Below, one piece after another: positions 1 through 64,000 of a stretch of DNA of 64,000 bases. The notes beneath the pieces are model-generated. The model saw only the letters and a list, made by a program, of their open reading frames with translations, did not search any database and had not been told where the DNA came from. The stretch spans positions 224,001 to 288,000 of the forward strand of contig CAVSHT010000011.1 in NCBI GenBank assembly GCA_963727895.1, in the 5' to 3' direction. The position numbers and the translations under genes are program-made. Source of the stretch: an uncultured Methanosarcinaceae archaeon (lineage in GTDB: Archaea > Halobacteriota > Methanosarcinia > Methanosarcinales > Methanosarcinaceae). The first letter of the stretch is position 1. Each line of letters begins with the position of its first letter.

Positions 1-359
1 TCTATGGTGATATCAGGCTTAATGTCCAGTACCTTATCGATTGCGTCGTAATATTCCTGGTTTCCTACACCGTATCTTGCAAAGCAGCTAATATTCTTGC
101 GAGTATCAAGAGCAAGAGACACATCATCCTGTGTACTTAGAGGATTGCAGCCGGTAATTGAAACCTCTGCACCGCCTGCAGCAAGAGTCTCTACAAGGAC
201 TGCGGTTTTTGCCTCTACATGCAGGGCCATTCCTACCTTCAACCCTTTGAGGGGTTTATCCTCCTCAAATTTTTTCCTGACGATGGCAAGTACGGGCATA
301 TGGTTTCTTGCCCATTCCATCTTCATGTTTCCGGATTCTATGAGTTCTTTTTCTGTCAT
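1..359 (-). CDS. ahcY: Adenosylhomocysteinase (SAH hydrolase), 5' part; runs off the window edge
   Basis: Manual translation from ATG at 359: [24 protein letters not shown]...[37 protein letters not shown], typical AhcY N-terminal motifs. Confidence 0.95.
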
Positions 360-492
360 GTTGATCCCGTAATATAAATATAAAATTGAATTAGATCTTT
401 ATTCAAGCTTCAAACATAAGTGTTTGCCTTTAAGTCATTCTGGTTCCACAGAGGAACACTTGATATAAATGATTTTATCATAGGAGAGAGTT

Positions 493-1791
493 TCAGGCAT
501 TTACCCTTGAGACAAGCTCTTCTGCAGCTTTTTGAGCTTCTTCCATTACTTTCTGCTCGTCCATAGCCAGCACTCTATAGTCGTCCATAAGGACTTTACC
601 ATTTACAATTGTTGTCCTGACATCGCTTCCTTTTGCAGAGTATACAAGGTGGGAAGGAACATCAAAGCAGGGGGTAAGGTGCGGTTTTTTCATATCTACC
701 AGTATAAGGTCCGCTTTCATTCCAACCTTCAACATGCCGGCATCTGTGCCAAGGGCTTTTGCACCATTTACCGTACCCATTTGAAGTACCTGTCGTGCGG
801 GAAGGACAGTGGGGCTGAAAGTATTGACCTTATGTAGAAGGGCAGCTGTTTTCATTTCTTCAAAAATGTCAAGATTATTGTTTGAGGCACAACCATCTGT
901 GCCAAGGCTCACATTCACGCCTTTTTCAAGCATCTTGTGTACAGGCGCAATTCCTGAAGCAAGCTTCATGTTACTTATGACATTATGAGAAACATTCACT
1001 CCTCTTTTCGCAAGAATTTCTATATCGCCGTCCGAAAGCCAGACGCAGTGAGCAGCAAGCACATCAGGTCCAAAAAATCCTATATCTTCAAGAAGGTGTA
1101 CCGAACATTTTCCGTACCGTTCTTTCATAGCCAGAAGTTCGGCTTCTGTTTCAAGGAGATGAATATGGATTCCGGCTCCATCCTTGTTGGCTTCTTCTCT
1201 CACCTTTGCAAGAAATTCATCAGAACAGGTATTTGGAGCATGGGGACCGTACATTGTTTTAATTCTTCCGTCAGCTGCTCCCTGCCAGGCATGAACAAAA
1301 CGCTTTCCTTCCTGAAGGTCGTTTGCTCCTTTTTCTTCGTTCCAGAGCTCTATAAGCCCGTGACAAAGTGAAGCCCGAAGCCCTGATGCCTCAACAGCTT
1401 TTGCAGTTTCGTCCATATAGAAATACATATCTGCAAAAGAGGTAGTACCTGACTTGATCATCTCAAGACAGGCAAGCAAGCTCCCTTTATAGACGTCTTC
1501 TGCAGTCAGTTTTGCCTCAGCAGGCCAGATATGCCCTTCAAGCCAATCTGCAAGCTGCAAATCGTCGGCATAACCCCGAAAAAGCGTCATTGCAGCATGA
1601 TTATGCGTATTTACAAGACCGGGCATTACTACCGACTTATTTGCATCGATCACAGTCTCGGCACTTTCTTCAGTCTTTTTCCCGATCTCCGTAATCTTTC
1701 CGTCTTCAATGACAACGGTACCATTTTTAAGGTCTCCCACTTCAGGGTCCATCGTCAGAACATAAGCATTTTTTATAATTATATCAGCCAT
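493..1791 (-). CDS. dadD: 5'-deoxyadenosine / MTA-SAH deaminase (amidohydrolase)
   Basis: PGLVNTHNH metal motif, HIHLLET, AHCVW, LGTDG; adjacent to ahcY. Confidence 0.9.
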   Translation of the reverse strand: MADIIIKNAYVLTMDPEVGDLKNGTVVIEDGKITEIGKKTEESAETVIDANKSVVMPGLVNTHNHAAMTLFRGYADDLQLADWLEGHIWPAEAKLTAEDVYKGSLLACLEMIKSGTTSFADMYFYMDETAKAVEASGLRASLCHGLIELWNEEKGANDLQEGKRFVHAWQGAADGRIKTMYGPHAPNTCSDEFLAKVREEANKDGAGIHIHLLETEAELLAMKERYGKCSVHLLEDIGFFGPDVLAAHCVWLSDGDIEILAKRGVNVSHNVISNMKLASGIAPVHKMLEKGVNVSLGTDGCASNNNLDIFEEMKTAALLHKVNTFSPTVLPARQVLQMGTVNGAKALGTDAGMLKVGMKADLILVDMKKPHLTPCFDVPSHLVYSAKGSDVRTTIVNGKVLMDDYRVLAMDEQKVMEEAQKAAEELVSRVNA

Positions 1792-2055
1792 ATAATCAAA
1801 TCCGTCAGGTAATGAACTGAAGTTAGATTAATTTAGGTTTAAGAGATTCTATATGAGTTTGAAAAATACTTAATTTAATGGGAAATTGAAATTTAGGTAA
1901 CTGGAATAAGAAGTTATCCTAAAAAAAGTTGTCCTGAAAATGATACTAAATTTTAAAGGTTGACAAATTGAGTATATTTATGCGTAGAGCGTTTTTCCAC
2001 AGCTATATATAAAATCATGCGGATATGTTGTATTATAAAAGGAGAACACCATAGA

Positions 2056-2274
2056 ATGAGAGAGTTTACTGTTGTCATCGAAAAGGATGAGGATGGAATT
2101 TACATAGCTTCTGTTCCGGAACTCCCTGGATGCCATACCCAGGCTGAAACTCTTGATGAGTTAAGCAGAAGGGTAAAAGAGGCAATTGAACTCTATTTTG
2201 AAGTTGAAGCCGAGAAAGGAAGAGAAAAGCATCTTGATTTCATTGGAATACAACAAGTTAAAGTTGAGGTCTGA
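2056..2274 (+). CDS. hicB: HicB-family antitoxin (short form)
   Basis: FTVVIEKDEDGIYIASVPELPGCHTQAETLDE HicB signature; ATG 2056 follows GGAG; stop overlaps hicA start (TGATG). Confidence 0.85.
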   Translation: MREFTVVIEKDEDGIYIASVPELPGCHTQAETLDELSRRVKEAIELYFEVEAEKGREKHLDFIGIQQVKVEV

Positions 2275-2516
2275 TGAATAAAATATTACCTATTCCGGCA
2301 AAAAAAGTTGTGAAAGCACTTGAAAATATAGGGTTCGAGCAGATAAGGCAAAAGGACAGTCACTTATTTTTACGACATCCAGATGGAAGAACAACAATAG
2401 TCCCAATGCATCCTACTGAAAAGATAGGAAGAGGAATGATTAACAAAATAATAAAAGACGCAAAAATTACGCGGGAAGAATGGATTGAATTAATAAAAAG
2501 CCTTGTTCTTTTCTGA
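2274..2516 (+). CDS. hicA: HicA-family mRNA interferase toxin
   Basis: KVVKALENIGFEQIRQKDSHLFLRHPDGRTTIVPMH HicA pattern; the usual GSH motif reads DSH. Confidence 0.85.
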   Translation: MNKILPIPAKKVVKALENIGFEQIRQKDSHLFLRHPDGRTTIVPMHPTEKIGRGMINKIIKDAKITREEWIELIKSLVLF

Positions 2517-2900
2517 TGAAGCCTGATGATATTTAAGCAAGTGCTATTGATAAAATAAAACAAAGTTACTGGAAATCAGTTACGGATGAATCGTGTCCTA
2601 CGTTGGTGCTTTCAGTCTAACCTCTGTGTTTCTTAAGCTTTTTTACCTTTGATGTGTGGAGTTATCGAAGGAAACAAGTGTATTCCTACATATTTTGGAA
2701 TGATTGAGAAAACAAACACATAGGCATTTGTAGAAATTCTGTCCCGAAAGGGCAATTTCTTTATAATAAACAAGCGATAACATAGAAATCATGCTTTACG
2801 TGCCACGCTTTTCGCCAAAATTATGTTGATTCTACATACTTGAGGTAATTTGTAATTTTTCCGATATTTGCAATTTTACAGAAAATTAGGTACACTGCCC

Positions 2901-3045
2901 GGGATTCTTAACACCATACGCTACTTTCGAAACGAATCAGGGCATCCGAGTGGAAATAAGATAGAATAGGGATCAATGCTATGCTAATCTTCTTATCTTT
3001 ATTCAATACTGTAAAAAAGCATATCAGTTAATTGATGAGTTCTAA
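2901..3045 (+). pseudogene. C-terminal fragment of a HEPN-like (RNxxxH) protein, frameshifted
   Basis: Manual translation GILNTIRYFRNESGHPSGNKIE/RDQCYANLLIFIQYCKKAYQLIDEF*; 5' part missing. Confidence 0.45.
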
Positions 3046-3101
3046 ACTTTTACTAAACTCCCAATTGACCAATGGTTCTCATACTGCCATATACCCTAAT
3101 T

Positions 3102-3133
3102 AATGCATAGGTTTTATTGTAAACCTGTGCATT
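3102..3133. repeat. REP-like palindrome, copy 1
   Basis: AATGCATAGGTTT-TATTGT-AAACCTGTGCATT; similar copies at 5015-5047 and 63585-63615. Confidence 0.7.
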
Positions 3134-3187
3134 TCAATTATTTTTTGTCTAAATTTCAAGATAAAATTAGGCTAAAAAAACCATAAA

Positions 3188-4610
3188 ATGATAGTGATAA
3201 AAGAAATAAAAGATACCAATGAAGTGAGATTGCAGTTTGTAAATATTGGTTTTAAATATGGATTGGCCACATCAAACCCAAATAATAAAAGTGTTATTTT
3301 TAAACCATATGATAGAATAATTGAAAGAGGAAAAGAAACAGGATACATTTCATATTTATTTTTAAACACTCATACAGAAAGCTCAACTTTCTATGAAAAT
3401 GAAGTTAATAATGTTGATAATATTTTACATTCTGAAGAATTTCTGTCTAAAATCTCTGCAGAATATATAAAAACTCTTGGTTGCATTTGCTATACCAAAG
3501 GTAAGCAAATATTGTTTTATCCAGCATATACTTCAAACTTTTTTAAAGTTTTCACAGATAGAGATAAACCTTTAAAGCACGAAAAAAACATATGGCATTG
3601 GTACTCAAAAATAGATATATATGCTTATAACATATATTTCTTCATGAACTGCCCCAGATGCAATAGTTCCAGTCACAATAAGAATGGTATAGTTGGCGGG
3701 CGTCAACGGTACAAATGCTCTGATTGTGGATATAACTATACAGTAGAGCTAAAATCAACTGCTTTTTCCGCCTCTGTCAAAAAACAGGCTTTACAACTCT
3801 ATCTTGAAGGATTGGGCTTTCGTTCAATAGGAAAATTTTTAGGGGTGAGTCATGTTTCTGTCCAAAGATGGATCAAGAAATTTGGTCAGGAGTTAGAGAA
3901 CCTAAAAAGTGAAAATGAGATATCTATTGTTGAAATGGATGAGATGCACACTTACATCGGTAACAACAAAAATATTGCTGGATCTGGATTGCTGTTGATA
4001 GAGTTGGGAAAAAGTTCATCAACTGCTCTTTTGGCAGCAGAGGAACGGAAACTGGAAAACTACTCTGGGAAAAATTGAAGAAAAAAGAGATTGGAGAAGT
4101 GATGACAGATCACTGGAGGGCATATGCAGAGTTTATTCCAGAAAAGATCCATACTCAATCCAAAGCAGAAACGTATACTGTTGAAGGATATAACAGCATA
4201 TTGAGGCACTTTTTGGCAAGGTTGAGAAGAAAGACAAAGTGTTATACGAAGAGTCTTGAAATGCTAAAGTACTAGGTTATTCTATTGATGAAATAAAGAA
4301 AGAAAGAACTAGATATAGTTAAGTAACAATACCAAAATATTTAATTACTGCACCAATTATTGATAATAGTAGTAATAAAGATTCATTTTATCACTTTGAA
4401 TTTTACGTCCAAGTTGATTCATCTATTTCATCAAAAAAACCAGGTATAATTGCCCTGCCTAATCAAGAAAATCTTCAAATACCAATATCTGGAAAAATAA
4501 TGTATACTGATTATGAAATAGATATTCCTAATTGTAAAGGGAAGTTGATAATAGTTGCAACAAAAGTAGCTGGAATACTTAAAGACGAGACTCTTATTAG
4601 ATTCTCTTAA
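3188..4610 (+). pseudogene. Hypothetical gene interrupted by IS1
   Basis: N-terminal 135 aa run in frame into IS1 InsA (ORF 3188-4078); an open frame KYLITAPIID...ETLIRFS* resumes after the IS end, with stop at 4608-4610. Confidence 0.55.
3594..4333 (+). mobile_element. IS1-family element (insA/insB), degenerate
   Basis: Ends GGCATTGGTACT... and ...AGTAACAATACC; CPRC/CSDC zinc ribbon, VEMDE, TDHW; premature stops. Confidence 0.9.
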
Positions 4611-5014
4611 AAGCAGTCTTAATGGGGTCACTTTACGAATGAAATAAAATAACAGAAGAAGAAAGAAAAGAGGAATTAGAGTGAGCTATCTTGAAAGTAT
4701 TCACTCAACATGTAACGACGAATAAATAGTGGATATAGGGTATCATCCCGATTTTAGCTTAGGTGTACGCTAAGAAACAATTACTAATTTTGGGTACGCA
4801 AAATCGATAAGAAGAACCATGTTAGGGGTACCGATTATACAGGCGCATTAATTGTCCTCATTTTCTTTTAGAAAATCTTCCGATTTTAAGTTATATCAAA
4901 TCTATGAAAGATATGACATTTTTTCACCTACAGCCTAACCTAGAGATTGTCTCTCCCTCGTACACTTGACAGTACCTTTATAAGATAAAATCTGTATATT
5001 TTTGCTATTTATTC

Positions 5015-5047
5015 AATGCACGGGTTTTATTGTAAAACCTGTGAATT
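5015..5047. repeat. REP-like palindrome, copy 2, abutting the IS110 insertion site
   Basis: AATGCACGGGTTTT-ATTGT-AAAACCTGTGAATT. Confidence 0.7.
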
Positions 5048-5139
5048 TCCCTAAAACGCACATGCTTTTCTTCGAATAACAAGCACAACTAATGAAAGTA
5101 CTCTCCGTTCTTTTTTTTGACTATTAAGCCCTCATTACC

Positions 5140-5273
5140 TTGGGCAGTAAGGTTGTCTCGATTTTGGTTTTTCAAAACCGTCCTAAAACTAATCAGTGAA
5201 TTGCCATCGAAGGCTCAAGTGTGACTTTGATCACGGATGCTAAATTGGCCTTTTAGGCAATTCCACTGCCCAA
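5140..5273 (+). ncRNA. Putative IS110 bridge/seek RNA (left-end non-coding region)
   Basis: Closing stem TTGGGCAGT/ACTGCCCAA, nested stems, segments matching target and donor; identical in copy 2 (42047-42180). Confidence 0.65.
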
Positions 5274-5292
5274 ATAAATTTGGCGATCTAAT

Positions 5293-6557
5293 TTGATTTA
5301 AGTCATAAACAAAGCTTGTGGTTTAGACATTCACAAACTCTTTTTCATTGCTACAATTCTCAGTATATCTGGTGAAAAACAACAGCAACGTTTCAACAGA
5401 GATGATGAAGGAATTTTAGCCCTTAAAAATTGGGTAATATCAGAAAAATGTGATGTTGTTGCATGTGAATCAACCAGCGAATTTTAGGTTCCGATTCATG
5501 ATTCATTGGTAAAGCATCTAACTGTGATAGTTGGAAATGCGCGAGATATGAAGGTATTTACCCATACAAAAACAGATAAGATTGACTCAGAAGTCATTGC
5601 ACAACTTGCACTTAATAATATGATTCAGCCATCAAGAGTTTTTCCAAAGGATCATAGATATTTTAGATCATATGTTCTACTTCGGTTAACACTTGTACAA
5701 AAAAGAACAGATTTAAAAAATAAAGCTCACTCAATTCTTGCATCTGAAATTCAATTTTTGCATCTGAAATGCTACACCTGAATAATGTGCTGACAGACGT
5801 TTTTGGCAAGAATGACAGAATGATCTTATTAGGAATCTCTTCAGGTAAGAGTGTTGATCAGATTATTGCAAGCCTCTCTCCAAATGTTCGGAAAAAAGCT
5901 GCTCAGATAAGAGAAATTCTTGATCGAGAAATTTCTCAAAGTGCTGCATTTAGACTTCAGATCTGTCTGAAACTCATAAAAAGTCTTGATGATGAACTCG
6001 AAGCTTTAGAAACAGAAATTTTCAATTATGCTTCTCGAAATCATAAGCGAGAAATGGAGATTTTAATGTCAGTTCCAGGTATAGGGGAACTTGGTGCGGC
6101 AATTTTACTTGCTGAAATAGGCAACTTTAAGGATTTTTCTTCTGGAAATAAGCTTGCTTCTTGGCTTGGTCTAGTTCCTAATGTGTATCAATCTGCAGAT
6201 AAATACTATAACGGCAGAATCACAAAGAGGGGATCAAAAGTAGCAAGGTGGATTCTGACACAGATTGCTCAAGCAGCAGCAAGAAAGAAGAATAGCAGGT
6301 TAAAAGAGTTTTTTAACAGAAAAAAGAAGTTGATTGGACATGCAAAAGCAATTATTGCCTTAGCAAGGAAAATTGCAACGATAATATGGCATCTTATTAC
6401 AAATGATGAGATGGACGAAGATGAAACCGGATATCAAAAGGGAGAAATCCAAAAGAGAAAGATTATTGAAACTGAGATTTTTTCGGTTGATGAACGGATT
6501 AAAATAATTAGTGAAATATTTGCGATTATGGGGAAAAAGGATCAGGAGAGCACGTGA
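5293..6557 (+). pseudogene. IS110 recombinase, inactivated
   Basis: TAA at codon 3 (5299), TAG at 5485, frameshift from a 20-bp duplication at 5731-5770. Confidence 0.9.
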
Positions 6558-6588
6558 GGATAATCTCCTCATGTACTTTCATGCTAAA

Positions 6589-6830
6589 TCGTCCTATTGA
6601 GCGAAAGCCCAATCCTTCAAGATAGAGTTGTAAAGCCTGTCTTTTTACAGAGGCGGAAAAAGCAGTTGATTTTAGCTCTACTGTATAGTTATATCCACAA
6701 TCAGAGCATTTGTACCGTTGACGCCCGCCAACTATACCATTCTTTTTGTGATTAGAACTATTGCATCTGGGGCAGTTCATGCAGAAATATATGTTATAAG
6801 CATATATATCTATTTTTGATTACCAATGCT
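6589..6830 (-). mobile_element. 5' half of an IS1 cut by IS110
   Basis: InsA MNCPRC...LGFRSIGRF ends exactly at the IS110 right end; IS1 left end (A)GCATTGGTAATC at 6830. Confidence 0.9.
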
Positions 6831-6875
6831 AAAATAATTTGTAATTATCATTGCATTTTATAATTTTGCTTTAAC

Positions 6876-8713
6876 TTATCTAAACAGAATATCAGAAACA
6901 AGCTTTTCTGAACTCTTTTCTGAAATAACCATTGCAATATCATTATATTCAAGTTTCAAGTTGCTATGTGCAATGAGTGATTCACTTCCACGTTGTATCA
7001 TAACCATGAGGCTATTTTCTGGAAAATTAATTTCCTTTATAGCTTTTCCCACAACTTTTGGATTGGTAACCTTGACTTCCATAATACTGCCTTTATCTCC
7101 AACTTCACACATCGAAAAAAGACTATTCCTTCCAATCATATTGTCCATGACTTCAGCCGTTGTTATTGTAGGGCTCATTGCTCGAATTCCTAGATCCCAG
7201 AATGCCTGAAGATTTTCCACATTGTTTACCCTGGAAACTAATTGTTCTCCTGTAAATCCAAACTTTGCCTTTGCAATCTGGCAAAAAAGTAGATTCGTAT
7301 CGTCCTTCTTTGTGGTTATAACTACATACTTTGCATTTTTAATTCCTGCTTTTTTCAGAACACCTATATCTGCTGCATTACCCTGGAAAGTCCTGATTCC
7401 TAAATCTCTACATTGTTGACATTCTTCTTCATAAATGTCTATAACTGACACATTTTCTCCTCGTGTATCAAATCTTTCTGCAAGGATTCTACCTACTGTT
7501 CCTCTTCCAATAATCAAAATTTCCATAGGAATAACCTCCAGTATCTGAGCTACTTTTTTTGACATGCTACCTGTCAAGAAAACAGTAATAATGACTGTCA
7601 GGAAAACCAGTCCTACTATAGTTTTGCCTCCTGGAATTCCCATTTCATCCAGTTTGAGTGCAAAATAAGTTGCAATAGAAGTAGGTACGACTCCTCTAGG
7701 TCCTACAAACAATATGAACATTTTTTCCTTGGTACTTATGTTTGAATTCTGCATCGAGATAAAAACAGATACAGGAAGGACAAACAATGCTATAAGCAAA
7801 ACTAAAATAATTCCGTTTAATCCCATTTCCATGATATACCAGAATTTAAGCATTGCCGCAAGCAAGATGAAAATGAGAGCAATCATTAAAGTCGCAAGAT
7901 TGCTATTAAATTCTTCTACCATTTTCTTTTGGGGAAATTCAGAAGACCCCATAATAATCCCAAAGATAGCCAATACAAGAATTCCAGATTCATTTCCCAT
8001 AGTTTCTGACAGTACATAACAGGCAAATATGAAAATAAGAGTAAGCAGTCTGACGGGCTGTTTTCCAATTGATAGTCCTCTGGTAAAAAACCATCTAAGA
8101 ATAAGCCCACTTAAGCTTCCTATAATTAACCCTATCCCAAGCCTCTGTAGAATAAAAATCATTGCACCTGTTCTGGAAAGCTCGGCTGTAATCCATTCAA
8201 ACACCATTGCAGTTAGAATTACACTTGCTGCATCGTTTAAGACACTCTCAAGCTCCAAAATCTTGGAAACTTTATGACTGATCTTGATATGCCTGATTAT
8301 TGGGCCAACAACACTTGGACCGGTTGCCGTAACCAGAGCTTTAAAAAGGGCAGCAATCTGGAGAGGGATATCTATGAGAAGGTTTGTAAGTATGGTTATC
8401 CCGAGAAAAGTGATAAAAACTCCGACTGTACTTAATTTTAAAACACTTTCTTTAACTCCTCTCAGGTGCTTCAAGTAGATCATAAATCCACCGTCAAAGA
8501 CAATCACAGAAACGCAGATTGAAACGATAGCGCTTAACGCATCGGAATAAAGAGCTGGATTTAATAAGTTTAGAACTTCAGGCCCTACTATTATTCCTTC
8601 AATAAACAGAAGATGATAAAAGGAATCTGAAATTAGTGGCTAAGAGCCTGGGCCAGTAGGGACATAACAAGCAAATCAATAACTATTTCCATTAAAAATA
8701 TAGGATCAATCAT
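6876..8713 (-). pseudogene. CPA1 cation:proton antiporter with TrkA-N/TrkA-C domains, 5' end disrupted
   Basis: ESVLND, GPRGVV and C-terminal RCK domains; upstream part MIDPIFLMEIV...ALSH* has a stop and a frameshift before the 543-aa ORF. Confidence 0.85.
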
Positions 8714-8959
8714 GAAATTTCCTGTAATAACATCTGTCTTACTTAATATATTTAGTTTATTCTGGGTTGTCAAATAAATGATAAATTTACGAATAGTATC
8801 TTAAGATCCCATATTTGTGTGGAAAGACACGTCTCAAAATCTTCATAATGTTTATAAATTAATATATTTAATTTATAAAGTTGCTCGGACTTTCATCAGA
8901 CAACTTAAAAATCCAGAATCTTTTTGAGATTCAACATATTTTCTCACTCATTCTTAGTC

Positions 8960-10731
8960 TCATTCTGAATCCCGGATTTTTTCAACGACTTTCTTGTTGT
9001 ATGAGTTTACAATGTCACTTCGGGTGATAAGACCAAGAAGCCTGGTTTTATCTTCTCTATCAACAATGGGTAATCTACCGATTTGCTTTGAAGCAAAACG
9101 TTTGAGGACAGCATCCAGGGTTTCGTCTGGATAAGCAACTTCCAGATTTTTGGTCGCAATATCTCCTATTTTTTTATCGGTTTCTCCTGCCTTTACTTTG
9201 CTTCGAAGATCTGAGAGAGTTACTATACCTGAGAGTTTGCCTTTGGGATCAAGAACCGGAAATCCTACATGTCGGCTTGCCTGCATAAGAACATTAAGGG
9301 CTTCGATACTTTATTCCTCAGAAACCGTTTGAACATGCATAACCATGGCATCTTTTACATACATGGAGCTCATGATATCAGCCTCTCTCCCTTTTCGGAT
9401 TTTAAATCCTTTTCTTCGGAGGCTTTCCGTGAAAATGGATTCAGGATACAGAGCATTTGACATTATATTGCTAAGAACGCAGGCAAACATGAGAGGAAGA
9501 ATCATACTGTAATCTCTTGTAAGCTCAAAAAGGATCAGAATAGCAGTCAAAGGGGCTCTTGCAGTTCCAGCAAAGACTGCACCCATACCAACAAAAGCAT
9601 AAGCTCCAGATTCTGCAACAAATTCAGGGAAAAAAAGTTTGCAATTGTTCCGAAGGCCCCTCCAAGCATTGGGCCTACAAAAAGAGAAGGAACAATTGAT
9701 CCACCTGACCCACCTGATCCAAGGCTCAGGGAAAAGGCGAGAATTTTGAGGAAAAGCAGGATTAGTAAAAGCTTGAAAGTAAACTGATTGCTAATAGCAT
9801 CCGTAATTACACCATATCCCATTCCAAGAACTCGTGGATAATAAAGGCCGATCATGCCTACTATCAATCCTCCCAGAGCAGGTTTAAAGATTGGATGGAC
9901 GGGTATTTCCGAAAACAGATCTTTTGTATAGTAAAGGGCGCGGATAAATAATGTTGAAACTATACCTGCAAGAAGCCCCAAAACAAGGTAAAGCCCTAAC
10001 TCTCTATATGGACTTACAAGTGAGTAAGAAGGAATCTTTAGAGTTTCTACTTTAATGATTGAATTTGATACAACTGTTGCAAAAACTGAAGAAATAACTA
10101 TCGGAATAAAGGTACTTGTTTCAAGTTCTCCATAAATCACTTCAACGACAAAAACCGCACCTGCAAGTGGAGCATTAAATGCTGCAGCTATTCCACCAGC
10201 TGCTCCACAACCAAGAAGAATTTGACGCTGCCGGTCTGAACTCTTTAGAATTCGTCCTAAAATAGCTCCTGTCCAGGCTCCACCTACGATTCCAGGAGCC
10301 TCTTTTCCAAGGGAACCTCCTGAACTAATTGATATTATTGACGTAAAAACTTCAAGAAAAAAATCTGTAAGATTCAGGCGAGCCCCTCGAAGAGCTACTG
10401 TTTCTATAAGACCATCGACTCCATAGCGTTTTTTAATACATAAATACGAAATAACACCAACAATCAGCCCTCCAAGAGCGGGCATGAATATTACATAATA
10501 ATGAGGAAACTCGTGTAAAGAAAATCCGCGTTGCATTCCAAAAAAGGTATTGAAATATTCTAAGGCGCGTTCATATAAGCCTATTACCAGACCTGTGAGA
10601 AGACCAATTATGATTGCAATTGAATTGATCTTTGAGGATTCGGTATCAAGGCTTTGAGTAATATGTAATTTTATATGAGAATATTCACGTAAACCATGTA
10701 ATCTAATTTTGTGTTTTTCGTTAATTTCCAA
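8960..10731 (-). pseudogene. CLC chloride channel/antiporter with CBS pair, two frameshifts
   Basis: GKEAP, AAAFNAPLAG, GGSGG and CBS domains spread over ORFs 9547-10731, 9311-9586 and 8960-9286. Confidence 0.88.
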
Positions 10732-11434
10732 ATACTAACGCCTCTGTGAGCCTTTTTTCAGAATTTGCTTTAAAGTTTAGATTTTTATTTATTTTTTGAC
10801 CAAACGCGGATACTTTATTTGTTTTCGTTTGTCTTGAATTTTAAATCAAAAACGATTAACATTGAGGCGCGAATTAGATCTTTTTCTCTTGTTCAAGATT
10901 TCCTTTTATAATTTAACTTTTTTCATAGCTTTAACTTACATTTTTCATCACATACTCTTTTACCATCATGAAATTTTTCTGGTTAACGAGGAATGTATAT
11001 TTAAAAGGCAAGCTGTAGGGCTTATGATAACAGGTCATGATTTTGAGCAGTTTTTTGACTATACCTGTAAACTTTGTAACAGGTAATTAATATGCTACAT
11101 GCAATCAGTCTGTGTTATCAATAAATTTTAAGTTTATAAACATTAAAAATGTTTTCACAACTATAAAATTTATTGAATATGTGGTTTCGCTTACTTTTTT
11201 ATAAGGCATTTTATAACTTTAAAGTAGGTAAACAAGGATCTTCTAGTTATTATGAAAACAGAATCCTAAATATCTAAAGTTAATTTCAGAATCATGGGCA
11301 CGGAATATAAATTGAGCTATCTATATGAAAATAATTATAAAATTTTTATATCAAAAATAATTTAACTTATTATTAATTAGTAAAAAGTATCTAAAAAAGG
11401 ACGAAAAAAGTAGATTGGCCTTTCCATTTCTTAT

Positions 11435-13729
11435 TTATGTGTAAAAAGGACTCTCTATTTCTTTCGACTGCCTTTTTCTCAGGCCACCCTGTATAGCCTG
11501 GTAGTATTTCATGGTATCAGGCGTAACAGAAGGGCCAGTTTCAGCAATTGCTTGAATGAAATGTTTGTGCTTTACCTCTTTAGCGTGAAGGTTTTCACGA
11601 AGTGCGTCTCTTCCTGCTTTTTTGCATACCGCTGCAATGTCTGCACCGGTATACTGATCTGTAAGAGTAACAAGTTTGTCAATATCAACATTCTCTGAAA
11701 GCACCATTTTTTCGGTATGAACTTTAAATATTTCCTTTCGAGCTCCGGCGTCTGGAACGGGAACAAGAATTAACTCGTCAAAACGTCCAGGCCTTAGAAG
11801 AGCTGGATCTATAATATCAGGACGGTTTGTTGCTCCTATTACTACTACAGATCTGAGTTCTTCCAGACCATCCATCTCGGAAAGAAGCTGATTCAGGATT
11901 CTAGCCGTAACCTGTGGCTCTCCTACAGAAGCTCCGCGAATAGGTGCAAGAGAATCCAGTTCGTCCAGGAAGATAATAGACGGAGCAACTTGTCTTGCCC
12001 GTGTAAAAACTTCAGCAATCCTTTTTTCAGATTCTCCATACCATTTGGAGAGTAAATCGCTTCCCTTGGCTGTGATAAAGTTTGCCTCTGATTCATGAGC
12101 TATTGCCTTTGCAAGTAAAGTCTTTCCAGTACCTGGAGGACCATATAGAAGAACACCTTTAGGAGCTTCAACCCCTATATCTCTATAAGACTCTGGATTT
12201 TTAAGAGGCCATTCGACGGCTTCTTTCAGAAGTTGTTTTACTTCCTCCAGGCCACCTACATCTTCCCAACTTACATTAGGAACCTCGATAAGAATCTCTC
12301 TTATCGCTGAGGGCTGGACATCTTTCATGGCATTTTCAAAATCTTCCCTTGTGACCCTAAGTGTATCAAGAATCTCACTTGGAATTTCAGGTTCATTAAG
12401 GTTAATTTTTGGAAGAATCTTTCTCAAAGAACTCATTGCTGCTTCCCTGCAAAGCGCAGCAATATCCGCTCCCACAAATCCATGAGTTATTTGAGCAAAA
12501 TCCATGAGATTTACATTTTCAGCAAGCGGCATACCTCTTGTGTGAATCTGGAAAATCTCCAGCCTTCCTTCAGTATCTGGAGCTCTTAACTCAATTTCTC
12601 TGTCAAATCTACCAGGGCGGCGAAGTGCCATATCAATTGCTTCAGGACGGTTAGTTGATCCTATCACAATTACATTTTTGCGGGTTTTAAGTCCGTCCAT
12701 TAATGAAAGAAGCTGAGCAACTACTCTTCGTTCTACTTCTCCGGTAACCTCAGCTCTCTTAGGAGCTATTGAATCTATTTCGTCAAGGAAAATAATTGCA
12801 GGAGCATTTTTCTCTGCTTCTTCGAAAATATCTCTGATCCCTTTTTCTGACTCTCCATAGTATTTGGACATGACCTCCGGACCATTAATTGAAATAAAAT
12901 GGGCATCGGACTCGTTTGCAACTGCTTTGGCAAGCATGGTTTTGCCTGTTCCTGGAGGTCCATAAAGTAGTACTCCTTTTGGAGCATCAATACCGAGTCG
13001 GTCAAAAAGTTCAGGATGCTTTAAGGGCAACTCTATCATTTCTCTTATTTTGGTGATAGCGTCTTTAATTCCACCCAGATCCTCATACATGACGGTAGGA
13101 ATATTTTGTTCTGGAGTTATTTCTGCAGCTTCAGGTAAGAGTTCAACTTCTGTTGTATCTGTAATCTTCACTATCCCCGACGGGGAAGTGGAAATAACCT
13201 GTAATTTTATTTCTCCTAATCCAAAAGACTGACCTATACCTGGACTAAAAAAATCCTGAAAAAAATCTTCAAACATGATTCCTTTTCCGAAAGTTTCCCT
13301 TTCTCTAGATTGTCTCAGGCTTGTGGTTGAAATAAAATCTCCCTTTGAAACCGTACGATTCATAAATATAGCTTTGAGAGTTTCACTTGGAGCATAGATT
13401 TGCATACCCTTGGCTACAGGAGCAAGAATTATACTCTTTGCTTCTTTCCAGGTGGCTTTGCGAATCTCGATATACTCTCCTATACTGGTTTTTGCATTGG
13501 TACGGATAAGCCCGTCCATTCGGATAATATCCAGGCCGGAATCACTGGGATATGAGCGTCCTATCAAAGCTGAAGTAGATTTCCCTCCTATGATTTCCAC
13601 AACGTCAAAAGGTTTGAGGCCCAATCTTTCCCTGAAATTGTCATCTACCCGGACGATCCCTTTTCCGACATCTCTTTGATCAGATTCTGCAACTTTTAAT
13701 TTTGCATTTATTTTTTCCCTGTCAGTCAA
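11435..13729 (-). CDS. cdc48: CDC48/VAT family AAA ATPase
   Basis: Two AAA modules (GPPGTGKT twice; IIFLDE; RPGRFD) plus N-domain. Confidence 0.95.
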
Positions 13730-13916
13730 GCAATATCCCCCATCTTTCCACTCTCCATTTTGTATTATATTGATAGCTATATAAAAAGAAATCAGCTGAA
13801 ATGTTTACCAGCAGATGAGTTGCTTATGAGTTGCTTACCACAATAACTCTATTTTTTATTAGTAAATTTATCTCAAACAAAAAAAGTACTACTCATGGTT
13901 GTCAGGAATCTAAAAA

Positions 13917-14564
13917 TCATATGATGTTTAATGAATTCAATCCCATTTTAACAAAAGCCAGGCCAAATACGATCTGTATAATTCCTAAGATGTGAATTAT
14001 CAAAAAATAATATTTACTACTGATAAACGATTTTGATCTCTCTACTATTAGTGTTATAATTACTTTAGATCCTACAAGGAAGATATAGAATCCCAATATG
14101 AATAAAATTGCATTTGAGACATGAGTGCTCAGGGATTTAAAAATTATAGGACCTCCTATGGAGATCCAGAAGATATATGGATGTGGATTTCCAAAGTTTA
14201 CAATAATTCCTTTTTTAAGAGCATTATTTTTTTCTAATTTTAGTTCTACAATGCTTGAGTTAATTTTTAGGGATTTAATTCCTGAATAAATGAGATAAGA
14301 TGCACCAAAAAATGCAATAATTCCGATAATGGAATTGTAGTTTGTCAAATGTGAGAGAAGAAACAAGATAGCTAGGATTATTGGCAGATCTGTAATTAGA
14401 GGAGACATTGCAACTTTTATTCCTTCCCATTTGCCGTGCTTCAGAGTCTCAGAAATAGTTACAGCCAGTAATGGGCCTGGAGATGTTCCTGAAGCAAGGC
14501 CGAGAAATGATCCAAGAACTAAAAACTCAAAAAAATCCGACATCTTCAATGCCTCATTTTTCAT
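13917..14564 (-). CDS. LysE family translocator
   Basis: SPGP motif, GNPH, hydrophobic, 215 aa. Confidence 0.85.
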   Translation of the reverse strand: MKNEALKMSDFFEFLVLGSFLGLASGTSPGPLLAVTISETLKHGKWEGIKVAMSPLITDLPIILAILFLLSHLTNYNSIIGIIAFFGASYLIYSGIKSLKINSSIVELKLEKNNALKKGIIVNFGNPHPYIFWISIGGPIIFKSLSTHVSNAILFILGFYIFLVGSKVIITLIVERSKSFISSKYYFLIIHILGIIQIVFGLAFVKMGLNSLNII

Positions 14565-14766
14565 ACATCAAATCAGAGAATTTACCTTCAGTGGTTACCA
14601 GACGTGAGTTCCGAATTCAGTTAATTAAATGTCTATTAAATATATAATCTGAAAGTATATTACAGTACACTATTGGTATAACATATACGTTAATGTTGTA
14701 TATAATATTTTTATTTTATCTAAAGTTTGGGGCTTGAAACCTTTGTACTTTAGAAAAAAGAGGTTT

Positions 14767-15519
14767 TTATGCCTCTATTTTTGAAAACAGAATTGCTCCA
14801 ATCATACAGACAAGAATTGAGAGCGAACCTATTATTGCCAAATCGCCATGTATGCCAAATACGCTCATTCCAGCAATGGCACCTCTTAAGCCATCCACTC
14901 CATAAGTAAGTGGATCAATTCTGCTTATAAAATAGATCGCAGATGGCAGGTTGTCAAGGGGGAATAGGGCGCCAGATAGGAAGAATATTGGCATAATCAG
15001 GAAGTTCATAATAAGCTGAAAGCCATGCATATCTGTCATTTTTGCGGCTATGGCAAGTCCAATACCTGTAAAGAAGATAGCTATCAGGAACATAAAAATC
15101 AGTCCTAGTACAAGGCCTGCAATGCTTGGGATTCTGAATCCAAGTAGATAGGTCAGGCTTAGCACGATCAAACCCTGGATCATAGCTATGGATGCGCCTC
15201 CAAGAGTTTTTCCGATCATTATATCTGTCCTTGATATAGGAGCTACCATAGTTTCTTTAAGAAACCCGAATTGTCTGTCCCATATGACCTCAAGTCCAGA
15301 AAATATAGCAGTAAAGAGAATTGACATGGCAACAATACCCGGTGCAAGAAAATCCAGATAGTTTCCCCCTCCACTTGCTTTGGTATACATAGGACCAAAT
15401 CCGAACCCAAATGTCACCAGAAAGAGAATGGGCTGCCCGAGAGAACCCAGCAGCCTGGATTTGGAGCGCCAATAGTGTTTTAGCTGCCTAAGCCAGAGAA
15501 TATAGATTACTTCTATCAA
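14767..15519 (-). CDS. ABC-2 type exporter permease
   Basis: DRQFGFLKE, FFLSGALFP, PLTYGVD. Confidence 0.92.
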   Translation of the reverse strand: MIEVIYILWLRQLKHYWRSKSRLLGSLGQPILFLVTFGFGFGPMYTKASGGGNYLDFLAPGIVAMSILFTAIFSGLEVIWDRQFGFLKETMVAPISRTDIMIGKTLGGASIAMIQGLIVLSLTYLLGFRIPSIAGLVLGLIFMFLIAIFFTGIGLAIAAKMTDMHGFQLIMNFLIMPIFFLSGALFPLDNLPSAIYFISRIDPLTYGVDGLRGAIAGMSVFGIHGDLAIIGSLSILVCMIGAILFSKIEA

Positions 15520-16316
15520 TGCCTGATCCTCCTTCTCATTCCTTTAATCGGTCTCACGTGATTTCCAGACACGTTATCGTCTCTTATGTCTTTACCTGTT
15601 AATTTTAGAAAAGCTTCTTCTAAGGATTCTGTTTCTGTCCGCTTCTTTATTTCTTCTACAGTGCCTGATTCGATAATTTTTCCATGATCAATGATTGCGA
15701 TCTGGTCTGCAACTGCTTCAGCTTCTTCCATGTAATGCGTGGTCAGAAAAATTGTCATACCTTTCTCTTTGTTGAGGTCTTTTATGTGGTCCCATATAGA
15801 GTTTCGAGTCTGAGGATCAAGGCCTACCGTAGGTTCATCAAGAAATAGTATCTTTGGGTAATGAACAAGTGAACGCGCAATCTCAAGCCTGCGCTTCATA
15901 CCACCTGAAAAATTTTTAACATAGTCTTCTCGCCTGTCCCAGAGCCCGACAATTTCTAGAGCTTTCTGAATTCTTTCTTCTCTTTCTGTTTTAGGCACTT
16001 TGTAGATGACTGCATGATAAACGATGTTTTCGTAAGCTGTCAGCTCGTCATCAAGGCTGTGGTCCTGAAAGACTATCCCAAAAGATGCACGAGCTTTATC
16101 CTGTTCTTTGAGTGCATTGAAACCGTTAATGCTTATTTCCCCTGATGTTGGTTTCAGGACTGTTGTAAGCATTTTGATGGTTGTGGATTTGCCTGCTCCA
16201 TTTGGACCAAGAAAAGCAAAGATCGAGCCTGTTTCAACGTTAAAGCTGATATTTTTTACAGCCGTAAAATCATCAAATTTCTTTGTTAGAGATTGAACTG
16301 AGAGTATATTCTGCAT
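15516..16316 (-). CDS. ABC exporter ATP-binding subunit (DrrA-like)
   Basis: GPNGAGKS, FSGGM, LFLDEPT, TTH. Confidence 0.93.
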   Translation of the reverse strand: MQNILSVQSLTKKFDDFTAVKNISFNVETGSIFAFLGPNGAGKSTTIKMLTTVLKPTSGEISINGFNALKEQDKARASFGIVFQDHSLDDELTAYENIVYHAVIYKVPKTEREERIQKALEIVGLWDRREDYVKNFSGGMKRRLEIARSLVHYPKILFLDEPTVGLDPQTRNSIWDHIKDLNKEKGMTIFLTTHYMEEAEAVADQIAIIDHGKIIESGTVEEIKKRTETESLEEAFLKLTGKDIRDDNVSGNHVRPIKGMRRRIRH

Positions 16317-16577
16317 GGGTAAACCTTAAACGCTTTTTTTTCAATAAGAAAAGGCTGAATTGTAGAATTTCTTTTGCCAAATCTCTTTTATTAGAACTTT
16401 TCCGGTTCAGTCTGGCTTTGGAGAAATTCTCTGAAATTTTTGCAGGAAAGAAGTATTTGTGTTTTATTGTTTTGCGGATTCCGTTATGATTTTTTATTGT
16501 TCTGAGAGGAACAAAGTATACAAATTCATCATAAACCTATATTATAAAATTTATAATAACATTTGTTATTCTGTTCT

Positions 16578-16633
16578 TCAACATTTATCAATTCAACATT
16601 TATCAATTCAACATCTATCAATCCAACATTTAT
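16578..16633. repeat. 15-bp tandem repeat, about 4 copies
   Basis: TCAACATTTATCAAT units, intergenic. Confidence 0.8.
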
Positions 16634-17220
16634 AAATTTCATTGTACAAATGATCTAATTCTTTCTATATAATCAGTATTTTTTGCTTGAATTTATTGCT
16701 CATATAAATTACATTTCTTTTATAAATCCTCTGCTATATATTTTCTCTTTTTATATGTGCGGTTTGCACCAGAATCTTTTGTAATTCATTGGGACTTTGT
16801 TTCTATTCTATCTGTAAAACTTAGCTTATTATTCATATGTCTAAATTCAGTCTTTATATAGAATCTTATCTTTTTTAAGAGGGAAAGAACTTTAATCTTT
16901 GAGGAAATATTTTAGCGGATATATAACTAGATTGATTTGTTATTCTTGAAATAATGGCTATGTTATATCTTGTATTCTTTATCCACATATCACTAAAATT
17001 TTCGGTTTAATATGTATTTGACCTGTGGTGTTAACCTGTAAGTTCTTTTAATCTGATCGATTTCTATTTAATATATGTTTATTATTATCAGTTAAGACAG
17101 GTTTAATTATAATTTAACTCCAATTTAATATTTTTATTAAACGCATTTACCTTCAATAAATAAAACTATAATCAAAAAATCATAATTCAATATCTTAATC
17201 ATACCCAGGAGCATTAATCA

Positions 17221-18105
17221 ATGAAACGAAAGTGGGAAAGAGATCTGGGACTTCAAGGAAGAATGATTTTCACAATGTTTCTTCTGGCAGCAGTTTATAT
17301 TTTTTTCTTGGTGTTTCTTTCGTACAATGGAACACCACCTGTAGTCATGATGCTTTTTGTAGGCTTTTTCATGGCTATCCAGTATTTTTACTCGGATAAA
17401 CTGGTACTCTGGTCAACTGGAGCACACGTTGTCTCTGAAAGCGAAGCCTCACAACTTCATGGAATGATTACCAGGCTATGTGCAATAGCTGATCTTCCAA
17501 AGCCAAAAGTTGCGATTGTCAGAACCGAGGTTCCAAACGCTTTTGCAACAGGCAGAAACCAGAACAATGCTGTTGTTGCAGTTACAACAGGAATTATGGA
17601 CAAACTCTCTGCAGCCGAGCTCGAGGCAGTTCTTGCTCATGAACTTACTCATATCAAGAATAGGGACATGGCTGTCTTAACAATTGCCAGTTTTATCTCA
17701 ACTCTGGCTTTTTACTTTGTCCGTAACATCCTTTTCTTTGGAAACATGGGAAATGACCGAAAGAAAGAAGGAGGAGGCATTTTACTTGTCTGGTTAGTTT
17801 CAATGGCGGTCTGGGTTATCAGTTTTATACTGATTCGAGCCCTTTCTCGTTACAGGGAATATGCTGCAGATAGAGGTTCAGCTATTATTACCGGACAGCC
17901 ATCTGACCTTGCATCTGCCCTTATGAAAATAAGTGGACTTATGTCCAGGGTTCCGAATGAAGATCTCAGAAAAGTAGAAGGAATGAATGCCTTTTTCATT
18001 ATTCCTGCAATCTCAGGTTCTTCTATAATGAATCTTTTTTCCACTCATCCATCTGTGGAAAAAAGAATAGCCAAACTTGAAAAAATGCAGCAGGAAATGG
18101 CTTAA
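17221..18105 (+). CDS. htpX: Zinc metalloprotease HtpX
   Basis: PNAFATG, AHELTH, REYAAD, FSTHP. Confidence 0.95.
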   Translation: MKRKWERDLGLQGRMIFTMFLLAAVYIFFLVFLSYNGTPPVVMMLFVGFFMAIQYFYSDKLVLWSTGAHVVSESEASQLHGMITRLCAIADLPKPKVAIVRTEVPNAFATGRNQNNAVVAVTTGIMDKLSAAELEAVLAHELTHIKNRDMAVLTIASFISTLAFYFVRNILFFGNMGNDRKKEGGGILLVWLVSMAVWVISFILIRALSRYREYAADRGSAIITGQPSDLASALMKISGLMSRVPNEDLRKVEGMNAFFIIPAISGSSIMNLFSTHPSVEKRIAKLEKMQQEMA

Positions 18106-18146
18106 GCGGAAAAAGTTAACAGTATGTAATTAAGAGGAAAAACTAA

Positions 18147-18746
18147 ATGGGTCTTCGGGATTTGATGAATGCAGTCCTCGGGAGTAGCAAGCTTCCGAAG
18201 GCAAAAACTGAAAAGCTCTTTGCAATGTCCACAGCTAGTATAACTCTAGAAAGTGCTCTTGACCTAAAACCGTCAGGAGCTGCAGGAATTTGCTTTAAAC
18301 CAATAAGTGCTTCATCGTACGAATCTGCACGAAAAGAGATTCAGGAGCTTCTGGAATATAGTTCTAAGGAAACAAATACTGAATTCAGGCTTGAAAAAGA
18401 CGAGTTTAACTTCCTGTGGGCTATTTTTAAAGATCCGGATTTCGAAGACCTTATTGCAAATATTCACCTTGTAAGTGAAACCCTTGAAGAACATAGTTTT
18501 GGCGAACAGCTTCTCTGTGCTATTTACAGGTTTGACCGTGAATCCGAAGCCGGAAACTCTGGCACTGGAAAATCTGTTTACTGGATCTACAATTTTAAGC
18601 AGGGAACATATTATCCTTTTGTCCCGCTTTCCGGCAAGCAAAGAGATAACCCTTTCGAATTCAGGTTAAGAGCAGAAATGGAAAAGGAAATGCCAATAGA
18701 AAAAAATGTAGAAAAATGGTATCCTCTATGGGGAATTCCTTTCTAA
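18147..18746 (+). CDS. Conserved protein downstream of htpX (PspAB-like)
   Basis: YWIYNFKQGTYYPFVP and WYPLWGIP motifs; directly downstream of htpX on the same strand. Confidence 0.6.
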   Translation: MGLRDLMNAVLGSSKLPKAKTEKLFAMSTASITLESALDLKPSGAAGICFKPISASSYESARKEIQELLEYSSKETNTEFRLEKDEFNFLWAIFKDPDFEDLIANIHLVSETLEEHSFGEQLLCAIYRFDRESEAGNSGTGKSVYWIYNFKQGTYYPFVPLSGKQRDNPFEFRLRAEMEKEMPIEKNVEKWYPLWGIPF

Positions 18747-18749
18747 AAA

Positions 18750-18990
18750 ACTTTTATTCTTAACTTTTTATTCTCTTAACCTTTTATTCTCTTAACCTTT
18801 TATTCTCTTAACTTTTATTCTCTTAACCTTTTATTCTCTTAACCTTTTATTCTCTTAACCTTTTATTCTCTTAACCTTTTATTCTCTTAACCTTTTATTC
18901 TCTTAACCTTTTATTCTCTTAAACTGCGCTATTATCTTAACCTTTTATTATCTTAAACTGCGCTATTATCTTAAACTGCGCTATTATCTT
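18750..18990. repeat. Minisatellite: 16-bp CCTTTTATTCTCTTAA (about 11 copies) then 18-bp ACTGCGCTATTATCTTAA variants
   Basis: Direct reading; lies between convergent genes. Confidence 0.95.
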
Positions 18991-18998
18991 TACTTTTT

Positions 18999-19968
18999 TC
19001 AATCAAGTTTCAAGTTTAATCCTTTGCTTTTAAGCTCTTCAATCAGCTCTTTTGAGTATTCGGGCACAGATCCAGGTTTTGACGCAATATGAGTCCCAAG
19101 AATACAGGCAATTGAAGCTGCTTTTGAAACGCCATGCCCTGAAAGATAGGTATAAAGAAAACCTGCTGAAAAAGCGTCTCCAGCTCCAACGGTATCTGCA
19201 ACCTCAACAGGAGTAGTTTCTATTTCTTCATAAATTCCTTTATGGTAAACAGCCGCTCCTTTTGGTCCTTTTGTTATGCAAATTACCGAAATTTCAGGAT
19301 ATTTCTCAGAAACAAGGCTGCAAAACGCTTTATAAGTGGAAAGAGATTTGCAAACATCTACTGTACTATAAAGCAGGTCGCAAATAGTTGCAGCCTCCTC
19401 TTCGTTCATTTTTAGAATTGTTGCACGTTTGAGCGAAGAAAGTATCCATTCTTTTTTGTAGTAACCTGTTCTCAGGTTTACATCGTAGAAGAAATGTTTT
19501 GCTTTTATTTCCGAAAATAGCCTTTCGAGGGTTTTTCTGTTTTCTTCAGTTCTCTGGGCAAGGGTTCCAAAGCAGAAACACGTCCCATTCCTCCTCTGAA
19601 AGATCTCTGAACTTCTTTTCATCCGGTGTTATTGCATCCCAGGCAACATCTTCATTAATCGTAAAAACAGGAATTCCTTCAGCCTGTAGTTCGACAGTAA
19701 CAGTACCTGTAGGTCTTTTTTCATCAATTAGTATATAAGAAGTATCAATTCCCATTGCTTCAGCCTTAGCGAGCAGGATTTTTCCGAGATCATCGTTTCC
19801 GACTGCCGTAAGTACAGACGGTCTTGCTCCCAATTTTGCAAGATGAGCTGCAAGATTTAGCGGAGCTCCTCCAAGATGCGCTGAACCCCTGATAATATCA
19901 AAAAGAGCCTCTCCAAAAGTGAGCACTTTAATTTGCTTAATGCGGTCTGAATGAGGATTTTCGTTCAT
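18999..19968 (-). pseudogene. PfkB family sugar kinase (fructokinase-like), one frameshift
   Basis: GEALFD, GGAPLN and DTVGAGDAF split over two ORFs; frameshift near 19575. Confidence 0.85.
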
Positions 19969-20453
19969 TATATGGTATATTGATTCCTGAATGATAATAA
20001 TTTGACTTGCGAATACCAAAGAAGAATTTGAACAAGTTAATAATGAATATTGATAAGTGTATGTTTATTAAACTTGTTTTTCTAGTTATATGAAGAAATA
20101 ATTGCACTCAACCTGTTTTTTTGTTTTTTCTTTATCACAGAATTTAAATATATTGAAAGCGCAGAAGATGCTTCCCACAATTATTCTTTTAACAAAACGA
20201 AATGAAGATTTAAATTAATAAAAAAAGAAAGGTTTTAAGTTAAAAAACTAATTTGAAAGCTTCATAAAAAAATAACTATAAAAAAGTAGATTTTATATAA
20301 TAAAAAACGTTGATGCTTTTTTAATAAATATATGTTTATCAAATAATAATTATTGTTGTGATTTAACTCTTCAGATGATAAGTTTTATAGAGATTCATTC
20401 ACATTTACTTGGAGTTTCATTAATAGGAAGTTTCATTAATAGGACTTGAGATT

Positions 20454-21713
20454 ATGAAAAACAAAATAATTGCATTTGATTTCTTGAGAGCTTTAGCAAT
20501 AGCAATGATTATTCCGGCTCACTTAAGTAACTTTTTGTTTTTTACTCCACTTAAATTAGCACTTTATGCCGTTGACCCTTATGTTGCAAATATGGGATTA
20601 GGGCTTTTTATTTTTATGAGTGGATATTTGTTATATTATAACAATAACTCAATAAAATCATTCCAGAATGTTTTGTCTTTCTACAAAAAAAGGCTCCTCA
20701 GAATTTACCCTCTTTACTGGGCAGCTTTAGCCGCTTTTACACTTGTATTCTACATATTCGCTCCAAATTTGCACTCAGGCTTTTTATTTCCTAACGCTGA
20801 ACATGTATTTACGTTTAGTAATCTAATCATACATGTACTGGGACTACAGATCTTCCTTGCCCCTGCGTATGCATCTCCAATGCTAACACTATATTTTGTA
20901 GGGTTAATTGTTGCCTTTTATGCGATTTACCCGTTCATCATTATGCTTTCAAATAATTCAAAACAGCTTCTACTTTACCCTGCTGTTGTATATCTAGGGT
21001 TTTTGTTAATTTCAAAAGTTTTCAATATTATTGATAATCGCTTTTTTATGTTTTTCCCGACATTTATTTTTGGGATTCTTACCTGTAAAGAAAGTCTATT
21101 TGAAAAGTCAATAACAACGATCATGAAGATTCCTGTTGTTCAGGTACTTCTGGCAGTTTTTCCTGCTATATTTGTAATATTTATTGTTATAGGCTCAAGA
21201 ACAACTCTCCTCCTAAGTCCAGGGGCTTCATTTGTCATTGAGTCTGCAAGTGGGGGAGCTATAGAATCTCACATGGTTGTATCGATGCTAACAAGTGTAG
21301 CTCATTTGATGGGCATGGGTTACGATAACTTAGAATTCATCATTGATTCTGTGATTCTTCTCAATATATTTGTGATAATGTTCTGTGTCCTGGAATATAA
21401 ATTCGCAATGAAATTTATAAATAATAAATTTTCAGATTCTTGGAGTTTTGCCTTTACGTATATAGCCACTGCTTCATATTGTGTTTATCTGTTTCACAGA
21501 CCATTCCTGGCTCTCTGGAACTCCTTAACACACTTTATAGGTAGTCCAATCCTGCATGATGTTATCCTACTAGTTGTAGCCTTGCCTATCCTGCTTATTA
21601 TAGCGTATCGCCTTCAAATCTTTGAATTAAGTGTAAAAAAGTCTATTTCACAGAAAAAAAATTCTCATAATGGACCTTCTGTTAAATGCTCTACAAATGG
21701 TTTCAACAAGTGA
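20454..21713 (+). CDS. Acyltransferase family 3 (OafA-like) membrane protein
   Basis: DFLRALA, FIFMSGY, KKRLLRIYPLY, SYCVYLFH. Confidence 0.88.
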   Translation: MKNKIIAFDFLRALAIAMIIPAHLSNFLFFTPLKLALYAVDPYVANMGLGLFIFMSGYLLYYNNNSIKSFQNVLSFYKKRLLRIYPLYWAALAAFTLVFYIFAPNLHSGFLFPNAEHVFTFSNLIIHVLGLQIFLAPAYASPMLTLYFVGLIVAFYAIYPFIIMLSNNSKQLLLYPAVVYLGFLLISKVFNIIDNRFFMFFPTFIFGILTCKESLFEKSITTIMKIPVVQVLLAVFPAIFVIFIVIGSRTTLLLSPGASFVIESASGGAIESHMVVSMLTSVAHLMGMGYDNLEFIIDSVILLNIFVIMFCVLEYKFAMKFINNKFSDSWSFAFTYIATASYCVYLFHRPFLALWNSLTHFIGSPILHDVILLVVALPILLIIAYRLQIFELSVKKSISQKKNSHNGPSVKCSTNGFNK

Positions 21714-22000
21714 ACTCGTACTCTTGAAAATACTGTGAAATTTTAAGTTTTAAGGTTAGGACTGCAAATCTCTAAAACAGTGTCAGAGTTTTCAGTTCCA
21801 TAATTTTATTATTGCGTCACTGTTGAGTCTTTTGGTGGTTAGACAAATTTCTCGAAATTCTGTTATGAAAAAGGTTCAAATGAAAATTGCAACTCTGAAA
21901 TCTAAAGAATTACTTTGGGTTTTGAATTAGCTTATTTTTTAATACACAATTTGAAACTCATGAACTTTAGTCAAAATTAGTCAAAAAATCAGAATAAATA

Positions 22001-22134
22001 AAGGATAGAAAGCAATAAGGATAGAAAGCAATAAGGATAGAAAGCAATAAGGATAGAAAGCAATAAGGATAGAAAGCAATAAGGATAGAAAGCAATAAGG
22101 ATAGAAAGCAATAAGGATAGAAAGCAATAAGGAT
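22001..22134. repeat. Perfect 16-bp tandem repeat AAGGATAGAAAGCAAT, 8 copies plus a partial
   Basis: Direct reading. Confidence 0.97.
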
Positions 22135-22201
22135 GAACGCAATTTTGGATTCTGAAACTCGAAAATAAAGTGGATTACCAGGATTAACTCTTTATTAAGT
22201 T

Positions 22202-22369
22202 TTAATCCAGAACGCAAATGACTTCGCAAACATGACCGTATAATTCTTTCCAGAGAACAGATTGACTATCAAGAAGCTTTAATCTTTCTTCATAGGCCTT
22301 CCCTTCTTTTTTATTTTCTATCTCGTTGAGCTCATTCACAAGCCTTGTGACTTCTGTTAGGTCACTCAT
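22202..22369 (-). CDS. Small hypothetical protein (55 aa), below the ORF-track cutoff
   Basis: MSDLTEVTRLVNELNEIENKKEGKAYEERLKLLDSQSVLWKELYGHVCEVICVLD*; GAAGGA upstream. Confidence 0.55.
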   Translation of the reverse strand: MSDLTEVTRLVNELNEIENKKEGKAYEERLKLLDSQSVLWKELYGHVCEVICVLD

Positions 22370-22603
22370 AAGTGATCAGTCCTTCTCAATATTTCATTTT
22401 GTAATTAACTCTTATGTGATATACAATATATTGCAAACAAACTATTTAAAAATAATTAGGAAATGCTTCTTGGAAACTTCAACTTAAAAATATCCCAAAA
22501 CCTTTTTTTCTAAATCATCAGAGTTTTTAGGATCATTTACTCTGATCATATATTCTATGTTCTAATCTCAAACCTTAAACTGGATATTTTGAACTTGAAT
22601 TTT

Positions 22604-25277
22604 TTACTTCAGGACTTCTACAAAGCCTCTCGTGCCATCAACACGGACATACTGACCGTCTTTTAAGATTTTAGTAGCATTTTCTATGCCGACAACAGCC
22701 GGAATACCATATTCCCTTGCAATTACAGAGCCGTGCGTCATCATGCAACCTACCTCCACCACTAGAGCTTCAACGGAATAAAACAGAGGAGTCCAGCCAG
22801 GATCAGTAAAAGGCGCTACTAAAACATCTCCTTTGTTCAACTTTGCTGCTTCGGGTTTGAGTATAACCTTTACGTACCCTTCTGCGACCCCGGCAGAAAC
22901 AGGAGTCCCGATTAAAGCGTTTTTTGGAGCTTCAACATCGCTCCTCACACCCGTAATGACTTCTCCTTCACTGGTCATAACTCTTGGAGGAGTCATCTTT
23001 TGGTACTGTTCGTAGACTTTTTTACGTGAGTTTATAAGCTGTTTCAGGTCTTCATTAAAACGATTTTCTAACAATTCAACCAGTTCCTCTAGATACAAAT
23101 AAAACACATCTTCCTCTCTTTCCAGAACCCCTCGTTGATGTAAATCCCGTGCTTCTACCAGGACAGCCTGTCGATATATCAAAAAATCGAACAACACAAT
23201 ACTTAGGAAATTCACGTAAGCCTGTAGAATTTCGATAAATGAAAAGAAGTCTGGACATAATTTTTGCTTTTAAGTTTCCTACATGAGTAGCGCTAATGCG
23301 TTCCAGAATTTTTTGTATGGCTTCTTGAGCTTCCTTTCTGCCTTGTTTGAACCGGTTTCGATGCTTACCAGTTTCATTGCTTTTTAGATGGCTTATAATG
23401 GATGGAACAAGAAGAGTTGGAGCTTCCCACCATCGAATATTTGAAATGTCGATTTCACCGGGACAGCGCATACCATATAATTCCATGAACCTTTCCAGGT
23501 CGGCACTGAATATATCTCCACCTTTTACTTTACTGAGCCCTTTATAGAAAGTACGGTCTTCTGCTCTTTCCAGATAATCTACCACTTCAGGATATTTTCG
23601 TGCTGTATCAGCCAGATACCCAATCATTAATCCCATATCACCTGTCACATTTCCAGGAGGAGATTTGTTTAACGTGTCAACATCAAGTTCTTTATTCAAC
23701 CATATTTTTGTCAAATGGCTTGCTATGGGAAGAACAATGAATGATAAAGGTATGTACATCATGCTTCTGTTCAGTTCTTGTAGCAAATTCCCCATACTTT
23801 CCTGAACTCTTTTTATTCGCTCTGTTCCTGATGTTTGCATGATACTACGTCTATACTTATCGATAACCTGTTCCATAGGGGATGTGGCTCGCTCAATTAT
23901 GCTTGAGGGATCGAGAAACAGTAAATTGTTAACAATTAACGGGATACCCTTTAGATAGAGCAGGAACATTGGTTTGAGTAATTTGAAAACCTGTTTTGCT
24001 GTACCTTTGTTTGTGTTTGCTTCCTGTTGAAATATTTCACTTGATACTATCTTTTGCCAGAGCATTTCCCATTAATTCATCCAGAATAGTGATTTTCTAG
24101 GTCAAATATCGCCGAAAAAACTTACTGTACAAAAAAGAGGTGACATCGAAAAAAAGTATGCCTCCGGCTTCTACAATTGCTGGGCTGGAACCGGATATAG
24201 AAGTCCTTCCTAAAGGGAAATATGCCTTTAAAAATAGAAATTCCCATAGGTTTCATGGCATCTGTCATCGTCTGCATGTATGCCAGAGAAAAAAATACGT
24301 GAAGTTTACTGTCATATAGTTTAGGAATTGGATAAAGAGTAGTGATAGGTCGGCTTTGTAAGATATAGAACCTGTCCCCTGCCAGGCACCACTCAATATC
24401 CTGTTCCGAGCAGTAGTGCTTTTCTATTTTTTGACCTAGTTGAGCCAGCTTTAAAATCTTATCATCAGAGAGAACTTGCTGTGTTTTGAAGTTCAGGAAC
24501 AAGTTCCTTAGTCACTGTTCCCCCCTCTGTGACTGGATAAATAGCTTTCTTCTTTTCTGCGATTTTCTTTTTGACAATCTGACCCTCGCGGACCTGATAA
24601 GAGTCAGCTGAAACAATTCCTAAAACCAGAGCCTCACCCAATCCAAAGCTGGCATCAATGGAAATAGTATTCCTGTGTCCGGTGACGGGATCCACGGTAA
24701 ACATAAGCCCGGAAACTTCCGGAAATACCATTTGCTGCACTACTACAGACAAATAGACTGAACGGTGATCAAATCCGTTTTTTATACGGTAGAGAATTGC
24801 CCTGTCGGTAAATAGTGAACTCCAGCATTTTTGCACAGCTTGAAGGAGTTGATCTGATCCTTTTACGTTCAAATAAGTTTCTTGCTGACCTGCAAAAGAA
24901 GCAGTAGGCAAGTCTTCGGCTGTAGCACTTGACCGAACGGCATAAGCCTGTTCTTCCCCCACTATTTTCCATGCATCAAGGATAAAAAGTTTAATTGCTT
25001 GAGGTATGAGAACAGTTAATAGATGGTTCTGAATCAGTTTTCCTAGCTTACTAATTTCCTCAGTTTTATCTGGTTTTAACTGGTCAAGCAAATCAAAAAA
25101 TCTGTATATCTCAGAGCTTTCTGCAATAAAATCACGGTAAGCTGATGTTATGATACAAAATCCAGACGGGATAAGAAATCCAGCCTTTCTTATTTCTCCC
25201 AGATTAGCGCCTTTTCCCCCAACTTCAGGCAAATTTGTCCTATCGACTTCATTAAAGTGCATTACATAAACACTCAT
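22604..25277 (-). pseudogene. PEP-synthase-like / rifampicin phosphotransferase (RPH-type architecture), several frameshifts
   Basis: VGGKGANLG, AVRSSATAED, SFAGQ, QSRPITT, YGMRCPGEID, C-terminal THGSVIAREYGIPAVV His domain; four ORF pieces. Confidence 0.88.
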
Positions 25278-25327
25278 GTTAAATACACCTCAAAAATGAA
25301 ATCTTGATTTTATATTATACGCTTTTA

Positions 25328-26067
25328 GGCATTGATACTTAAACATAGTTATATACTATTAGAAAATATATTTCTTCATGAACTGCCCCAGATGCAATAG
25401 TTCCAGTCACAAAAAGAACGGTATAGTTGGTGGGCGTCAACGCTACAAATGCCATGATTGTGGATATAACTATATAGTAGAGCTAAAATCAACTGCTTTT
25501 TCCGCCTCTGTTAAAAAACAGGCTTTACAACTTTATCTTGAAGGATTGGGCTTTCGTTCAATAGGAAGAGTTTTAGGGGTGAGTCATGTTTCTGTCCAAA
25601 GATGGATCAAGAAATTTGGTCAGGAGTTAGAGAACCTAAAAAGTGAAAATGAGATATCTATTGTTGAAATGGATGAGATGCACACTTACATCGGTAACAA
25701 CAAAAATATTGCTGGATCTGGATTGCTGTTGATAGAGTTGGGAAAAAGTTCATCAACTGCTCTTTTGGTAGCAGAGGAACGGAAACTGGAAAACTACTCT
25801 AGGAATAAATGAAGAAAAAAGAGATTGGAGAAGTGATGACCGATCACTGGAGGGCATATGCAGAGTTTATTCCAGAAAAGATCCATACTCAATCAAAAGC
25901 AGAAACGTATACTGTTGAAGGATATAACAGCATATTGAGGCACTTTCTGGCAAGATTGAGAAGAAAGACAAAGTGTTATACGAAGAGTCTTGAAATGCTA
26001 AAGTACTCGGTTATTCTATTGATGAAATAAAGAAATAAAGAACTAGATATATTTAGTTAACAATACC
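25328..26067 (+). mobile_element. IS1-family element
   Basis: Ends GGCATTGATACT... and ...TTAACAATACC; 8-bp target duplication CGCTTTTA/CGTTTTTA; internal stops. Confidence 0.92.
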
Positions 26068-26225
26068 CGTTTTTATAGTATAGGACTGACGCGGTTGTCT
26101 CTTGGCTAGTACGAAATCGCGACTTAACTAATTTTTTATAATACGATAAAATTAGAAATGTGTTTATGAATCTTATGCAAACAGAAGGCATATAACATAT
26201 CCAATTTGTGTGGTGAGATCTAAAA

Positions 26226-28442
26226 ATGGATACTGAAGTTAAATCCATTGGAGTTCAGGAGTTTGTTCGCAGATTTAAAGATCTAATAGAAAACAAAAAT
26301 GCAAAGCTCTGCTTCTTTTTGGGTGCAGGATGCTCGGTATCCTCAGGTATTCCAACTGCAGCAACCCTTGTAGAGAATTTATGGCTTCCAAAGCTCAAAG
26401 AATTAAAAACAAAAAATCAAGAAGACTTTAACAAGTGGTTCAAAATAAGATTTCCAGAATACGACAAAAACAATGCAGCCCAATTCTATAGAGACATAAT
26501 GGAAGAACTATTTCTAACTCCAAAACAGAGGCAGCAGGAAATCGAAAGGCTGGTTGCAAAAAAAGATCCTGGATTCGGGTATGCTATTTTAGCTCAGTTA
26601 CTGGCAGAAAAATGTGGAGAACACTGCAATATAATCCTCACCACAAACTTTGATGATATGGTTGCAGATGCTCTTTATCTTTATACAAACAAAAAACCCA
26701 TCGTCATCTTCCATGAGTCTCTAGCTGGGTTTGTAAAAATTAGTGGTACACGCCCTATGGTAATAAAACTTTATGTAGATTCAAAACTGTCTCCTATGAA
26801 TACAAAAAAAGAAACTAAGGAATTAAATGATAAAGTTAAGAAAGTAATTAAAAACTTGCTTTCTGAAGCTGGCTTGATTTTCATCGGATACGGTGGTAAT
26901 GATAATAGTATAACTGAGATTCTTAAAAAAGTTCCAGAAGACGAAGGCTCTTTTCAATGGGGAATCTATTGGATAGGACAAAGTATACCAAATAACGATA
27001 TGGGAGCGTTTCTAAAAAACAGAAATGCAGTATGGGTAAATCATAGGGATTTTGATGAACTGATGCTTCTCATAAAGGAAGAATTTGGACTTAAATCTCC
27101 ATCAAACGATAGATTTGAAAAATTGTTTAAAGTGTATTTTGATACACTTCAAAATTTGAATGAAAAAATTAATTTAAAGCCAGACTCTGGGGAGAAGAAA
27201 ATTCTTGAAAATGCCGTTGAGAAAACATCAAAAGAATTTAAATCCTGGCGGTCAATAGAGTTAGAAGCATCAAAATATCAGAAGGCAGATCTTAAAAAGG
27301 CGGACCAGATTTGCCAAAAAGGTATAAGTCAATTTCCAAATAGTCATGAACTTATTAAAAACTATGCAATTTTCTTGCATAATATTCGTAAGGACTATGA
27401 TAAAGCAGGAAAGCTGTTCAAGAAAGCTCTCTAAATTGAACCAGAGAATACTAGAAATCTTGGAAACTATGCGGTTTTTCTAAAGAATATTCATAAGGAC
27501 TACGATAAAGCAGAAGAGCTGTTCAAGAAAGCTCTTGAAATTGAACCAGATAATGCTAATAACCTTGGAAGCTATGCGATTTTTTTGAATGACATTCGTA
27601 AGGACCACGATAAAGCAGAAAATTTTTACAAGAAAGCTCTCAAAATTGAGCCCGAGCACGCAAATAACCTTGAAAACTATGCGTATTTCTTGGAAGACAT
27701 TCGTAAGGACCACGATAAAGCAGAAGATTTTTACAAGAAAGCTCTCTAAATTGAACCAGATAATGCTGACAACCTTGGAAACTATGCAATTTTTCTGAAT
27801 GATATTCGTAAGGACTACGATAAAGCAGAAGAGTTTTACACGAAAGCTCTCAAAATTGAACCCGCGAATGCTAATAACCTTGAAAACTATGCGTATTTCT
27901 TGGAAGACATTCGTAAGGACTACGATAGAGCAGAAGATTTTTACAAGAAAGCTCTAAAGATTGAACCAAAGAATGCTAAATACCTTGGAATCTATGCAAA
28001 TTTTCTGAAGAATATTCGTAAAGACTACGATAAAGCGGAAGTGTTTTACAAGAAAGTTCTCGATATTGAACCCGAGAATGCTAGATACCTTGGAAACTAT
28101 CCAGGATTTCTGCTATCTATGGGAAAGGAAGAAGATGGATTTAGTCTATTAAAAAAGGTACTTTTTTCAACTGATAAACAAAATTTATTACTAGAATGCT
28201 GGTTCTATTGTTATGCCCATACAAAAGATAAAAAATCTAGAAATCAGAGCCTCTGTAAAATAAAAGATTTGATCAAATCTGGAGTCAGATCTCCGTATTG
28301 GAATCTAGAAGAAAATATGAAAACCGCCGTAGAAAGTGGTCATCCCGAATCAGAGTTCTTAGAAAAGCTTTCAAAAGTTATATCTGATGAAGTAAATGCA
28401 AAAGAACTGGATGATTTTGATGTCTGGTTGCAGTGTTCCTAA
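26226..28442 (+). pseudogene. SIR2-like domain fused to about 7 TPR repeats; two in-frame TAA stops
   Basis: FFLGAGCS, ILTTNFDD, FIGYGG; 105-nt repeats; ORFs 26226 and 27900 share a frame; TAA at 27432 and 27747. Confidence 0.85.
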
Positions 28443-28817
28443 ACTACATCAGTAATTTCTATTTTGATTTGATTTCATTGGTCATCGGTTAAGGAATTTT
28501 CTTGCCTGAAAGCTATCGATTTTGCACTAGAAACCTGCCTTAAATCTTAGCTTATCTACATGAAATCGATATCTTGTTCCAGCTCATAATCTATTAACAT
28601 ATTTAACAAATGTTGTGGAAATGAAAGCAATTTGTCACGATTCCTCACTTAACTGAAGACGCATGGATTTGATTTAGAAATTAAGAATAAATATTTACGA
28701 CCAATGCTAGAAACTTAAAACAGAACAAAAAAGTTAAGGTAAAGGTAGTAAAGTTGTTAATTAACTAGCTACCTTTAATCTTGACTATTTTTGAAAATCG
28801 TATTTCAAATAATCAAA

Positions 28818-29171
28818 TTATGAATTATTACTTGAGTTTTCTGCTGGAGGCATGGTGCCATTACCTGACATGTTGCCTGGAGCTCCTCCAGGAGGCATGG
28901 TAGAGTTGTTAGACATGTTGCCTGGAGCTCCTCCAGGAGGCATGGTAGAGTTGTTAGACATGTTGCCTGGAGCTCCTCCAGGAGGCATGGTAGAGTTGTT
29001 AGACATGTTACCTGGAGCTCCTCCAGGAGGCATGGTAGCGTTACTGGACACATTGCTTGCGTTATCTGCTGAAGAAGTAGTAGTGTCGGATGTTTTACTG
29101 CTAGTACATCCTGACATTGCTACTACTGACATAAGCAGCAAGCCAATTACTAAAAAGCTTATTTTTTTCAT
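28818..29171 (-). CDS. Small secreted lipoprotein with 15-aa repeats
   Basis: MKK + hydrophobic stretch + SGC lipobox; 45-bp repeat encoding NMSNNSTMPPGGAPG, about 4 copies. Confidence 0.75.
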   Translation of the reverse strand: MKKISFLVIGLLLMSVVAMSGCTSSKTSDTTTSSADNASNVSSNATMPPGGAPGNMSNNSTMPPGGAPGNMSNNSTMPPGGAPGNMSNNSTMPPGGAPGNMSGNGTMPPAENSSNNS

Positions 29172-29577
29172 TATAGTACCTCAAAAATATTGTTTAATTG
29201 TAACTCCAATTTAGAGGGAATCTAAAGGATGTGTTTAAATATACAAGACAGTAAGATTTCAGATTGTCTTGGTTTTTCGAAAAGAAAAGAACTCAAACAC
29301 TAAAAAACCTTTGCATATTTTCCTATATTCATGCGCTTATTGAATCTTTTTTCTGCTCAATATTCCTTGTTTGAAATATTTGATTCAACTTATTTGATTC
29401 AACTTCCAATTTTTCGTTCTAATACATAATGGATTTAGACAAACTGGATTGGATCTGGGCACAGATAAAAATAAAGAACAAATTAAAAAATCGAAAACTA
29501 AGTAGAAAATCTGAAAACAAAAACAGCAGCAAAAAACAGGAACAATATAGAAAAGGTATAAAGCCAAAAATCACAGT

Positions 29578-30225
29578 TCAAATAATCTCTTCAATTTTAT
29601 TTTCAGAAGCTTTTAACACTTCTCTCGCCTGTGCTTCATTAAGCCCTGCTCCAATTGCGATTTTCAGGGCTGTTTCATCAGTGATCAGATTTTCAGGAGC
29701 ATGTGTATCGGTATTTACCAGAAGTGTTGCGCCTACTTCAAGAGCAATCCGGGCGACATGTCCATTAGTTCGGTTGTGCCCATTTCGGGCAGTGATTTCC
29801 AGGCAAACATTGTTCTCTTTAGCCTTTTCGGCATCTTCTTTCGAGATCAGGCCTGGATGAGCTAAGATGTCCACAAATTCACAGGCAGCTACTGCTGCAT
29901 TTGTTCCAGGGGCAACCGGCTCGGAGGTGGTTTCCCCATGCACGACTACAATTTCTGCACCCAGATCTTTTGCTTTCTTTGCAAGAGGAGCTATTTTCCG
30001 TGGTGGGACATGTGTTAATTCAACGCCAGCTAGAACGCGAATATCCCATTCACTTTCAAGATATTTTGCTTTCTGTCCGGCTTCTATAAGTTGTTCGAGA
30101 TTTGTGTAATCAGCATGGTCGGTAAGGGCAATAGCCTTATAGCCGTGAATAACCGCCCGCCGGACAAGTTCACTGGGGATAAGTTCCCCATCACTGAAAA
30201 TCGTGTGAGTGTGAAGATCAATCAA
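29578..30225 (-). CDS. PHP-family phosphoesterase (histidinol-phosphatase-like)
   Basis: DLHTH, SDG, TDH, GVE, AHP, TDTH; TTG start after GGTGA. Confidence 0.88.
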   Translation of the reverse strand: MIDLHTHTIFSDGELIPSELVRRAVIHGYKAIALTDHADYTNLEQLIEAGQKAKYLESEWDIRVLAGVELTHVPPRKIAPLAKKAKDLGAEIVVVHGETTSEPVAPGTNAAVAACEFVDILAHPGLISKEDAEKAKENNVCLEITARNGHNRTNGHVARIALEVGATLLVNTDTHAPENLITDETALKIAIGAGLNEAQAREVLKASENKIEEII

Positions 30226-30413
30226 CCAGATCACCGTGTTTGGAAGTAGTTTTTAACATTGAGTAAACTCTTATTAAGTAAACTCTTATTAATTCTGTTT
30301 ACTACTTTTTTAATTAACAACTATATTTAATTTCAATTTATAGTTTCAGCTGTTAAATTATATATATTTTTGCTAACTACTATAGTTTATATTAGCTGAA
30401 GCTCCTGATTTAA

Positions 30414-31205
30414 TTACTCAGATTTCTCGGTTTTTCCAAGCCTTTCTGCCACATCGGCAAAAGCGAAGTTTGGTTTGACATCTGCTATTTTTATCCTGAC
30501 TTTTTCTCCAACCTCGACTTCTTTTACAAAGACGACAAATTCTTCAATGAGTACAGCTCCGTCCCCACTTGAACCCAGCTTCTCAATATCTACGATAAAC
30601 TCATCCCCTTTACGGAGAGGCGCTGTAAGAAATTTCTTTCCAATAACGTAGATTTCCGCACTCTGTGACCGCGAAGCTTTCGGGGAGTAAGCCATTGTCC
30701 TGACAAAGTTTTCCCTGACTTTCTGCATGTAATCATTAAACATGTCTCCCTGGAAAACCTTTACAACAAAATTTCCTTTAGGTTTGAGAATTTTTTTTGC
30801 ACATTCCAGGGCTGATGTTGAAAGTTCTATTGATCTTGCATGGTCATAAGACCAGTTTCCGGAAAGGTTAGGAGCTGCGTCACACAGTACCACATCAGTT
30901 CCTTTTGTTCCAACAATTTTAATAATTTTCTTTATTGTCGATTCCGCGTTTATATCTCCCTGAATGGTCTCGACGCCTTCAATAGGTACGATTCTCTGGA
31001 GGTCTACACCAAGTACCTTACCTCCAGATAGCTCCTTTGCAACCTGCAGCCATCCGCCTGGGGCTGCGCCCAGATCAACAACTGAGTCTCCCTTATTGAT
31101 AACACGATGTCTTTCATTAATCTGCTTGAGTTTGAAGGAAGCCCTGGACCGGTATCCTTCCTCTTTTGCCTGATGATAATAATAGTCTCTTCTGTCTCTT
31201 GCCAT
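30414..31205 (-). CDS. rlmE: 23S rRNA Um2552 methyltransferase RlmE/FtsJ with TRAM domain
   Basis: YRSRASFKL, DLGAAPGGW, KPKGNFVVK, C-terminal TRAM. Confidence 0.95.
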   Translation of the reverse strand: MARDRRDYYYHQAKEEGYRSRASFKLKQINERHRVINKGDSVVDLGAAPGGWLQVAKELSGGKVLGVDLQRIVPIEGVETIQGDINAESTIKKIIKIVGTKGTDVVLCDAAPNLSGNWSYDHARSIELSTSALECAKKILKPKGNFVVKVFQGDMFNDYMQKVRENFVRTMAYSPKASRSQSAEIYVIGKKFLTAPLRKGDEFIVDIEKLGSSGDGAVLIEEFVVFVKEVEVGEKVRIKIADVKPNFAFADVAERLGKTEKSE

Positions 31206-31288
31206 TACTTACCTTCCCTGCACTGAAAGATGATATAGATTGCGCAAAAGTCGTTCATTCATCAATCTTCAATTTAATCCACTGAATC

Positions 31289-32002
31289 TCATATTTCAAT
31301 ACAAGTACTTTTGTTCTTAAGCTCACTATTAAACAAAATAACAGAGCATATCAACACGATAACAGCTATCCACACTGCTTTAACTCCAATAAATGATGTA
31401 AGCAACGCGCCCAAAATAGCTCCTGCTAAAAAAGAAAGATTTATTGTAGAGTATCGAATGGCTCTGCGAGCTGATTCATAGTCTCTTTTTGTGAAAGCGA
31501 TATAAGCTTCCTGTGTAGCTGAACGTAGGTTTCCCGTAACCATTGTTGTGCTATACGTAGAGCCAACGAGTTTGCGAAATGAGGATATCTGTACCGAAGA
31601 AACGAATGAAATAACAACTGTTACAATGATATTTGGACTTGTGTAAGGTATAAAGCCTACAATAAAAAGGACTACAGTTTCAAGAATTAAAACTGCCCTT
31701 TCGGATTCCGGTATGGACAGGCGCATTGAATGCTTTTTAATTATTTCAGCTACTACTACTCCTACCATAAATGCCAGAATAGGAACCGCGTGAAGCACTG
31801 CCTGCCCCCATTCTCCTGTTGCGGCTTCTATACCCATTAGCACGATATTTCCTGTCTGAGCATTGGCAAAAACCCCTCCTCTACCTACAAATGTATAGGC
31901 ATCAAGAAATCCCCCTACAATTGCAAGAAGTATACCAAGCTCTACTGATTCGGAGGTAAAATTACATAAACGTATTTTTCTTTTGTTTTTCAATGTTAAC
32001 AT
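31289..32002 (-). CDS. YoaK/DUF1275 family membrane protein
   Basis: GGFLDAYTF, FANAQTGN, TTMVTGNL. Confidence 0.88.
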   Translation of the reverse strand: MLTLKNKRKIRLCNFTSESVELGILLAIVGGFLDAYTFVGRGGVFANAQTGNIVLMGIEAATGEWGQAVLHAVPILAFMVGVVVAEIIKKHSMRLSIPESERAVLILETVVLFIVGFIPYTSPNIIVTVVISFVSSVQISSFRKLVGSTYSTTMVTGNLRSATQEAYIAFTKRDYESARRAIRYSTINLSFLAGAILGALLTSFIGVKAVWIAVIVLICSVILFNSELKNKSTCIEI

Positions 32003-32351
32003 CTTTTATCGTTCTGAATTCAAAAAACCCTATTTAATAGTAACGAGCCTTGTTCATAATTATATTTAAATCCATTTATATAATCCTGTATTCTCTCATT
32101 TGAAGTACAAAATCGCACATAATAGACGTTGTAATCAAATCCTTTTTGGGACGTTGATAATTAAATATACCTATTTCTCAGTTCAACCTATTAAGTCCTT
32201 TTATATTGATTATGGGCTTTATAGAAGACTTATTTAAGTTCGTCTCTAGAAGCTAAATAAATATATGTAAAAATACATCTATCTATTCAGTTAAAACTAG
32301 TCTTTGCTTCATTAATCATATCAATACAAAATCTTTTAGTTTCTACTGCTA

Positions 32352-33598
32352 ATGTTCATGTCCACAGACCTCTTGCAGTAAATTTGATTTGAATCTTCTG
32401 ACATATTTGTAAAAACAAATCAACATCTATAGTCAATAGGCTAAATACTACAACTTTATTGAGATACAAAATGTTATTTTTTGCAGCAATTATGGGCGTT
32501 ACTATATGTCTGAAATATACGTTTATAAATGGGAGGATATCCAAAAATATTTTCCACCTGAAAGAGTGGCAGAAATTCGAGCCAAAATCCTTGAACTGCG
32601 AAAATCTGGAAAATATACCGATAGAGAACTGTGGGAAATGTATGGAATGAGCGAACGTACTTTCTATTATCTTGTTGAAAGAGCAAAAGACGGAAGTAGA
32701 GCAGAAGACTTGAAGGACACGCCTTCGAAGCCTAAAAATCCATATCGAAAGCTAACGGATGAAGATAAAGCTGAAATAATAAATCTCTATTTGAATAATA
32801 CAAACAAAATCGAATCATCTAAACATGCGTTTGTTGATGCAATGGAAAAAACAGACCATGTCTTAAAATCAGAGAGAGTACAGCAATTGACGGGATTAAT
32901 GGATAAAGCTGTGAAGGGAGTTCGAAGAATTGCAGCTTCATTCAATAAAAAAAAAGAGAACAAAGAAAGCTCAGTTTGTGTTGGCAAATCATGGGTTCAT
33001 CATATTCTTGCTATTGCTGGGCTTACTGGAAAACAGAAGACGGCTATAAGTTCCAAACATCTTCAACGCCCTCAAGAACCATTGAGCTCTTTCAATATGG
33101 ACTATACTCAACGGAGAATTGGAAATGGTGAGACTGCGTATGTTTTTGGTGTACTTGATATTTTTAACAGTGGTATTGTAATCCTTGATGCCCATAAGAC
33201 AAAATCAGGTGCGAATGTGGTAGAATCTCTTCACCAATTACGCAAAATAGTACCAAAAGATGTTGTAATCGAGATTCGATCTGATGGAGGTTTGGAGTTT
33301 AATAATGCGACTGTGCGTGAATATTGTAATAAAAATAATATTATACATCATATTCTTCCAAAGGCACATCCGTGGTTGAACGCTTTCATTGAACGAGCAA
33401 TAGAGACTTTGCAATATGAATTCATAAATTTACAATACCATGCAACGTTTAATGATTTTCAGAAATTTCTTGTGATTACTAAAAATGGATACAATTTACG
33501 TGAGCATTCATCATTCAACTATCGAAGTCCAGTGGAAATATGGAATTCTTCGGAAGTTTCATTGAGTGTTACTGCAAGAGGTCTGTGGACATGAACGT
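32352..33598 (+). mobile_element. IS481-like element with 30-bp terminal inverted repeats
   Basis: IRs 32352-32381 and 33569-33598 match 29/30; flanked by TA. Confidence 0.9.
32506..33594 (+). CDS. DDE (rve integrase-core) transposase, intact
   Basis: N-terminal HTH, FNMD, RSDGG...IER with D(35)E spacing, YNLREHSS. Confidence 0.9.
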   Translation: MSEIYVYKWEDIQKYFPPERVAEIRAKILELRKSGKYTDRELWEMYGMSERTFYYLVERAKDGSRAEDLKDTPSKPKNPYRKLTDEDKAEIINLYLNNTNKIESSKHAFVDAMEKTDHVLKSERVQQLTGLMDKAVKGVRRIAASFNKKKENKESSVCVGKSWVHHILAIAGLTGKQKTAISSKHLQRPQEPLSSFNMDYTQRRIGNGETAYVFGVLDIFNSGIVILDAHKTKSGANVVESLHQLRKIVPKDVVIEIRSDGGLEFNNATVREYCNKNNIIHHILPKAHPWLNAFIERAIETLQYEFINLQYHATFNDFQKFLVITKNGYNLREHSSFNYRSPVEIWNSSEVSLSVTARGLWT

Positions 33599-34518
33599 TA
33601 ATCCAATGCTAAATACTTCTGGGTTAAATATCAAATCATTTTTAACGTTAATTATTTTATTAAAAACCGGTAACCAGGGGATGTCGTCTCTAATTGTTGG
33701 GGCTTTTGTGTGTGAATTATGGATATGGAATCCTTTTATTGATTCTTCAGGTATCATTTCAATGTTATTGATAAAATGACTATTTACATTGTTAGAATAA
33801 TTCTTGGATACTTGTGTATACATAGTCCTGAAATCTACAACGAAGCCTATATGCTTCTGATATGAAGGATGATTCTTAACTAAATACTCCCAAAATTATT
33901 TCATCTGTATGCCATTTGAAATTACATGTCCTGTCCTATTTTCAATAAGAATTGTTTGCTTCACTTTAGATTCTTTTTTAAAATTATTAAATAATTTTAT
34001 AGCAGATTCAGCAATGAATTGATTTGTATTAGGCTTTTTTCCTGGATGAATTTCTATCACGGAAGGAGGTAATCCAATGTGCTTAACAATATCGATGTTC
34101 ATTTCTATAAATTGACTTACCCATGGTTCACTATACCACTTTAAATAGCATTTAGAGGCTAGAGCCGGTTCTGTGTGAAAAATATATTTAATATCTTTTG
34201 GAAGTTTATCGTCTTTCAAATATAATTTATTTATAGCTTCTTTTGTTAGAAATTCACCAACACTTAATCCTAAAAATTCAGTTTCGGTGTTTCTGACAAA
34301 ATGAGCAGGTACCTCTACAAAATAAAACTATATTGTTTTGCTTTTACCCATCGATTAAGTAATCCCCTTCTACAATTTTTAGAGTTAACTTCACCTACAT
34401 TAGGAAATACAAACCATGTTTCACTTATACACACCAAAATAATTATTACTGTTTACCCGCTTATTATACTTTTGTTGACTTCATGGTTCTTGACAGCTTG
34501 CAGCAAATCTCTTCAATC

Positions 34519-35607
34519 TTATAGTAAATATCTTCTTGAACTCAAGACTGATCTGAGAATCTCGTCACTTCCAGCCTTTTCGATTTTGATGTCAGAAGAC
34601 TTTTCAATTATCTCAAAATTGAAGGGCAAACGCTTCCTAACTTCTCCTATAAGCTGAAAATCACCGTTAAGAAAAACATAATCAATAAACTTATTTTCTT
34701 CTAGAATCTTATCCAGTACCTCGATGACTTTGTCCATGTGATGCGCGATGTCTTCTTCTCTCAGGCGCTCAAAGCGGCGCTGGCTAAAGCCTCCTTTGCT
34801 GTGTTTTTCCTTTACGCTGCTGCGGATAAGTTCCTCAGTATCAAAAAGCCTCCCATCGGCAGTAAAACCTATGAAGGATTCACCAGCATGCAGGACAAGG
34901 ACTAAAATGTGGTAACTCTCACTCAAACTCTCTTCAAGCAAAGAAACATCAAAACTGTGATCACACTGCCAGAATGGTGAAGCAATTGGGATAGGAGGGA
35001 CTATAGCTTCGCATACCATGCGGTGAATATCATAGAAAAGTACAAATCCGGTTTCAGGTTCAAGCCTCTCAAGAAGCGTAAGAATTTTCTCTTCTATGCT
35101 TTCAATAAGCTTTTCACTTAGTACTTCTGATACGCGAGTATTCGGAGGCAAGTAAACAGTCAGCAAGTCGTCTGCCGGAGCTTGAAAGGATTTGAGTTTA
35201 GACAGGTAAGCCTGAACAGCTTGTAGGCTCAGAGTTTCAATTCCACGGAACTTCAGTTTGTCCTCTGATTCAGTTCTAATAGTTTCGATCTCGTGGGATA
35301 GAGTCTGAGTTCGAATACGTTCCTGGTTTAAAAGGGCTTCAACTTCCTGTCTGTCCGCTACCGCCTGTCGTGCAAGACCCTCTCTTTTTTCAAGCTGGAT
35401 TTTTGCACTCTGCATGTCACGTTCCAGTTTAATGATCTGCGAGTTGAGTCGCTCTACCTCAAGTTCAAGTTCTCCTTTTCCTGAAATTTTTCCTATCAAT
35501 GTACTAAAACCCTTTTTCGTACCTTTAGAGGTTTCTTTTTTTGCTTTTTTGTCGTTAATTTGCCTCCCTCCTGCCCATGCGTAACTGCTTTGCGAAAATA
35601 GCTTCAA
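34519..35607 (-). CDS. VLRF1 (Vms1/ANKZF1-like) release-factor-fold protein with coiled-coil N-terminus
   Basis: KHSKGGFSQRRFERLR motif; start uncertain. Confidence 0.75.
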   Translation of the reverse strand: MKLFSQSSYAWAGGRQINDKKAKKETSKGTKKGFSTLIGKISGKGELELEVERLNSQIIKLERDMQSAKIQLEKREGLARQAVADRQEVEALLNQERIRTQTLSHEIETIRTESEDKLKFRGIETLSLQAVQAYLSKLKSFQAPADDLLTVYLPPNTRVSEVLSEKLIESIEEKILTLLERLEPETGFVLFYDIHRMVCEAIVPPIPIASPFWQCDHSFDVSLLEESLSESYHILVLVLHAGESFIGFTADGRLFDTEELIRSSVKEKHSKGGFSQRRFERLREEDIAHHMDKVIEVLDKILEENKFIDYVFLNGDFQLIGEVRKRLPFNFEIIEKSSDIKIEKAGSDEILRSVLSSRRYLL

Positions 35608-36015
35608 GTGTAACCTTTCCGGTAGAAAGTTTGACCAATGGTCTTATCTGGCTTGTGGTCAAGCGAGTAATTAAAATTTTTGTGAATACGTTTGTCGAAA
35701 ACTCTAGATACAGCGCAACGTTTGAGGCTCAATGTTTGAGATATTAATAAGTAAGAGTTATTTATATAGACTCTTTGTCAATTTTAATCCTTTGTATTTC
35801 GAAAGTTTTATGAATATCATATTGAATGTCAGTTTGCTTTCAAGAACATTTTCTGAAAAGCAAAATGAGTTAAAAAATTATTGCCAGTTTATTAACCTTA
35901 TAGATCACTCTGCTGCCCGAATATAATTTTTCGTTGACAGTTCTTTAAAACAAGATGGGCAGAAGGACTCAAACCGAGAAATACCCGATCAAATAGATCG
36001 GATCGAGTAGATGAA

Positions 36016-37275
36016 ATGGATAAAGAAGAACAACAAAAGGCCACCAGGTCCAGAGCCGAAAAATTTCATCCCACACTCTGGATCCAGGGACAGAAGAGTT
36101 CTTCCCTCGCTGGAAAGACCATAGCTCTTGGCATTACGGGAAGTATTGGAGCGGTCAGGGTAGTTGAACTTGCAAGAGAGCTGATAAGAAATGGGGCTGA
36201 AGTTCATGCTGTTATGACAGAGGCTGCTACGCACATCCTGCACCCTGATTCTCTTTATTATGCTACAGGAAATCCGGTAATTACCGAAATTGGAGGCAGG
36301 GTTGAGCATGTAGAATTTTGCGGGCTCAAAGGCAGAGCTGACCTTCTCCTTATAGCTCCCTCAACTGCAAACACTATCGGAAAAATTGCATACGGAATCG
36401 ATGATACTCCGGTAACTTCATTTGTAACAACTGCTCTTGGTTCTGGTATACCAGTGATGGTCGTTCCTGCAATGCATGAATCAATGTTCAGACATCCTGC
36501 TGTAGCTGAAAATCTTGTGAAATTGAAAAGCTGGGGAATCTCTATTGTGGGTCCCAGGCTTGAAGAAGGAATCGCAAAAATTGCGGCAAATGAAGAAATT
36601 GTGCTTGAGGTAGAAAGGACTCTCGGAAATAAAACCCTTAAAAACAAAAAGATAATTATCACGAGCGGTTCTACTGCTGAAAGCCTGGACCCAATCCGAA
36701 TCCTGACTAACCGGGCTTCAGGAAAGACTGGCAGAGAACTTGCCCTTGAAGCTTATCGCAATGGGGCTGATGTAACCCTTGTCCATAGGAATCGAATTGG
36801 ATTTGCAAGGATAAAGGAGATTTTTGCAGAAAGTGCAGCAGACATGACAGATGCTGTACTCCTAGAACTTGAGAAAAATTATGATGTCCTCATCAGTTCG
36901 GCAGCTATTGCAGACTATACAACCGATTTTTCTCCCGAAAAGATCAAATCGGGAGGTGAACTTACTTTAAAATTGAAACCAACTCGTAAACTGATAAAAG
37001 AATGCCGTGAAAAATACCCTGATCTCATGATTGTTGGTTTCAAGGCTGAAACCGGGGTTGAAAAAGAGGAACTCCTAAAAAGAGCAACTTTGACTCTTAA
37101 AACGTCAAAACTTAATCTTATTGCAGCAAACGATGTCGTAAAAGGCGGAATGGGTACAGAAGAGAATGAACTTTATCTTTTAAGGTCCAAAAAAAGCGAA
37201 CCCAGGCATGTAAGTGGTAATAAACGCAAAATAGCAGCTTCTATTCTCGAAGAAGTAGCTGAGTTATTAATATAA
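36016..37275 (+). CDS. coaBC: Phosphopantothenoylcysteine decarboxylase/ligase
   Basis: LGITGSIGA, PSTANTIGK, PAMHESM, DPIRILTNRASGKTG, VGFKAE. Confidence 0.96.
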   Translation: MDKEEQQKATRSRAEKFHPTLWIQGQKSSSLAGKTIALGITGSIGAVRVVELARELIRNGAEVHAVMTEAATHILHPDSLYYATGNPVITEIGGRVEHVEFCGLKGRADLLLIAPSTANTIGKIAYGIDDTPVTSFVTTALGSGIPVMVVPAMHESMFRHPAVAENLVKLKSWGISIVGPRLEEGIAKIAANEEIVLEVERTLGNKTLKNKKIIITSGSTAESLDPIRILTNRASGKTGRELALEAYRNGADVTLVHRNRIGFARIKEIFAESAADMTDAVLLELEKNYDVLISSAAIADYTTDFSPEKIKSGGELTLKLKPTRKLIKECREKYPDLMIVGFKAETGVEKEELLKRATLTLKTSKLNLIAANDVVKGGMGTEENELYLLRSKKSEPRHVSGNKRKIAASILEEVAELLI

Positions 37276-37412
37276 TTATTCTGCTGTAATATACTATCAG
37301 ATTATTCCACAATTATCAGATTATTCTACAAAAGTCCGGAAATATTCCGTAAAAATTCTGTAAAACAGGAACGAACTTTAAAAATGACTGAATTGATAAA
37401 AAGGCGTTTTTT

Positions 37413-38315
37413 ATGTATGAGTATGAAAATGAAGGAGCAGACCTTTTGACAAAAGCTTATGCTCCAGGACATATCACAGGGTTTTTCCAGATTCACGAGC
37501 ATGAAAACCCTCATCGTAAAGGATCAACAGGCTGCGGAATCGTTCTTAACGGCGGCGTAACCACCGAAGTTCAGGTCGGAGAAGCAATAGAAAAAACTGA
37601 AATTTTCCTTAACGGAAAAAGGGTCGAAGGAAAAACTACCCGAACAGTCGCAGAGATGATGACTGAGTTACCTGTAAAAATAAAGAGCTGGGCAGAAATT
37701 CCAACAGGATGCGGGTTTGGAGCTTCCGGTGCAGGAGCTCTTGGGACAGCCTATGCTCTAAATAGGGCACTTTCCCTAAATCAGACCGTAAAAAGCCTTA
37801 CTGAATATGCCCACGTAGCCGAAGTTGTTAACTGCAGCGGACTTGGAGATATTGCTGCCCAGTCCAATGGTGGGGTAGTAATCAGGCTACAGCCAGGTGG
37901 TCCAGAGTTTGGGCTTATAGATAGAATTCCAGCTCCCGAAGCCAGAGTTTTTTGTATTGTTCTTGGTGAGATCTCTACTGGCTCGGTTCTGAGGGACGAA
38001 GCTGCAGCCGAAAGAATTAATATTGCAGGAAAAATTGCAATGTCTGAACTGCTTAAAAAACCCACTCTTGAGAATTTTATGCAGCAGGCACAATCATTTG
38101 CCAGTAAAACCGAACTTATGAGCAGCAGAGCAAAAGATGTGATTGAAGCTGCAAACGCATTTGGAGGACTTGCTTCCCAGGCAATGCTTGGTGATACAGT
38201 TTTTGCGATTGCCCCTAATTCCCAGGAATTTGCTCTCTATGAAACTCTCCAGGAATTCGGACAAGTACTGGAATACGGAATCGGTACCTGTGTGCCGAAG
38301 TTAATGAATGAATAA
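37413..38315 (+). CDS. pok: Pantoate kinase (GHMP family)
   Basis: PGHITGFF, GSTGCG, PTGCGFGASG, SQAMLG; CoA cluster context. Confidence 0.92.
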   Translation: MYEYENEGADLLTKAYAPGHITGFFQIHEHENPHRKGSTGCGIVLNGGVTTEVQVGEAIEKTEIFLNGKRVEGKTTRTVAEMMTELPVKIKSWAEIPTGCGFGASGAGALGTAYALNRALSLNQTVKSLTEYAHVAEVVNCSGLGDIAAQSNGGVVIRLQPGGPEFGLIDRIPAPEARVFCIVLGEISTGSVLRDEAAAERINIAGKIAMSELLKKPTLENFMQQAQSFASKTELMSSRAKDVIEAANAFGGLASQAMLGDTVFAIAPNSQEFALYETLQEFGQVLEYGIGTCVPKLMNE

Positions 38316-38507
38316 GTTCAGCAGAACACATTTTGAATAAAGTAAATAGGGTATGTATAGAGTGTTAGTGCAGGTGTTTTACCTGAGTGATCTGAAATAA
38401 TCAGGTAATTAAAACAGGCAATTATACCAAAACTAATGAAATTAATTTGCTGATTTATAATATACTAAAAGGACTAAAAATGAACTAAAAAAAGGCAAGC
38501 GACTAAT

Positions 38508-39269
38508 ATGACCGAGATTCCAAAAGATCATCCAAGGTATGAATCCCTGTTAGCCCGTGAAAAAGTTGCATCCGGAGTAAAAATGGGAATTACAAGTATT
38601 CAAGGGCTAATTTCCCAGGGAAGAGGAGAAAGTTTTGATTACCTTATAGGAGAAAGAAGCACCAAATCGGCCCTGAACGCTGAAAGAGCTGCAGTTGCTG
38701 CCATTCTCCTGGCAAAAAATCCTGTAATTTCTGTAAACGGTAATGCAGCGGCTCTGGCTCCTGATAAAATTGTTGCTCTTGCAGACGTTACAGGGGCAAA
38801 GCTTGAAGTGAATCTTTTTCATAGAACTGAAACAAGAGTTCACCTTATTATAGAACAACTAAAAGCTAACGGGGCTTCTGAGGTGCTCGGTAAAAATCCG
38901 GATGCGAGCCTTGAACTCTCTCACGACAGGCGGCTGGTAGAAAGCCGAGGGATCTATTCAGCAGACGTAGTGCTTGTTCCACTGGAAGATGGAGATAGAT
39001 GTGAAAAGCTTGTAGAAATGAGAAAGACTGTTATAACTATTGACCTGAACCCCCTTTCACGAACCTCAAGGACAGCTACAATTTCAATAGTTGATAATCT
39101 TACTAGGGCTCTCGAAAATATGATCAGGTTCAGTATGGATCTGAGAAAGGAAAGAAAAGAAGAACTTGTAAAATTAATCACAACTTATGATAACAAAAAA
39201 GCCCTTAATGAAGCGATTTCTGAAATTCAGGAACATCTTAAAGTTATGAGTGTAGAATTGGAACGTTGA
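38508..39269 (+). CDS. pps: Phosphopantothenate synthetase
   Basis: IPKDHPRY, GRGESFDY, SVNGN, VPLEDGDR, IDLNPLSRT. Confidence 0.94.
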   Translation: MTEIPKDHPRYESLLAREKVASGVKMGITSIQGLISQGRGESFDYLIGERSTKSALNAERAAVAAILLAKNPVISVNGNAAALAPDKIVALADVTGAKLEVNLFHRTETRVHLIIEQLKANGASEVLGKNPDASLELSHDRRLVESRGIYSADVVLVPLEDGDRCEKLVEMRKTVITIDLNPLSRTSRTATISIVDNLTRALENMIRFSMDLRKERKEELVKLITTYDNKKALNEAISEIQEHLKVMSVELER

Positions 39270-39925
39270 GTATGGAATTAATTGAAAAAACAAGGGAATT
39301 TGTAGCTACTTTTCTTGAAGGAGAACCAAGTTCCCATGATATGTCCCATATAAACCGGGTAGAAGCTTTTTGCCTGGAAATTCAAAAAGAAGAAGGTGGA
39401 GATCTTCTCATATTGCAGCTTGCAGCTCTCCTTCATGATGTTGGCGTTATTAGAGAGCACGAAGAAGGTGGGGACCATGCCGTATATAGCGCAGAAATTG
39501 CTTTTGAGTTCCTTTCTAAAGCAGGGCTCGAAAAAGAAGTTATTGAAGCTGTTACAAACTGTATTCGGACACACCGATTCAGCTCAGGAGAAATCCCGGA
39601 GACTCTCGAAGCCCGAATTTTGCAGGATGCCGACCGGCTTGATGCCCTTGGAGCAATAGGAATTTTCAGGTCCATTCTTTCTATGGGAGCTCTCAGGATG
39701 TTAAAATATACAACAGGGATGGATAAGGGAAGTTCAAAAAGAACTGTGTATATTGAAGACCCTGTTGAAGGCTTTAACGAATATATGCAGTATAAACCTT
39801 TCACGATTCCTGAAAAGTTGAATACTGATACTGCGAAAAAGATCGCCGAAGAAAGACTGAAAATCATGCGAATTTATCTTAAAGCTCTGAACCTTGAGGC
39901 CGGAATTGATGAAAGAGGGCTCTAA
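39266..39925 (+). CDS. HD-domain phosphohydrolase
   Basis: HDMSHINRV, LLHD, DADRLDALGA. Confidence 0.9.
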   Translation: MSMELIEKTREFVATFLEGEPSSHDMSHINRVEAFCLEIQKEEGGDLLILQLAALLHDVGVIREHEEGGDHAVYSAEIAFEFLSKAGLEKEVIEAVTNCIRTHRFSSGEIPETLEARILQDADRLDALGAIGIFRSILSMGALRMLKYTTGMDKGSSKRTVYIEDPVEGFNEYMQYKPFTIPEKLNTDTAKKIAEERLKIMRIYLKALNLEAGIDERGL

Positions 39926-40052
39926 GAGTTATCCGAAAAGTATTGTTACCTATTGTAATTTTTAGAGACTTTTTATTATTTTTGATATTTATTACATATA
40001 TAAAACAGAAGATAATTCACTGCTTCAAAATCTGTCTACACAAATTGATTTT

Positions 40053-40121
40053 TAAAAAACACAAAAAATTCGTGGGAAGAATGAATTGAATTAATAAAAA
40101 ACCTTATTCTTTTCTGATGAA
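40053..40121 (+). pseudogene. Remnant of the hicA 3' end
   Basis: Close similarity to 2452-2520 (GGGAAGAATG.ATTGAATTAATAAAAA.CCTT.TTCTTTTCTGATGAA). Confidence 0.75.
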
Positions 40122-40762
40122 CGCAACAATTGAATAAAAACGAAATTCGTATATAGTCTTTCGTAATATGTAAAACTGATTTTTATAAGTAGGTATTGAG
40201 GAGGGAGTAATTCCCCCCTCTTTGTGCACTAACACAATCCGTTTTTTAAGCACATTGAGTAAAGTATTCGCATATCTCGTTTTTTAGTACTATAAAAGTT
40301 TTACTCAATCGTTTGAGTTAGACGTTTGTTTTTAAAGCTAGTGTCATATGACTTAGCTTTAGTGACTGATCTATTGTATCATAGTATATATACTTATTTA
40401 TATTTGTTATTTTTTATGTTAATACTTTTTATATTTGATTACTGCGCTAGTTTTTGCCTGATTCATGGGTAATTTGATCTGGATCGCTTGGACAGTCGCA
40501 ATTAAAAAAGGATTATCTGTGTAAAGTCAGAAAACAGTAAGTCGCTTAGAGAAATATCAGTATTTTTCTCAGGTTTATGTACCTGAACTGAGAAATAGTA
40601 ACAAATATTAAAATGTTCGTATTTGATATAGAATATCTAAAAATTGAGAGAAAAATAAGTGATTTTTCTTTTAAAATACGAACATTATAGGTCAAAACGT
40701 TCGTGTATCAAAGTGCCCCGTAAAATTAGATTTTAGCATGAAAGTACATGAGGAGATTATCC

Positions 40763-42027
40763 TCACGTGCTCTCCTGATCCTTTTTCCCCATAATCGCAA
40801 ATATTTCACTAATTATTTTAATCCGTTCATCAACCGAAAAAATCTCAGTTTCAATAATCTTTCTCTTTTGGATTTCTCCCTTTTGATATCCGGTTTCATC
40901 TTCGTCCATCTCATCATTTGTAATAAGATGCCATAGTATCGTTGCAATTTTCCTTGCTAAGGCAATAATTGCTTTTGCATGTCCAATCGACTTCTTTTTT
41001 CTGTTAAAAAACTCTTTTAACCTGCTATTCTTCTTTCTTGCTGCTGCTTGAGCAATCTGTGTCAGAATCCACCTTGCTACTTTTGATCCCCTCTTTGTGA
41101 TTCTGCCGTTATAGTATTTATCTGCAGATTGATACACATTAGGAACTAGACCAAGCCAAGAAGCAAGCTTATTTCCAGAAGAAAAATCCTTAAAGTTGCC
41201 TATTTCAGCAAGTAAAATTGCCGCACCAAGTTCCCCTATACTTGGAACTGACATTAAAATCTCCATTTCTCGCTTATGATTTCGAGAAGCATAATTAAAA
41301 ATTTCTGTTTCTAAAGCTTCGAGTTCATCATCAAGACTTTTTATGAGTATCAGACAGATCTGAAGTCTAAATGCAGCACTTTGAGAAATTTCTCGATCAA
41401 GAATTTCTCTTATCTGAGCAGCTTTTTTCCGAACATTTGGAGAGAGGCTTGCAATAATCTGATCAACACTCTTACCTGAAGAGATTCCTAATAAGATCAT
41501 TCTGCCATTCTTGCCAAAAACGTCTGTCAGCACATTATTCAGGTGTAGCATTTCAGATGCAAAAATTGAATTTCAGATGCAAGAATTGAGTGAGCTTTAT
41601 TTTTTAAATCTGTTCTTTTTTGTACAAGTGTTAACCGAAGTAGAACATATGATCTAAAATCTATATGATCCTTTGGAAAAACTCTTGATGGCTGAATCAT
41701 ATTATTAAGTGCAAGTTGTGCAATGACTTCTGAGTCAATCTTATATGTTTTTGTATGGGTAAATACCTTCATATCTCGCGCATTTCCAACTATCACAGTT
41801 AGATGCTTTACCAATGAATCATGAATCGGAACCCAAAAGTCGCTGGTTGATTCACATGCAACAACATCACATTTTTCTGATATTACCCAATTTTTAAGGG
41901 CTAAAATTCCTTCATCATCTCTGTTGAAGCGTTGCTGTTGTTTTTCACCAGATCTACTGAAAATTGTAGCAATGAAAAAGAGTTTGTGAATGTCTAAACC
42001 ACAAGCTTTGTTTATGACTTCAATCAA
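40763..42027 (-). pseudogene. IS110 recombinase, inactivated
   Basis: Same 20-bp duplication frameshift (41550-41589); KTD changed to KTY at a DEDD aspartate. Confidence 0.9.
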
Positions 42028-42046
42028 ATTAGATCACCAAATTTAT

Positions 42047-42180
42047 TTGGGCAGTGGAATTGCCTAAAAGGCCAATTTAGCATCCGTGATCAAAGTCACA
42101 CTTGAGCCTTCGATGGCAATTCACTGATTAGTTTTAGGACGGTTTTGAAAAACCAAAATCGAGACAACCTTACTGCCCAA
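42047..42180 (-). ncRNA. Putative IS110 bridge/seek RNA, copy 2
   Basis: Reverse complement of 5140-5273; no differences seen. Confidence 0.65.
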
Positions 42181-42268
42181 GGTAATGAGGGCTTAATAGT
42201 CAAAAAAAGAACGGAGAGTACTTTCATTAGTTGTGCTTGTTATTCAAAGAATATCATGTGCGTTTTAG

Positions 42269-42593
42269 GGGTAAGTCACGTTTCTGTCCAAAGATGGATA
42301 AAGAAATTTGGTCAGGAGTTAGAGGACCTAAAAATTGAAGAAAAAAGATATTGGAGAAGTGATGACAGATCACTAGAGAGCATATGCAGAGTTTCTTCCA
42401 GAAAAGAGTCATACTCAATCAAAAGCAGAAACATTTACAGTTGAGGGATATAACAGCATATTGAGGTATTTTCTGGCAAGGTTGAGAAGAAAGACAAAGT
42501 GTTATACAAAAAGTCTTGAAATGCTAAAGTACTCGGTTATTCTATTGATGAAATACAGAAATAAAGAACTAGATATAGTTAAGTAACAATGCC
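42269..42593 (+). mobile_element. 3' half of the IS1 cut by IS110, with an internal deletion
   Basis: Resumes (L)GVSHVSVQRWIKKFGQ exactly at the IS110 end; right end ...GTAACAATGCC at 42593. Confidence 0.9.
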
Positions 42594-42770
42594 GAATATT
42601 TTAATATTGGCATCTTACTGCGGGCAGCTTGCAAGCTTCAGAATTAGGTTTCTAATCCTGCCCGCAGTGTTTTGTTAACTCTGAACGTTTTTAATGTTGA
42701 ATTTATCCTAAATTCAGATTTTCTAGACTATCTATATGATAATGGACATATTCGTCTTCTGAACGCTGGT

Positions 42771-43229
42771 TTACTCAATCTGAATCTTTTTACTGGTTAT
42801 AGATTTCGTTTTAGGCAGCGTAACAGTTAAGACCCCATTTTTGAGCTGTGCAGTTGCACCTTCTTCGGTTACGCCATCGGGAAGAGGAATTTCACGGTAA
42901 TAGCGCATGAAAGATCTCTCTTTTCTGAGATAACCTTCTTTTTCGGTCTCTTCTTCGTTTCCTTTTCCTGCACTAATCACCAGAACATTATCTTTTAGAT
43001 CGAGCTCAACGTTTTCCTTGTCAACCCCAGGAAGATCAGTTGTCACAATAACTTTATCGTCTTCTTCCGCAACATCGGTTAGCGGAGAAAAAGTATCTGT
43101 TCCAAATCGGCTTTCCATTGTAGGGAAAGGTCTGAACATCTGTTCCATATAATTCTGCATTCTTCTGATCTCATCAAACGGGTCCCAGTTATACATCTCA
43201 CGATCTGTTCTTTTTATTGGAAATTTCAT
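42771..43229 (-). CDS. Small heat shock protein Hsp20
   Basis: DLPGVDKE, AQLKNGVLTVTLPK, C-terminal IQIE. Confidence 0.95.
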   Translation of the reverse strand: MKFPIKRTDREMYNWDPFDEIRRMQNYMEQMFRPFPTMESRFGTDTFSPLTDVAEEDDKVIVTTDLPGVDKENVELDLKDNVLVISAGKGNEEETEKEGYLRKERSFMRYYREIPLPDGVTEEGATAQLKNGVLTVTLPKTKSITSKKIQIE

Positions 43230-43610
43230 ATACAGATTCCTTCTTATTTTTGGATGTCAAGTTTATTTTTACTCAATTTCCCTGGTTTTTATTTGATTTT
43301 CCTATTTTTGTGATATGTAAATTTAATATTCGCTTAGAACAGTTTTTATTCCTTGATTTCAGAAAACTGCCTGAAAGGCATGGAAAAGAGTAATCGTACA
43401 GAGGCTCATTTTCACTCTTTTCCTCTTCTTGCAGGTATTATGAAAGAGAGTTTAAGGCTCTCAAGGCTCTTCGAAGGAGGAATAAATCCGTTTTTGAAGG
43501 CGTTAACAGGTTCGTCTTCTGTCTGTTCTCAGGTACTTGTAACATAACTTGCGGGTTGTACTTACAGTATTCATTAAATGATTTTGTAAGGGCATTAGTG
43601 TTCCGCAGTT

Positions 43611-43627
43611 ACTATCCAATGGATAGT
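43611..43627. promoter_or_regulatory. Inverted repeat next to a TATA-like box upstream of hsp20
   Basis: ACTATCC-AAT-GGATAGT, just downstream (minus strand) of TTTTATATA. Confidence 0.45.
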
Positions 43628-43914
43628 GTTATTACTATATAAAAGTTTTCATTATATTGGCTTAATAACCACAAAATAAATAGAAATATCAAGAAAATTG
43701 TATAATTTTCGAGAGAAAAAATACATAGTATTCAGGAAAAAAATTTTGGTTAGAACTGATGGTCAAAATTAAATTAATATCTTTCAATATAGATGTAGGA
43801 AAATTATTGAATTAAACAAGTATTAGAAATTGTCAATGTGTTTTGCCATAATTCATGAAAAGCTTTTCCGATAATCAAAGCTTCCTTATTTCAAGATTTA
43901 AGTTTGTCAAATAT

Positions 43915-44370
43915 TCAAATATATTTGAGTTTATCACATTCCATTAAAATCTGTATGTGCTCCGTATACTCATCAACCTCTTCGCCAATAGCTACAAATC
44001 CACACATTTCATAAAAACGAAAAGCACGTTTATTTTCTTTGTATACTTTTAAGGAGAGATTTCCTTTCAGGATTTTTGCGTGCTCCATAAGAGCTCTACC
44101 AATTCCTTTGCCCTGCATTTCCTGTGTCACAAAGAGAGCACAAACTCTTTCCCCAACAATAGAGATGAAACCTGCTATCTGCTCTTTCTCCTGATAAATA
44201 AAATTTTCGGCAAGAGGTAGGTACTTATCTTTCATTTCACTTTTTTGCAAAGCCCAAAATGATGCAGGGACAAAGGAATGAGCAATGATGGAAGCTTCAT
44301 ACCATATTCGTACCATATCTTCAAGATCAGTTTTACTGTAACTTCGGATCAATCTATCAGTTTCCTGCAT
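43915..44370 (-). CDS. GNAT N-acetyltransferase
   Basis: ALFV..QGKGIGRALM, N..A..FYE..GF. Confidence 0.9.
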   Translation of the reverse strand: MQETDRLIRSYSKTDLEDMVRIWYEASIIAHSFVPASFWALQKSEMKDKYLPLAENFIYQEKEQIAGFISIVGERVCALFVTQEMQGKGIGRALMEHAKILKGNLSLKVYKENKRAFRFYEMCGFVAIGEEVDEYTEHIQILMECDKLKYI

Positions 44371-44695
44371 TTTCAGATTAACTTGGTTTTTCCTATAATT
44401 TTTAAATATTTATTTGCTATAATTGAAGGTTAATCTGCCTTTTTTTTCAAGGCTCTTTACTCGTAAAGTTAAATAATATTTTCATAAATCCAGTATATAA
44501 CCTGACATTAACCTGATATCACCTGAAAAATCCTTGATTCTGAGAACTGTTACGAAAAAGTGAGGAAAAAAGTAAGGTATATATAGATGGAGAATATTCT
44601 AAAAAATGCCAGACCGAAAGAGCTTCGATCTGATAAAGGATTTTCATGAAAATTGGTCCGAATAAAAAGAAAAAGTCGGAAAAACTTTCTATATT

Positions 44696-44866
44696 TCAAT
44701 CCATTGACTCGATTTGGTGGATCAAGTCATTGGTATACTTTTCAGAGAACCCTTCATGTGGATTGCACGGAACGATCTTTACCAGCTTCCCATATCTGGA
44801 TACGTACATGTCAGGTCCATGTGAAGTTCTCACTTTTGTAAACGTGTATCCGTTCACAAGGGTCAT
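44696..44866 (-). CDS. Small hypothetical protein (56 aa)
   Basis: GGAGGT RBS before ATG 44866; MTLVNGYTFTKVRTSHG... Confidence 0.6.
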   Translation of the reverse strand: MTLVNGYTFTKVRTSHGPDMYVSRYGKLVKIVPCNPHEGFSEKYTNDLIHQIESMD

Positions 44867-45260
44867 TCTTTTAACCTCCAATAGTAATTATATAGGGCAT
44901 TCTATATTAAAATTTTTTTCCTTAATAATCATTATAGATTATAGCTTTTGGTATCGAAATAAACTTCAAACTAATTCCAATCGAGATATAATTATATAAT
45001 ATATAAAAAAGAAGTTCATAAAGATTTTTGAAAAATAAAGGTCATATTTAAAACCTGTTAACCAAAACTTGTTAATTTGGTTATTATTTAATACTTGTTT
45101 TCTGAAATATCCAGTCCTTCGATAGCAAGTTCTGTACAATAAAAACAGTTAGAGGAAAAGAATCTCACTCAGAACCAAAGACCAATGCTATAAAAATCAC
45201 TACTAAAAAAGAGTAGGGTCGGAAAAGTTATAGCCCCAAAAAATTTGGAACTAATTGGAG

Positions 45261-45719
45261 TTAACACATTTTCTCTATTACCTTAGACAATTCATCTTCA
45301 TCTCTTGCAAGGGCAACTATAGCCATCTCAATCATCAGATTAACAATCCCATTAGATAGAGATCTAAAATCAGTCCTTAGACCTACAATAGGCTTTCCTT
45401 TTGCATAAGCATAACCGATCTCCCATGCCGTTCCTGAGTCTACATCTACCCCATCAAGGACTGCAACTACAATGTCTGAGCTGTCAACTCCTTCTACACA
45501 TTTTTTGAAAATGCACTCCTGATTCTGGCTTTCACGCTCAGATGTAGTATCCTCTGCGTCTTCCTGAGGCAAAAAAACTAAAATTTTTTTTTTGACCAGC
45601 AAATCCTTAATTTTAAGGTTATATTCAAGTTCCGCATGGGTGAAAAGTGGACCTGCAAGGTAAATTTTCTTTTTTGTACTCATTTTTCTTCCTTTCACAT
45701 CAGAGTATAAATATAACAA
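45261..45719 (-). CDS. Nucleoside 2-deoxyribosyltransferase family protein
   Basis: IYLAGPLF, DSGTAWEIGYAYAKGKP, NLMI; true start may be slightly downstream (MSTKK). Confidence 0.9.
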   Translation of the reverse strand: MLYLYSDVKGRKMSTKKKIYLAGPLFTHAELEYNLKIKDLLVKKKILVFLPQEDAEDTTSERESQNQECIFKKCVEGVDSSDIVVAVLDGVDVDSGTAWEIGYAYAKGKPIVGLRTDFRSLSNGIVNLMIEMAIVALARDEDELSKVIEKMC

Positions 45720-46230
45720 ATTTTGATATAATAAGAGGGGCTAAAGGTAAAATAGTTTATCTGTGAATTTATTTTTATAGTACTCAGTGCCTTAATTTTT
45801 GGCTACGAGACATTTTAATCCTCAAAATTCTCAGTTCTGGATACACCGGAGAAAATATTATGCCTGATTTTTAAAGAAAGCGGGCTTCCACCAGTTAATT
45901 ATGGTCTTTAGCATGAGATTTAAATAAAAGATATCAATTCTAATAATCAGCAACTTTTACTTAAAGTTTGTATTTTATGGGTATTAAATCAAATATCCTA
46001 ATTTATGTATTTAAAGAGAATATTTATATAAATATTGATTTGAACGAAAATCATTCTATAGATATTGATTTTAAATAGCATTTCCATTCAAATATGAGTT
46101 TAAGATTAATAATGTAGTTATAGAAAATTTCACTGTAAGAATATATGATTTTAGAAACCAACAGCAAAAAATTTTATATTTAGTTTAATAATAAACAAAT
46201 TTAATTATATTTTATTAATATATATAGGCA

Positions 46231-47253
46231 GTGACAGTTATGATCAAGGCTGGAATTATAGGAGCTTCAGGATATACAGGAGGAGAACTCTTACGCTTGC
46301 TTGTCAATCATCCAGATGTTAAACTGGAGCTGGCAACTTCCAGAAGCCTTGCAGGAAAGCCGGTAACAAGTACACATAAGCATCTTGAAGGTTTCCTGGA
46401 TCTTAAGTATGAAAATCCTGATTCTGAAGATATCAAAGAACGCTGTGACGTAGTTTTTCTTGCAGTACCACACGGATCTGCTATGAACTATGTCCCTGAT
46501 TTGCTTGATGGCCACACCAGGATTGTCGACCTTAGCGCAGACTATAGGCTTGAAACTTCAAAATTTGAAAAAATATATGGGATAAAACACAGCGATCCAA
46601 GGAGTTCTGTTTATGGACTTGTAGAGCTTCATCCCGAAGTATCAAAGGAAAATTTCGTGGCAAACCCAGGATGCTTTCCAACAGGAGCAACTCTTGCAGC
46701 AGCTCCTCTTGCAGCAGCTGGACTTATTGACATTGCAATTTTTGATTCCAAAACAGGAATTTCGGGAGCTGGCATTGCACCTACTCAGAATTCACATTAT
46801 CCAAACCTCGCGGAAAATATAATCCCATATAAACTCACAACTCACAGGCACAGAGCTGAGATCGTCCAGGAACTGACGAGACTTGATGGAAAGATTAAGA
46901 ACATCAATTTCACTCCCCACGTAATTCCATCTATAAGGGGAATCTTTACAACGGCTCACCTCTTTACAAAAGAATCTCTTTCCACGGACGACTTAAAGGC
47001 AATTTACGAAGGATTTTACAGAGATAAGCCGTTTATCAGGTTCACTTCAGGAGTCCCTTCCCTTACTGCAGTAAGGGGCTCTAACTTTTGCGATATAAGC
47101 TTTGAAGTAGACAAAGAAACTAATAGAGTTGTAGTGCTTTCGGCAATCGATAACCTTGTCAAAGGCGCATCAGGACAGGCTGTCCAAAATATGAACCTCA
47201 TGTTTGGATTGAAAGAGACCAGTGGACTATGGATGCCTGCTGCAGCTCCGTAA
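46231..47253 (+). CDS. argC: N-acetyl-gamma-glutamyl-phosphate reductase
   Basis: GASGYTG, DLSADYRL, ANPGCF, IDNLVKGASGQAVQN. Confidence 0.97.
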   Translation: MTVMIKAGIIGASGYTGGELLRLLVNHPDVKLELATSRSLAGKPVTSTHKHLEGFLDLKYENPDSEDIKERCDVVFLAVPHGSAMNYVPDLLDGHTRIVDLSADYRLETSKFEKIYGIKHSDPRSSVYGLVELHPEVSKENFVANPGCFPTGATLAAAPLAAAGLIDIAIFDSKTGISGAGIAPTQNSHYPNLAENIIPYKLTTHRHRAEIVQELTRLDGKIKNINFTPHVIPSIRGIFTTAHLFTKESLSTDDLKAIYEGFYRDKPFIRFTSGVPSLTAVRGSNFCDISFEVDKETNRVVVLSAIDNLVKGASGQAVQNMNLMFGLKETSGLWMPAAAP

Positions 47254-47327
47254 ACAAAGTCCAAGCGAGAAAATATAACTGGTGACAGGTTAAAATAAAG
47301 AATGAAATTATCTCAAGGGGTAGTCAG

Positions 47328-47795
47328 ATGAAGGTAAAAGATGTCATGAACTCTAACGTTGTTTTCTGTAAGCCTGATGATACAGTTCGAGAAGCGGCAA
47401 AAATATTGAAGGAAAACAGTATCAGTGGAGCTCCTGTCCTTGAAGACGAAGAGCTTGTAGGAATAATAAGTGAAGCAGATCTGCTAAAACTGCTGATACT
47501 CCCTGAAAAAGGGGAACTCTGGCTTCCAAGTCCCTTTGAGGTTATAGAGGTTCCTATAAGGGAACTTCTTGGCTGGGAGGAAACAAAAAAAATGCTCTCT
47601 GATGTAGGTTCTACAACAGTAGAAGAAATCATGACAAAAGAAGTGCACACGATATCCTCAGAAGCATCCGTGGAAGAAGCTTCTGAACACATGATAAGGC
47701 ACAGGATTAACAGACTTCCTGTAACTGATGAGGACAACCATGTAGTAGGTATTGTTACTCGCGGTGATATTATAGAAGGTCTTGCAAAACTCTGA
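47328..47795 (+). CDS. CBS-domain protein
   Basis: Two CBS motifs (ISGAPV, INRLPV). Confidence 0.92.
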   Translation: MKVKDVMNSNVVFCKPDDTVREAAKILKENSISGAPVLEDEELVGIISEADLLKLLILPEKGELWLPSPFEVIEVPIRELLGWEETKKMLSDVGSTTVEEIMTKEVHTISSEASVEEASEHMIRHRINRLPVTDEDNHVVGIVTRGDIIEGLAKL

Positions 47796-47814
47796 GGGAA
47801 AAGGAGAGTCTTTC

Positions 47815-49002
47815 ATGAAAGAAATAGAAGGTGGAATCTGTGCAGTAAAGGGTGTATCTGCAAACGGGATTAAAGCTGGAAAAATGGGATTGACTGTCAT
47901 TCATGCAGAAGGACCTGCAGCAGGCGTTTTTACAAAAAATAAAGTCATTGCAGCCCCAATTACTCTTAGTAAAGAAGTAATTGAAACCCATCACCATCTT
48001 TCTGCCGTAATTGCAAATAGCGGTAATGCTAACGCCTTTACAGGTGATGACGGTTTTCTGGATGCTATGGAAATGGCAACAATGCTTTCCCAAAGACTGG
48101 ACATTAAAGCTGATACGGTTGCCGTTGCCTCTACAGGAGTAATTGGCAGAAGGCTTGATGTATCCCAGATTAGTGAACTTCTTCCTGAAGTCCTTAAAGG
48201 GTTGGGTAGTTCTCCGGAATGCAGTCAGAAAGCTGCAAAAGCGATAATGACTACTGATAAGGTCGTAAAAGAAGTAGCCATTGAGATGGATTGTGGGATC
48301 AGGATAGGTGCCATTGCTAAAGGTTCAGGGATGATCGAACCCAATATGGGAACTATGCTCTGTTTTGCATATACCGATGCAAAAGTGCCTGCTGATGTAC
48401 TGGATGCTGCCCTGAGGATAGCAATGGATAAAACCTTCAATATGGTTGTAGTGGACGGAGACACAAGTACGAATGATATGGTGCTCCTTACCTCAACCTG
48501 CAAGTCTGGAATCAAGCCCTGCATGGATTGTCTGGATGATTTTGAAGAGGGGTTGATTTATGTATTTACAGAGCTTGCAAAGAAAATGGCAAAAGACGGC
48601 GAAGGGGCTACAAAACTCATCGAAGCAAAGGTAGTGGGTGCAAAAACTCATGAGGACGCTAAACTTGCAGCAAAAGCCATTGTACGTTCCCCTTTGGTAA
48701 AATCCGCAATTTTCGGGAAAGATCCAAACTGGGGACGGGTTGTAGCTGCTGCAGGATATTCAGGTGCTGAACTTGAGCAGGAAAAGCTTTCTCTTTCATT
48801 CTCAGGAGGCGGGGAGAAAGTAGAACTTGTAACATCCGGTGAAATATCCAGTTCGTCAGATCTTGAGCTATTGAAAAAGATAATGGAAAATGAAGAAATT
48901 TTCATCACTCTTGACCTTAATCAAGGAAATGAACAGGCAACAGCCTGGGGTTGCGACCTGACTTATGATTATGTGAGAATCAACGCTGAATATACGACTT
49001 GA
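47815..49002 (+). CDS. argJ: Ornithine acetyltransferase
   Basis: NSGNANA, STGVIG, KGSGMIEPNMGTML, DGDTSTND, DGEGATK. Confidence 0.97.
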   Translation: MKEIEGGICAVKGVSANGIKAGKMGLTVIHAEGPAAGVFTKNKVIAAPITLSKEVIETHHHLSAVIANSGNANAFTGDDGFLDAMEMATMLSQRLDIKADTVAVASTGVIGRRLDVSQISELLPEVLKGLGSSPECSQKAAKAIMTTDKVVKEVAIEMDCGIRIGAIAKGSGMIEPNMGTMLCFAYTDAKVPADVLDAALRIAMDKTFNMVVVDGDTSTNDMVLLTSTCKSGIKPCMDCLDDFEEGLIYVFTELAKKMAKDGEGATKLIEAKVVGAKTHEDAKLAAKAIVRSPLVKSAIFGKDPNWGRVVAAAGYSGAELEQEKLSLSFSGGGEKVELVTSGEISSSSDLELLKKIMENEEIFITLDLNQGNEQATAWGCDLTYDYVRINAEYTT

Positions 49003-49148
49003 ATATTACGACTTAATTCAGTATTGAATATTTTGAAGGCAATCGAAAAATAAGCTATAAGTGAGTTCATTTTAGAAAAAATCAGGGTTTTCCCTGTTCC
49101 TAAAAATTATTTTTGGTCAAGATATGTATTTCCAGGGGGTTTTATTAC

Positions 49149-50621
49149 ATGGACATACAAGAATGGAACCAGCGTCACAGAGATGCTTTTTATAATGTCA
49201 AAGAAGAACTTCCTTATCTGGAAGGTATCTTTGTAGCTTATAATAGCAATATCGATGCTATCAAACACCTGACAGATAAAGACCTGTCGAAGTTAATAGG
49301 ACTTTTCAGCGAGGCTGAGATTCAGGCAAGGGTTGAAACATATCCTAGAGAGATAAATGAGCCTCTTGACTTCGTAGCTCGCCTGATAATTTCCATGCGA
49401 GAGGGAAAAGCCGCCGAAATCCCTGCTTATACTCCAACTATTCATGAATGGTTGAAAGAAAACCTTGGTTTTGACTATGCATGTATGGGAGGTCAGGCAG
49501 GAATTATTTCTAACCTTCTAGCCTCTCTTGGAGTAAATAAAGTGGTGGCTTATATTCCCTGGCTTTCTGAAGAACAGGCAGAGTATTTTGTCGCCTCTGA
49601 TAATCTTCTGCATCCAAAGGTAGAAGGAGAAAAAGTCGTTCTCAAACATCCTCAGGAAGCTTTCAAACCCGGCATAGAATCAAAAGTCAACTGGATCTTT
49701 GAATATTCAAAAGACCTGGAAATTACCTGTGGCGGAAGCAACTTCAAGGTGCCAAGAGATAACCGACTTATAATATCCTCCCGCCCAAAATGGCTCCGCC
49801 TGGATATGGACAGAGAAATCTATGAACATTTGGACTCACTTCTCCCCATTGACGGGGCAATGCTCTCTGGTTATCAGATGATAAAAGAGCAGTATGAGGA
49901 CGGATCTACCTATAAAGACTACGTTTCACATTCCATAAAAGCTATTGAGAAACTCAAGGCTTTAAATCCTGACCTACGAATCCACGTAGAGCTTACATCC
50001 ATACAGAATCGCGTAATACGAAAGGCTATATTAACAGAAATTGTTGCCAAACATGTTCATTCTCTTGGTCTTGATACTGTAGAAGTGGCAAATGCTCTGA
50101 ATGTCCTGGGACATGAAGAACTCTCTTACTCCGTAATAAAAAAAGAAGAAGACGGGATAACCTCTCTATATCATGGGGCTGTGCAACTTTTAAAGGACCT
50201 ATCCCTCGAAAGAGTACATGTTCATTCTCTTGGTTTTTATATATGTGTCCTTGCAAAAGGTCACCCTCTTACACTTAAAGAACAAAGGGATGCTCTACTA
50301 TTTTCTTCAACCCTTGCCAGTGCTAAAGCTCTTAAAGGAAATATTGAGACCCTTAAGGATGCAGAAGCAGGGCTGAAGGTTCCGGTTTCAAGTAAAGGCA
50401 TTGAAGATCTCGAGAACTTCAAACTTTACTGTACGGGGAAGAAACTCTGTACTCCTGAAGAGTTTGAATACGGATACCTCTATGGACCTGACCATGATGC
50501 AGTTTTAATCCCTTCTAAAGTGGTTGATAAACCCAAAGCAACAGTTGGAATAGGCGATGCGATCTCGGCAGGAGCTTTCATAGCCATGCTGGCAACAATG
50601 AAGAAGCAAAGGAAGGCATGA
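49149..50621 (+). CDS. pfkC: ADP-dependent phosphofructokinase/glucokinase
   Basis: AYNSNIDA, MGGQAG, TVGIGDAIS. Confidence 0.85.
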   Translation: MDIQEWNQRHRDAFYNVKEELPYLEGIFVAYNSNIDAIKHLTDKDLSKLIGLFSEAEIQARVETYPREINEPLDFVARLIISMREGKAAEIPAYTPTIHEWLKENLGFDYACMGGQAGIISNLLASLGVNKVVAYIPWLSEEQAEYFVASDNLLHPKVEGEKVVLKHPQEAFKPGIESKVNWIFEYSKDLEITCGGSNFKVPRDNRLIISSRPKWLRLDMDREIYEHLDSLLPIDGAMLSGYQMIKEQYEDGSTYKDYVSHSIKAIEKLKALNPDLRIHVELTSIQNRVIRKAILTEIVAKHVHSLGLDTVEVANALNVLGHEELSYSVIKKEEDGITSLYHGAVQLLKDLSLERVHVHSLGFYICVLAKGHPLTLKEQRDALLFSSTLASAKALKGNIETLKDAEAGLKVPVSSKGIEDLENFKLYCTGKKLCTPEEFEYGYLYGPDHDAVLIPSKVVDKPKATVGIGDAISAGAFIAMLATMKKQRKA

Positions 50622-50693
50622 AAATAAATATTCTTTGAATTCCCTCAAAGCTTCTCACTCAACCTCCTATTCCATGGATAAGGAACTGGTTAG

Positions 50694-52130
50694 ATGAATA
50701 TTCTTTGTGGATATAATGTCAATATAGATTCAGTGTATAGGATCACTGGGGCCGAGATTTCGGAACTTCTGGAAACCTTCAAAGCGGCTGAAATGCTTGA
50801 TAAAATCCAGAATCCCCCTGGAAAAATATATTCAGAGGCAGATTTTGTAGCAGGACTTGTCTATTGTATGAAAAACGGATGTGGAGCCGAGTGGCTTATT
50901 TTTAACCAGTCCGTATTCGAGTTTATTAAAAACCGTTATTTTGGAAAATCTCTCGTAAGAATGGGAGGAAATGCAGGAATAATGGCAAACACTCTCTCCC
51001 AGATAGGCGTTTCCAGAGTAATTCCAAATGTAGCAGTTTCATCCAAAACCCAGCTTTCTCTCTTTTCAAAAAAAACAATCTACTTTCCAGAAAATATGTT
51101 GCAGACAATGGAAAACACAGTGAAAGATTCTGACGAAGATATAAGTGTTTTTTCCAGCAGCCATGAACCTATACATTTTGTATTTGATTTTTCAGAAGGA
51201 GAGACATTTTCTCTCTATGGAACAGAGATAAGGGTTCCAAGGGAAAATCGCTTCATAGCGACCTGGGATCATTTAAATCTCAGGCTTTTTGTCAATCCTG
51301 CATTTGAGCATTATGCCCTTCAACATGCTTGTGAGATTGATGGTGTACTTGTATCAGGTTTTCATCTTCTACTTGAAAATTATCTAGACGGCAAAACATA
51401 TAAAACAATTCTTGAAGATACTTTCAACCAGTTAAAAAGCTGGAAAAACAGAAACGTTAAGCTTCAAATTCATATTGAATTCGGACATTTTGCAAGTAAA
51501 GAAATTGCAAATTCAGTTTTTCTTAAGTTTGTAAAGTTTTCCGATAGCCTTGGAATGAATGAAGACGAACTTGAAATGCTTTCTAATTTACACGGAATCA
51601 AGAGAGAAGGACTTCAGCATATGGAGGCAGAAGCTATATCCAATGCAGCTTTCAGGTTGGCATCAAAGTACGGTCTTAAGAAACTCCTGATCCATATCAG
51701 AGAATTCGTACTGATTGCATTTAAAACCGATTTAAAACTTAATTCCAAATCCTGTCCTGAACTCGAACATGAATCTGAAACAGAAAGAGAATTACAGAAG
51801 GCAGCCGAAGAAAAACTTGAAGCCCTGAAGTTTGGAGTCAGATGTGCAGGCGTGTATGCAGCTTCAGGCAAGCTTGAAGGGCGAGAATTCGTTGAAAAGG
51901 AAGCTTCAAAACTTCAGGAAAGCCAGTTTGGAAGAGCGCAGATTGATTCTTTCCTGAAAGCTTTTAATGGAAAAACTTTAGGGGAGGGTGCTTACGTTTT
52001 AAAGGAGAATTATATCATTTGCATCTTGCCTACAATGCTTTCCAGATCTCCAGTAACCACAGTTGGACTGGGCGATACGTTAATTGCAGGGACTTTTCTC
52101 AGGGGGCTTGAGCTGGATGTACAAGCTTAA
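50694..52130 (+). CDS. ADP-dependent glucokinase/phosphofructokinase family paralog
   Basis: GYNVNID, MGGNAG, ENRFI, TTVGLGDT. Confidence 0.85.
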   Translation: MNILCGYNVNIDSVYRITGAEISELLETFKAAEMLDKIQNPPGKIYSEADFVAGLVYCMKNGCGAEWLIFNQSVFEFIKNRYFGKSLVRMGGNAGIMANTLSQIGVSRVIPNVAVSSKTQLSLFSKKTIYFPENMLQTMENTVKDSDEDISVFSSSHEPIHFVFDFSEGETFSLYGTEIRVPRENRFIATWDHLNLRLFVNPAFEHYALQHACEIDGVLVSGFHLLLENYLDGKTYKTILEDTFNQLKSWKNRNVKLQIHIEFGHFASKEIANSVFLKFVKFSDSLGMNEDELEMLSNLHGIKREGLQHMEAEAISNAAFRLASKYGLKKLLIHIREFVLIAFKTDLKLNSKSCPELEHESETERELQKAAEEKLEALKFGVRCAGVYAASGKLEGREFVEKEASKLQESQFGRAQIDSFLKAFNGKTLGEGAYVLKENYIICILPTMLSRSPVTTVGLGDTLIAGTFLRGLELDVQA

Positions 52131-52959
52131 CCTCGAACTTTTTGATCTCAACTATACTCTTGACTGCGGACAGGTTTTTCGCTGGGTACGAGCTGGAGAA
52201 TGGTGGACAGGCGTTGTTAGAGATCAGGTTATCCGGCTTTCGCAGGATCACAGACAATTGATTGTCGATTCAAAGCTTCAGCCCGAGTTTTTTAGTCGTT
52301 ATTTTCGCTTGGATGATAACTTACTTTCAGTCTATAAAAGCATAAACAAGGATCTGCTGATCGACAGGGCAATTCACAAATATAGTGGCATGCGGCTGAT
52401 CCGACAGGATCCATGGGAATGTCTGATCTCCTATATGCTCGCAACAGCCTCAAGTATTCCCACAATCCAGAAACGAATCTATCTTCTAAGCCAGTATTTT
52501 GGTCAAGAACTTGAACCAGGATATTTCAGCTTTCCTGATCCAGAAACTCTTGCAAATGCAAGTACTTACGAACTTGAAAAATGCAAGCTGGGTTTTAGGG
52601 CTCAGAACATAAGAGCCGCAGCTGAAGACGTAGCTTCAGGTGAGCTGGACCTTGACGTTCTTTTCCGCCTTGAGTACAAGTATTCGCGAGAACGCCTTAT
52701 GAGGCTTCGCGGCATAGGGGAAAAGGTTGCCGACTGCGTACTCCTTTTCGCTTTTGGGAAAATGGAATCTTTTCCCGTAGATACCCATATAAAACAGATC
52801 ATCCAGCATTACCACATAGATGACAGTTACTTTGAAACATGCAAAAACATGAGCTGTATGGGAGACTGGGGAAAAGAATATTTCGGACAGTACTGCGGGT
52901 ATGCCCAGGAGTATCTTTATTATCAGAAACGGATGGAAGGGTTTGTAAGTCTTTATTGA
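52117..52959 (+). CDS. 8-oxoguanine DNA glycosylase (HhH-GPD, Ogg1-like)
   Basis: TLDCGQVFRW, QDPWECL, RGIGEKVADC, FPVDTH. Confidence 0.88.
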   Translation: MYKLNLELFDLNYTLDCGQVFRWVRAGEWWTGVVRDQVIRLSQDHRQLIVDSKLQPEFFSRYFRLDDNLLSVYKSINKDLLIDRAIHKYSGMRLIRQDPWECLISYMLATASSIPTIQKRIYLLSQYFGQELEPGYFSFPDPETLANASTYELEKCKLGFRAQNIRAAAEDVASGELDLDVLFRLEYKYSRERLMRLRGIGEKVADCVLLFAFGKMESFPVDTHIKQIIQHYHIDDSYFETCKNMSCMGDWGKEYFGQYCGYAQEYLYYQKRMEGFVSLY

Positions 52960-53040
52960 ACTGGAATATGATTTTTTTATACTGTAATTCTATGCCATAG
53001 GTAAGATTAAAAAGAAATAGGACTTACGCACTTGAAGTAC

Positions 53041-54029
53041 GAAAAAATGATTTTATTGACGTTAAGTTTTCTCTTGTCACTTTCCAACAGTATTCTGTTG
53101 GGTTCCTATCTGGAGTAGCTGGAGGGAAAAATATTATTTTCAACCAATGCTTATTATTTTGATAAAATTCCTTTGCCTTTGCTGATCTATGCCATGTAGC
53201 TCTGTCCAGTAAAAGAAATATCCTTGCCCCTATATCTCTTTGAAACTTGATTAATGATTTTAAGTAAGAGTCTGTATTCTGTGTAATTCCTAAATCATAC
53301 CAATAAAACTCTCCATTTTCAGTGTACAATCCTCCAATATTGATTTTTGCTTTTGAACCACTTGTAAATTTAATAGGTTTTGAGCCCTTTATTGCCCAAC
53401 ATCTTGATCTATTTGAATCCACACAAAAATTACTTTCATCATGGGTAACGAATAAATGATTAGGGTTTAGTAATCTGTTTTTTGGACTTCTCTTATGAAT
53501 TATTTTTTAAGCACCTCATTTCTTCTTTTAGATTGAGGTCGACATGTGATTTTTCTCAACCCTAAATTTTTTAAAATTTGTCTCATTCTTGATTTGGAAT
53601 AAGATACTCCAAATTTTTCCTTGACAAATTGAACTGCATCTTTTGTTTGCCAACCACGAGAATAAACATCATCTGTTGGTATAGGTTCTAAAAATGCCTC
53701 TCTTAACTCAGATAATTGTTCTGCAATTAAAAAAGACTTGATTCCTCGACCAGGTTTACATTTAAGGCTAAACAAACCGTCGGTTTCAGCTCGTTTTATC
53801 CAGCGATGAACAGTTGAACGGTGAACTGAAAAATCGTCGGCAGCTTTAGCAGGACTCAAACCATTTTTGACCAATAATAAGGCTTGAAGTTTAATCTGCT
53901 CGTTTTTGTTACAGGAATTTATGATAGCTGTAGAAATATCAAAAGTTGTAAATGTTTCCAAACTCATATATAAAATTATATACTAATTTCAGGTATAAGA
54001 ATGTTGCAGTAAATACAGAGGTGACTATA
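53041..54029 (-). mobile_element. IS630-family remnant (premature stop, 3'-truncated)
   Basis: HTH ORF 53500-53967, then THDES, LLDRATWH, PDRNPTEYCW; outer end TATAGTCACC abuts IS1 sequence. Confidence 0.85.
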
Positions 54030-54707
54030 TGTCCAGTCACAATGTCCAGTCACAAAAAAATGATATAGTTGGTGGGCGTCAACGCTATAAATGCCATGAT
54101 TGTGGATATAACTACACAGTAGAGCTAAAATCAACTGCTTTTTCCACTTCTGTAAAAAGACAGGCTTTACAACTCTATCTTGAAGGATTGGGCTTTCGCT
54201 CAATAGGACGATTTTAGGGGTGAGTCATGTTTCTGTCCAAAGATGGATAAAGAAATTTGGTCAAGAGTTAGAGGCTCTAAAAAGTGAAAATGAAATATCT
54301 ATTGTTGAAATGGATGAGATGCATACTTACATTGGTAACAAAAAAATATTGCTGGATCTGGATTGCTGTTGATAGAGTTGGGAAAAAGTTCATCAACTGC
54401 TCTTTTGGTAGCAGAGGAACGGAACCTGGAAAACTACTCTGGGAAAAATGGAAGAAAAAAGAGATTGGAGAAGTGATGACAGATCACTGGAGAGCATATG
54501 CAGAGTTTCTTCCTGAAAAGAGTCATACTCAATCAAAAGCAGAAACATTTACAGTTGAGGGATATAACAGCATATTGAGGCACTTTCTAGCGAGATTGAG
54601 AAGAAAGACAAAGTGTTATACGAAGAGTATTGAAATGCTAAAGTACTCGGTTCTTCTATTGATGAAATACAAAAATAAAGAACTGGATATATTTAGTTAA
54701 CAATGCC
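54029..54707 (+). mobile_element. IS1-family element lacking its left end
   Basis: insA/insB homology; right end ...TTAACAATGCC; retains the A7 run at the insA/insB overlap. Confidence 0.9.
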
Positions 54708-54738
54708 AATTAAAGAAATAGCTTCCTTAATTAATATC

Positions 54739-55707
54739 TCAAAAAATGTTCTTCAGAGTTTCATTCATCAAGTCGATTGCCCTGCAAGTTGCAGGCGTGC
54801 CTGCAAGTGCATTCAGCATGACGAAATCATGTATAGTTCCTAGGTATCTAACAGCTGTAACATTGACACCTGCCTGAATAAGCTTATGTGCGTAGGCTTC
54901 ACCCTCATCGCGAAGGACATCGTTCTCATCAGTAATAATAAGCGCTGATGGTTGTCCTTTAAGCTGGTCAATTGAAGCCTGTAATGGTGACGCAGTCGGT
55001 TGCTTGCGCGCTTCTTCGTCGGGCAAATAATTATTCCAGAACCATTTCATAGCTTCACGGGTGAGCCAGATTTCGGTTGCAAACTGCTTATATGAAAGCG
55101 TTTCAAAGTTTGCATCGGTAACAGGATAAAACAGCACCTGGTAGGCAATTTTTGGACCGTTTCTCTCTTTTGCTAGCAGGAGAACTGCTGCTACCATATT
55201 CCCACCTACGCTATCGCCAGCAAGAACTATTTTTGAAGGATCCAGTTTTAGATTTTTACCATTTTCTGCAATGTATTTTGTCGCTGCATATGCTTCTTCT
55301 ATTTGGGTTGGATATTTCGCATCAGGAGCTAGTGTAAAATTGACAAACACAACTGCAGCATTGGCTCCATTTGCAATTTCCCGGACTAATCGATCATGTG
55401 TATCTTTGCCCCCGAGCACCCAGCCACCTCCATGAAAATACATAATGGCTGGCAGGTTTTCTTTACTTCCTTTTGGCCTTATTATCCTGACAGAAACCTG
55501 TCCTCCAGGGCCAACTGGAAGGTTGAGGTCTTCAATATCTGCGGGTAATTTTGCTACCTCAGCTGCCTGCAAATCGGAAAGAACCTTACGGGCATTTTCT
55601 GGAGAAAGCTCGTAAATTGGAGTTCCACCCTGCTTGTTCACATTTTCTACAAATGCTCTAGTCACTGGTTCGAGTGAATCAATGTTAGTCTGATTGTTTT
55701 GGTCCAT
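54739..55707 (-). CDS. Alpha/beta hydrolase (HSL family esterase)
   Basis: HGGG, GDSVG, DVLRDEG, HDF. Confidence 0.93.
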   Translation of the reverse strand: MDQNNQTNIDSLEPVTRAFVENVNKQGGTPIYELSPENARKVLSDLQAAEVAKLPADIEDLNLPVGPGGQVSVRIIRPKGSKENLPAIMYFHGGGWVLGGKDTHDRLVREIANGANAAVVFVNFTLAPDAKYPTQIEEAYAATKYIAENGKNLKLDPSKIVLAGDSVGGNMVAAVLLLAKERNGPKIAYQVLFYPVTDANFETLSYKQFATEIWLTREAMKWFWNNYLPDEEARKQPTASPLQASIDQLKGQPSALIITDENDVLRDEGEAYAHKLIQAGVNVTAVRYLGTIHDFVMLNALAGTPATCRAIDLMNETLKNIF

Positions 55708-56172
55708 ACCTAAGTTCCCCTATCTTGCTTTTAACCCGTAGTTGATTATTTACTCTAATCTCGAATGCAAAAACAATAGCATAGGCTATATATATATATC
55801 AAATATTATATATTTAATGCAATATTCCTGAACTTACTGGGAAAATAAGCACAAAATCAGATTTTATTAATGTTATTCATCCGATTTTCACTATTGAAAA
55901 ATTCCTGATTGTTTAAAAGGCAAGGTTTAAAATAATAAATTTTAAGTGCAGATCTGATATTATGTGATAGACTCTTTAATCGGCAATCGACATCTTAATT
56001 ATTTTTTATTACAAGTTTTCCTTGATTTTTATGCCAAATTTATGTTAAATAGTTATATTTTTGGTATGAAATATGTTAATTTTCTCATCTAGCCGAGACT
56101 CTTTTCTGTGGAAATGAGTTAATTACAAATATAGAAACCCTTATAGGATAAAAATTAGAGACTGATAGAACC

Positions 56173-58152
56173 ATGGACAGGGAAATAAGGATACTCCACA
56201 CTGCAGACACGCATCTGGGATACAGGCAGTACCATAGTGAGGCACGGAGGAACGATTTTTTTGCAGCATTCGAGCTTGTTATAAACGATGCTGTTGAGAT
56301 GCAGGTTGATGCTGTAGTGCATGCAGGAGACCTGTTTGATTCGAGGAACCCGACCCTTGAAGATCTCCTTGAGACTATGAATATCCTTTCCCGGTTGAAG
56401 GCAGCTGACATACCTTTTTTTGGAATTGTCGGGAATCATGAAAGCAAGCAAAATACCCAGTGGCTCGACCTTTTTGAGGAAATGGGACTTGCAGAAAGGC
56501 TTGGAAAAAAACCGCTTATGGTAGGCAATGTAGCCATTTATGGGATTGACAGTGTCCCGAAATCAAAAATTCCTATATTTGATTATTCAGAGTTTGAAGC
56601 GCCGAGTTCAACTCTTTGTACGCCTTCAACATCTTCAACATCTTCAACTTCCTCCACGCTTTCTGTTCCATCTTCCTCGGATGAAAACTACTGGAAACTA
56701 CTTGTAATGCACCAGATAATGAGTCCTTTTCCATATGCGGAATGGGATTGTGATGAAGTTCTTGAAAACCTTCCTTTCAAGATTGATGCAGTTCTTCTTG
56801 GCGATTACCATGAACATTCAATAACTAAAAATAAAACAGGCGAGACCTGGATAACTTACCCTGGCAGTACGGAAAGGAACAGTACTTCTGAAAAAGAAGC
56901 TCGTTCTTACAATATCATCACGCTTTCTGAAAAAGGGCTTGAAATTAGCAAGCGCACGATCCTTACCCGGAATTTCCTTTTCATTCCAGTAGAGTTGAAC
57001 GAGGAAGATAAACCCTACGAGCAGATTTTTTCTAAAATAGACGAACATCTTGAGGAGATCCCTGATTCCGTGGTATCTTTGCAAATTTCAGGGGATCCGG
57101 GGGCAGTTTTATCGCAGAGTGAGCTTGAGGAGTACTTGCTTAATAAAGGATCTCTTGTATCAAACTTTGTAGACCGGAGAGCAAAAGAGTCACTCTCGGA
57201 AGAGATTTTAAAAGTAACTTTTTCTGATCCTGACCATGCCGTCGCAAACGAAATAAAAAATATGAGCTTAAACGACGGCGGGTTGATTATTGATGAAATT
57301 GTCCGAAGCCCGAATATTTCAAGGTCAAGGGTGGACGAAGAGACCGAAAACTTGCTCTCAAAGCTTATTGAGACTAAAAGTAAGGATTTTAAAAACCCTT
57401 ATTTTAAAATAGAGATTCCCGCCAGTCCTTCATCATCTACAAGTTCATCCAGTTCTTCCGCCACTGAGGGATATCTGGAACTTGAATACGTAAAATCTGG
57501 TGATAAGGTAAAGTCTGCTGAAAAAACTACCGGAAAGTTTGAAATTACTGAACTATCTGAAGTTCTGAAAACTTCAGATGGAATTGAAAATAAAGAAAGA
57601 AAGAGTATTGAAACTGGTGCTGAAGCTTCAAAGGGTATTGAGATTTCAGATACGAATCTGAACAATTCTGGATTGGTATCTGGTTTGTTATCTGAATTGA
57701 AATCTGGATCGAACTCTAAACAGCCATCTAATTTAGAGTCTATGGAACGATCTGTTTCGAAACCAGCAGAGTTGTCTGATAGATTGGTAGCTCCCAAAGA
57801 ATCAGAGCCGCATCAGGAAACTTCCAGGACTCTTAACAAAATCCCAAGAATAAAAATCGATATCTGGAAAGATCAAGATAACAATTCTGAAAATAAATTT
57901 AAAAACAAGCTTGAAAATAAGCCTGAACTCGAGCTTTCTGAAAATGAATCCGAAAAAGATATTCGAAAGCTTTCTGAGATGGGAACTACAAATAAAACTG
58001 AAAGAGAGATACAAGACAAAGTTGGGGAGCTGTCTGAAGAAAAAACTGTCAGAACTACTGACTTATCAGAAAAAGTGAGTAGAATAGGGCATAAAAACGG
58101 AAAAGGAAAGCCTGCTATACCTCGACAGTACAATCTTGGTGATTACCTGTGA
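56173..58152 (+). CDS. mre11: Mre11 nuclease with long low-complexity C-terminal tail
   Basis: DTHLG, AGDLFD, GNHE, YPGS; overlaps rad50 start. Confidence 0.92.
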   Translation: MDREIRILHTADTHLGYRQYHSEARRNDFFAAFELVINDAVEMQVDAVVHAGDLFDSRNPTLEDLLETMNILSRLKAADIPFFGIVGNHESKQNTQWLDLFEEMGLAERLGKKPLMVGNVAIYGIDSVPKSKIPIFDYSEFEAPSSTLCTPSTSSTSSTSSTLSVPSSSDENYWKLLVMHQIMSPFPYAEWDCDEVLENLPFKIDAVLLGDYHEHSITKNKTGETWITYPGSTERNSTSEKEARSYNIITLSEKGLEISKRTILTRNFLFIPVELNEEDKPYEQIFSKIDEHLEEIPDSVVSLQISGDPGAVLSQSELEEYLLNKGSLVSNFVDRRAKESLSEEILKVTFSDPDHAVANEIKNMSLNDGGLIIDEIVRSPNISRSRVDEETENLLSKLIETKSKDFKNPYFKIEIPASPSSSTSSSSSSATEGYLELEYVKSGDKVKSAEKTTGKFEITELSEVLKTSDGIENKERKSIETGAEASKGIEISDTNLNNSGLVSGLLSELKSGSNSKQPSNLESMERSVSKPAELSDRLVAPKESEPHQETSRTLNKIPRIKIDIWKDQDNNSENKFKNKLENKPELELSENESEKDIRKLSEMGTTNKTEREIQDKVGELSEEKTVRTTDLSEKVSRIGHKNGKGKPAIPRQYNLGDYL

Positions 58153-61100
58153 AGCTCAAAAATTTGTATATTGAAAACATCCGGAGCTATAAAAAACTGG
58201 ATTTTACGTTTGAGGATGGAGTTACGGTCATTTCCGGGGTCAATGGAAGTGGAAAGTCCAGTTTGCTTGAAGCCTGTTTTATGGGACTTTTTGGGAGTAA
58301 AATACTCTCAAAAGATTTTGTGCTTGCAGATGTAATCTTCAAGGGAGCTGAAAATGCGAAAATAAACCTGGGCTTTGAGCATTTAGGGCAGGATTATCTT
58401 ATCGAACAGGCTTTCAGGTATTCTACTAAAAGTGAAAATGCTTCAAATTCCAAATGCGTACTCTATGCAGATGGGGAAAGTATTGTTGATCAGGCTACAA
58501 AAACTTACGAAGAAGTATGCTCCCTTCTTAATATGGATGAAGAAGCGTACAGAAACTGTGCTTATATAAGGCAAGGCGAAATTGACTTACTTATTAACGC
58601 AAAACCAAAAGATAGGCAACGCATGATTGACGGCCTGTTGCAACTAGGAAAACTCGAAGAGTACAGGGAAAGGGCAGGCAATGCAAAGACAGCTGTCAGA
58701 AGGCTTCAAAGAGATATTACTAATAATTTTTCGAAGGTAAAAGCCGAAATTGAGGGAATTGAAAGTACAGAGCCGCATAAAATACTGAATGGGCTTAAGC
58801 AGAAGATAAAAGAAAGCGATTCAGCCTTGCAAAAACTCAACGAAAATAAAGAAACAGTGACTGCCCAGAAAGAAAAACTCGACTTAATGATTACAGAACA
58901 TAGAGAACGCCTTCAGGAAATCTATAACCTGAAGCAGGCGCTTGTTAAATCTCAGGAAAATAAAGCTGGCTGTATCCGGGAAAAAGAAGTATTTTCAAAA
59001 GAAGCTTACGGGCAAAGACAGGCTCTTCTCGAACTGGGAGAAGAAAATAATTTTATTCGAAAAGAATGTGGTTTTGGAGATCTGGATATTGAGACTCTAA
59101 GTTTGCAGCAGGAAAAAGCAGAGTTTCTTTCTCGGGAAAAGGTAAATGGGATCTCAAAAGAACTTGCTTTACTATTAAGGGAAGAAGAAGTTCATAATCA
59201 GTCTTTACGCGACCTTGAAAAAGAAAAAGCTGAAACTGAACGTGTTTTAGCACAGTGCCGGACGGATATAGGGACTACAAATGGGGAAATCGAAGAAAAC
59301 AAGAAACGTATACTGAAAATTGAAGAAAATAATCAAAAACTTAAAGAAAATGCAGGGGTCGGGGAAACTTCCGAGATTCCTTTATTTATAAAAGATCTGG
59401 AAGAAAAAGAAAACCTTCTGCATGAACGGAAAAATGAAGCTTCAACAAAGCTTGCTCTTGCCTTCAAGGAAAAAGAAACTGGAAATATAAATCTTCTCAC
59501 GCTCGATAAGGAACTTCAAAATTACAAAGTAGCAGTTGGGAAAGGTAAAACAGAAATTGAAATTCTTGAGGAGGAACTCAGAGAAAACGAAAAAGCAGTT
59601 TTGGGAGTACAGGAGCAAAAATCCGAAGCTTCTGCTGGATTAAAAGGGTTAGGATTTACCGGAGAACAGCTAGAGGACCTTGAATCTCTCAGTGAGCTTT
59701 TGCTGGAGAATAAAAACAGGCTTCATGGACATGAAAAAGAGCTTGAAGCTATCCTGAGAGAGCTTGATAAAGTTCTCAGTAAAAACCGGGAACTGCTTGC
59801 CGAAGGAAAATGTCCTACCTGCGGACAGGAGCTTAAAGGCTCTGAGATTGCATGTACAACTGAGGAATCCGAACAGAAAAAAGAAAAACTTACAGCAGAA
59901 CATCTCGATATAAAGCTCCAGCAGGCTGAAATCGAAAAGAAACTCAACCGGCTCAAGGATGCAAAAAAGCTGGAGAAACGGATTTCGGATTACGATCAGG
60001 AGATTGAAAAACTAAAGAATAAAGCAAAGGATTTGCAAGAAAGAATAGCGATCCATAAAACTCGGATAGAGGAAGATTCCCTTAAACTTGAAGGTCTTAG
60101 TAAACAAAAGCAGGAGCTAGAAGCAAAAATGGGTCAGCTACTTCCAGATATTAAAGCCTTGCAAGGCTGGGAAGAGGCAGCTCAAAAAGCTCACAGTGAG
60201 AGTGGAAAAGCGCTTCAAGATGCAAAAGCCTTTGAGAAAAAGCTTGCAGAAAACTACTCGGAAATAGAAAGCCTTAATGGAAAAATAAGGACTTCTCTTG
60301 CTTTAATCGAAAATTACAAACAAAGGCTTGAAGAACTCAATAAGAAGTTAAAAGGGCTTACCTCGCGGGAGAATCTGGAAAAAGAAAAACTCACAGCTCT
60401 GGAAATTGAGCTTGAAACTTTGTGGAAAAAAGAAGATCTGGAAAAAAAGGCTCATGAAGAGAGCAAAAAGCTTCTCTTACAAACAAAAAAACTCGGGGCA
60501 AATCTGATCCAGATGGATAACATAAAGTACAAAATCTCCGAGCTTGAAGCTTCAATCAGAAACCTTACTGAAAAAGTCGGTTTTTTTGACGGAGAGATTC
60601 TTGAAAGAAGTGAGCGTATAAAGCAGATTGAAGGAAAATTGCAGGGTAACAAGTTTGAAGATCTTCAGCTCAAACGTACCCAGCTTGAAGAGTATCAGGC
60701 AAAACTTTCTGAAAAAACTCGACAAGCGATGACTGTAAAAGATGTACTCCTAAAAGAAGTCGGTATGGTTGAAAATAGCTTAAAACGCCGTAATGAATTG
60801 AAAGACGAACTCAAAGCTCTTGAAAACCGACAGATGTACCTTGAAGCAGTATATAATAATGCCGAAGAGCTTGAGAATATGTATATGCGTGTTCGGGCTG
60901 ACATGCGGGCAAGGAATATAGGAGCTCTTTCCACACTTGTGAATGAAATGTTTAGCTTCATGTACACAAATAATGCTTATTCTCACATAGAACTAGATCC
61001 GGAATACAATCTTACGATTTACAGAAAAGATGGCATTCCCCTTGAACCTAAGCTCCTGAGCGGGGGTGAACGTGCGATTTTTAACCTTATCTTACGATGC

Positions 61101-61361
61101 GCTATTTACAGACTTCTTGCTATGGGTTTTGGTGGGGATCGAGCAGATGGCCTTCCACCAATGATCCTTGACGAGCCCACAGTTTTTCTGGATCGTGGGC
61201 ATATAAAGCAGCTTTTGAAACTAATTGATATGATGCGCAATATAGGAGTAGGCCAGATTATTGTGGTTTCTCACGACGAATCCCTTATAGATTCGGCAGA
61301 CCACATTTTCCAGGTAGACAAAGATCCTATTACCAATATGTCGTCCATTGTAAAGCTTTAA
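58149..61361 (+). CDS. rad50: Rad50 ATPase
   Basis: GVNGSGKS, coiled coil with CPTCG zinc hook, LSGGE, ILDEPT, VSH. Confidence 0.95.
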   Translation: MKLKNLYIENIRSYKKLDFTFEDGVTVISGVNGSGKSSLLEACFMGLFGSKILSKDFVLADVIFKGAENAKINLGFEHLGQDYLIEQAFRYSTKSENASNSKCVLYADGESIVDQATKTYEEVCSLLNMDEEAYRNCAYIRQGEIDLLINAKPKDRQRMIDGLLQLGKLEEYRERAGNAKTAVRRLQRDITNNFSKVKAEIEGIESTEPHKILNGLKQKIKESDSALQKLNENKETVTAQKEKLDLMITEHRERLQEIYNLKQALVKSQENKAGCIREKEVFSKEAYGQRQALLELGEENNFIRKECGFGDLDIETLSLQQEKAEFLSREKVNGISKELALLLREEEVHNQSLRDLEKEKAETERVLAQCRTDIGTTNGEIEENKKRILKIEENNQKLKENAGVGETSEIPLFIKDLEEKENLLHERKNEASTKLALAFKEKETGNINLLTLDKELQNYKVAVGKGKTEIEILEEELRENEKAVLGVQEQKSEASAGLKGLGFTGEQLEDLESLSELLLENKNRLHGHEKELEAILRELDKVLSKNRELLAEGKCPTCGQELKGSEIACTTEESEQKKEKLTAEHLDIKLQQAEIEKKLNRLKDAKKLEKRISDYDQEIEKLKNKAKDLQERIAIHKTRIEEDSLKLEGLSKQKQELEAKMGQLLPDIKALQGWEEAAQKAHSESGKALQDAKAFEKKLAENYSEIESLNGKIRTSLALIENYKQRLEELNKKLKGLTSRENLEKEKLTALEIELETLWKKEDLEKKAHEESKKLLLQTKKLGANLIQMDNIKYKISELEASIRNLTEKVGFFDGEILERSERIKQIEGKLQGNKFEDLQLKRTQLEEYQAKLSEKTRQAMTVKDVLLKEVGMVENSLKRRNELKDELKALENRQMYLEAVYNNAEELENMYMRVRADMRARNIGALSTLVNEMFSFMYTNNAYSHIELDPEYNLTIYRKDGIPLEPKLLSGGERAIFNLILRCAIYRLLAMGFGGDRADGLPPMILDEPTVFLDRGHIKQLLKLIDMMRNIGVGQIIVVSHDESLIDSADHIFQVDKDPITNMSSIVKL

Positions 61362-61701
61362 TATTGTTATTTTAAGGCTTTATTGGGCAGTGTGCCGAAA
61401 GTTCTATAAATTCTGATTAACCAGTTTTTCTTTATCTCAAAATACAGGATTTATCATTTTTACTAATCTTGAAGAAAATAGATATTTTATATTTCTTTAT
61501 TGATACAAAGAATATTCCTCCCCAAAAGGGAAAATATTGGGTACGATGGGCATAAGCTTGATAGAATTAAACAAAAAGTATTTCCAAGATTGAGAGCAAA
61601 GAAATATGATATCTTGAAGTTATAATGTTAGCAGCAACTGAGGTAAGATGAAGTTTTGGGATAAACTTTTACACGACATCATCTAACAACTTAACAAATT
61701 C

Positions 61702-62910
61702 TTAATTTGATACTGATACTTTCGTCTCTTTTTCTTTTATGTGTTCGTCACCTGAATTCTCAAAAATATTATTTATTAAATACGTTGTCAGAGCAACAAG
61801 CAACCCAAAGGAACCTGATACCCTAAAAACCGTGCTAAGGTCAAAATGCAACAGGACTATACCAAGCACTATAGGAGAAAGACACGAACCAAAGAACTTC
61901 ATGGAGTTATGAATGGATAGAACTCCACCTTTTGATTCTGAAGGGGCGATATCAATTATCTGTGTATCAATTGCAGTTTGAGCAAGTCCATACCCTGCTC
62001 CGAACAGCAATATTAAAGGAAAAACTGCAACAATCGAATGTGCAAATGAGAGGGATAATAATGCCAGTCCGGCGAGTACAAAAGCAGCAGTAATAATCGT
62101 TGTCTTTGAATACTTGCTGGCCAGACTCTTTACGCGGGATATAGTTAAAATGATAGCCATTCCCTGGAAAGCCAAAATAAGTCCTGCTTCTTTTGCAGTA
62201 TAGCCAAGTACAGTCTCAATCATGATTGGCACGTAGACAAGCACTGCATATAGTAGGAAGAAAATCACAAAGCCCTGGAATATTGTGTATGTTACTCTCA
62301 ACTCTTTGAGTGCTTTAAACCCATTAGTTATGCCCTTGTGATCATCATTGTTCCTCTGAACCCTTGTCTCTGGAAGGAAGGTAAGCACAACAAAAGCGAA
62401 TGGAAGTGAAAGTGCATAGAAAAGGAATGGATAGTTCCATCCAAAACTTGCCAGTGCTCCACCTATAAGAGGAGCAGACACCGAGCCAATGGCAAGAGCT
62501 ATACTAACTCTGCTCATGGCGTGGAAACTTTCATGACCTTTGTACACGTCCGCTATGACCAACATGGTCAAAGGCAGCAAGGCTGCTGCTCCTATGCCCT
62601 GTATGAATCTCAAGATCAGAAGTAATTGTAGATCAGAGGTAAAATAACTTACAAGTCCTGGTAGACCATAAATCACCAGGCAGGGAACAAGTATTTTCTT
62701 ACGGTTTACACGGTCAATGAAATGTCCAATAACCAGTGTGAAAATAGCTGTTGAGAAAGTGAACGCTGAAATTAATAGTCCTATTTCATGGGATGTTGTC
62801 TTCAGAGGTTTCACCATATCTGGCAAGACTGGAGCTAAAAGAGCTCCTCCTGCCATTGCAAAAAATGCAGTAATACAAAGCATTAGAAGATGACTGCTTT
62901 TAAATTGCAT
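61702..62910 (-). CDS. MFS transporter
   Basis: GHFIDRVNRK motif A, RFIQGIG, 12-TM-like profile. Confidence 0.92.
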   Translation of the reverse strand: MQFKSSHLLMLCITAFFAMAGGALLAPVLPDMVKPLKTTSHEIGLLISAFTFSTAIFTLVIGHFIDRVNRKKILVPCLVIYGLPGLVSYFTSDLQLLLILRFIQGIGAAALLPLTMLVIADVYKGHESFHAMSRVSIALAIGSVSAPLIGGALASFGWNYPFLFYALSLPFAFVVLTFLPETRVQRNNDDHKGITNGFKALKELRVTYTIFQGFVIFFLLYAVLVYVPIMIETVLGYTAKEAGLILAFQGMAIILTISRVKSLASKYSKTTIITAAFVLAGLALLSLSFAHSIVAVFPLILLFGAGYGLAQTAIDTQIIDIAPSESKGGVLSIHNSMKFFGSCLSPIVLGIVLLHFDLSTVFRVSGSFGLLVALTTYLINNIFENSGDEHIKEKETKVSVSN

Positions 62911-62927
62911 GATTTAATCTCTTTATT

Positions 62928-63398
62928 TTACATTATTTTGAATACATTCTCAAACATAATTTCAAGTAAATTCGTAATTTCTCTTCTTTGACTGTCATCA
63001 AAGCTGGAGAAGAGAATTTCCTCCCATTCCGAAGCTATTTTTTTCAGTTCAGGTTCAAGTTTTTTCCCTTTCTCGGTAAGAAAAATTCTGTATGATCTTT
63101 TGTCCTTCTCATTTCTCTGTCGGAAAACATAACCATCATCAACAAGTTTTTTTATAGCTCTTGCAGTATTGCCTTTATCAATTTTTAGATAATTAGAAAG
63201 ACTCTCCTGATTGATTCCATCTTTATGATATAATCTCATAAGAAAAGGAAACTGTCCCCTTCCAATACCATATGGCTCAATTTTTTTTCCAATGTAGATT
63301 TGTTCATATCTATAAAGGTATGAGATGGATTTTCCAATGAATTCCTTGCCACACAATTCGTTAGTATATGAGCTTCCACTGGATTCAATTGTATTCAT
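62928..63398 (-). CDS. MarR family transcriptional regulator
   Basis: DKGNTARAIKKLVDDGYV..DKR...LTEKG; likely ATG at 63398. Confidence 0.92.
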   Translation of the reverse strand: MNTIESSGSSYTNELCGKEFIGKSISYLYRYEQIYIGKKIEPYGIGRGQFPFLMRLYHKDGINQESLSNYLKIDKGNTARAIKKLVDDGYVFRQRNEKDKRSYRIFLTEKGKKLEPELKKIASEWEEILFSSFDDSQRREITNLLEIMFENVFKIM

Positions 63399-63430
63399 TT
63401 CTATTATCCACCAGATTGTCCTATTAATAT

Positions 63431-63497
63431 AGTTGTTATTTACAACCAATTTACTTGTAGATAACAACTTTTATTATATATAATTGTTGATACAACT
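63431..63497. promoter_or_regulatory. Three TTGT-N4/5-ACAAC palindromes, candidate MarR operators
   Basis: AGTTGTTATTTACAACC, ACTTGTAGATAACAACT and ATTGTTGATACAACT directly upstream of marR. Confidence 0.55.
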
Positions 63498-63584
63498 AAT
63501 TGGTTACAAAATTTTGATAATGAACCCATTCAGGACTGATTCGGTTGTAAAAATTCAGAATAAAACCAATGAAAAGTTTAATTG

Positions 63585-63615
63585 ATGCATAGGTTTTACA
63601 TCAAAACCTATACAT
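63585..63615. repeat. REP-like palindrome, copy 3
   Basis: ATGCATAGGTTTT-ACATC-AAAACCTATACAT. Confidence 0.7.
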
Positions 63616-64000
63616 ACAACAGAGATATCCTACAATTTTCCGCCAAAACTAGCTCAAAAAAGTCAAAATGAATATGTTTCGTGAAAATCAATGTAAAAAA
63701 TAGACGGACATCTGGTCTATAAGCACATTGGGAAGAGAAAGGTTATGGCATACAGGCCAGAAAATCCCGCATGATACTATTTCTCTGTATTCAGTTAATT
63801 CATGCCGAAAAACTGGTAAGAAGCTATAAAACAGGTCCGAAAACGCAGTAATTTTTTGATAAAACGCTTGGATGTATGTAGACTAACTTTGTATGGAATT
63901 TTATACACTGTTATTTATCATCTATTGTAAAGCTTTAATACAACCGTTGCGCCGGTTGATCACGCCGATAGGATTTGGGGATAAAGCCATCAAACTCAAA

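Follow-up and report, generated by a model that had tools for sequence, protein, structure and literature searches.

The locus examined here raises the question of whether the noncoding left end of an archaeal insertion sequence encodes an RNA that guides its recombinase and, if so, which DNA the loops of that RNA read and in which order. The IS110 family is known to be RNA-guided; to our knowledge, no guides other than bridge RNAs and seekRNAs specify both of the DNAs that recombine, and every example tested is bacterial. The window, by which we mean the whole 64,000-nt stretch analyzed, comes from an uncultured Methanosarcinaceae archaeon (GenBank assembly GCA_963727895.1, contig CAVSHT010000011.1, positions 224,001 to 288,000), and an earlier note made from its letters had proposed an IS110-family bridge RNA with target and donor loops. 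That proposal holds up well: the element carries the IS110 Pfam domains and passes the family model NF033542, the fold of its left end is conserved among relatives, three guide segments covary with DNA outside the RNA, and the insertion geometry is defined. Thus, the left end very probably encodes a bridge RNA of ~130–140 nt on the transposase strand, in which an outer helix, P1, closes two guide loops.

The Element and Its Transposase

The element and its surroundings comprise the following features (window positions).

5050..5056, + strand: CCTAAAA, made up of the left target and the core, directly before the left end and with the letters of guide J2
5057..6588, + strand: IS110-family element (ISMac14 group), copy 1, CGCACATG to CATGCTAAA, 1532 nt
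5057..5300, + strand: noncoding left end, 244 nt
5301..6557, + strand: transposase pseudogene, with TAA at codon 3, an in-frame TAG, and a frame-shifting 20-nt duplication
6580..6588, + strand: right end CATGCTAAA, left donor plus core
6589..6834, − strand: part of the IS1-family element that served as insertion target, with right target TCGTCC...
40732..42262, − strand: element copy 2, with its putative bridge RNA core at 42043-42184

The boundaries of copy 1 derive from an alignment of the two window copies, the 23 genome copies, and empty paralogous sites, and they fall where the earlier note had placed the junctions, from CGCACATG to CATGCTAAA and straight after CCTAAAA. The two window copies of this 1.53-kb element are 99% alike; the genome holds ~23 copies, and the covariance model of the RNA described below matches 24 places there. 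The first ~80 nt of the left end consist of the right-donor arm (CGCAC+ATG) and a conserved leader, and the right noncoding end reaches 31 nt past the stop codon. At the start of the left end, Methanospirillum-type elements (L032, L036, L031) have a hairpin, CATGAGGC..GCCTCATG, part of which is the right-donor arm; a weaker version, TGCTT..AAGCA, is present at 5057-5090 of the window.

The best copy of the transposase in the genome (L001:226-1398, 390 aa) contains PF01548 (DEDD_Tnp_IS110) and PF02371 (Transposase_20), with E values of 2.5e-17 and 3.6e-26, and scores 261 bits against the NCBIfam model NF033542, "IS110 family RNA-guided transposase," which has a cut-off of 140. The transposase shares 81% identity with a protein annotated by NCBI as IS110-like element ISMac14 family transposase. 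Its C-terminal domain aligns to the structures of IS621 and ISCro4 (E values of 3.6e-9 and 6.6e-8), and in a significant alignment the Ser of ...VYQS... corresponds to the Ser of ...YES... in IS621, while the N-terminal alignment that places the D/E residues is nonsignificant.

Both window copies are pseudogenes that carry stops and a frameshift, codon 3 of copy 1 being a TAA. With their transposase genes disrupted in this way, they are relics. Nearly all of the ~23 genome copies have a damaged transposase ORF, the best being 390 aa vs. 414–416 aa in relatives. The 20-nt duplication (window 5729-5768) is common to ~15 of the 23 copies, as judged by length, and is lacking in the relatives found in RNA-library contigs. 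Since ~15 of 23 copies share a duplication that breaks the frame, the dead variant has multiplied, whether by mobilization in trans, as a passenger of its IS1 host, or through recombination. As a side observation, close relatives lie on short contigs of bins labeled Oricola, Deltaproteobacteria, and Cloacimonadota (L009, L030, L031, L037), for which misbinning is a likelier explanation than transfer.

Insertion Geometry and the IS1-Family Target

The segment from CGCACATG to CATGCTAAA is inserted straight after CCTAAAA, in one orientation and with no target duplication. A site-pattern search of the genome found 238 IS1-type sites, 16 occupied and 222 empty, and comparison of the two sets shows that an occupied site equals an empty site plus the inserted segment. 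When the A's at both junctions are counted against the empty sites, the donor junction reads CATGCT-AAA-CGCAC and the target CCTA-AAA-(A)TCG, and the in-register overlap of target and donor is the AAA core only. The 6 bp (CTAAAA) that target and donor had been thought to share thus shrink to AAA once the two are aligned at the crossover point, the six shared bases arising from a one-base shift. The donor is 11 bp long and is framed by a short CAT...ATG sub-terminal inverted repeat.

In this genome the CCTAAAA insertion site lies mostly within an IS1-family element that has a zinc-finger, InsA-like N terminus and two overlapping frames and that is present in ~238 copies in the 3.67-Mb assembly; pieces of it occupy 3188-4275, 6589-6834, 25324-26001, 42228-42527, and 53970-54641 of the window. 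The IS110 target falls inside the helix-turn-helix coding part of that element (...GKFLGVSH...). One insertion sequence, of the IS110 family, thus parasitizes another, of the IS1 family, that is there in ~238 copies. A start of ATC or TC after the core is found in 13 of the 16 occupied IS1-type sites vs. 63 of the 222 empty ones; the rare variant that best fits both guides (TCGT/TCAT) is occupied six times and empty once, and the commonest variant (CTCTT) is occupied three times and empty 135 times.

A Conserved RNA Fold Upstream of the Transposase

The consensus fold of the left end comprises six helices arranged as two loops within an outer stem, and the guide segments discussed below are placed with respect to them.

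5141..5272, + strand: putative bridge RNA core, closed by P1 (5141-5147/5266-5272)
5151..5194, + strand: target-binding loop, made of P2, an internal loop, and the distal hairpin P3
5151-5155/5190-5194, + strand: P2
5156..5165, + strand: J1, target-loop 5′ guide TCTCGATTTT, which complements the top strand of the core and right target together, AAAATCGAGA
5166-5171/5174-5179, + strand: P3, the GGTTTT/AAAACC hairpin
5182..5189, + strand: J2, target-loop 3′ guide, CCTAAAA (5182-5188) plus C, reproducing the top strand across left target and core
5198..5263, + strand: donor-binding loop, made of P4, P5, and the hairpin P6
5198-5205/5256-5263, + strand: P4
5209-5213/5249-5253, + strand: P5
5220-5224/5231-5235, + strand: P6, a hairpin
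5237..5244, + strand: donor-loop 3′ guide ATGCTAAA, same letters as the element's right end

In copy 1, P1 extends to 9 bp (TTGGGCAGT at 5140-5148 and ACTGCCCAA at 5265-5273). The coordinates from which the analysis started all proved exact: besides this closing stem and the GGTTTT/AAAACC hairpin, they are CGATTTT at 5159-5165, TCCTAAAA at 5181-5188, GTGTGACTTT at 5219-5228, and ATGCTAAA at 5237-5244. Helix P2 had been missed at first reading; with it, the first loop takes on the stem–guide–hairpin–guide–stem form of the IS621 modules. The 134-nt region (5140-5273) folds with −41.4 kcal/mol (z = −3.13), and 1 of 200 shuffles was as stable; the fold of the whole 254-nt left end is unremarkable (z = −1.36, with 22 of 200 shuffles as stable).

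Comparison with relatives supplied the decisive evidence. Relatives of the transposase in one-genome-per-species collections yielded 54 loci, and separately there were matches in 40 of the 151 genomes of the order. In the alignment, the stretch upstream of the gene retains ~80% nucleotide identity at a protein identity of 54%, and it consists of a fixed scaffold with short variable windows. RNAalifold applied to 16 sequences gave the six helices, with 33 pairs, and a covariance model built from that fold recovers the RNA upstream of transposases down to ~36–45% protein identity, including 40 further places upstream of transposases (E up to 1, 47 sources searched); on copy 1 it matches 5136-5277 with 161.6 bits. 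The earlier note had suggested that such a fold and model across homologous ends would bear on its proposal. They do so in its favor: double-sided changes occur in 30 of the 33 pairs of the consensus fold, including all 7 pairs of P1, and this was matched by none of 500 shuffles. Over 38 distinct rows, 95.1% of the cells are paired, vs. 76.2% after shuffling and 33–44% with the partners slid, in an alignment that was fitted to the covariance model and so favors structure. Conserved G:U pairs, among them one U:G invariant in 35 of 35 rows, fit the transposase strand only, which fixes the strand of the RNA as that of the transposase.

Conservation within the genome was also considered as a sign of constraint and was rejected. 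Among 21 genome copies, differences per site were 0.025 in the RNA region and 0.016 in the ORF, so that the former varies no less. The 134-nt region is indeed identical in both window copies, as had been pointed out, but the identity is uninformative as an argument for constraint: with 14 differences in 1250 nt of ORF, ~1.5 would be expected by chance in 134 nt, and zero is about what chance gives. Rfam had no match at gathering score over the window and none at E up to 10 over 5040-5320, and the covariance model (R1) found nothing above noise on a bacterial relative of 33% identity (L105). A run of T's at 5108-5116 precedes P1 by ~23 nt and is absent in the Methanospirillum group.

Guide Segments of the Target-Binding Loop

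Four guides had been proposed in the two loops. Three of them, at 5156-5165, 5182-5188, and 5237-5244, covary with the DNA they would read; the fourth, at 5219-5228, does not. For the two in the target-binding loop, the covariation is with the flanks of the insertion site, as the earlier note had thought worth examining, and in each case none of 5000 permutations equaled the observed agreement, a figure that overstates the significance, since related elements are not independent. Nonetheless, the matching pairs come from clades with quite different guides. Some of the loci in the guide comparison are chimeric or decayed.

In 20 elements, J1 gave a mean of 7.4 matches of 10–11 to the element's own right flank, vs. 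5.56 to the flanks of other elements; the individual matches are imperfect, at 6–9 of 10–11. The exact 7-mer of J2 is found in the element's own 75-nt upstream window in 19 of 36 elements, 17 having no exact match, vs. 36 of 1214 cross pairs. With the conserved N5+ATG at the beginning of the left end as an anchor, 18 of 35 elements match exactly, 10 have one mismatch, and 7 fit worse. Being identical to the top strand, J2 pairs with the bottom strand. In nearly all elements the left end begins with C, the base that also follows J2, both being almost invariant. This C occupies the position of the handshake bases of IS621, which is suggestive only. Two bases after the donor guide match the right flank, by eye, in L032 (TC) and L030 (TA) but not in L006, L008, L061, or L079.

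One genome (G140) holds two subfamilies side by side. Ten copies with guides GATAAAA / AAAATAAGTA sit at sites of the [AG]ATAAAA-TAAG type and have the right end ATGCTAAA, and six copies with guides AGAAAAA / AAATAAAAGA sit at sites of the [AG]GAAAAA-TA type and have the right end ATGCCAAA. The left side discriminates between the subfamilies, with 6.1 vs. 4.8 and 6.5 vs. 4.25 matches of 7, and the right side gives hardly any discrimination.

The Donor-Binding Loop

On its 3′ side the donor-binding loop carries a segment with the letters of the element's right end. The exact 8-mer of this donor guide is present at the element's own right end in 20 of 29 cases vs. 20 of 706 cross pairs (permutation, 0 of 5000), and across clades guide and right end vary in step, as ATGCTAAA, ATGCCAAA, ATGTTAAA, ATGGAAAA, and ATAGAAAA, with the further variants ATGGGAAA, ATAGGAAG, ATACGAAG, and ATACCAGG.

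For the other half of the donor, GTGTGACTTT (5219-5228) had been put forward on the strength of a partial match to the donor arm. This candidate was dropped: the segment is the 5′ strand and loop of P6, whose strands change together (UGUGA/UCACG, UGCGA/UCGCG, UGCGG/CCGCG, UGUAC/GUACG), and it does not covary with the start of the left end. A scan of all alignment columns against the core plus left-end start, for complementarity and for identity, yielded no right-donor guide; the best 6-mer was 0.68 complementary vs. 0.92 for the positive control, and the 4-mers scored by permutation were low, with observed fractions of 0.25–0.71. Likewise, the two subfamilies of G140 differ at the start of the left end (CGCAT vs. 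CACAC), yet the 5′ side of their donor loop is the same. Donor recognition is thus only half explained, as no segment pairing with the right donor arm was found.

These results bear on a rival model, in which the first loop alone works, in the manner of a seekRNA of 70–100 nt, and the second is a structural or processing module, the ends of the element being read by the protein. The missing right-donor guide is what such a model would lead one to expect, as is the right-donor arm itself, N5+ATG, which is fairly conserved, is mirrored by CAT on the other side, and is flanked by a short CAT/ATG inverted repeat; moreover, a short seekRNA form is described as sufficient for movement in the text of one report (PMC11187229). 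We nevertheless consider the model unlikely, given that from clade to clade an 8-nt segment of the second loop varies in concert with the right end.

Guide Order and Polarity

The guides lie in the reverse of the order in IS621 and ISEc21 and in the same order as in IS1111-type seekRNAs, since the guide for the top strand (J1) is 5′, that for the bottom strand (J2) is 3′, and in the donor loop it is the 3′ side that carries the right-end copy. As the text of the published accounts describes them, ISEc21 and IS621 have the bottom-strand guide 5′ and the top-strand guide 3′ (PMC11208160, PMC11208158, PMC11187229), and in the RNAs of the IS1111 family the top-strand match is 5′ of the bottom-strand match (PMC11187229). 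An orientation opposite to that of IS621 had been noticed at the outset, and the placement of J1, J2, and the donor guide bears it out.

Could this be a bridge RNA of ordinary IS621 polarity, the reversal stemming from misassigned orientation, boundaries, or loop sides? The target is A/T-rich and contains a run of A's, which leaves the register ambiguous by 1–2 nt, and the guide order of the published systems is taken from text descriptions. Orientation, however, is fixed by the reading frame of the transposase and by the G:U pairs; J2, 3′ of P3, equals the left flank in 18 of 35 anchored cases, J1, 5′ of P3, is complementary to the right flank, and the donor loop is arranged alike, with the right-end copy on its 3′ side. 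A shift of 1–2 nt is unable to swap the sides of a loop, and we regard ordinary polarity as very improbable. Slightly less probable still is that the region is a cis-acting leader of the transposase mRNA, controlling translation or stability, with incidental matches to the flanks: the start codon does follow it directly, no long T run intervening, and one RNA-library contig spans it into the ORF, but a leader function would leave the covariation of three loop segments with DNA beyond the transcript unexplained, and the family is known to be RNA-guided.

Evidence on expression is indirect and consists of relatives of the left end in contigs from RNA libraries. The 24 RNA runs contained only 0.06–0.11 of the sampled words, and in four of the four libraries examined, contigs at least 88% alike cover parts of the element, although contigs of this kind establish neither transcription nor a start, end, strand, or level. 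They represent relatives and include one of 179 nt over 5132-5287 (X15) and one of 1415 nt over 5132-6020 (X11).

Returning to a bridge RNA of IS1111-like order, its action may be sketched by analogy with the family. The RNA would be made, bind the recombinase, and direct recombination. In the target loop, J1 would read core plus right target on the top strand and J2 left target plus core on the bottom strand; in the donor loop, the guide at 5237-5244 would serve as the left-donor guide; the putative DEDD/Ser recombinase would exchange strands at the AAA core, and the element would be inserted right after CCTAAAA, in one orientation and without duplication. In structural terms, the swapped guide order would amount to the DNA being turned round in the complex.

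Relation to Known Systems

Compared with the text descriptions of IS621 (PMC11208160, PMC11208158), the archaeal element has much in common with that system: its left end encodes the RNA, on the strand of a probable DEDD/Ser recombinase whose gene lies downstream; a target loop is followed by a donor loop, each with the order stem–guide–hairpin–guide–stem; both strands would be read by the guides, which share a short core; insertion is without duplication; and a short sub-terminal inverted repeat flanks the donor. On the same descriptions, it differs in several respects. The 5′ guide here corresponds to the top strand on the right side and the 3′ guide to the bottom strand on the left side; one outer helix closes both loops, whereas IS621 has tandem modules after a 5′ stem-loop; the core is AAA rather than CT; and no right-donor guide was found in the present element. 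The protein, of ~415 aa, aligns significantly to that of IS621 in its C-terminal domain only.

The resemblance to the IS1111 seekRNAs of ISEc11, ISKpn4, ISPa11, and ISPst6, as the text of PMC11187229 presents them, is in the guide order, with the top-strand complement 5′ of the bottom-strand one, and in the preference for repeated sequences as targets. In contrast, the RNA is upstream of the transposase here and downstream of it there, the repeat is CAT/ATG rather than a sub-terminal inverted repeat of 11–13 bp, and the protein has 414–416 aa in relatives of the present element as opposed to 330–350 aa. The layout is accordingly IS110-like, with a long left end, 31 nt past the stop, a CAT/ATG repeat only, and a protein of 414–416 aa in relatives. 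ISEc21, in the same account, shares the upstream noncoding region and the lack of a long sub-terminal repeat, but its top-strand match is 3′ of the bottom-strand match, opposite to the arrangement here.

ISMac14, ISMba7, ISMba20, and ISMma5 are IS110-family elements of Methanosarcina in ISfinder, of which the present element is a different, decayed member. They form one cluster in a recombinase table (PMC11208160) and in an identity matrix (PMC11187229), and in the latter ISMac14 is ~23% identical to IS621 and ISPst6 and at most ~28–29% identical to any other element. Archaeal recombinases of the family are numerous, with 662 in one survey (10.1101/2024.06.21.599552); bridge RNAs are stated to have been predicted in 85.7% of ISfinder IS110s; and a 2026 preprint gives 32,190 candidates under 86 models (bioRxiv 10.64898/2026.10.21.760802). 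Searches of the literature returned no text on the RNA, guides, or polarity of ISMac14, ISMba7, ISMba20, or ISMma5 and none pairing "bridge RNA" with "Methanosarcina"; for bridge RNA with archaea and IS1111, among the matches listed, no title or opening of an abstract is about a bridge RNA of archaea. Nor did the text of these sources mention an RNA encoded upstream whose guides follow the IS1111-like order, although one may exist in supplements or figures.

Evolutionary and Practical Implications

Judged by its sequence, the RNA appears to be a genuine bridge RNA that belongs to a known family and has its guides in a distinct arrangement. The combination of an IS110 layout with an IS1111 guide order is relevant to the evolutionary derivation of one layout from the other and to whether guide order dictates the strand that is exchanged first. 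A more far-reaching proposal is that the ISMac14 group and its archaeal relatives, in Methanosarcina, Methanospirillum, Methanoculleus, and Methanoperedens, make up a third architectural class of IS110-family RNA-guided recombinases, in which the RNA is upstream as in the IS110 types and the DNA is turned round as in the IS1111 types. If this is true, then exchange would start with the strand that is antisense to the genes, and recognition of the right donor arm would fall to protein or DNA structure and not to RNA. The group would then be an evolutionary link between the IS1111 and IS110 layouts, with the polarity of IS1111 and a recombination site shifted from the interval between RNA and gene to a place upstream of the RNA. 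Taken jointly, with all of these parts, the proposal is tentative, and we would expect it to fail somewhat sooner than to hold in full. Independently of it, the element offers a comparatively well-resolved archaeal example, with scaffold, three guides, core, and natural targets readable from the letters, and intact relatives in cultivable methanogens could serve as a native tool for genome insertion in Methanosarcina.

Flanks of the Copies and Other Features of the Window

The two window copies are in inverted orientation, and their flanks are swapped, copy 1 having a non-IS1 left flank and an IS1-type right flank and copy 2 the reverse. When the flanks are re-paired, they give one ordinary IS1-type site and one TTTCCCTAAAA+ATCTAA site that fits both guides. 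The swapped and re-pairable flanks suggest that the ~35.6-kb segment between the copies was inverted via recombination between them. Chimeric flanks are also seen at several other genome copies. A diverged subfamily, on contig C4 of G000 (~52540-54050 and 93267-94172), has its own J2, TACTAAAA, which matches the flank ATACTAAAA, and a donor guide, ATGTCAAA, that misfits its own right end, ATGCTAAA; it looks like a recombinant between subfamilies. The window further contains tandem repeat arrays at 21969-22160, 27231-28160, and 28841-29065, with units of 16 nt, 105 nt (at least seven copies), and 45 nt.

What the first reader, a model, noticed from the sequence alone, without database searches (positions are those of the whole stretch)
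6589..40730. ~34-kb inversion between two inverted IS110 copies, shown by swapped flanks
Seen: the 5' half of an IS1 (...LGFRSIGRF, minus strand, 6589-6830) abuts copy 1. The matching 3' half (LGVSHVSVQRW..., plus strand, 42269-42593) abuts copy 2. Flipping 6589-40730 rejoins this IS1 around copy 2, with outer flanks AATTATTTT/GAATATTTT (7/9, a possible old target duplication). It also restores the second target TTTCCCTAAAATCTA around copy 1, and places coaBC-pok-pps-HD co-directional with and upstream of dadD-ahcY. From memory (unverified) these genes are neighbours in M. mazei. Inference: inversion by homologous recombination between the copies or by the IS110 recombinase; it may still be flipping in the population.
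Basis: partly seen in the sequence, partly recalled or inferred. Interest (0 to 1): 0.72.

Follow-up and report, generated by a model that had tools for sequence, protein, structure and literature searches.

The report
IS110 flank swaps inverted 34 kb
Two oppositely oriented copies of a mobile element in a methane-making archaeon have exchanged their surroundings, turning a 34-kb gene block around; this is an ordinary kind of rearrangement, but a third copy elsewhere in the genome was also involved.

Summary
The observation mostly holds. Two inverted 1.53-kb IS110-family copies (5051-6588 +, 40731-42268 -) bracket 34.1 kb. Each has one IS1-family half and one non-IS flank.

The two non-IS flanks fit together as one site. 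It lies inside a repeat unit that is uninterrupted elsewhere in the genome. In 11 of 11 congeners with both genes on one contig, HD sits directly upstream of dadD. So the block is inverted relative to dadD-ahcY.

The two IS1 halves are not halves of one element. The 5' half (6589-6830) shares a perfect 8-bp target duplication with a 3' half beside a third IS110 copy on contig C8. Contigs from two other metagenomes show that empty site.

At least two exchanges among three IS110 copies are therefore needed; a 34-kb flip is one of them in two of the three possible orders.

Homologous recombination is the likeliest mechanism. The recombinase gene is broken in both copies, and the IS110 copies are mosaics of each other.

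No available run holds this organism, so assembly error and ongoing flipping remain untested. This is a textbook process in an IS-riddled genome; interest is low to moderate.

The parts
5051..6588 (+). IS110-family copy 1. The body runs from about 5057 to 6583, with CTAAAA (5051-5056) and CTAAA (6584-6588) at the two junctions. The recombinase gene is broken by a 20-nt tandem duplication and an extra stop.
40731..42268 (-). IS110-family copy 2. It differs from copy 1 at 20 alignment columns. Its recombinase gene is broken by the same 20-nt duplication.
6589..6830 (-). 5' part of a 740-bp IS1-family element, cut at the IS110 target site. Its outer flank AAAATAAT (6831-6838) is the target duplication shared with the 3' part at contig C8:96141-96645.
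42269..42593 (+). 3' part of a different IS1-family copy, with a 166-nt internal deletion. Its outer flank is GAATATTT (42594-42601). No partner 5' part was found in the assembly.
6831..40730 (.). The block now inverted relative to dadD-ahcY. It runs from the K+/H+ antiporter (6876-8507) to coaBC-PoK-PPS-HD (36016-39925).
4987..5050 (+). Left half of the second (non-IS) IS110 target. It lies in a repeated intergenic unit on the dadD side.
40603..40730 (-). Right half of the second IS110 target. It is the continuation of the same repeat unit, on the HD side.
3..1791 (-). ahcY (N-terminal part, 3-359) and dadD-like deaminase (493-1791). In relatives these are the downstream neighbours of HD.
36016..39925 (+). 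coaBC, pantoate kinase, phosphopantothenate synthetase and an HD phosphohydrolase. These are collinear with relatives up to the HD stop.
3593..4334 (+). Full-length IS1-family copy used as the reference. Further copies lie at 25328-26067 and about 54040-54709.

Best explanation
A 1.53-kb IS110-family element in this genome normally sits at one fixed site inside a 740-bp IS1-family element. One copy also landed in a look-alike site in the HD-dadD spacer.

The IS110 copies are 98-99% alike. They then acted as portable homology for the host's homologous recombination.

Exchanges among at least three copies re-sorted their flanks. The three are the HD-dadD copy, a copy in an IS1 between a contig-C8 sequence and the antiporter gene, and a copy in an IS1 next to Hsp20.

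The net result in the window is that the 34.1-kb block from the antiporter to HD is inverted relative to dadD-ahcY and now abuts Hsp20.

What is shown:
- the flank pairings;
- the ancestral HD-dadD adjacency;
- the ancestral adjacency of the C8 sequence and the antiporter.

What is inferred:
- that the exchanges were homologous recombination inside the IS110 bodies;
- their number and order. In two of the three possible two-step orders, one step is an in-place 34-kb inversion.
For: (1) Target habit. Of 24 IS110 left ends, 13 abut the IS1 3' part at the same site. Of 24 right ends, 16 abut the IS1 5' part. Ten copies have both. A contig of run X1 carries the same nested arrangement.

(2) The non-IS flanks belong together.
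- They align as one continuous unit to uninterrupted copies of a repeat at C3:~51.6k and C14:~56.1k.
- The site matches the IS1 target in 16 of 19 positions, by hand alignment of the sequences.

(3) Synteny at HD-dadD.
- Fifteen congeners were searched. HD and dadD lie on one contig in 11 of them.
- In all 11 the genes are adjacent and co-directional. The gap is 223-606 nt in 10 genomes and 3,481 nt in G014.
- In G001 the dadD upstream sequence follows HD after 1.47 kb, at the contig end.
- The stretch from the PHP gene to HD to dadD is collinear in G011, G012, G014 and G006.
- In G068 a 57-nt homologue of the dadD-side flank lies 321 nt from the HD-downstream homologue, in the un-inverted relative orientation.

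(4) Third copy.
- An 856-nt contig of run X2 covers 6831-7054 with 2 differences. It then continues with 30 letters that are 30/30 identical to C8:96111-96140. Run X5 shows the last 14 of these letters.
- C8:96133-96140 and window 6831-6838 are both AAAATAAT, each directly beside an IS1 end.

(5) Homologous recombination.
- Both copies carry a 20-nt tandem duplication that breaks the recombinase frame. Seventeen of 21 aligned copies have it, and only one copy has an open 390-aa ORF.
- The 55 informative sites are mosaic among copies.
- Copies 1 and 2 are mutual nearest neighbours in the right 915 columns (6 differences, next best 8). In the left 617 columns they differ at 14 positions.

(6) Flank shuffling is general in this genome.
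- Only 25 of 84 full IS1 copies keep a perfect 8-bp duplication.
- Among IS110-bearing IS1 copies with both outer flanks read, only 1 of 6 does. There is also a second cross-copy match, between C4:122621 and C4:54050.
Against: - No read evidence exists for the assembly's path through any of the three 1.5-kb repeats.
- The partner of the Hsp20-side IS1 half was not found. The C8 copy's other IS1 flank does not match it either (5/8), so the three-copy account is incomplete and may need more events.
- The T2 flanks are absent from relatives as such. The spacer DNA at 1952-5048 and 39926-40731 is specific to this genome apart from repeat pieces.
- G068 has no dadD within 3.2 kb of the flank homologue.
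- The signal that copies 1 and 2 are each other's nearest neighbours is weak (6 against 8 differences).
- A variant in the 20-nt repeat is shared by both copies and by 3 copies without IS1 flanks. A single reciprocal crossover between an IS1-borne parent and a non-IS1 parent does not explain this without gene conversion.
Confidence: 0.72

Rival explanations
1. One reading: one reciprocal exchange between exactly these two copies, one originally inside a single IS1 and the other in the HD-dadD site. Flipping 6589-40730 would then restore both original sites.
For: - The copies are inverted and bracket the block.
- The non-IS flanks are reciprocal.
- The outer IS1 flanks agree at 7 of 9 positions.
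Against: - At least 7/9 occurs in 3.4% of random flank pairs, and this IS makes 8-bp duplications.
- The 5' half has a perfect 8/8 partner on C8, with the empty site seen in contigs of two runs.
- The 3' half carries a 166-nt deletion and another duplication.
- The antiporter and Hsp20 are at least 177 kb apart or on different contigs in 5 of 5 relatives mapped.
Confidence: 0.08
2. Assembly artefact. The assembler threaded wrongly through near-identical 1.5-kb IS110 repeats, or joined strains with different arrangements. The real genome would then have the un-swapped flanks.
For: - For inverted repeats all short junctions are the same in both orientations, so only molecules spanning 1.5 kb can decide.
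- The genome is a 19-contig draft of 84% completeness with many split genes.
- No reads could be laid.
Against: - An assembly that holds 196 left and 234 right ends of a 740-bp repeat and 24 IS110 copies in 19 contigs must rest on long molecules.
- Each IS110 copy keeps private variants.
- Three separate mis-threadings would be needed, and even then the third pair would not have matching duplications.
- Duplication mismatch is genome-wide: 50 of 84 full IS1 copies match at fewer than 7 of 8 positions.
Confidence: 0.12
3. The IS110 recombinase itself, guided by its bridge RNA and recognising only the element-end half of each junction, exchanged the right-hand flanks of two integrated copies. 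Homologous recombination would not be involved.
For: - Bridge recombinases catalyse inversion between oppositely oriented sites (PMC11208160, passages read).
- Donor-half recognition alone suffices for recombination in vitro (abstract of 10.64898/2026.08.31.748434).
- One copy with an open 390-aa ORF could act in trans.
- All junctions carry CTAAA(A).
Against: - The recombinase is broken in both copies and in 17 of 21 aligned copies.
- No such end-with-end reaction is described in the passages read.
- The IS bodies are mosaics, which homologous recombination or gene conversion explains.
- No bridge RNA was demonstrated. Rfam gave no match and the fold z-score was -1.13. The 7-nt matches of the left end to the targets are within chance expectation.
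Confidence: 0.06
4. No exchange took place. The copies inserted independently next to IS1 remnants, and other events (IS1-IS1 recombination, deletions) produced the present order.
For: IS1-IS1 recombination is clearly frequent. Only 25 of 84 copies keep a perfect duplication.
Against: - The IS1 parts end exactly at the IS110 target position, as in the 10 canonical copies.
- The two non-IS flanks are the two halves of one site.
Confidence: 0.02

Closest known systems
Chromosomal inversion by homologous recombination between inverted insertion-sequence copies
   Same: Inverted near-identical IS copies bracket the flipped block. The flanks are exchanged, and relatives keep the other order at one breakpoint.
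   Different: The flanks of three copies are permuted, not two. The second breakpoint cannot be traced in relatives. Neither orientation has been seen in reads.
IS110-family elements that home into repeated DNA: ISPpu9 and ISPpu10 in REP or intergenic repeats (PMC12288879 and 10.64898/2026.03.19.712850, start of abstract in the search listing only; PMC1525189, title in the listing only), and IS621 (PMC11208160, passages read)
   Same: - It has a DEDD domain plus the IS110 C-terminal domain.
- It uses one fixed target site, with a short shared motif at both junctions.
- About 240 nt of non-coding left end precede the recombinase gene.
- It is multi-copy because its target is multi-copy.
   Different: - The target is inside another IS (IS1 family), in an archaeon.
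- Related elements in other Methanosarcina records use other sites, and no IS1 homologue lies beside them.
- The bridge RNA has not been shown.
Programmable inversion by bridge recombinases (Durrant et al. 2024, PMC11208160, passages read)
   Same: The same enzyme family can invert DNA between two oppositely oriented sites.
   Different: That reaction joins a donor site and a target site and does not leave two intact element copies with swapped flanks. Here both copies stay intact and their recombinase genes are broken.
Flank-swapped group II introns in IS66
   Same: A site-specific mobile element is nested in an IS, and the flanks come from different host-element copies, so a single inversion is not enough.
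   Different: The element class is different. Here one breakpoint is anchored by synteny in 11 relatives.

Membership tests
IS110 family | [quoted passage not shown] | tested here: met
   The open 390-aa copy (C4) scores 63.5 bits against a cut-off of 29. The window copies match NF033542 in two pieces.
IS110 family | C-terminal domain, PF02371 | tested here: met
   It scores 91.8 bits against a cut-off of 21.3.
IS110 family | Site-specific insertion without terminal inverted repeats, with a short core shared by both junctions | tested here: met
   - 13 of 24 left ends and 16 of 24 right ends lie at the same IS1 position.
- 21 of 24 left junctions read CTAAAA; two read CTACAA and one left end is truncated.
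- 23 of 24 right junctions read GCTAAA.
- Terminal inverted repeats were not searched for formally.
IS110 family | Bridge (seeker) RNA encoded in the non-coding end, with loops matching target and donor | tested here: inconclusive
   - A left end of about 240 nt precedes the ORF.
- No Rfam match was found.
- The fold is no better than shuffles, with z = -1.13.
- Several 7-nt matches to the target flanks are within chance expectation.
IS110 family | Circular excised intermediate | not testable with these tools
   This needs reads or experiments. No run holds the organism.
IS1 family (the 740-bp host element) | IS1-type transposase (zinc-finger/HTH N-terminal part and DDE part) | tested here: met
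   - NF033558 scores 118.4 and 125.8 bits against a cut-off of 100.
- The C-terminal ORF scores 99.2 bits.
- PF03400 scores 54.7 bits.
IS1 family (the 740-bp host element) | About 0.75 kb long, with terminal inverted repeats and 8-9-bp target duplication | tested here: met
   - The ends lie 727-763 nt apart.
- The terminal motifs are GGCATTGG... and ...CAATGCC.
- A perfect 8-bp duplication is present in 25 of 84 copies, against 0.19% of random pairs.
IS-mediated inversion by homologous recombination | Two inverted copies with reciprocally exchanged flanks | tested here: inconclusive
   The non-IS flanks are reciprocal. The IS1 flanks are not, because the partner lies on contig C8.
IS-mediated inversion by homologous recombination | Relatives carry the other order at the breakpoints | tested here: inconclusive
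   - This is met at HD|dadD in 11 of 11 genomes.
- It is not met at antiporter|Hsp20 in any of 5 genomes.
- The antiporter's earlier neighbour is the C8 sequence.
IS-mediated inversion by homologous recombination | Molecules spanning each repeat confirm the assembled path (and possibly the other one) | not testable with these tools
   - The best run holds 0.32 of the sampled words.
- The four runs laid are all Logan's contigs, and none spans the stretch.
- The contigs that cover the IS110 body differ from it at many positions, for example 19 differences in the 1,620-nt X1 contig.

The most novel reading that the evidence does not exclude
The flank exchanges are not host recombination. They are natural chromosome re-arrangement by the RNA-guided IS110 recombinase acting in trans on the ends of integrated, defective copies (recognition of the element half only). 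If so, this archaeal genome would be shuffled by a bridge recombinase, and the 34-kb block could still flip in the population.
Probability: 0.06. Interest if true: 0.7.

Novelty: new member of a known kind. Interest (0 to 1): 0.3.

Why it matters
The event itself is a standard IS-mediated inversion and probably has little effect on the genes. In relatives, HD and dadD are separated by a spacer of 223 nt or more.

Three points are worth keeping:

(1) This is a clear archaeal example of a site-specific IS110 element nested in a high-copy IS1. That nesting creates many 1.5-kb homology patches, and the genome is visibly shuffled through them.

(2) It is a caution for reading swapped flanks. In an IS-rich genome, two halves that look as if they rejoin may come from different copies. 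Target duplications and empty sites in other samples are needed to pair them.

(3) It offers a set of natural target sites (one IS1 site plus look-alikes) for anyone who wants to test bridge-RNA targeting by an archaeal IS110.

Tried and rejected
- Empty second target in relatives. BLAST of the spacer flanks against 8 relatives' HD-dadD regions found only the genes. A genus-wide search of 58 congeners found only repeat pieces, plus the G068 hint.
- Partner of the Hsp20-side IS1 half. Pattern searches for its 8-mer beside an IS1 left end gave no exact match, only four to five candidates with one mismatch. A candidate IS1 at C5:281162-281830 has its own perfect duplication.
- Earlier neighbours of Hsp20. 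In G004, G011 and G012 these neighbours map to contigs C5 and C13 of this genome, not to the window.
- Flanks of the antiporter in G003, G009, G004 and G011. These held other repeats, not the C8 sequence.
- ClC channel near Hsp20. In 4 relatives a ClC gene lies 13-22 kb from Hsp20 in the present relative orientation. I set this aside because those hits are 72-76% identical, while a better 79% hit lies elsewhere in G004 and G011. They are probably paralogues.
- Crossover mapping inside the IS. The 20 differences are spread along the element and the parents are unknown.
- Sequencing runs. No run holds half of the words. All four runs laid are Logan's contigs, and none bridges an IS110 copy with this genome's unique flanks.
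- Two metagenome-contig scans, with a 21-nt dadD-side flank and a 24-nt antiporter-side flank, gave 0 matches each.
- Rfam search of 4900-6900 gave 0 matches at E <= 1.
- The scan's own notes on this genome held nothing.
- Literature. The searches listed no paper on IS110-mediated inversion in Methanosarcina. This covers only the held library and those terms.

Full report
**What is in the window**

The repeat finder reports one long inverted repeat, with arms 5112-6588 and 40732-42208 (1477 nt, 99%). Reading the ends and BLAST against the whole genome extend it across a T7/T8 indel to about 5049 and 42270. The aligned copies differ at 20 columns.

Both copies encode IS110-family recombinase pieces matching NF033542. 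Copy 1 scores 52.8 and 163.3 bits, copy 2 scores 87.1 and 156.8 bits, against a cut-off of 140. An open 390-aa version on contig C4 has PF01548 (63.5 bits) and PF02371 (91.8 bits).

Every junction carries CTAAA(A), so the ends are ambiguous by 5-6 nt. I place copy 1 at 5051-6588 and copy 2 at 40731-42268.

**The host element**

The short repeat that abuts both copies is a 740-bp IS1-family element. NF033558 scores 118.4 and 125.8 bits against a cut-off of 100, and PF03400 scores 54.7 bits.

BLAST of 80-nt end probes finds 196 left ends and 234 right ends in the 3.67-Mb genome, of which 154 pair at 690-780 nt.

The piece at 6589-6830 (minus strand) is the first 242 nt of the element. The piece at 42263-42593 (plus strand) is the rest, with 166 nt deleted.

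**The IS110 element targets the IS1 element**

The genome holds 24 IS110 left ends and 24 right ends. Thirteen left ends abut the IS1 3' part and 16 right ends abut the IS1 5' part, always at the same IS1 position. Ten copies have both. A 1,620-nt contig of run X1 shows the same nested arrangement in another sample.

Related IS110 elements in other Methanosarcina records (80-94% protein identity) sit at other sites. No IS1 homologue lies beside them in the 54 loci fetched.

Copies 1 and 2 are hybrids. Copy 1 has a non-IS left flank and an IS1 right flank, and copy 2 has the reverse. Other hybrid and non-IS copies also exist.

**The non-IS flanks are two halves of one site**

In IS110 orientation, the left flank of copy 1 and the right flank of copy 2 read through as one unit of a repeated intergenic element. 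Uninterrupted copies of this unit lie at C3:~51.6k and C14:~56.1k, and local alignments run across the junction. My join dropped four letters, which shows as a small gap.

The rebuilt site resembles the IS1 target in 16 of 19 positions with one gap. This is my hand alignment of the sequences. That explains why an IS110 copy landed there.

**Relatives**

Fifteen congeners were searched for HD and dadD. HD was found in 14 and the dadD orthologue in 12.
- Both genes lie on one contig in 11 genomes. In all 11 they are adjacent and co-directional, with HD upstream. The gap is 223-606 nt in ten and 3,481 nt in G014.
- In G002 the two genes sit near the ends of two contigs.
- In G001 the contig ends in dadD's upstream sequence, 1.47 kb after HD.

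The stretch from the PHP gene through rrmJ, coaBC, PoK and PPS to HD, and then dadD, is collinear in G011, G012, G014 and G006. In the window, HD (plus strand) and dadD (minus strand) lie 37 kb apart. So the block is inverted relative to dadD-ahcY.

In G068 a 57-nt homologue (89%) of the dadD-side flank lies 321 nt from the HD-downstream homologue, in the un-inverted relative orientation. G068 has no dadD within 3.2 kb, and this flank is part of a repeat. I count this as a weak hint only.

The antiporter and Hsp20 are 177 kb to 2.4 Mb apart in G004, G012, G014 and G006, and on different contigs in G011.

When four runs were laid on 4335-9000, an 856-nt contig of run X2 covered 6831-7054 with 2 differences. 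It then ran on with 30 letters that are not the IS1 element; run X5 shows the last 14 of them. Those 30 letters occur once in this genome, 30/30, at C8:96111-96140.

That position is exactly beside the outer end of an IS1 3' part, which abuts the left end of another IS110 copy (C8:96646-98174). The 8 letters next to the IS1 end are AAAATAAT on C8 and AAAATAAT at window 6831-6838.

This IS makes 8-bp duplications. Twenty-five of 84 full copies have a perfect one, against 0.19% of random pairs. So the 5' half in the window and the 3' half on C8 are the two halves of one IS1 insertion, and other samples still carry that empty site.

The 3' half in the window has a different flank, GAATATTT. I found no partner for it.

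**History**

Write each IS110 copy as (left flank | right flank). The starting state was (dadD side | HD side), (C8 | antiporter) and (Hsp20 | unknown). The present state is (dadD side | antiporter), (Hsp20 | HD side) and (C8 | something).

This is a three-way permutation and needs at least two exchanges. In two of the three possible orders, one exchange is an in-place flip of the 34-kb block. In the third order, the block's ends are re-joined in two larger steps.

The right IS1 flank of the C8 copy does not match the Hsp20-side half either (5/8), so more events may lie behind it.

Flank shuffling is general in this genome:
- 50 of 84 full IS1 copies have duplications matching at fewer than 7 of 8 positions.
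- Among IS110-bearing IS1 copies with both outer flanks read, 1 of 6 is perfect, 1 of 6 matches 7/8 and 4 of 6 do not match.
- There is a second perfect cross-copy match, between C4:122621 and C4:54050.

**Mechanism**

I favour host homologous recombination within the 1.5-kb IS110 bodies, for four reasons.
- Both copies stay whole with swapped flanks, which is the product expected of crossing-over between repeats. The described bridge-recombinase inversion joins a donor site and a target site instead (PMC11208160, passages read).
- The recombinase frame is broken by a 20-nt tandem duplication in 17 of 21 aligned copies, including both window copies. Copy 1 has a further stop.
- The 55 informative sites are mosaic among copies.
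- Copies 1 and 2 are mutual nearest neighbours over the right 915 columns (6 differences, next best 8). They differ at 14 of the left 617 columns. This signal is weak.

A recombinase-driven exchange in trans cannot be excluded. One open ORF exists, and a 2026 preprint reports that recognition of the element half alone suffices in vitro (abstract only).

A bridge RNA was not shown. Rfam gave no match and the fold z-score was -1.13. The 7-nt matches between the left end and the target flanks are within chance.

**What stays open**

No served run holds this organism. The best share of sampled words is 0.32, and all four runs laid are contigs, none of which spans an IS110 copy with this genome's unique flanks.

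The assembled path through the three repeats, and any mixture of orientations, are therefore untested. I give misassembly about 0.12. An assembly with this repeat load in 19 contigs must rest on long molecules, each copy keeps private variants, and three mis-threadings would be needed.

The many split genes and the 84% completeness could be decay or indel errors.

**Verdict**

This is a real and ordinary kind of event: IS-mediated rearrangement. It is well anchored at one breakpoint.

The nesting of an IS110 element in a high-copy IS1 element in an archaeon is a modestly new example of a known habit of the family. I found no paper on it with the searches; this covers only the held library and those terms.

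Noticed in passing
whole genome G000; window 3593-4334, 25328-26067, 54040-54709: There has been a massive expansion of one 740-bp IS1-family element. BLAST finds 196 left and 234 right ends. Only 25 of 84 full copies keep a perfect 8-bp duplication, so IS1-IS1 recombination seems rampant.
   Followed up: partly
window 5740-5780 and 41545-41585; all IS110 copies: A 20-nt tandem duplication inside the IS110 recombinase gene shifts the frame in 17 of 21 aligned copies; one copy has four units. Four copies have a single unit, and only the copy at C4:393022-394533 has an open 390-aa ORF.
   Followed up: yes
window 40603-40730 and 4987-5050; G000 C3:51572-51778, C14:19740, 24520, 44919, 56098, 67901: A repeated intergenic unit of 130-200 nt contains an ACGAAC...GTTCGT inverted repeat and an A/T-rich tail. 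It has at least 10 copies in this genome and further copies in 20 of 58 congeners. Its function is unknown; it could be a promoter, a regulatory site or a MITE.
   Followed up: partly
window 22604-25277, 8960-10731, 18999-20019: PEP synthase is split into 4 ORFs, a ClC channel into 3 and a sugar kinase into 2. Together with 84% completeness, this suggests either gene decay or indel errors in a long-read-only assembly.
   Followed up: no
window 27231-28160: Seven tandem copies of a 105-nt unit (61-80% alike) lie inside a TPR-repeat protein gene.
   Followed up: no
window 2452-2520 and 40053-40121: A 69-nt direct repeat (88% identity) lies on the dadD side and the HD side of the two IS110 copies. 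In the un-inverted order it would be an inverted repeat.
   Followed up: no
L029-L043, L054-L062 (Methanosarcina spelaei MC-15 records): A related IS110 (88-94% protein identity) lies at the ends of many short contigs of this draft. Its flanks mostly end in AGAAAA and begin with TAAG. This is a different and seemingly looser target than in the window's genome.
   Followed up: partly
G000 C6:20884-25505: One IS110 copy carries an insertion of about 3 kb inside its body.
   Followed up: no
window 56173-58152: The Mre11 homologue is 659 aa, against a 361-position profile matched in two stretches. It may carry an inserted domain.
   Followed up: no
window 32506-33594 and 53024-53967: There is an IS481/IS3-like transposase gene, and two fragments of an IS630-family transposase next to an IS1 copy.
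   Followed up: no
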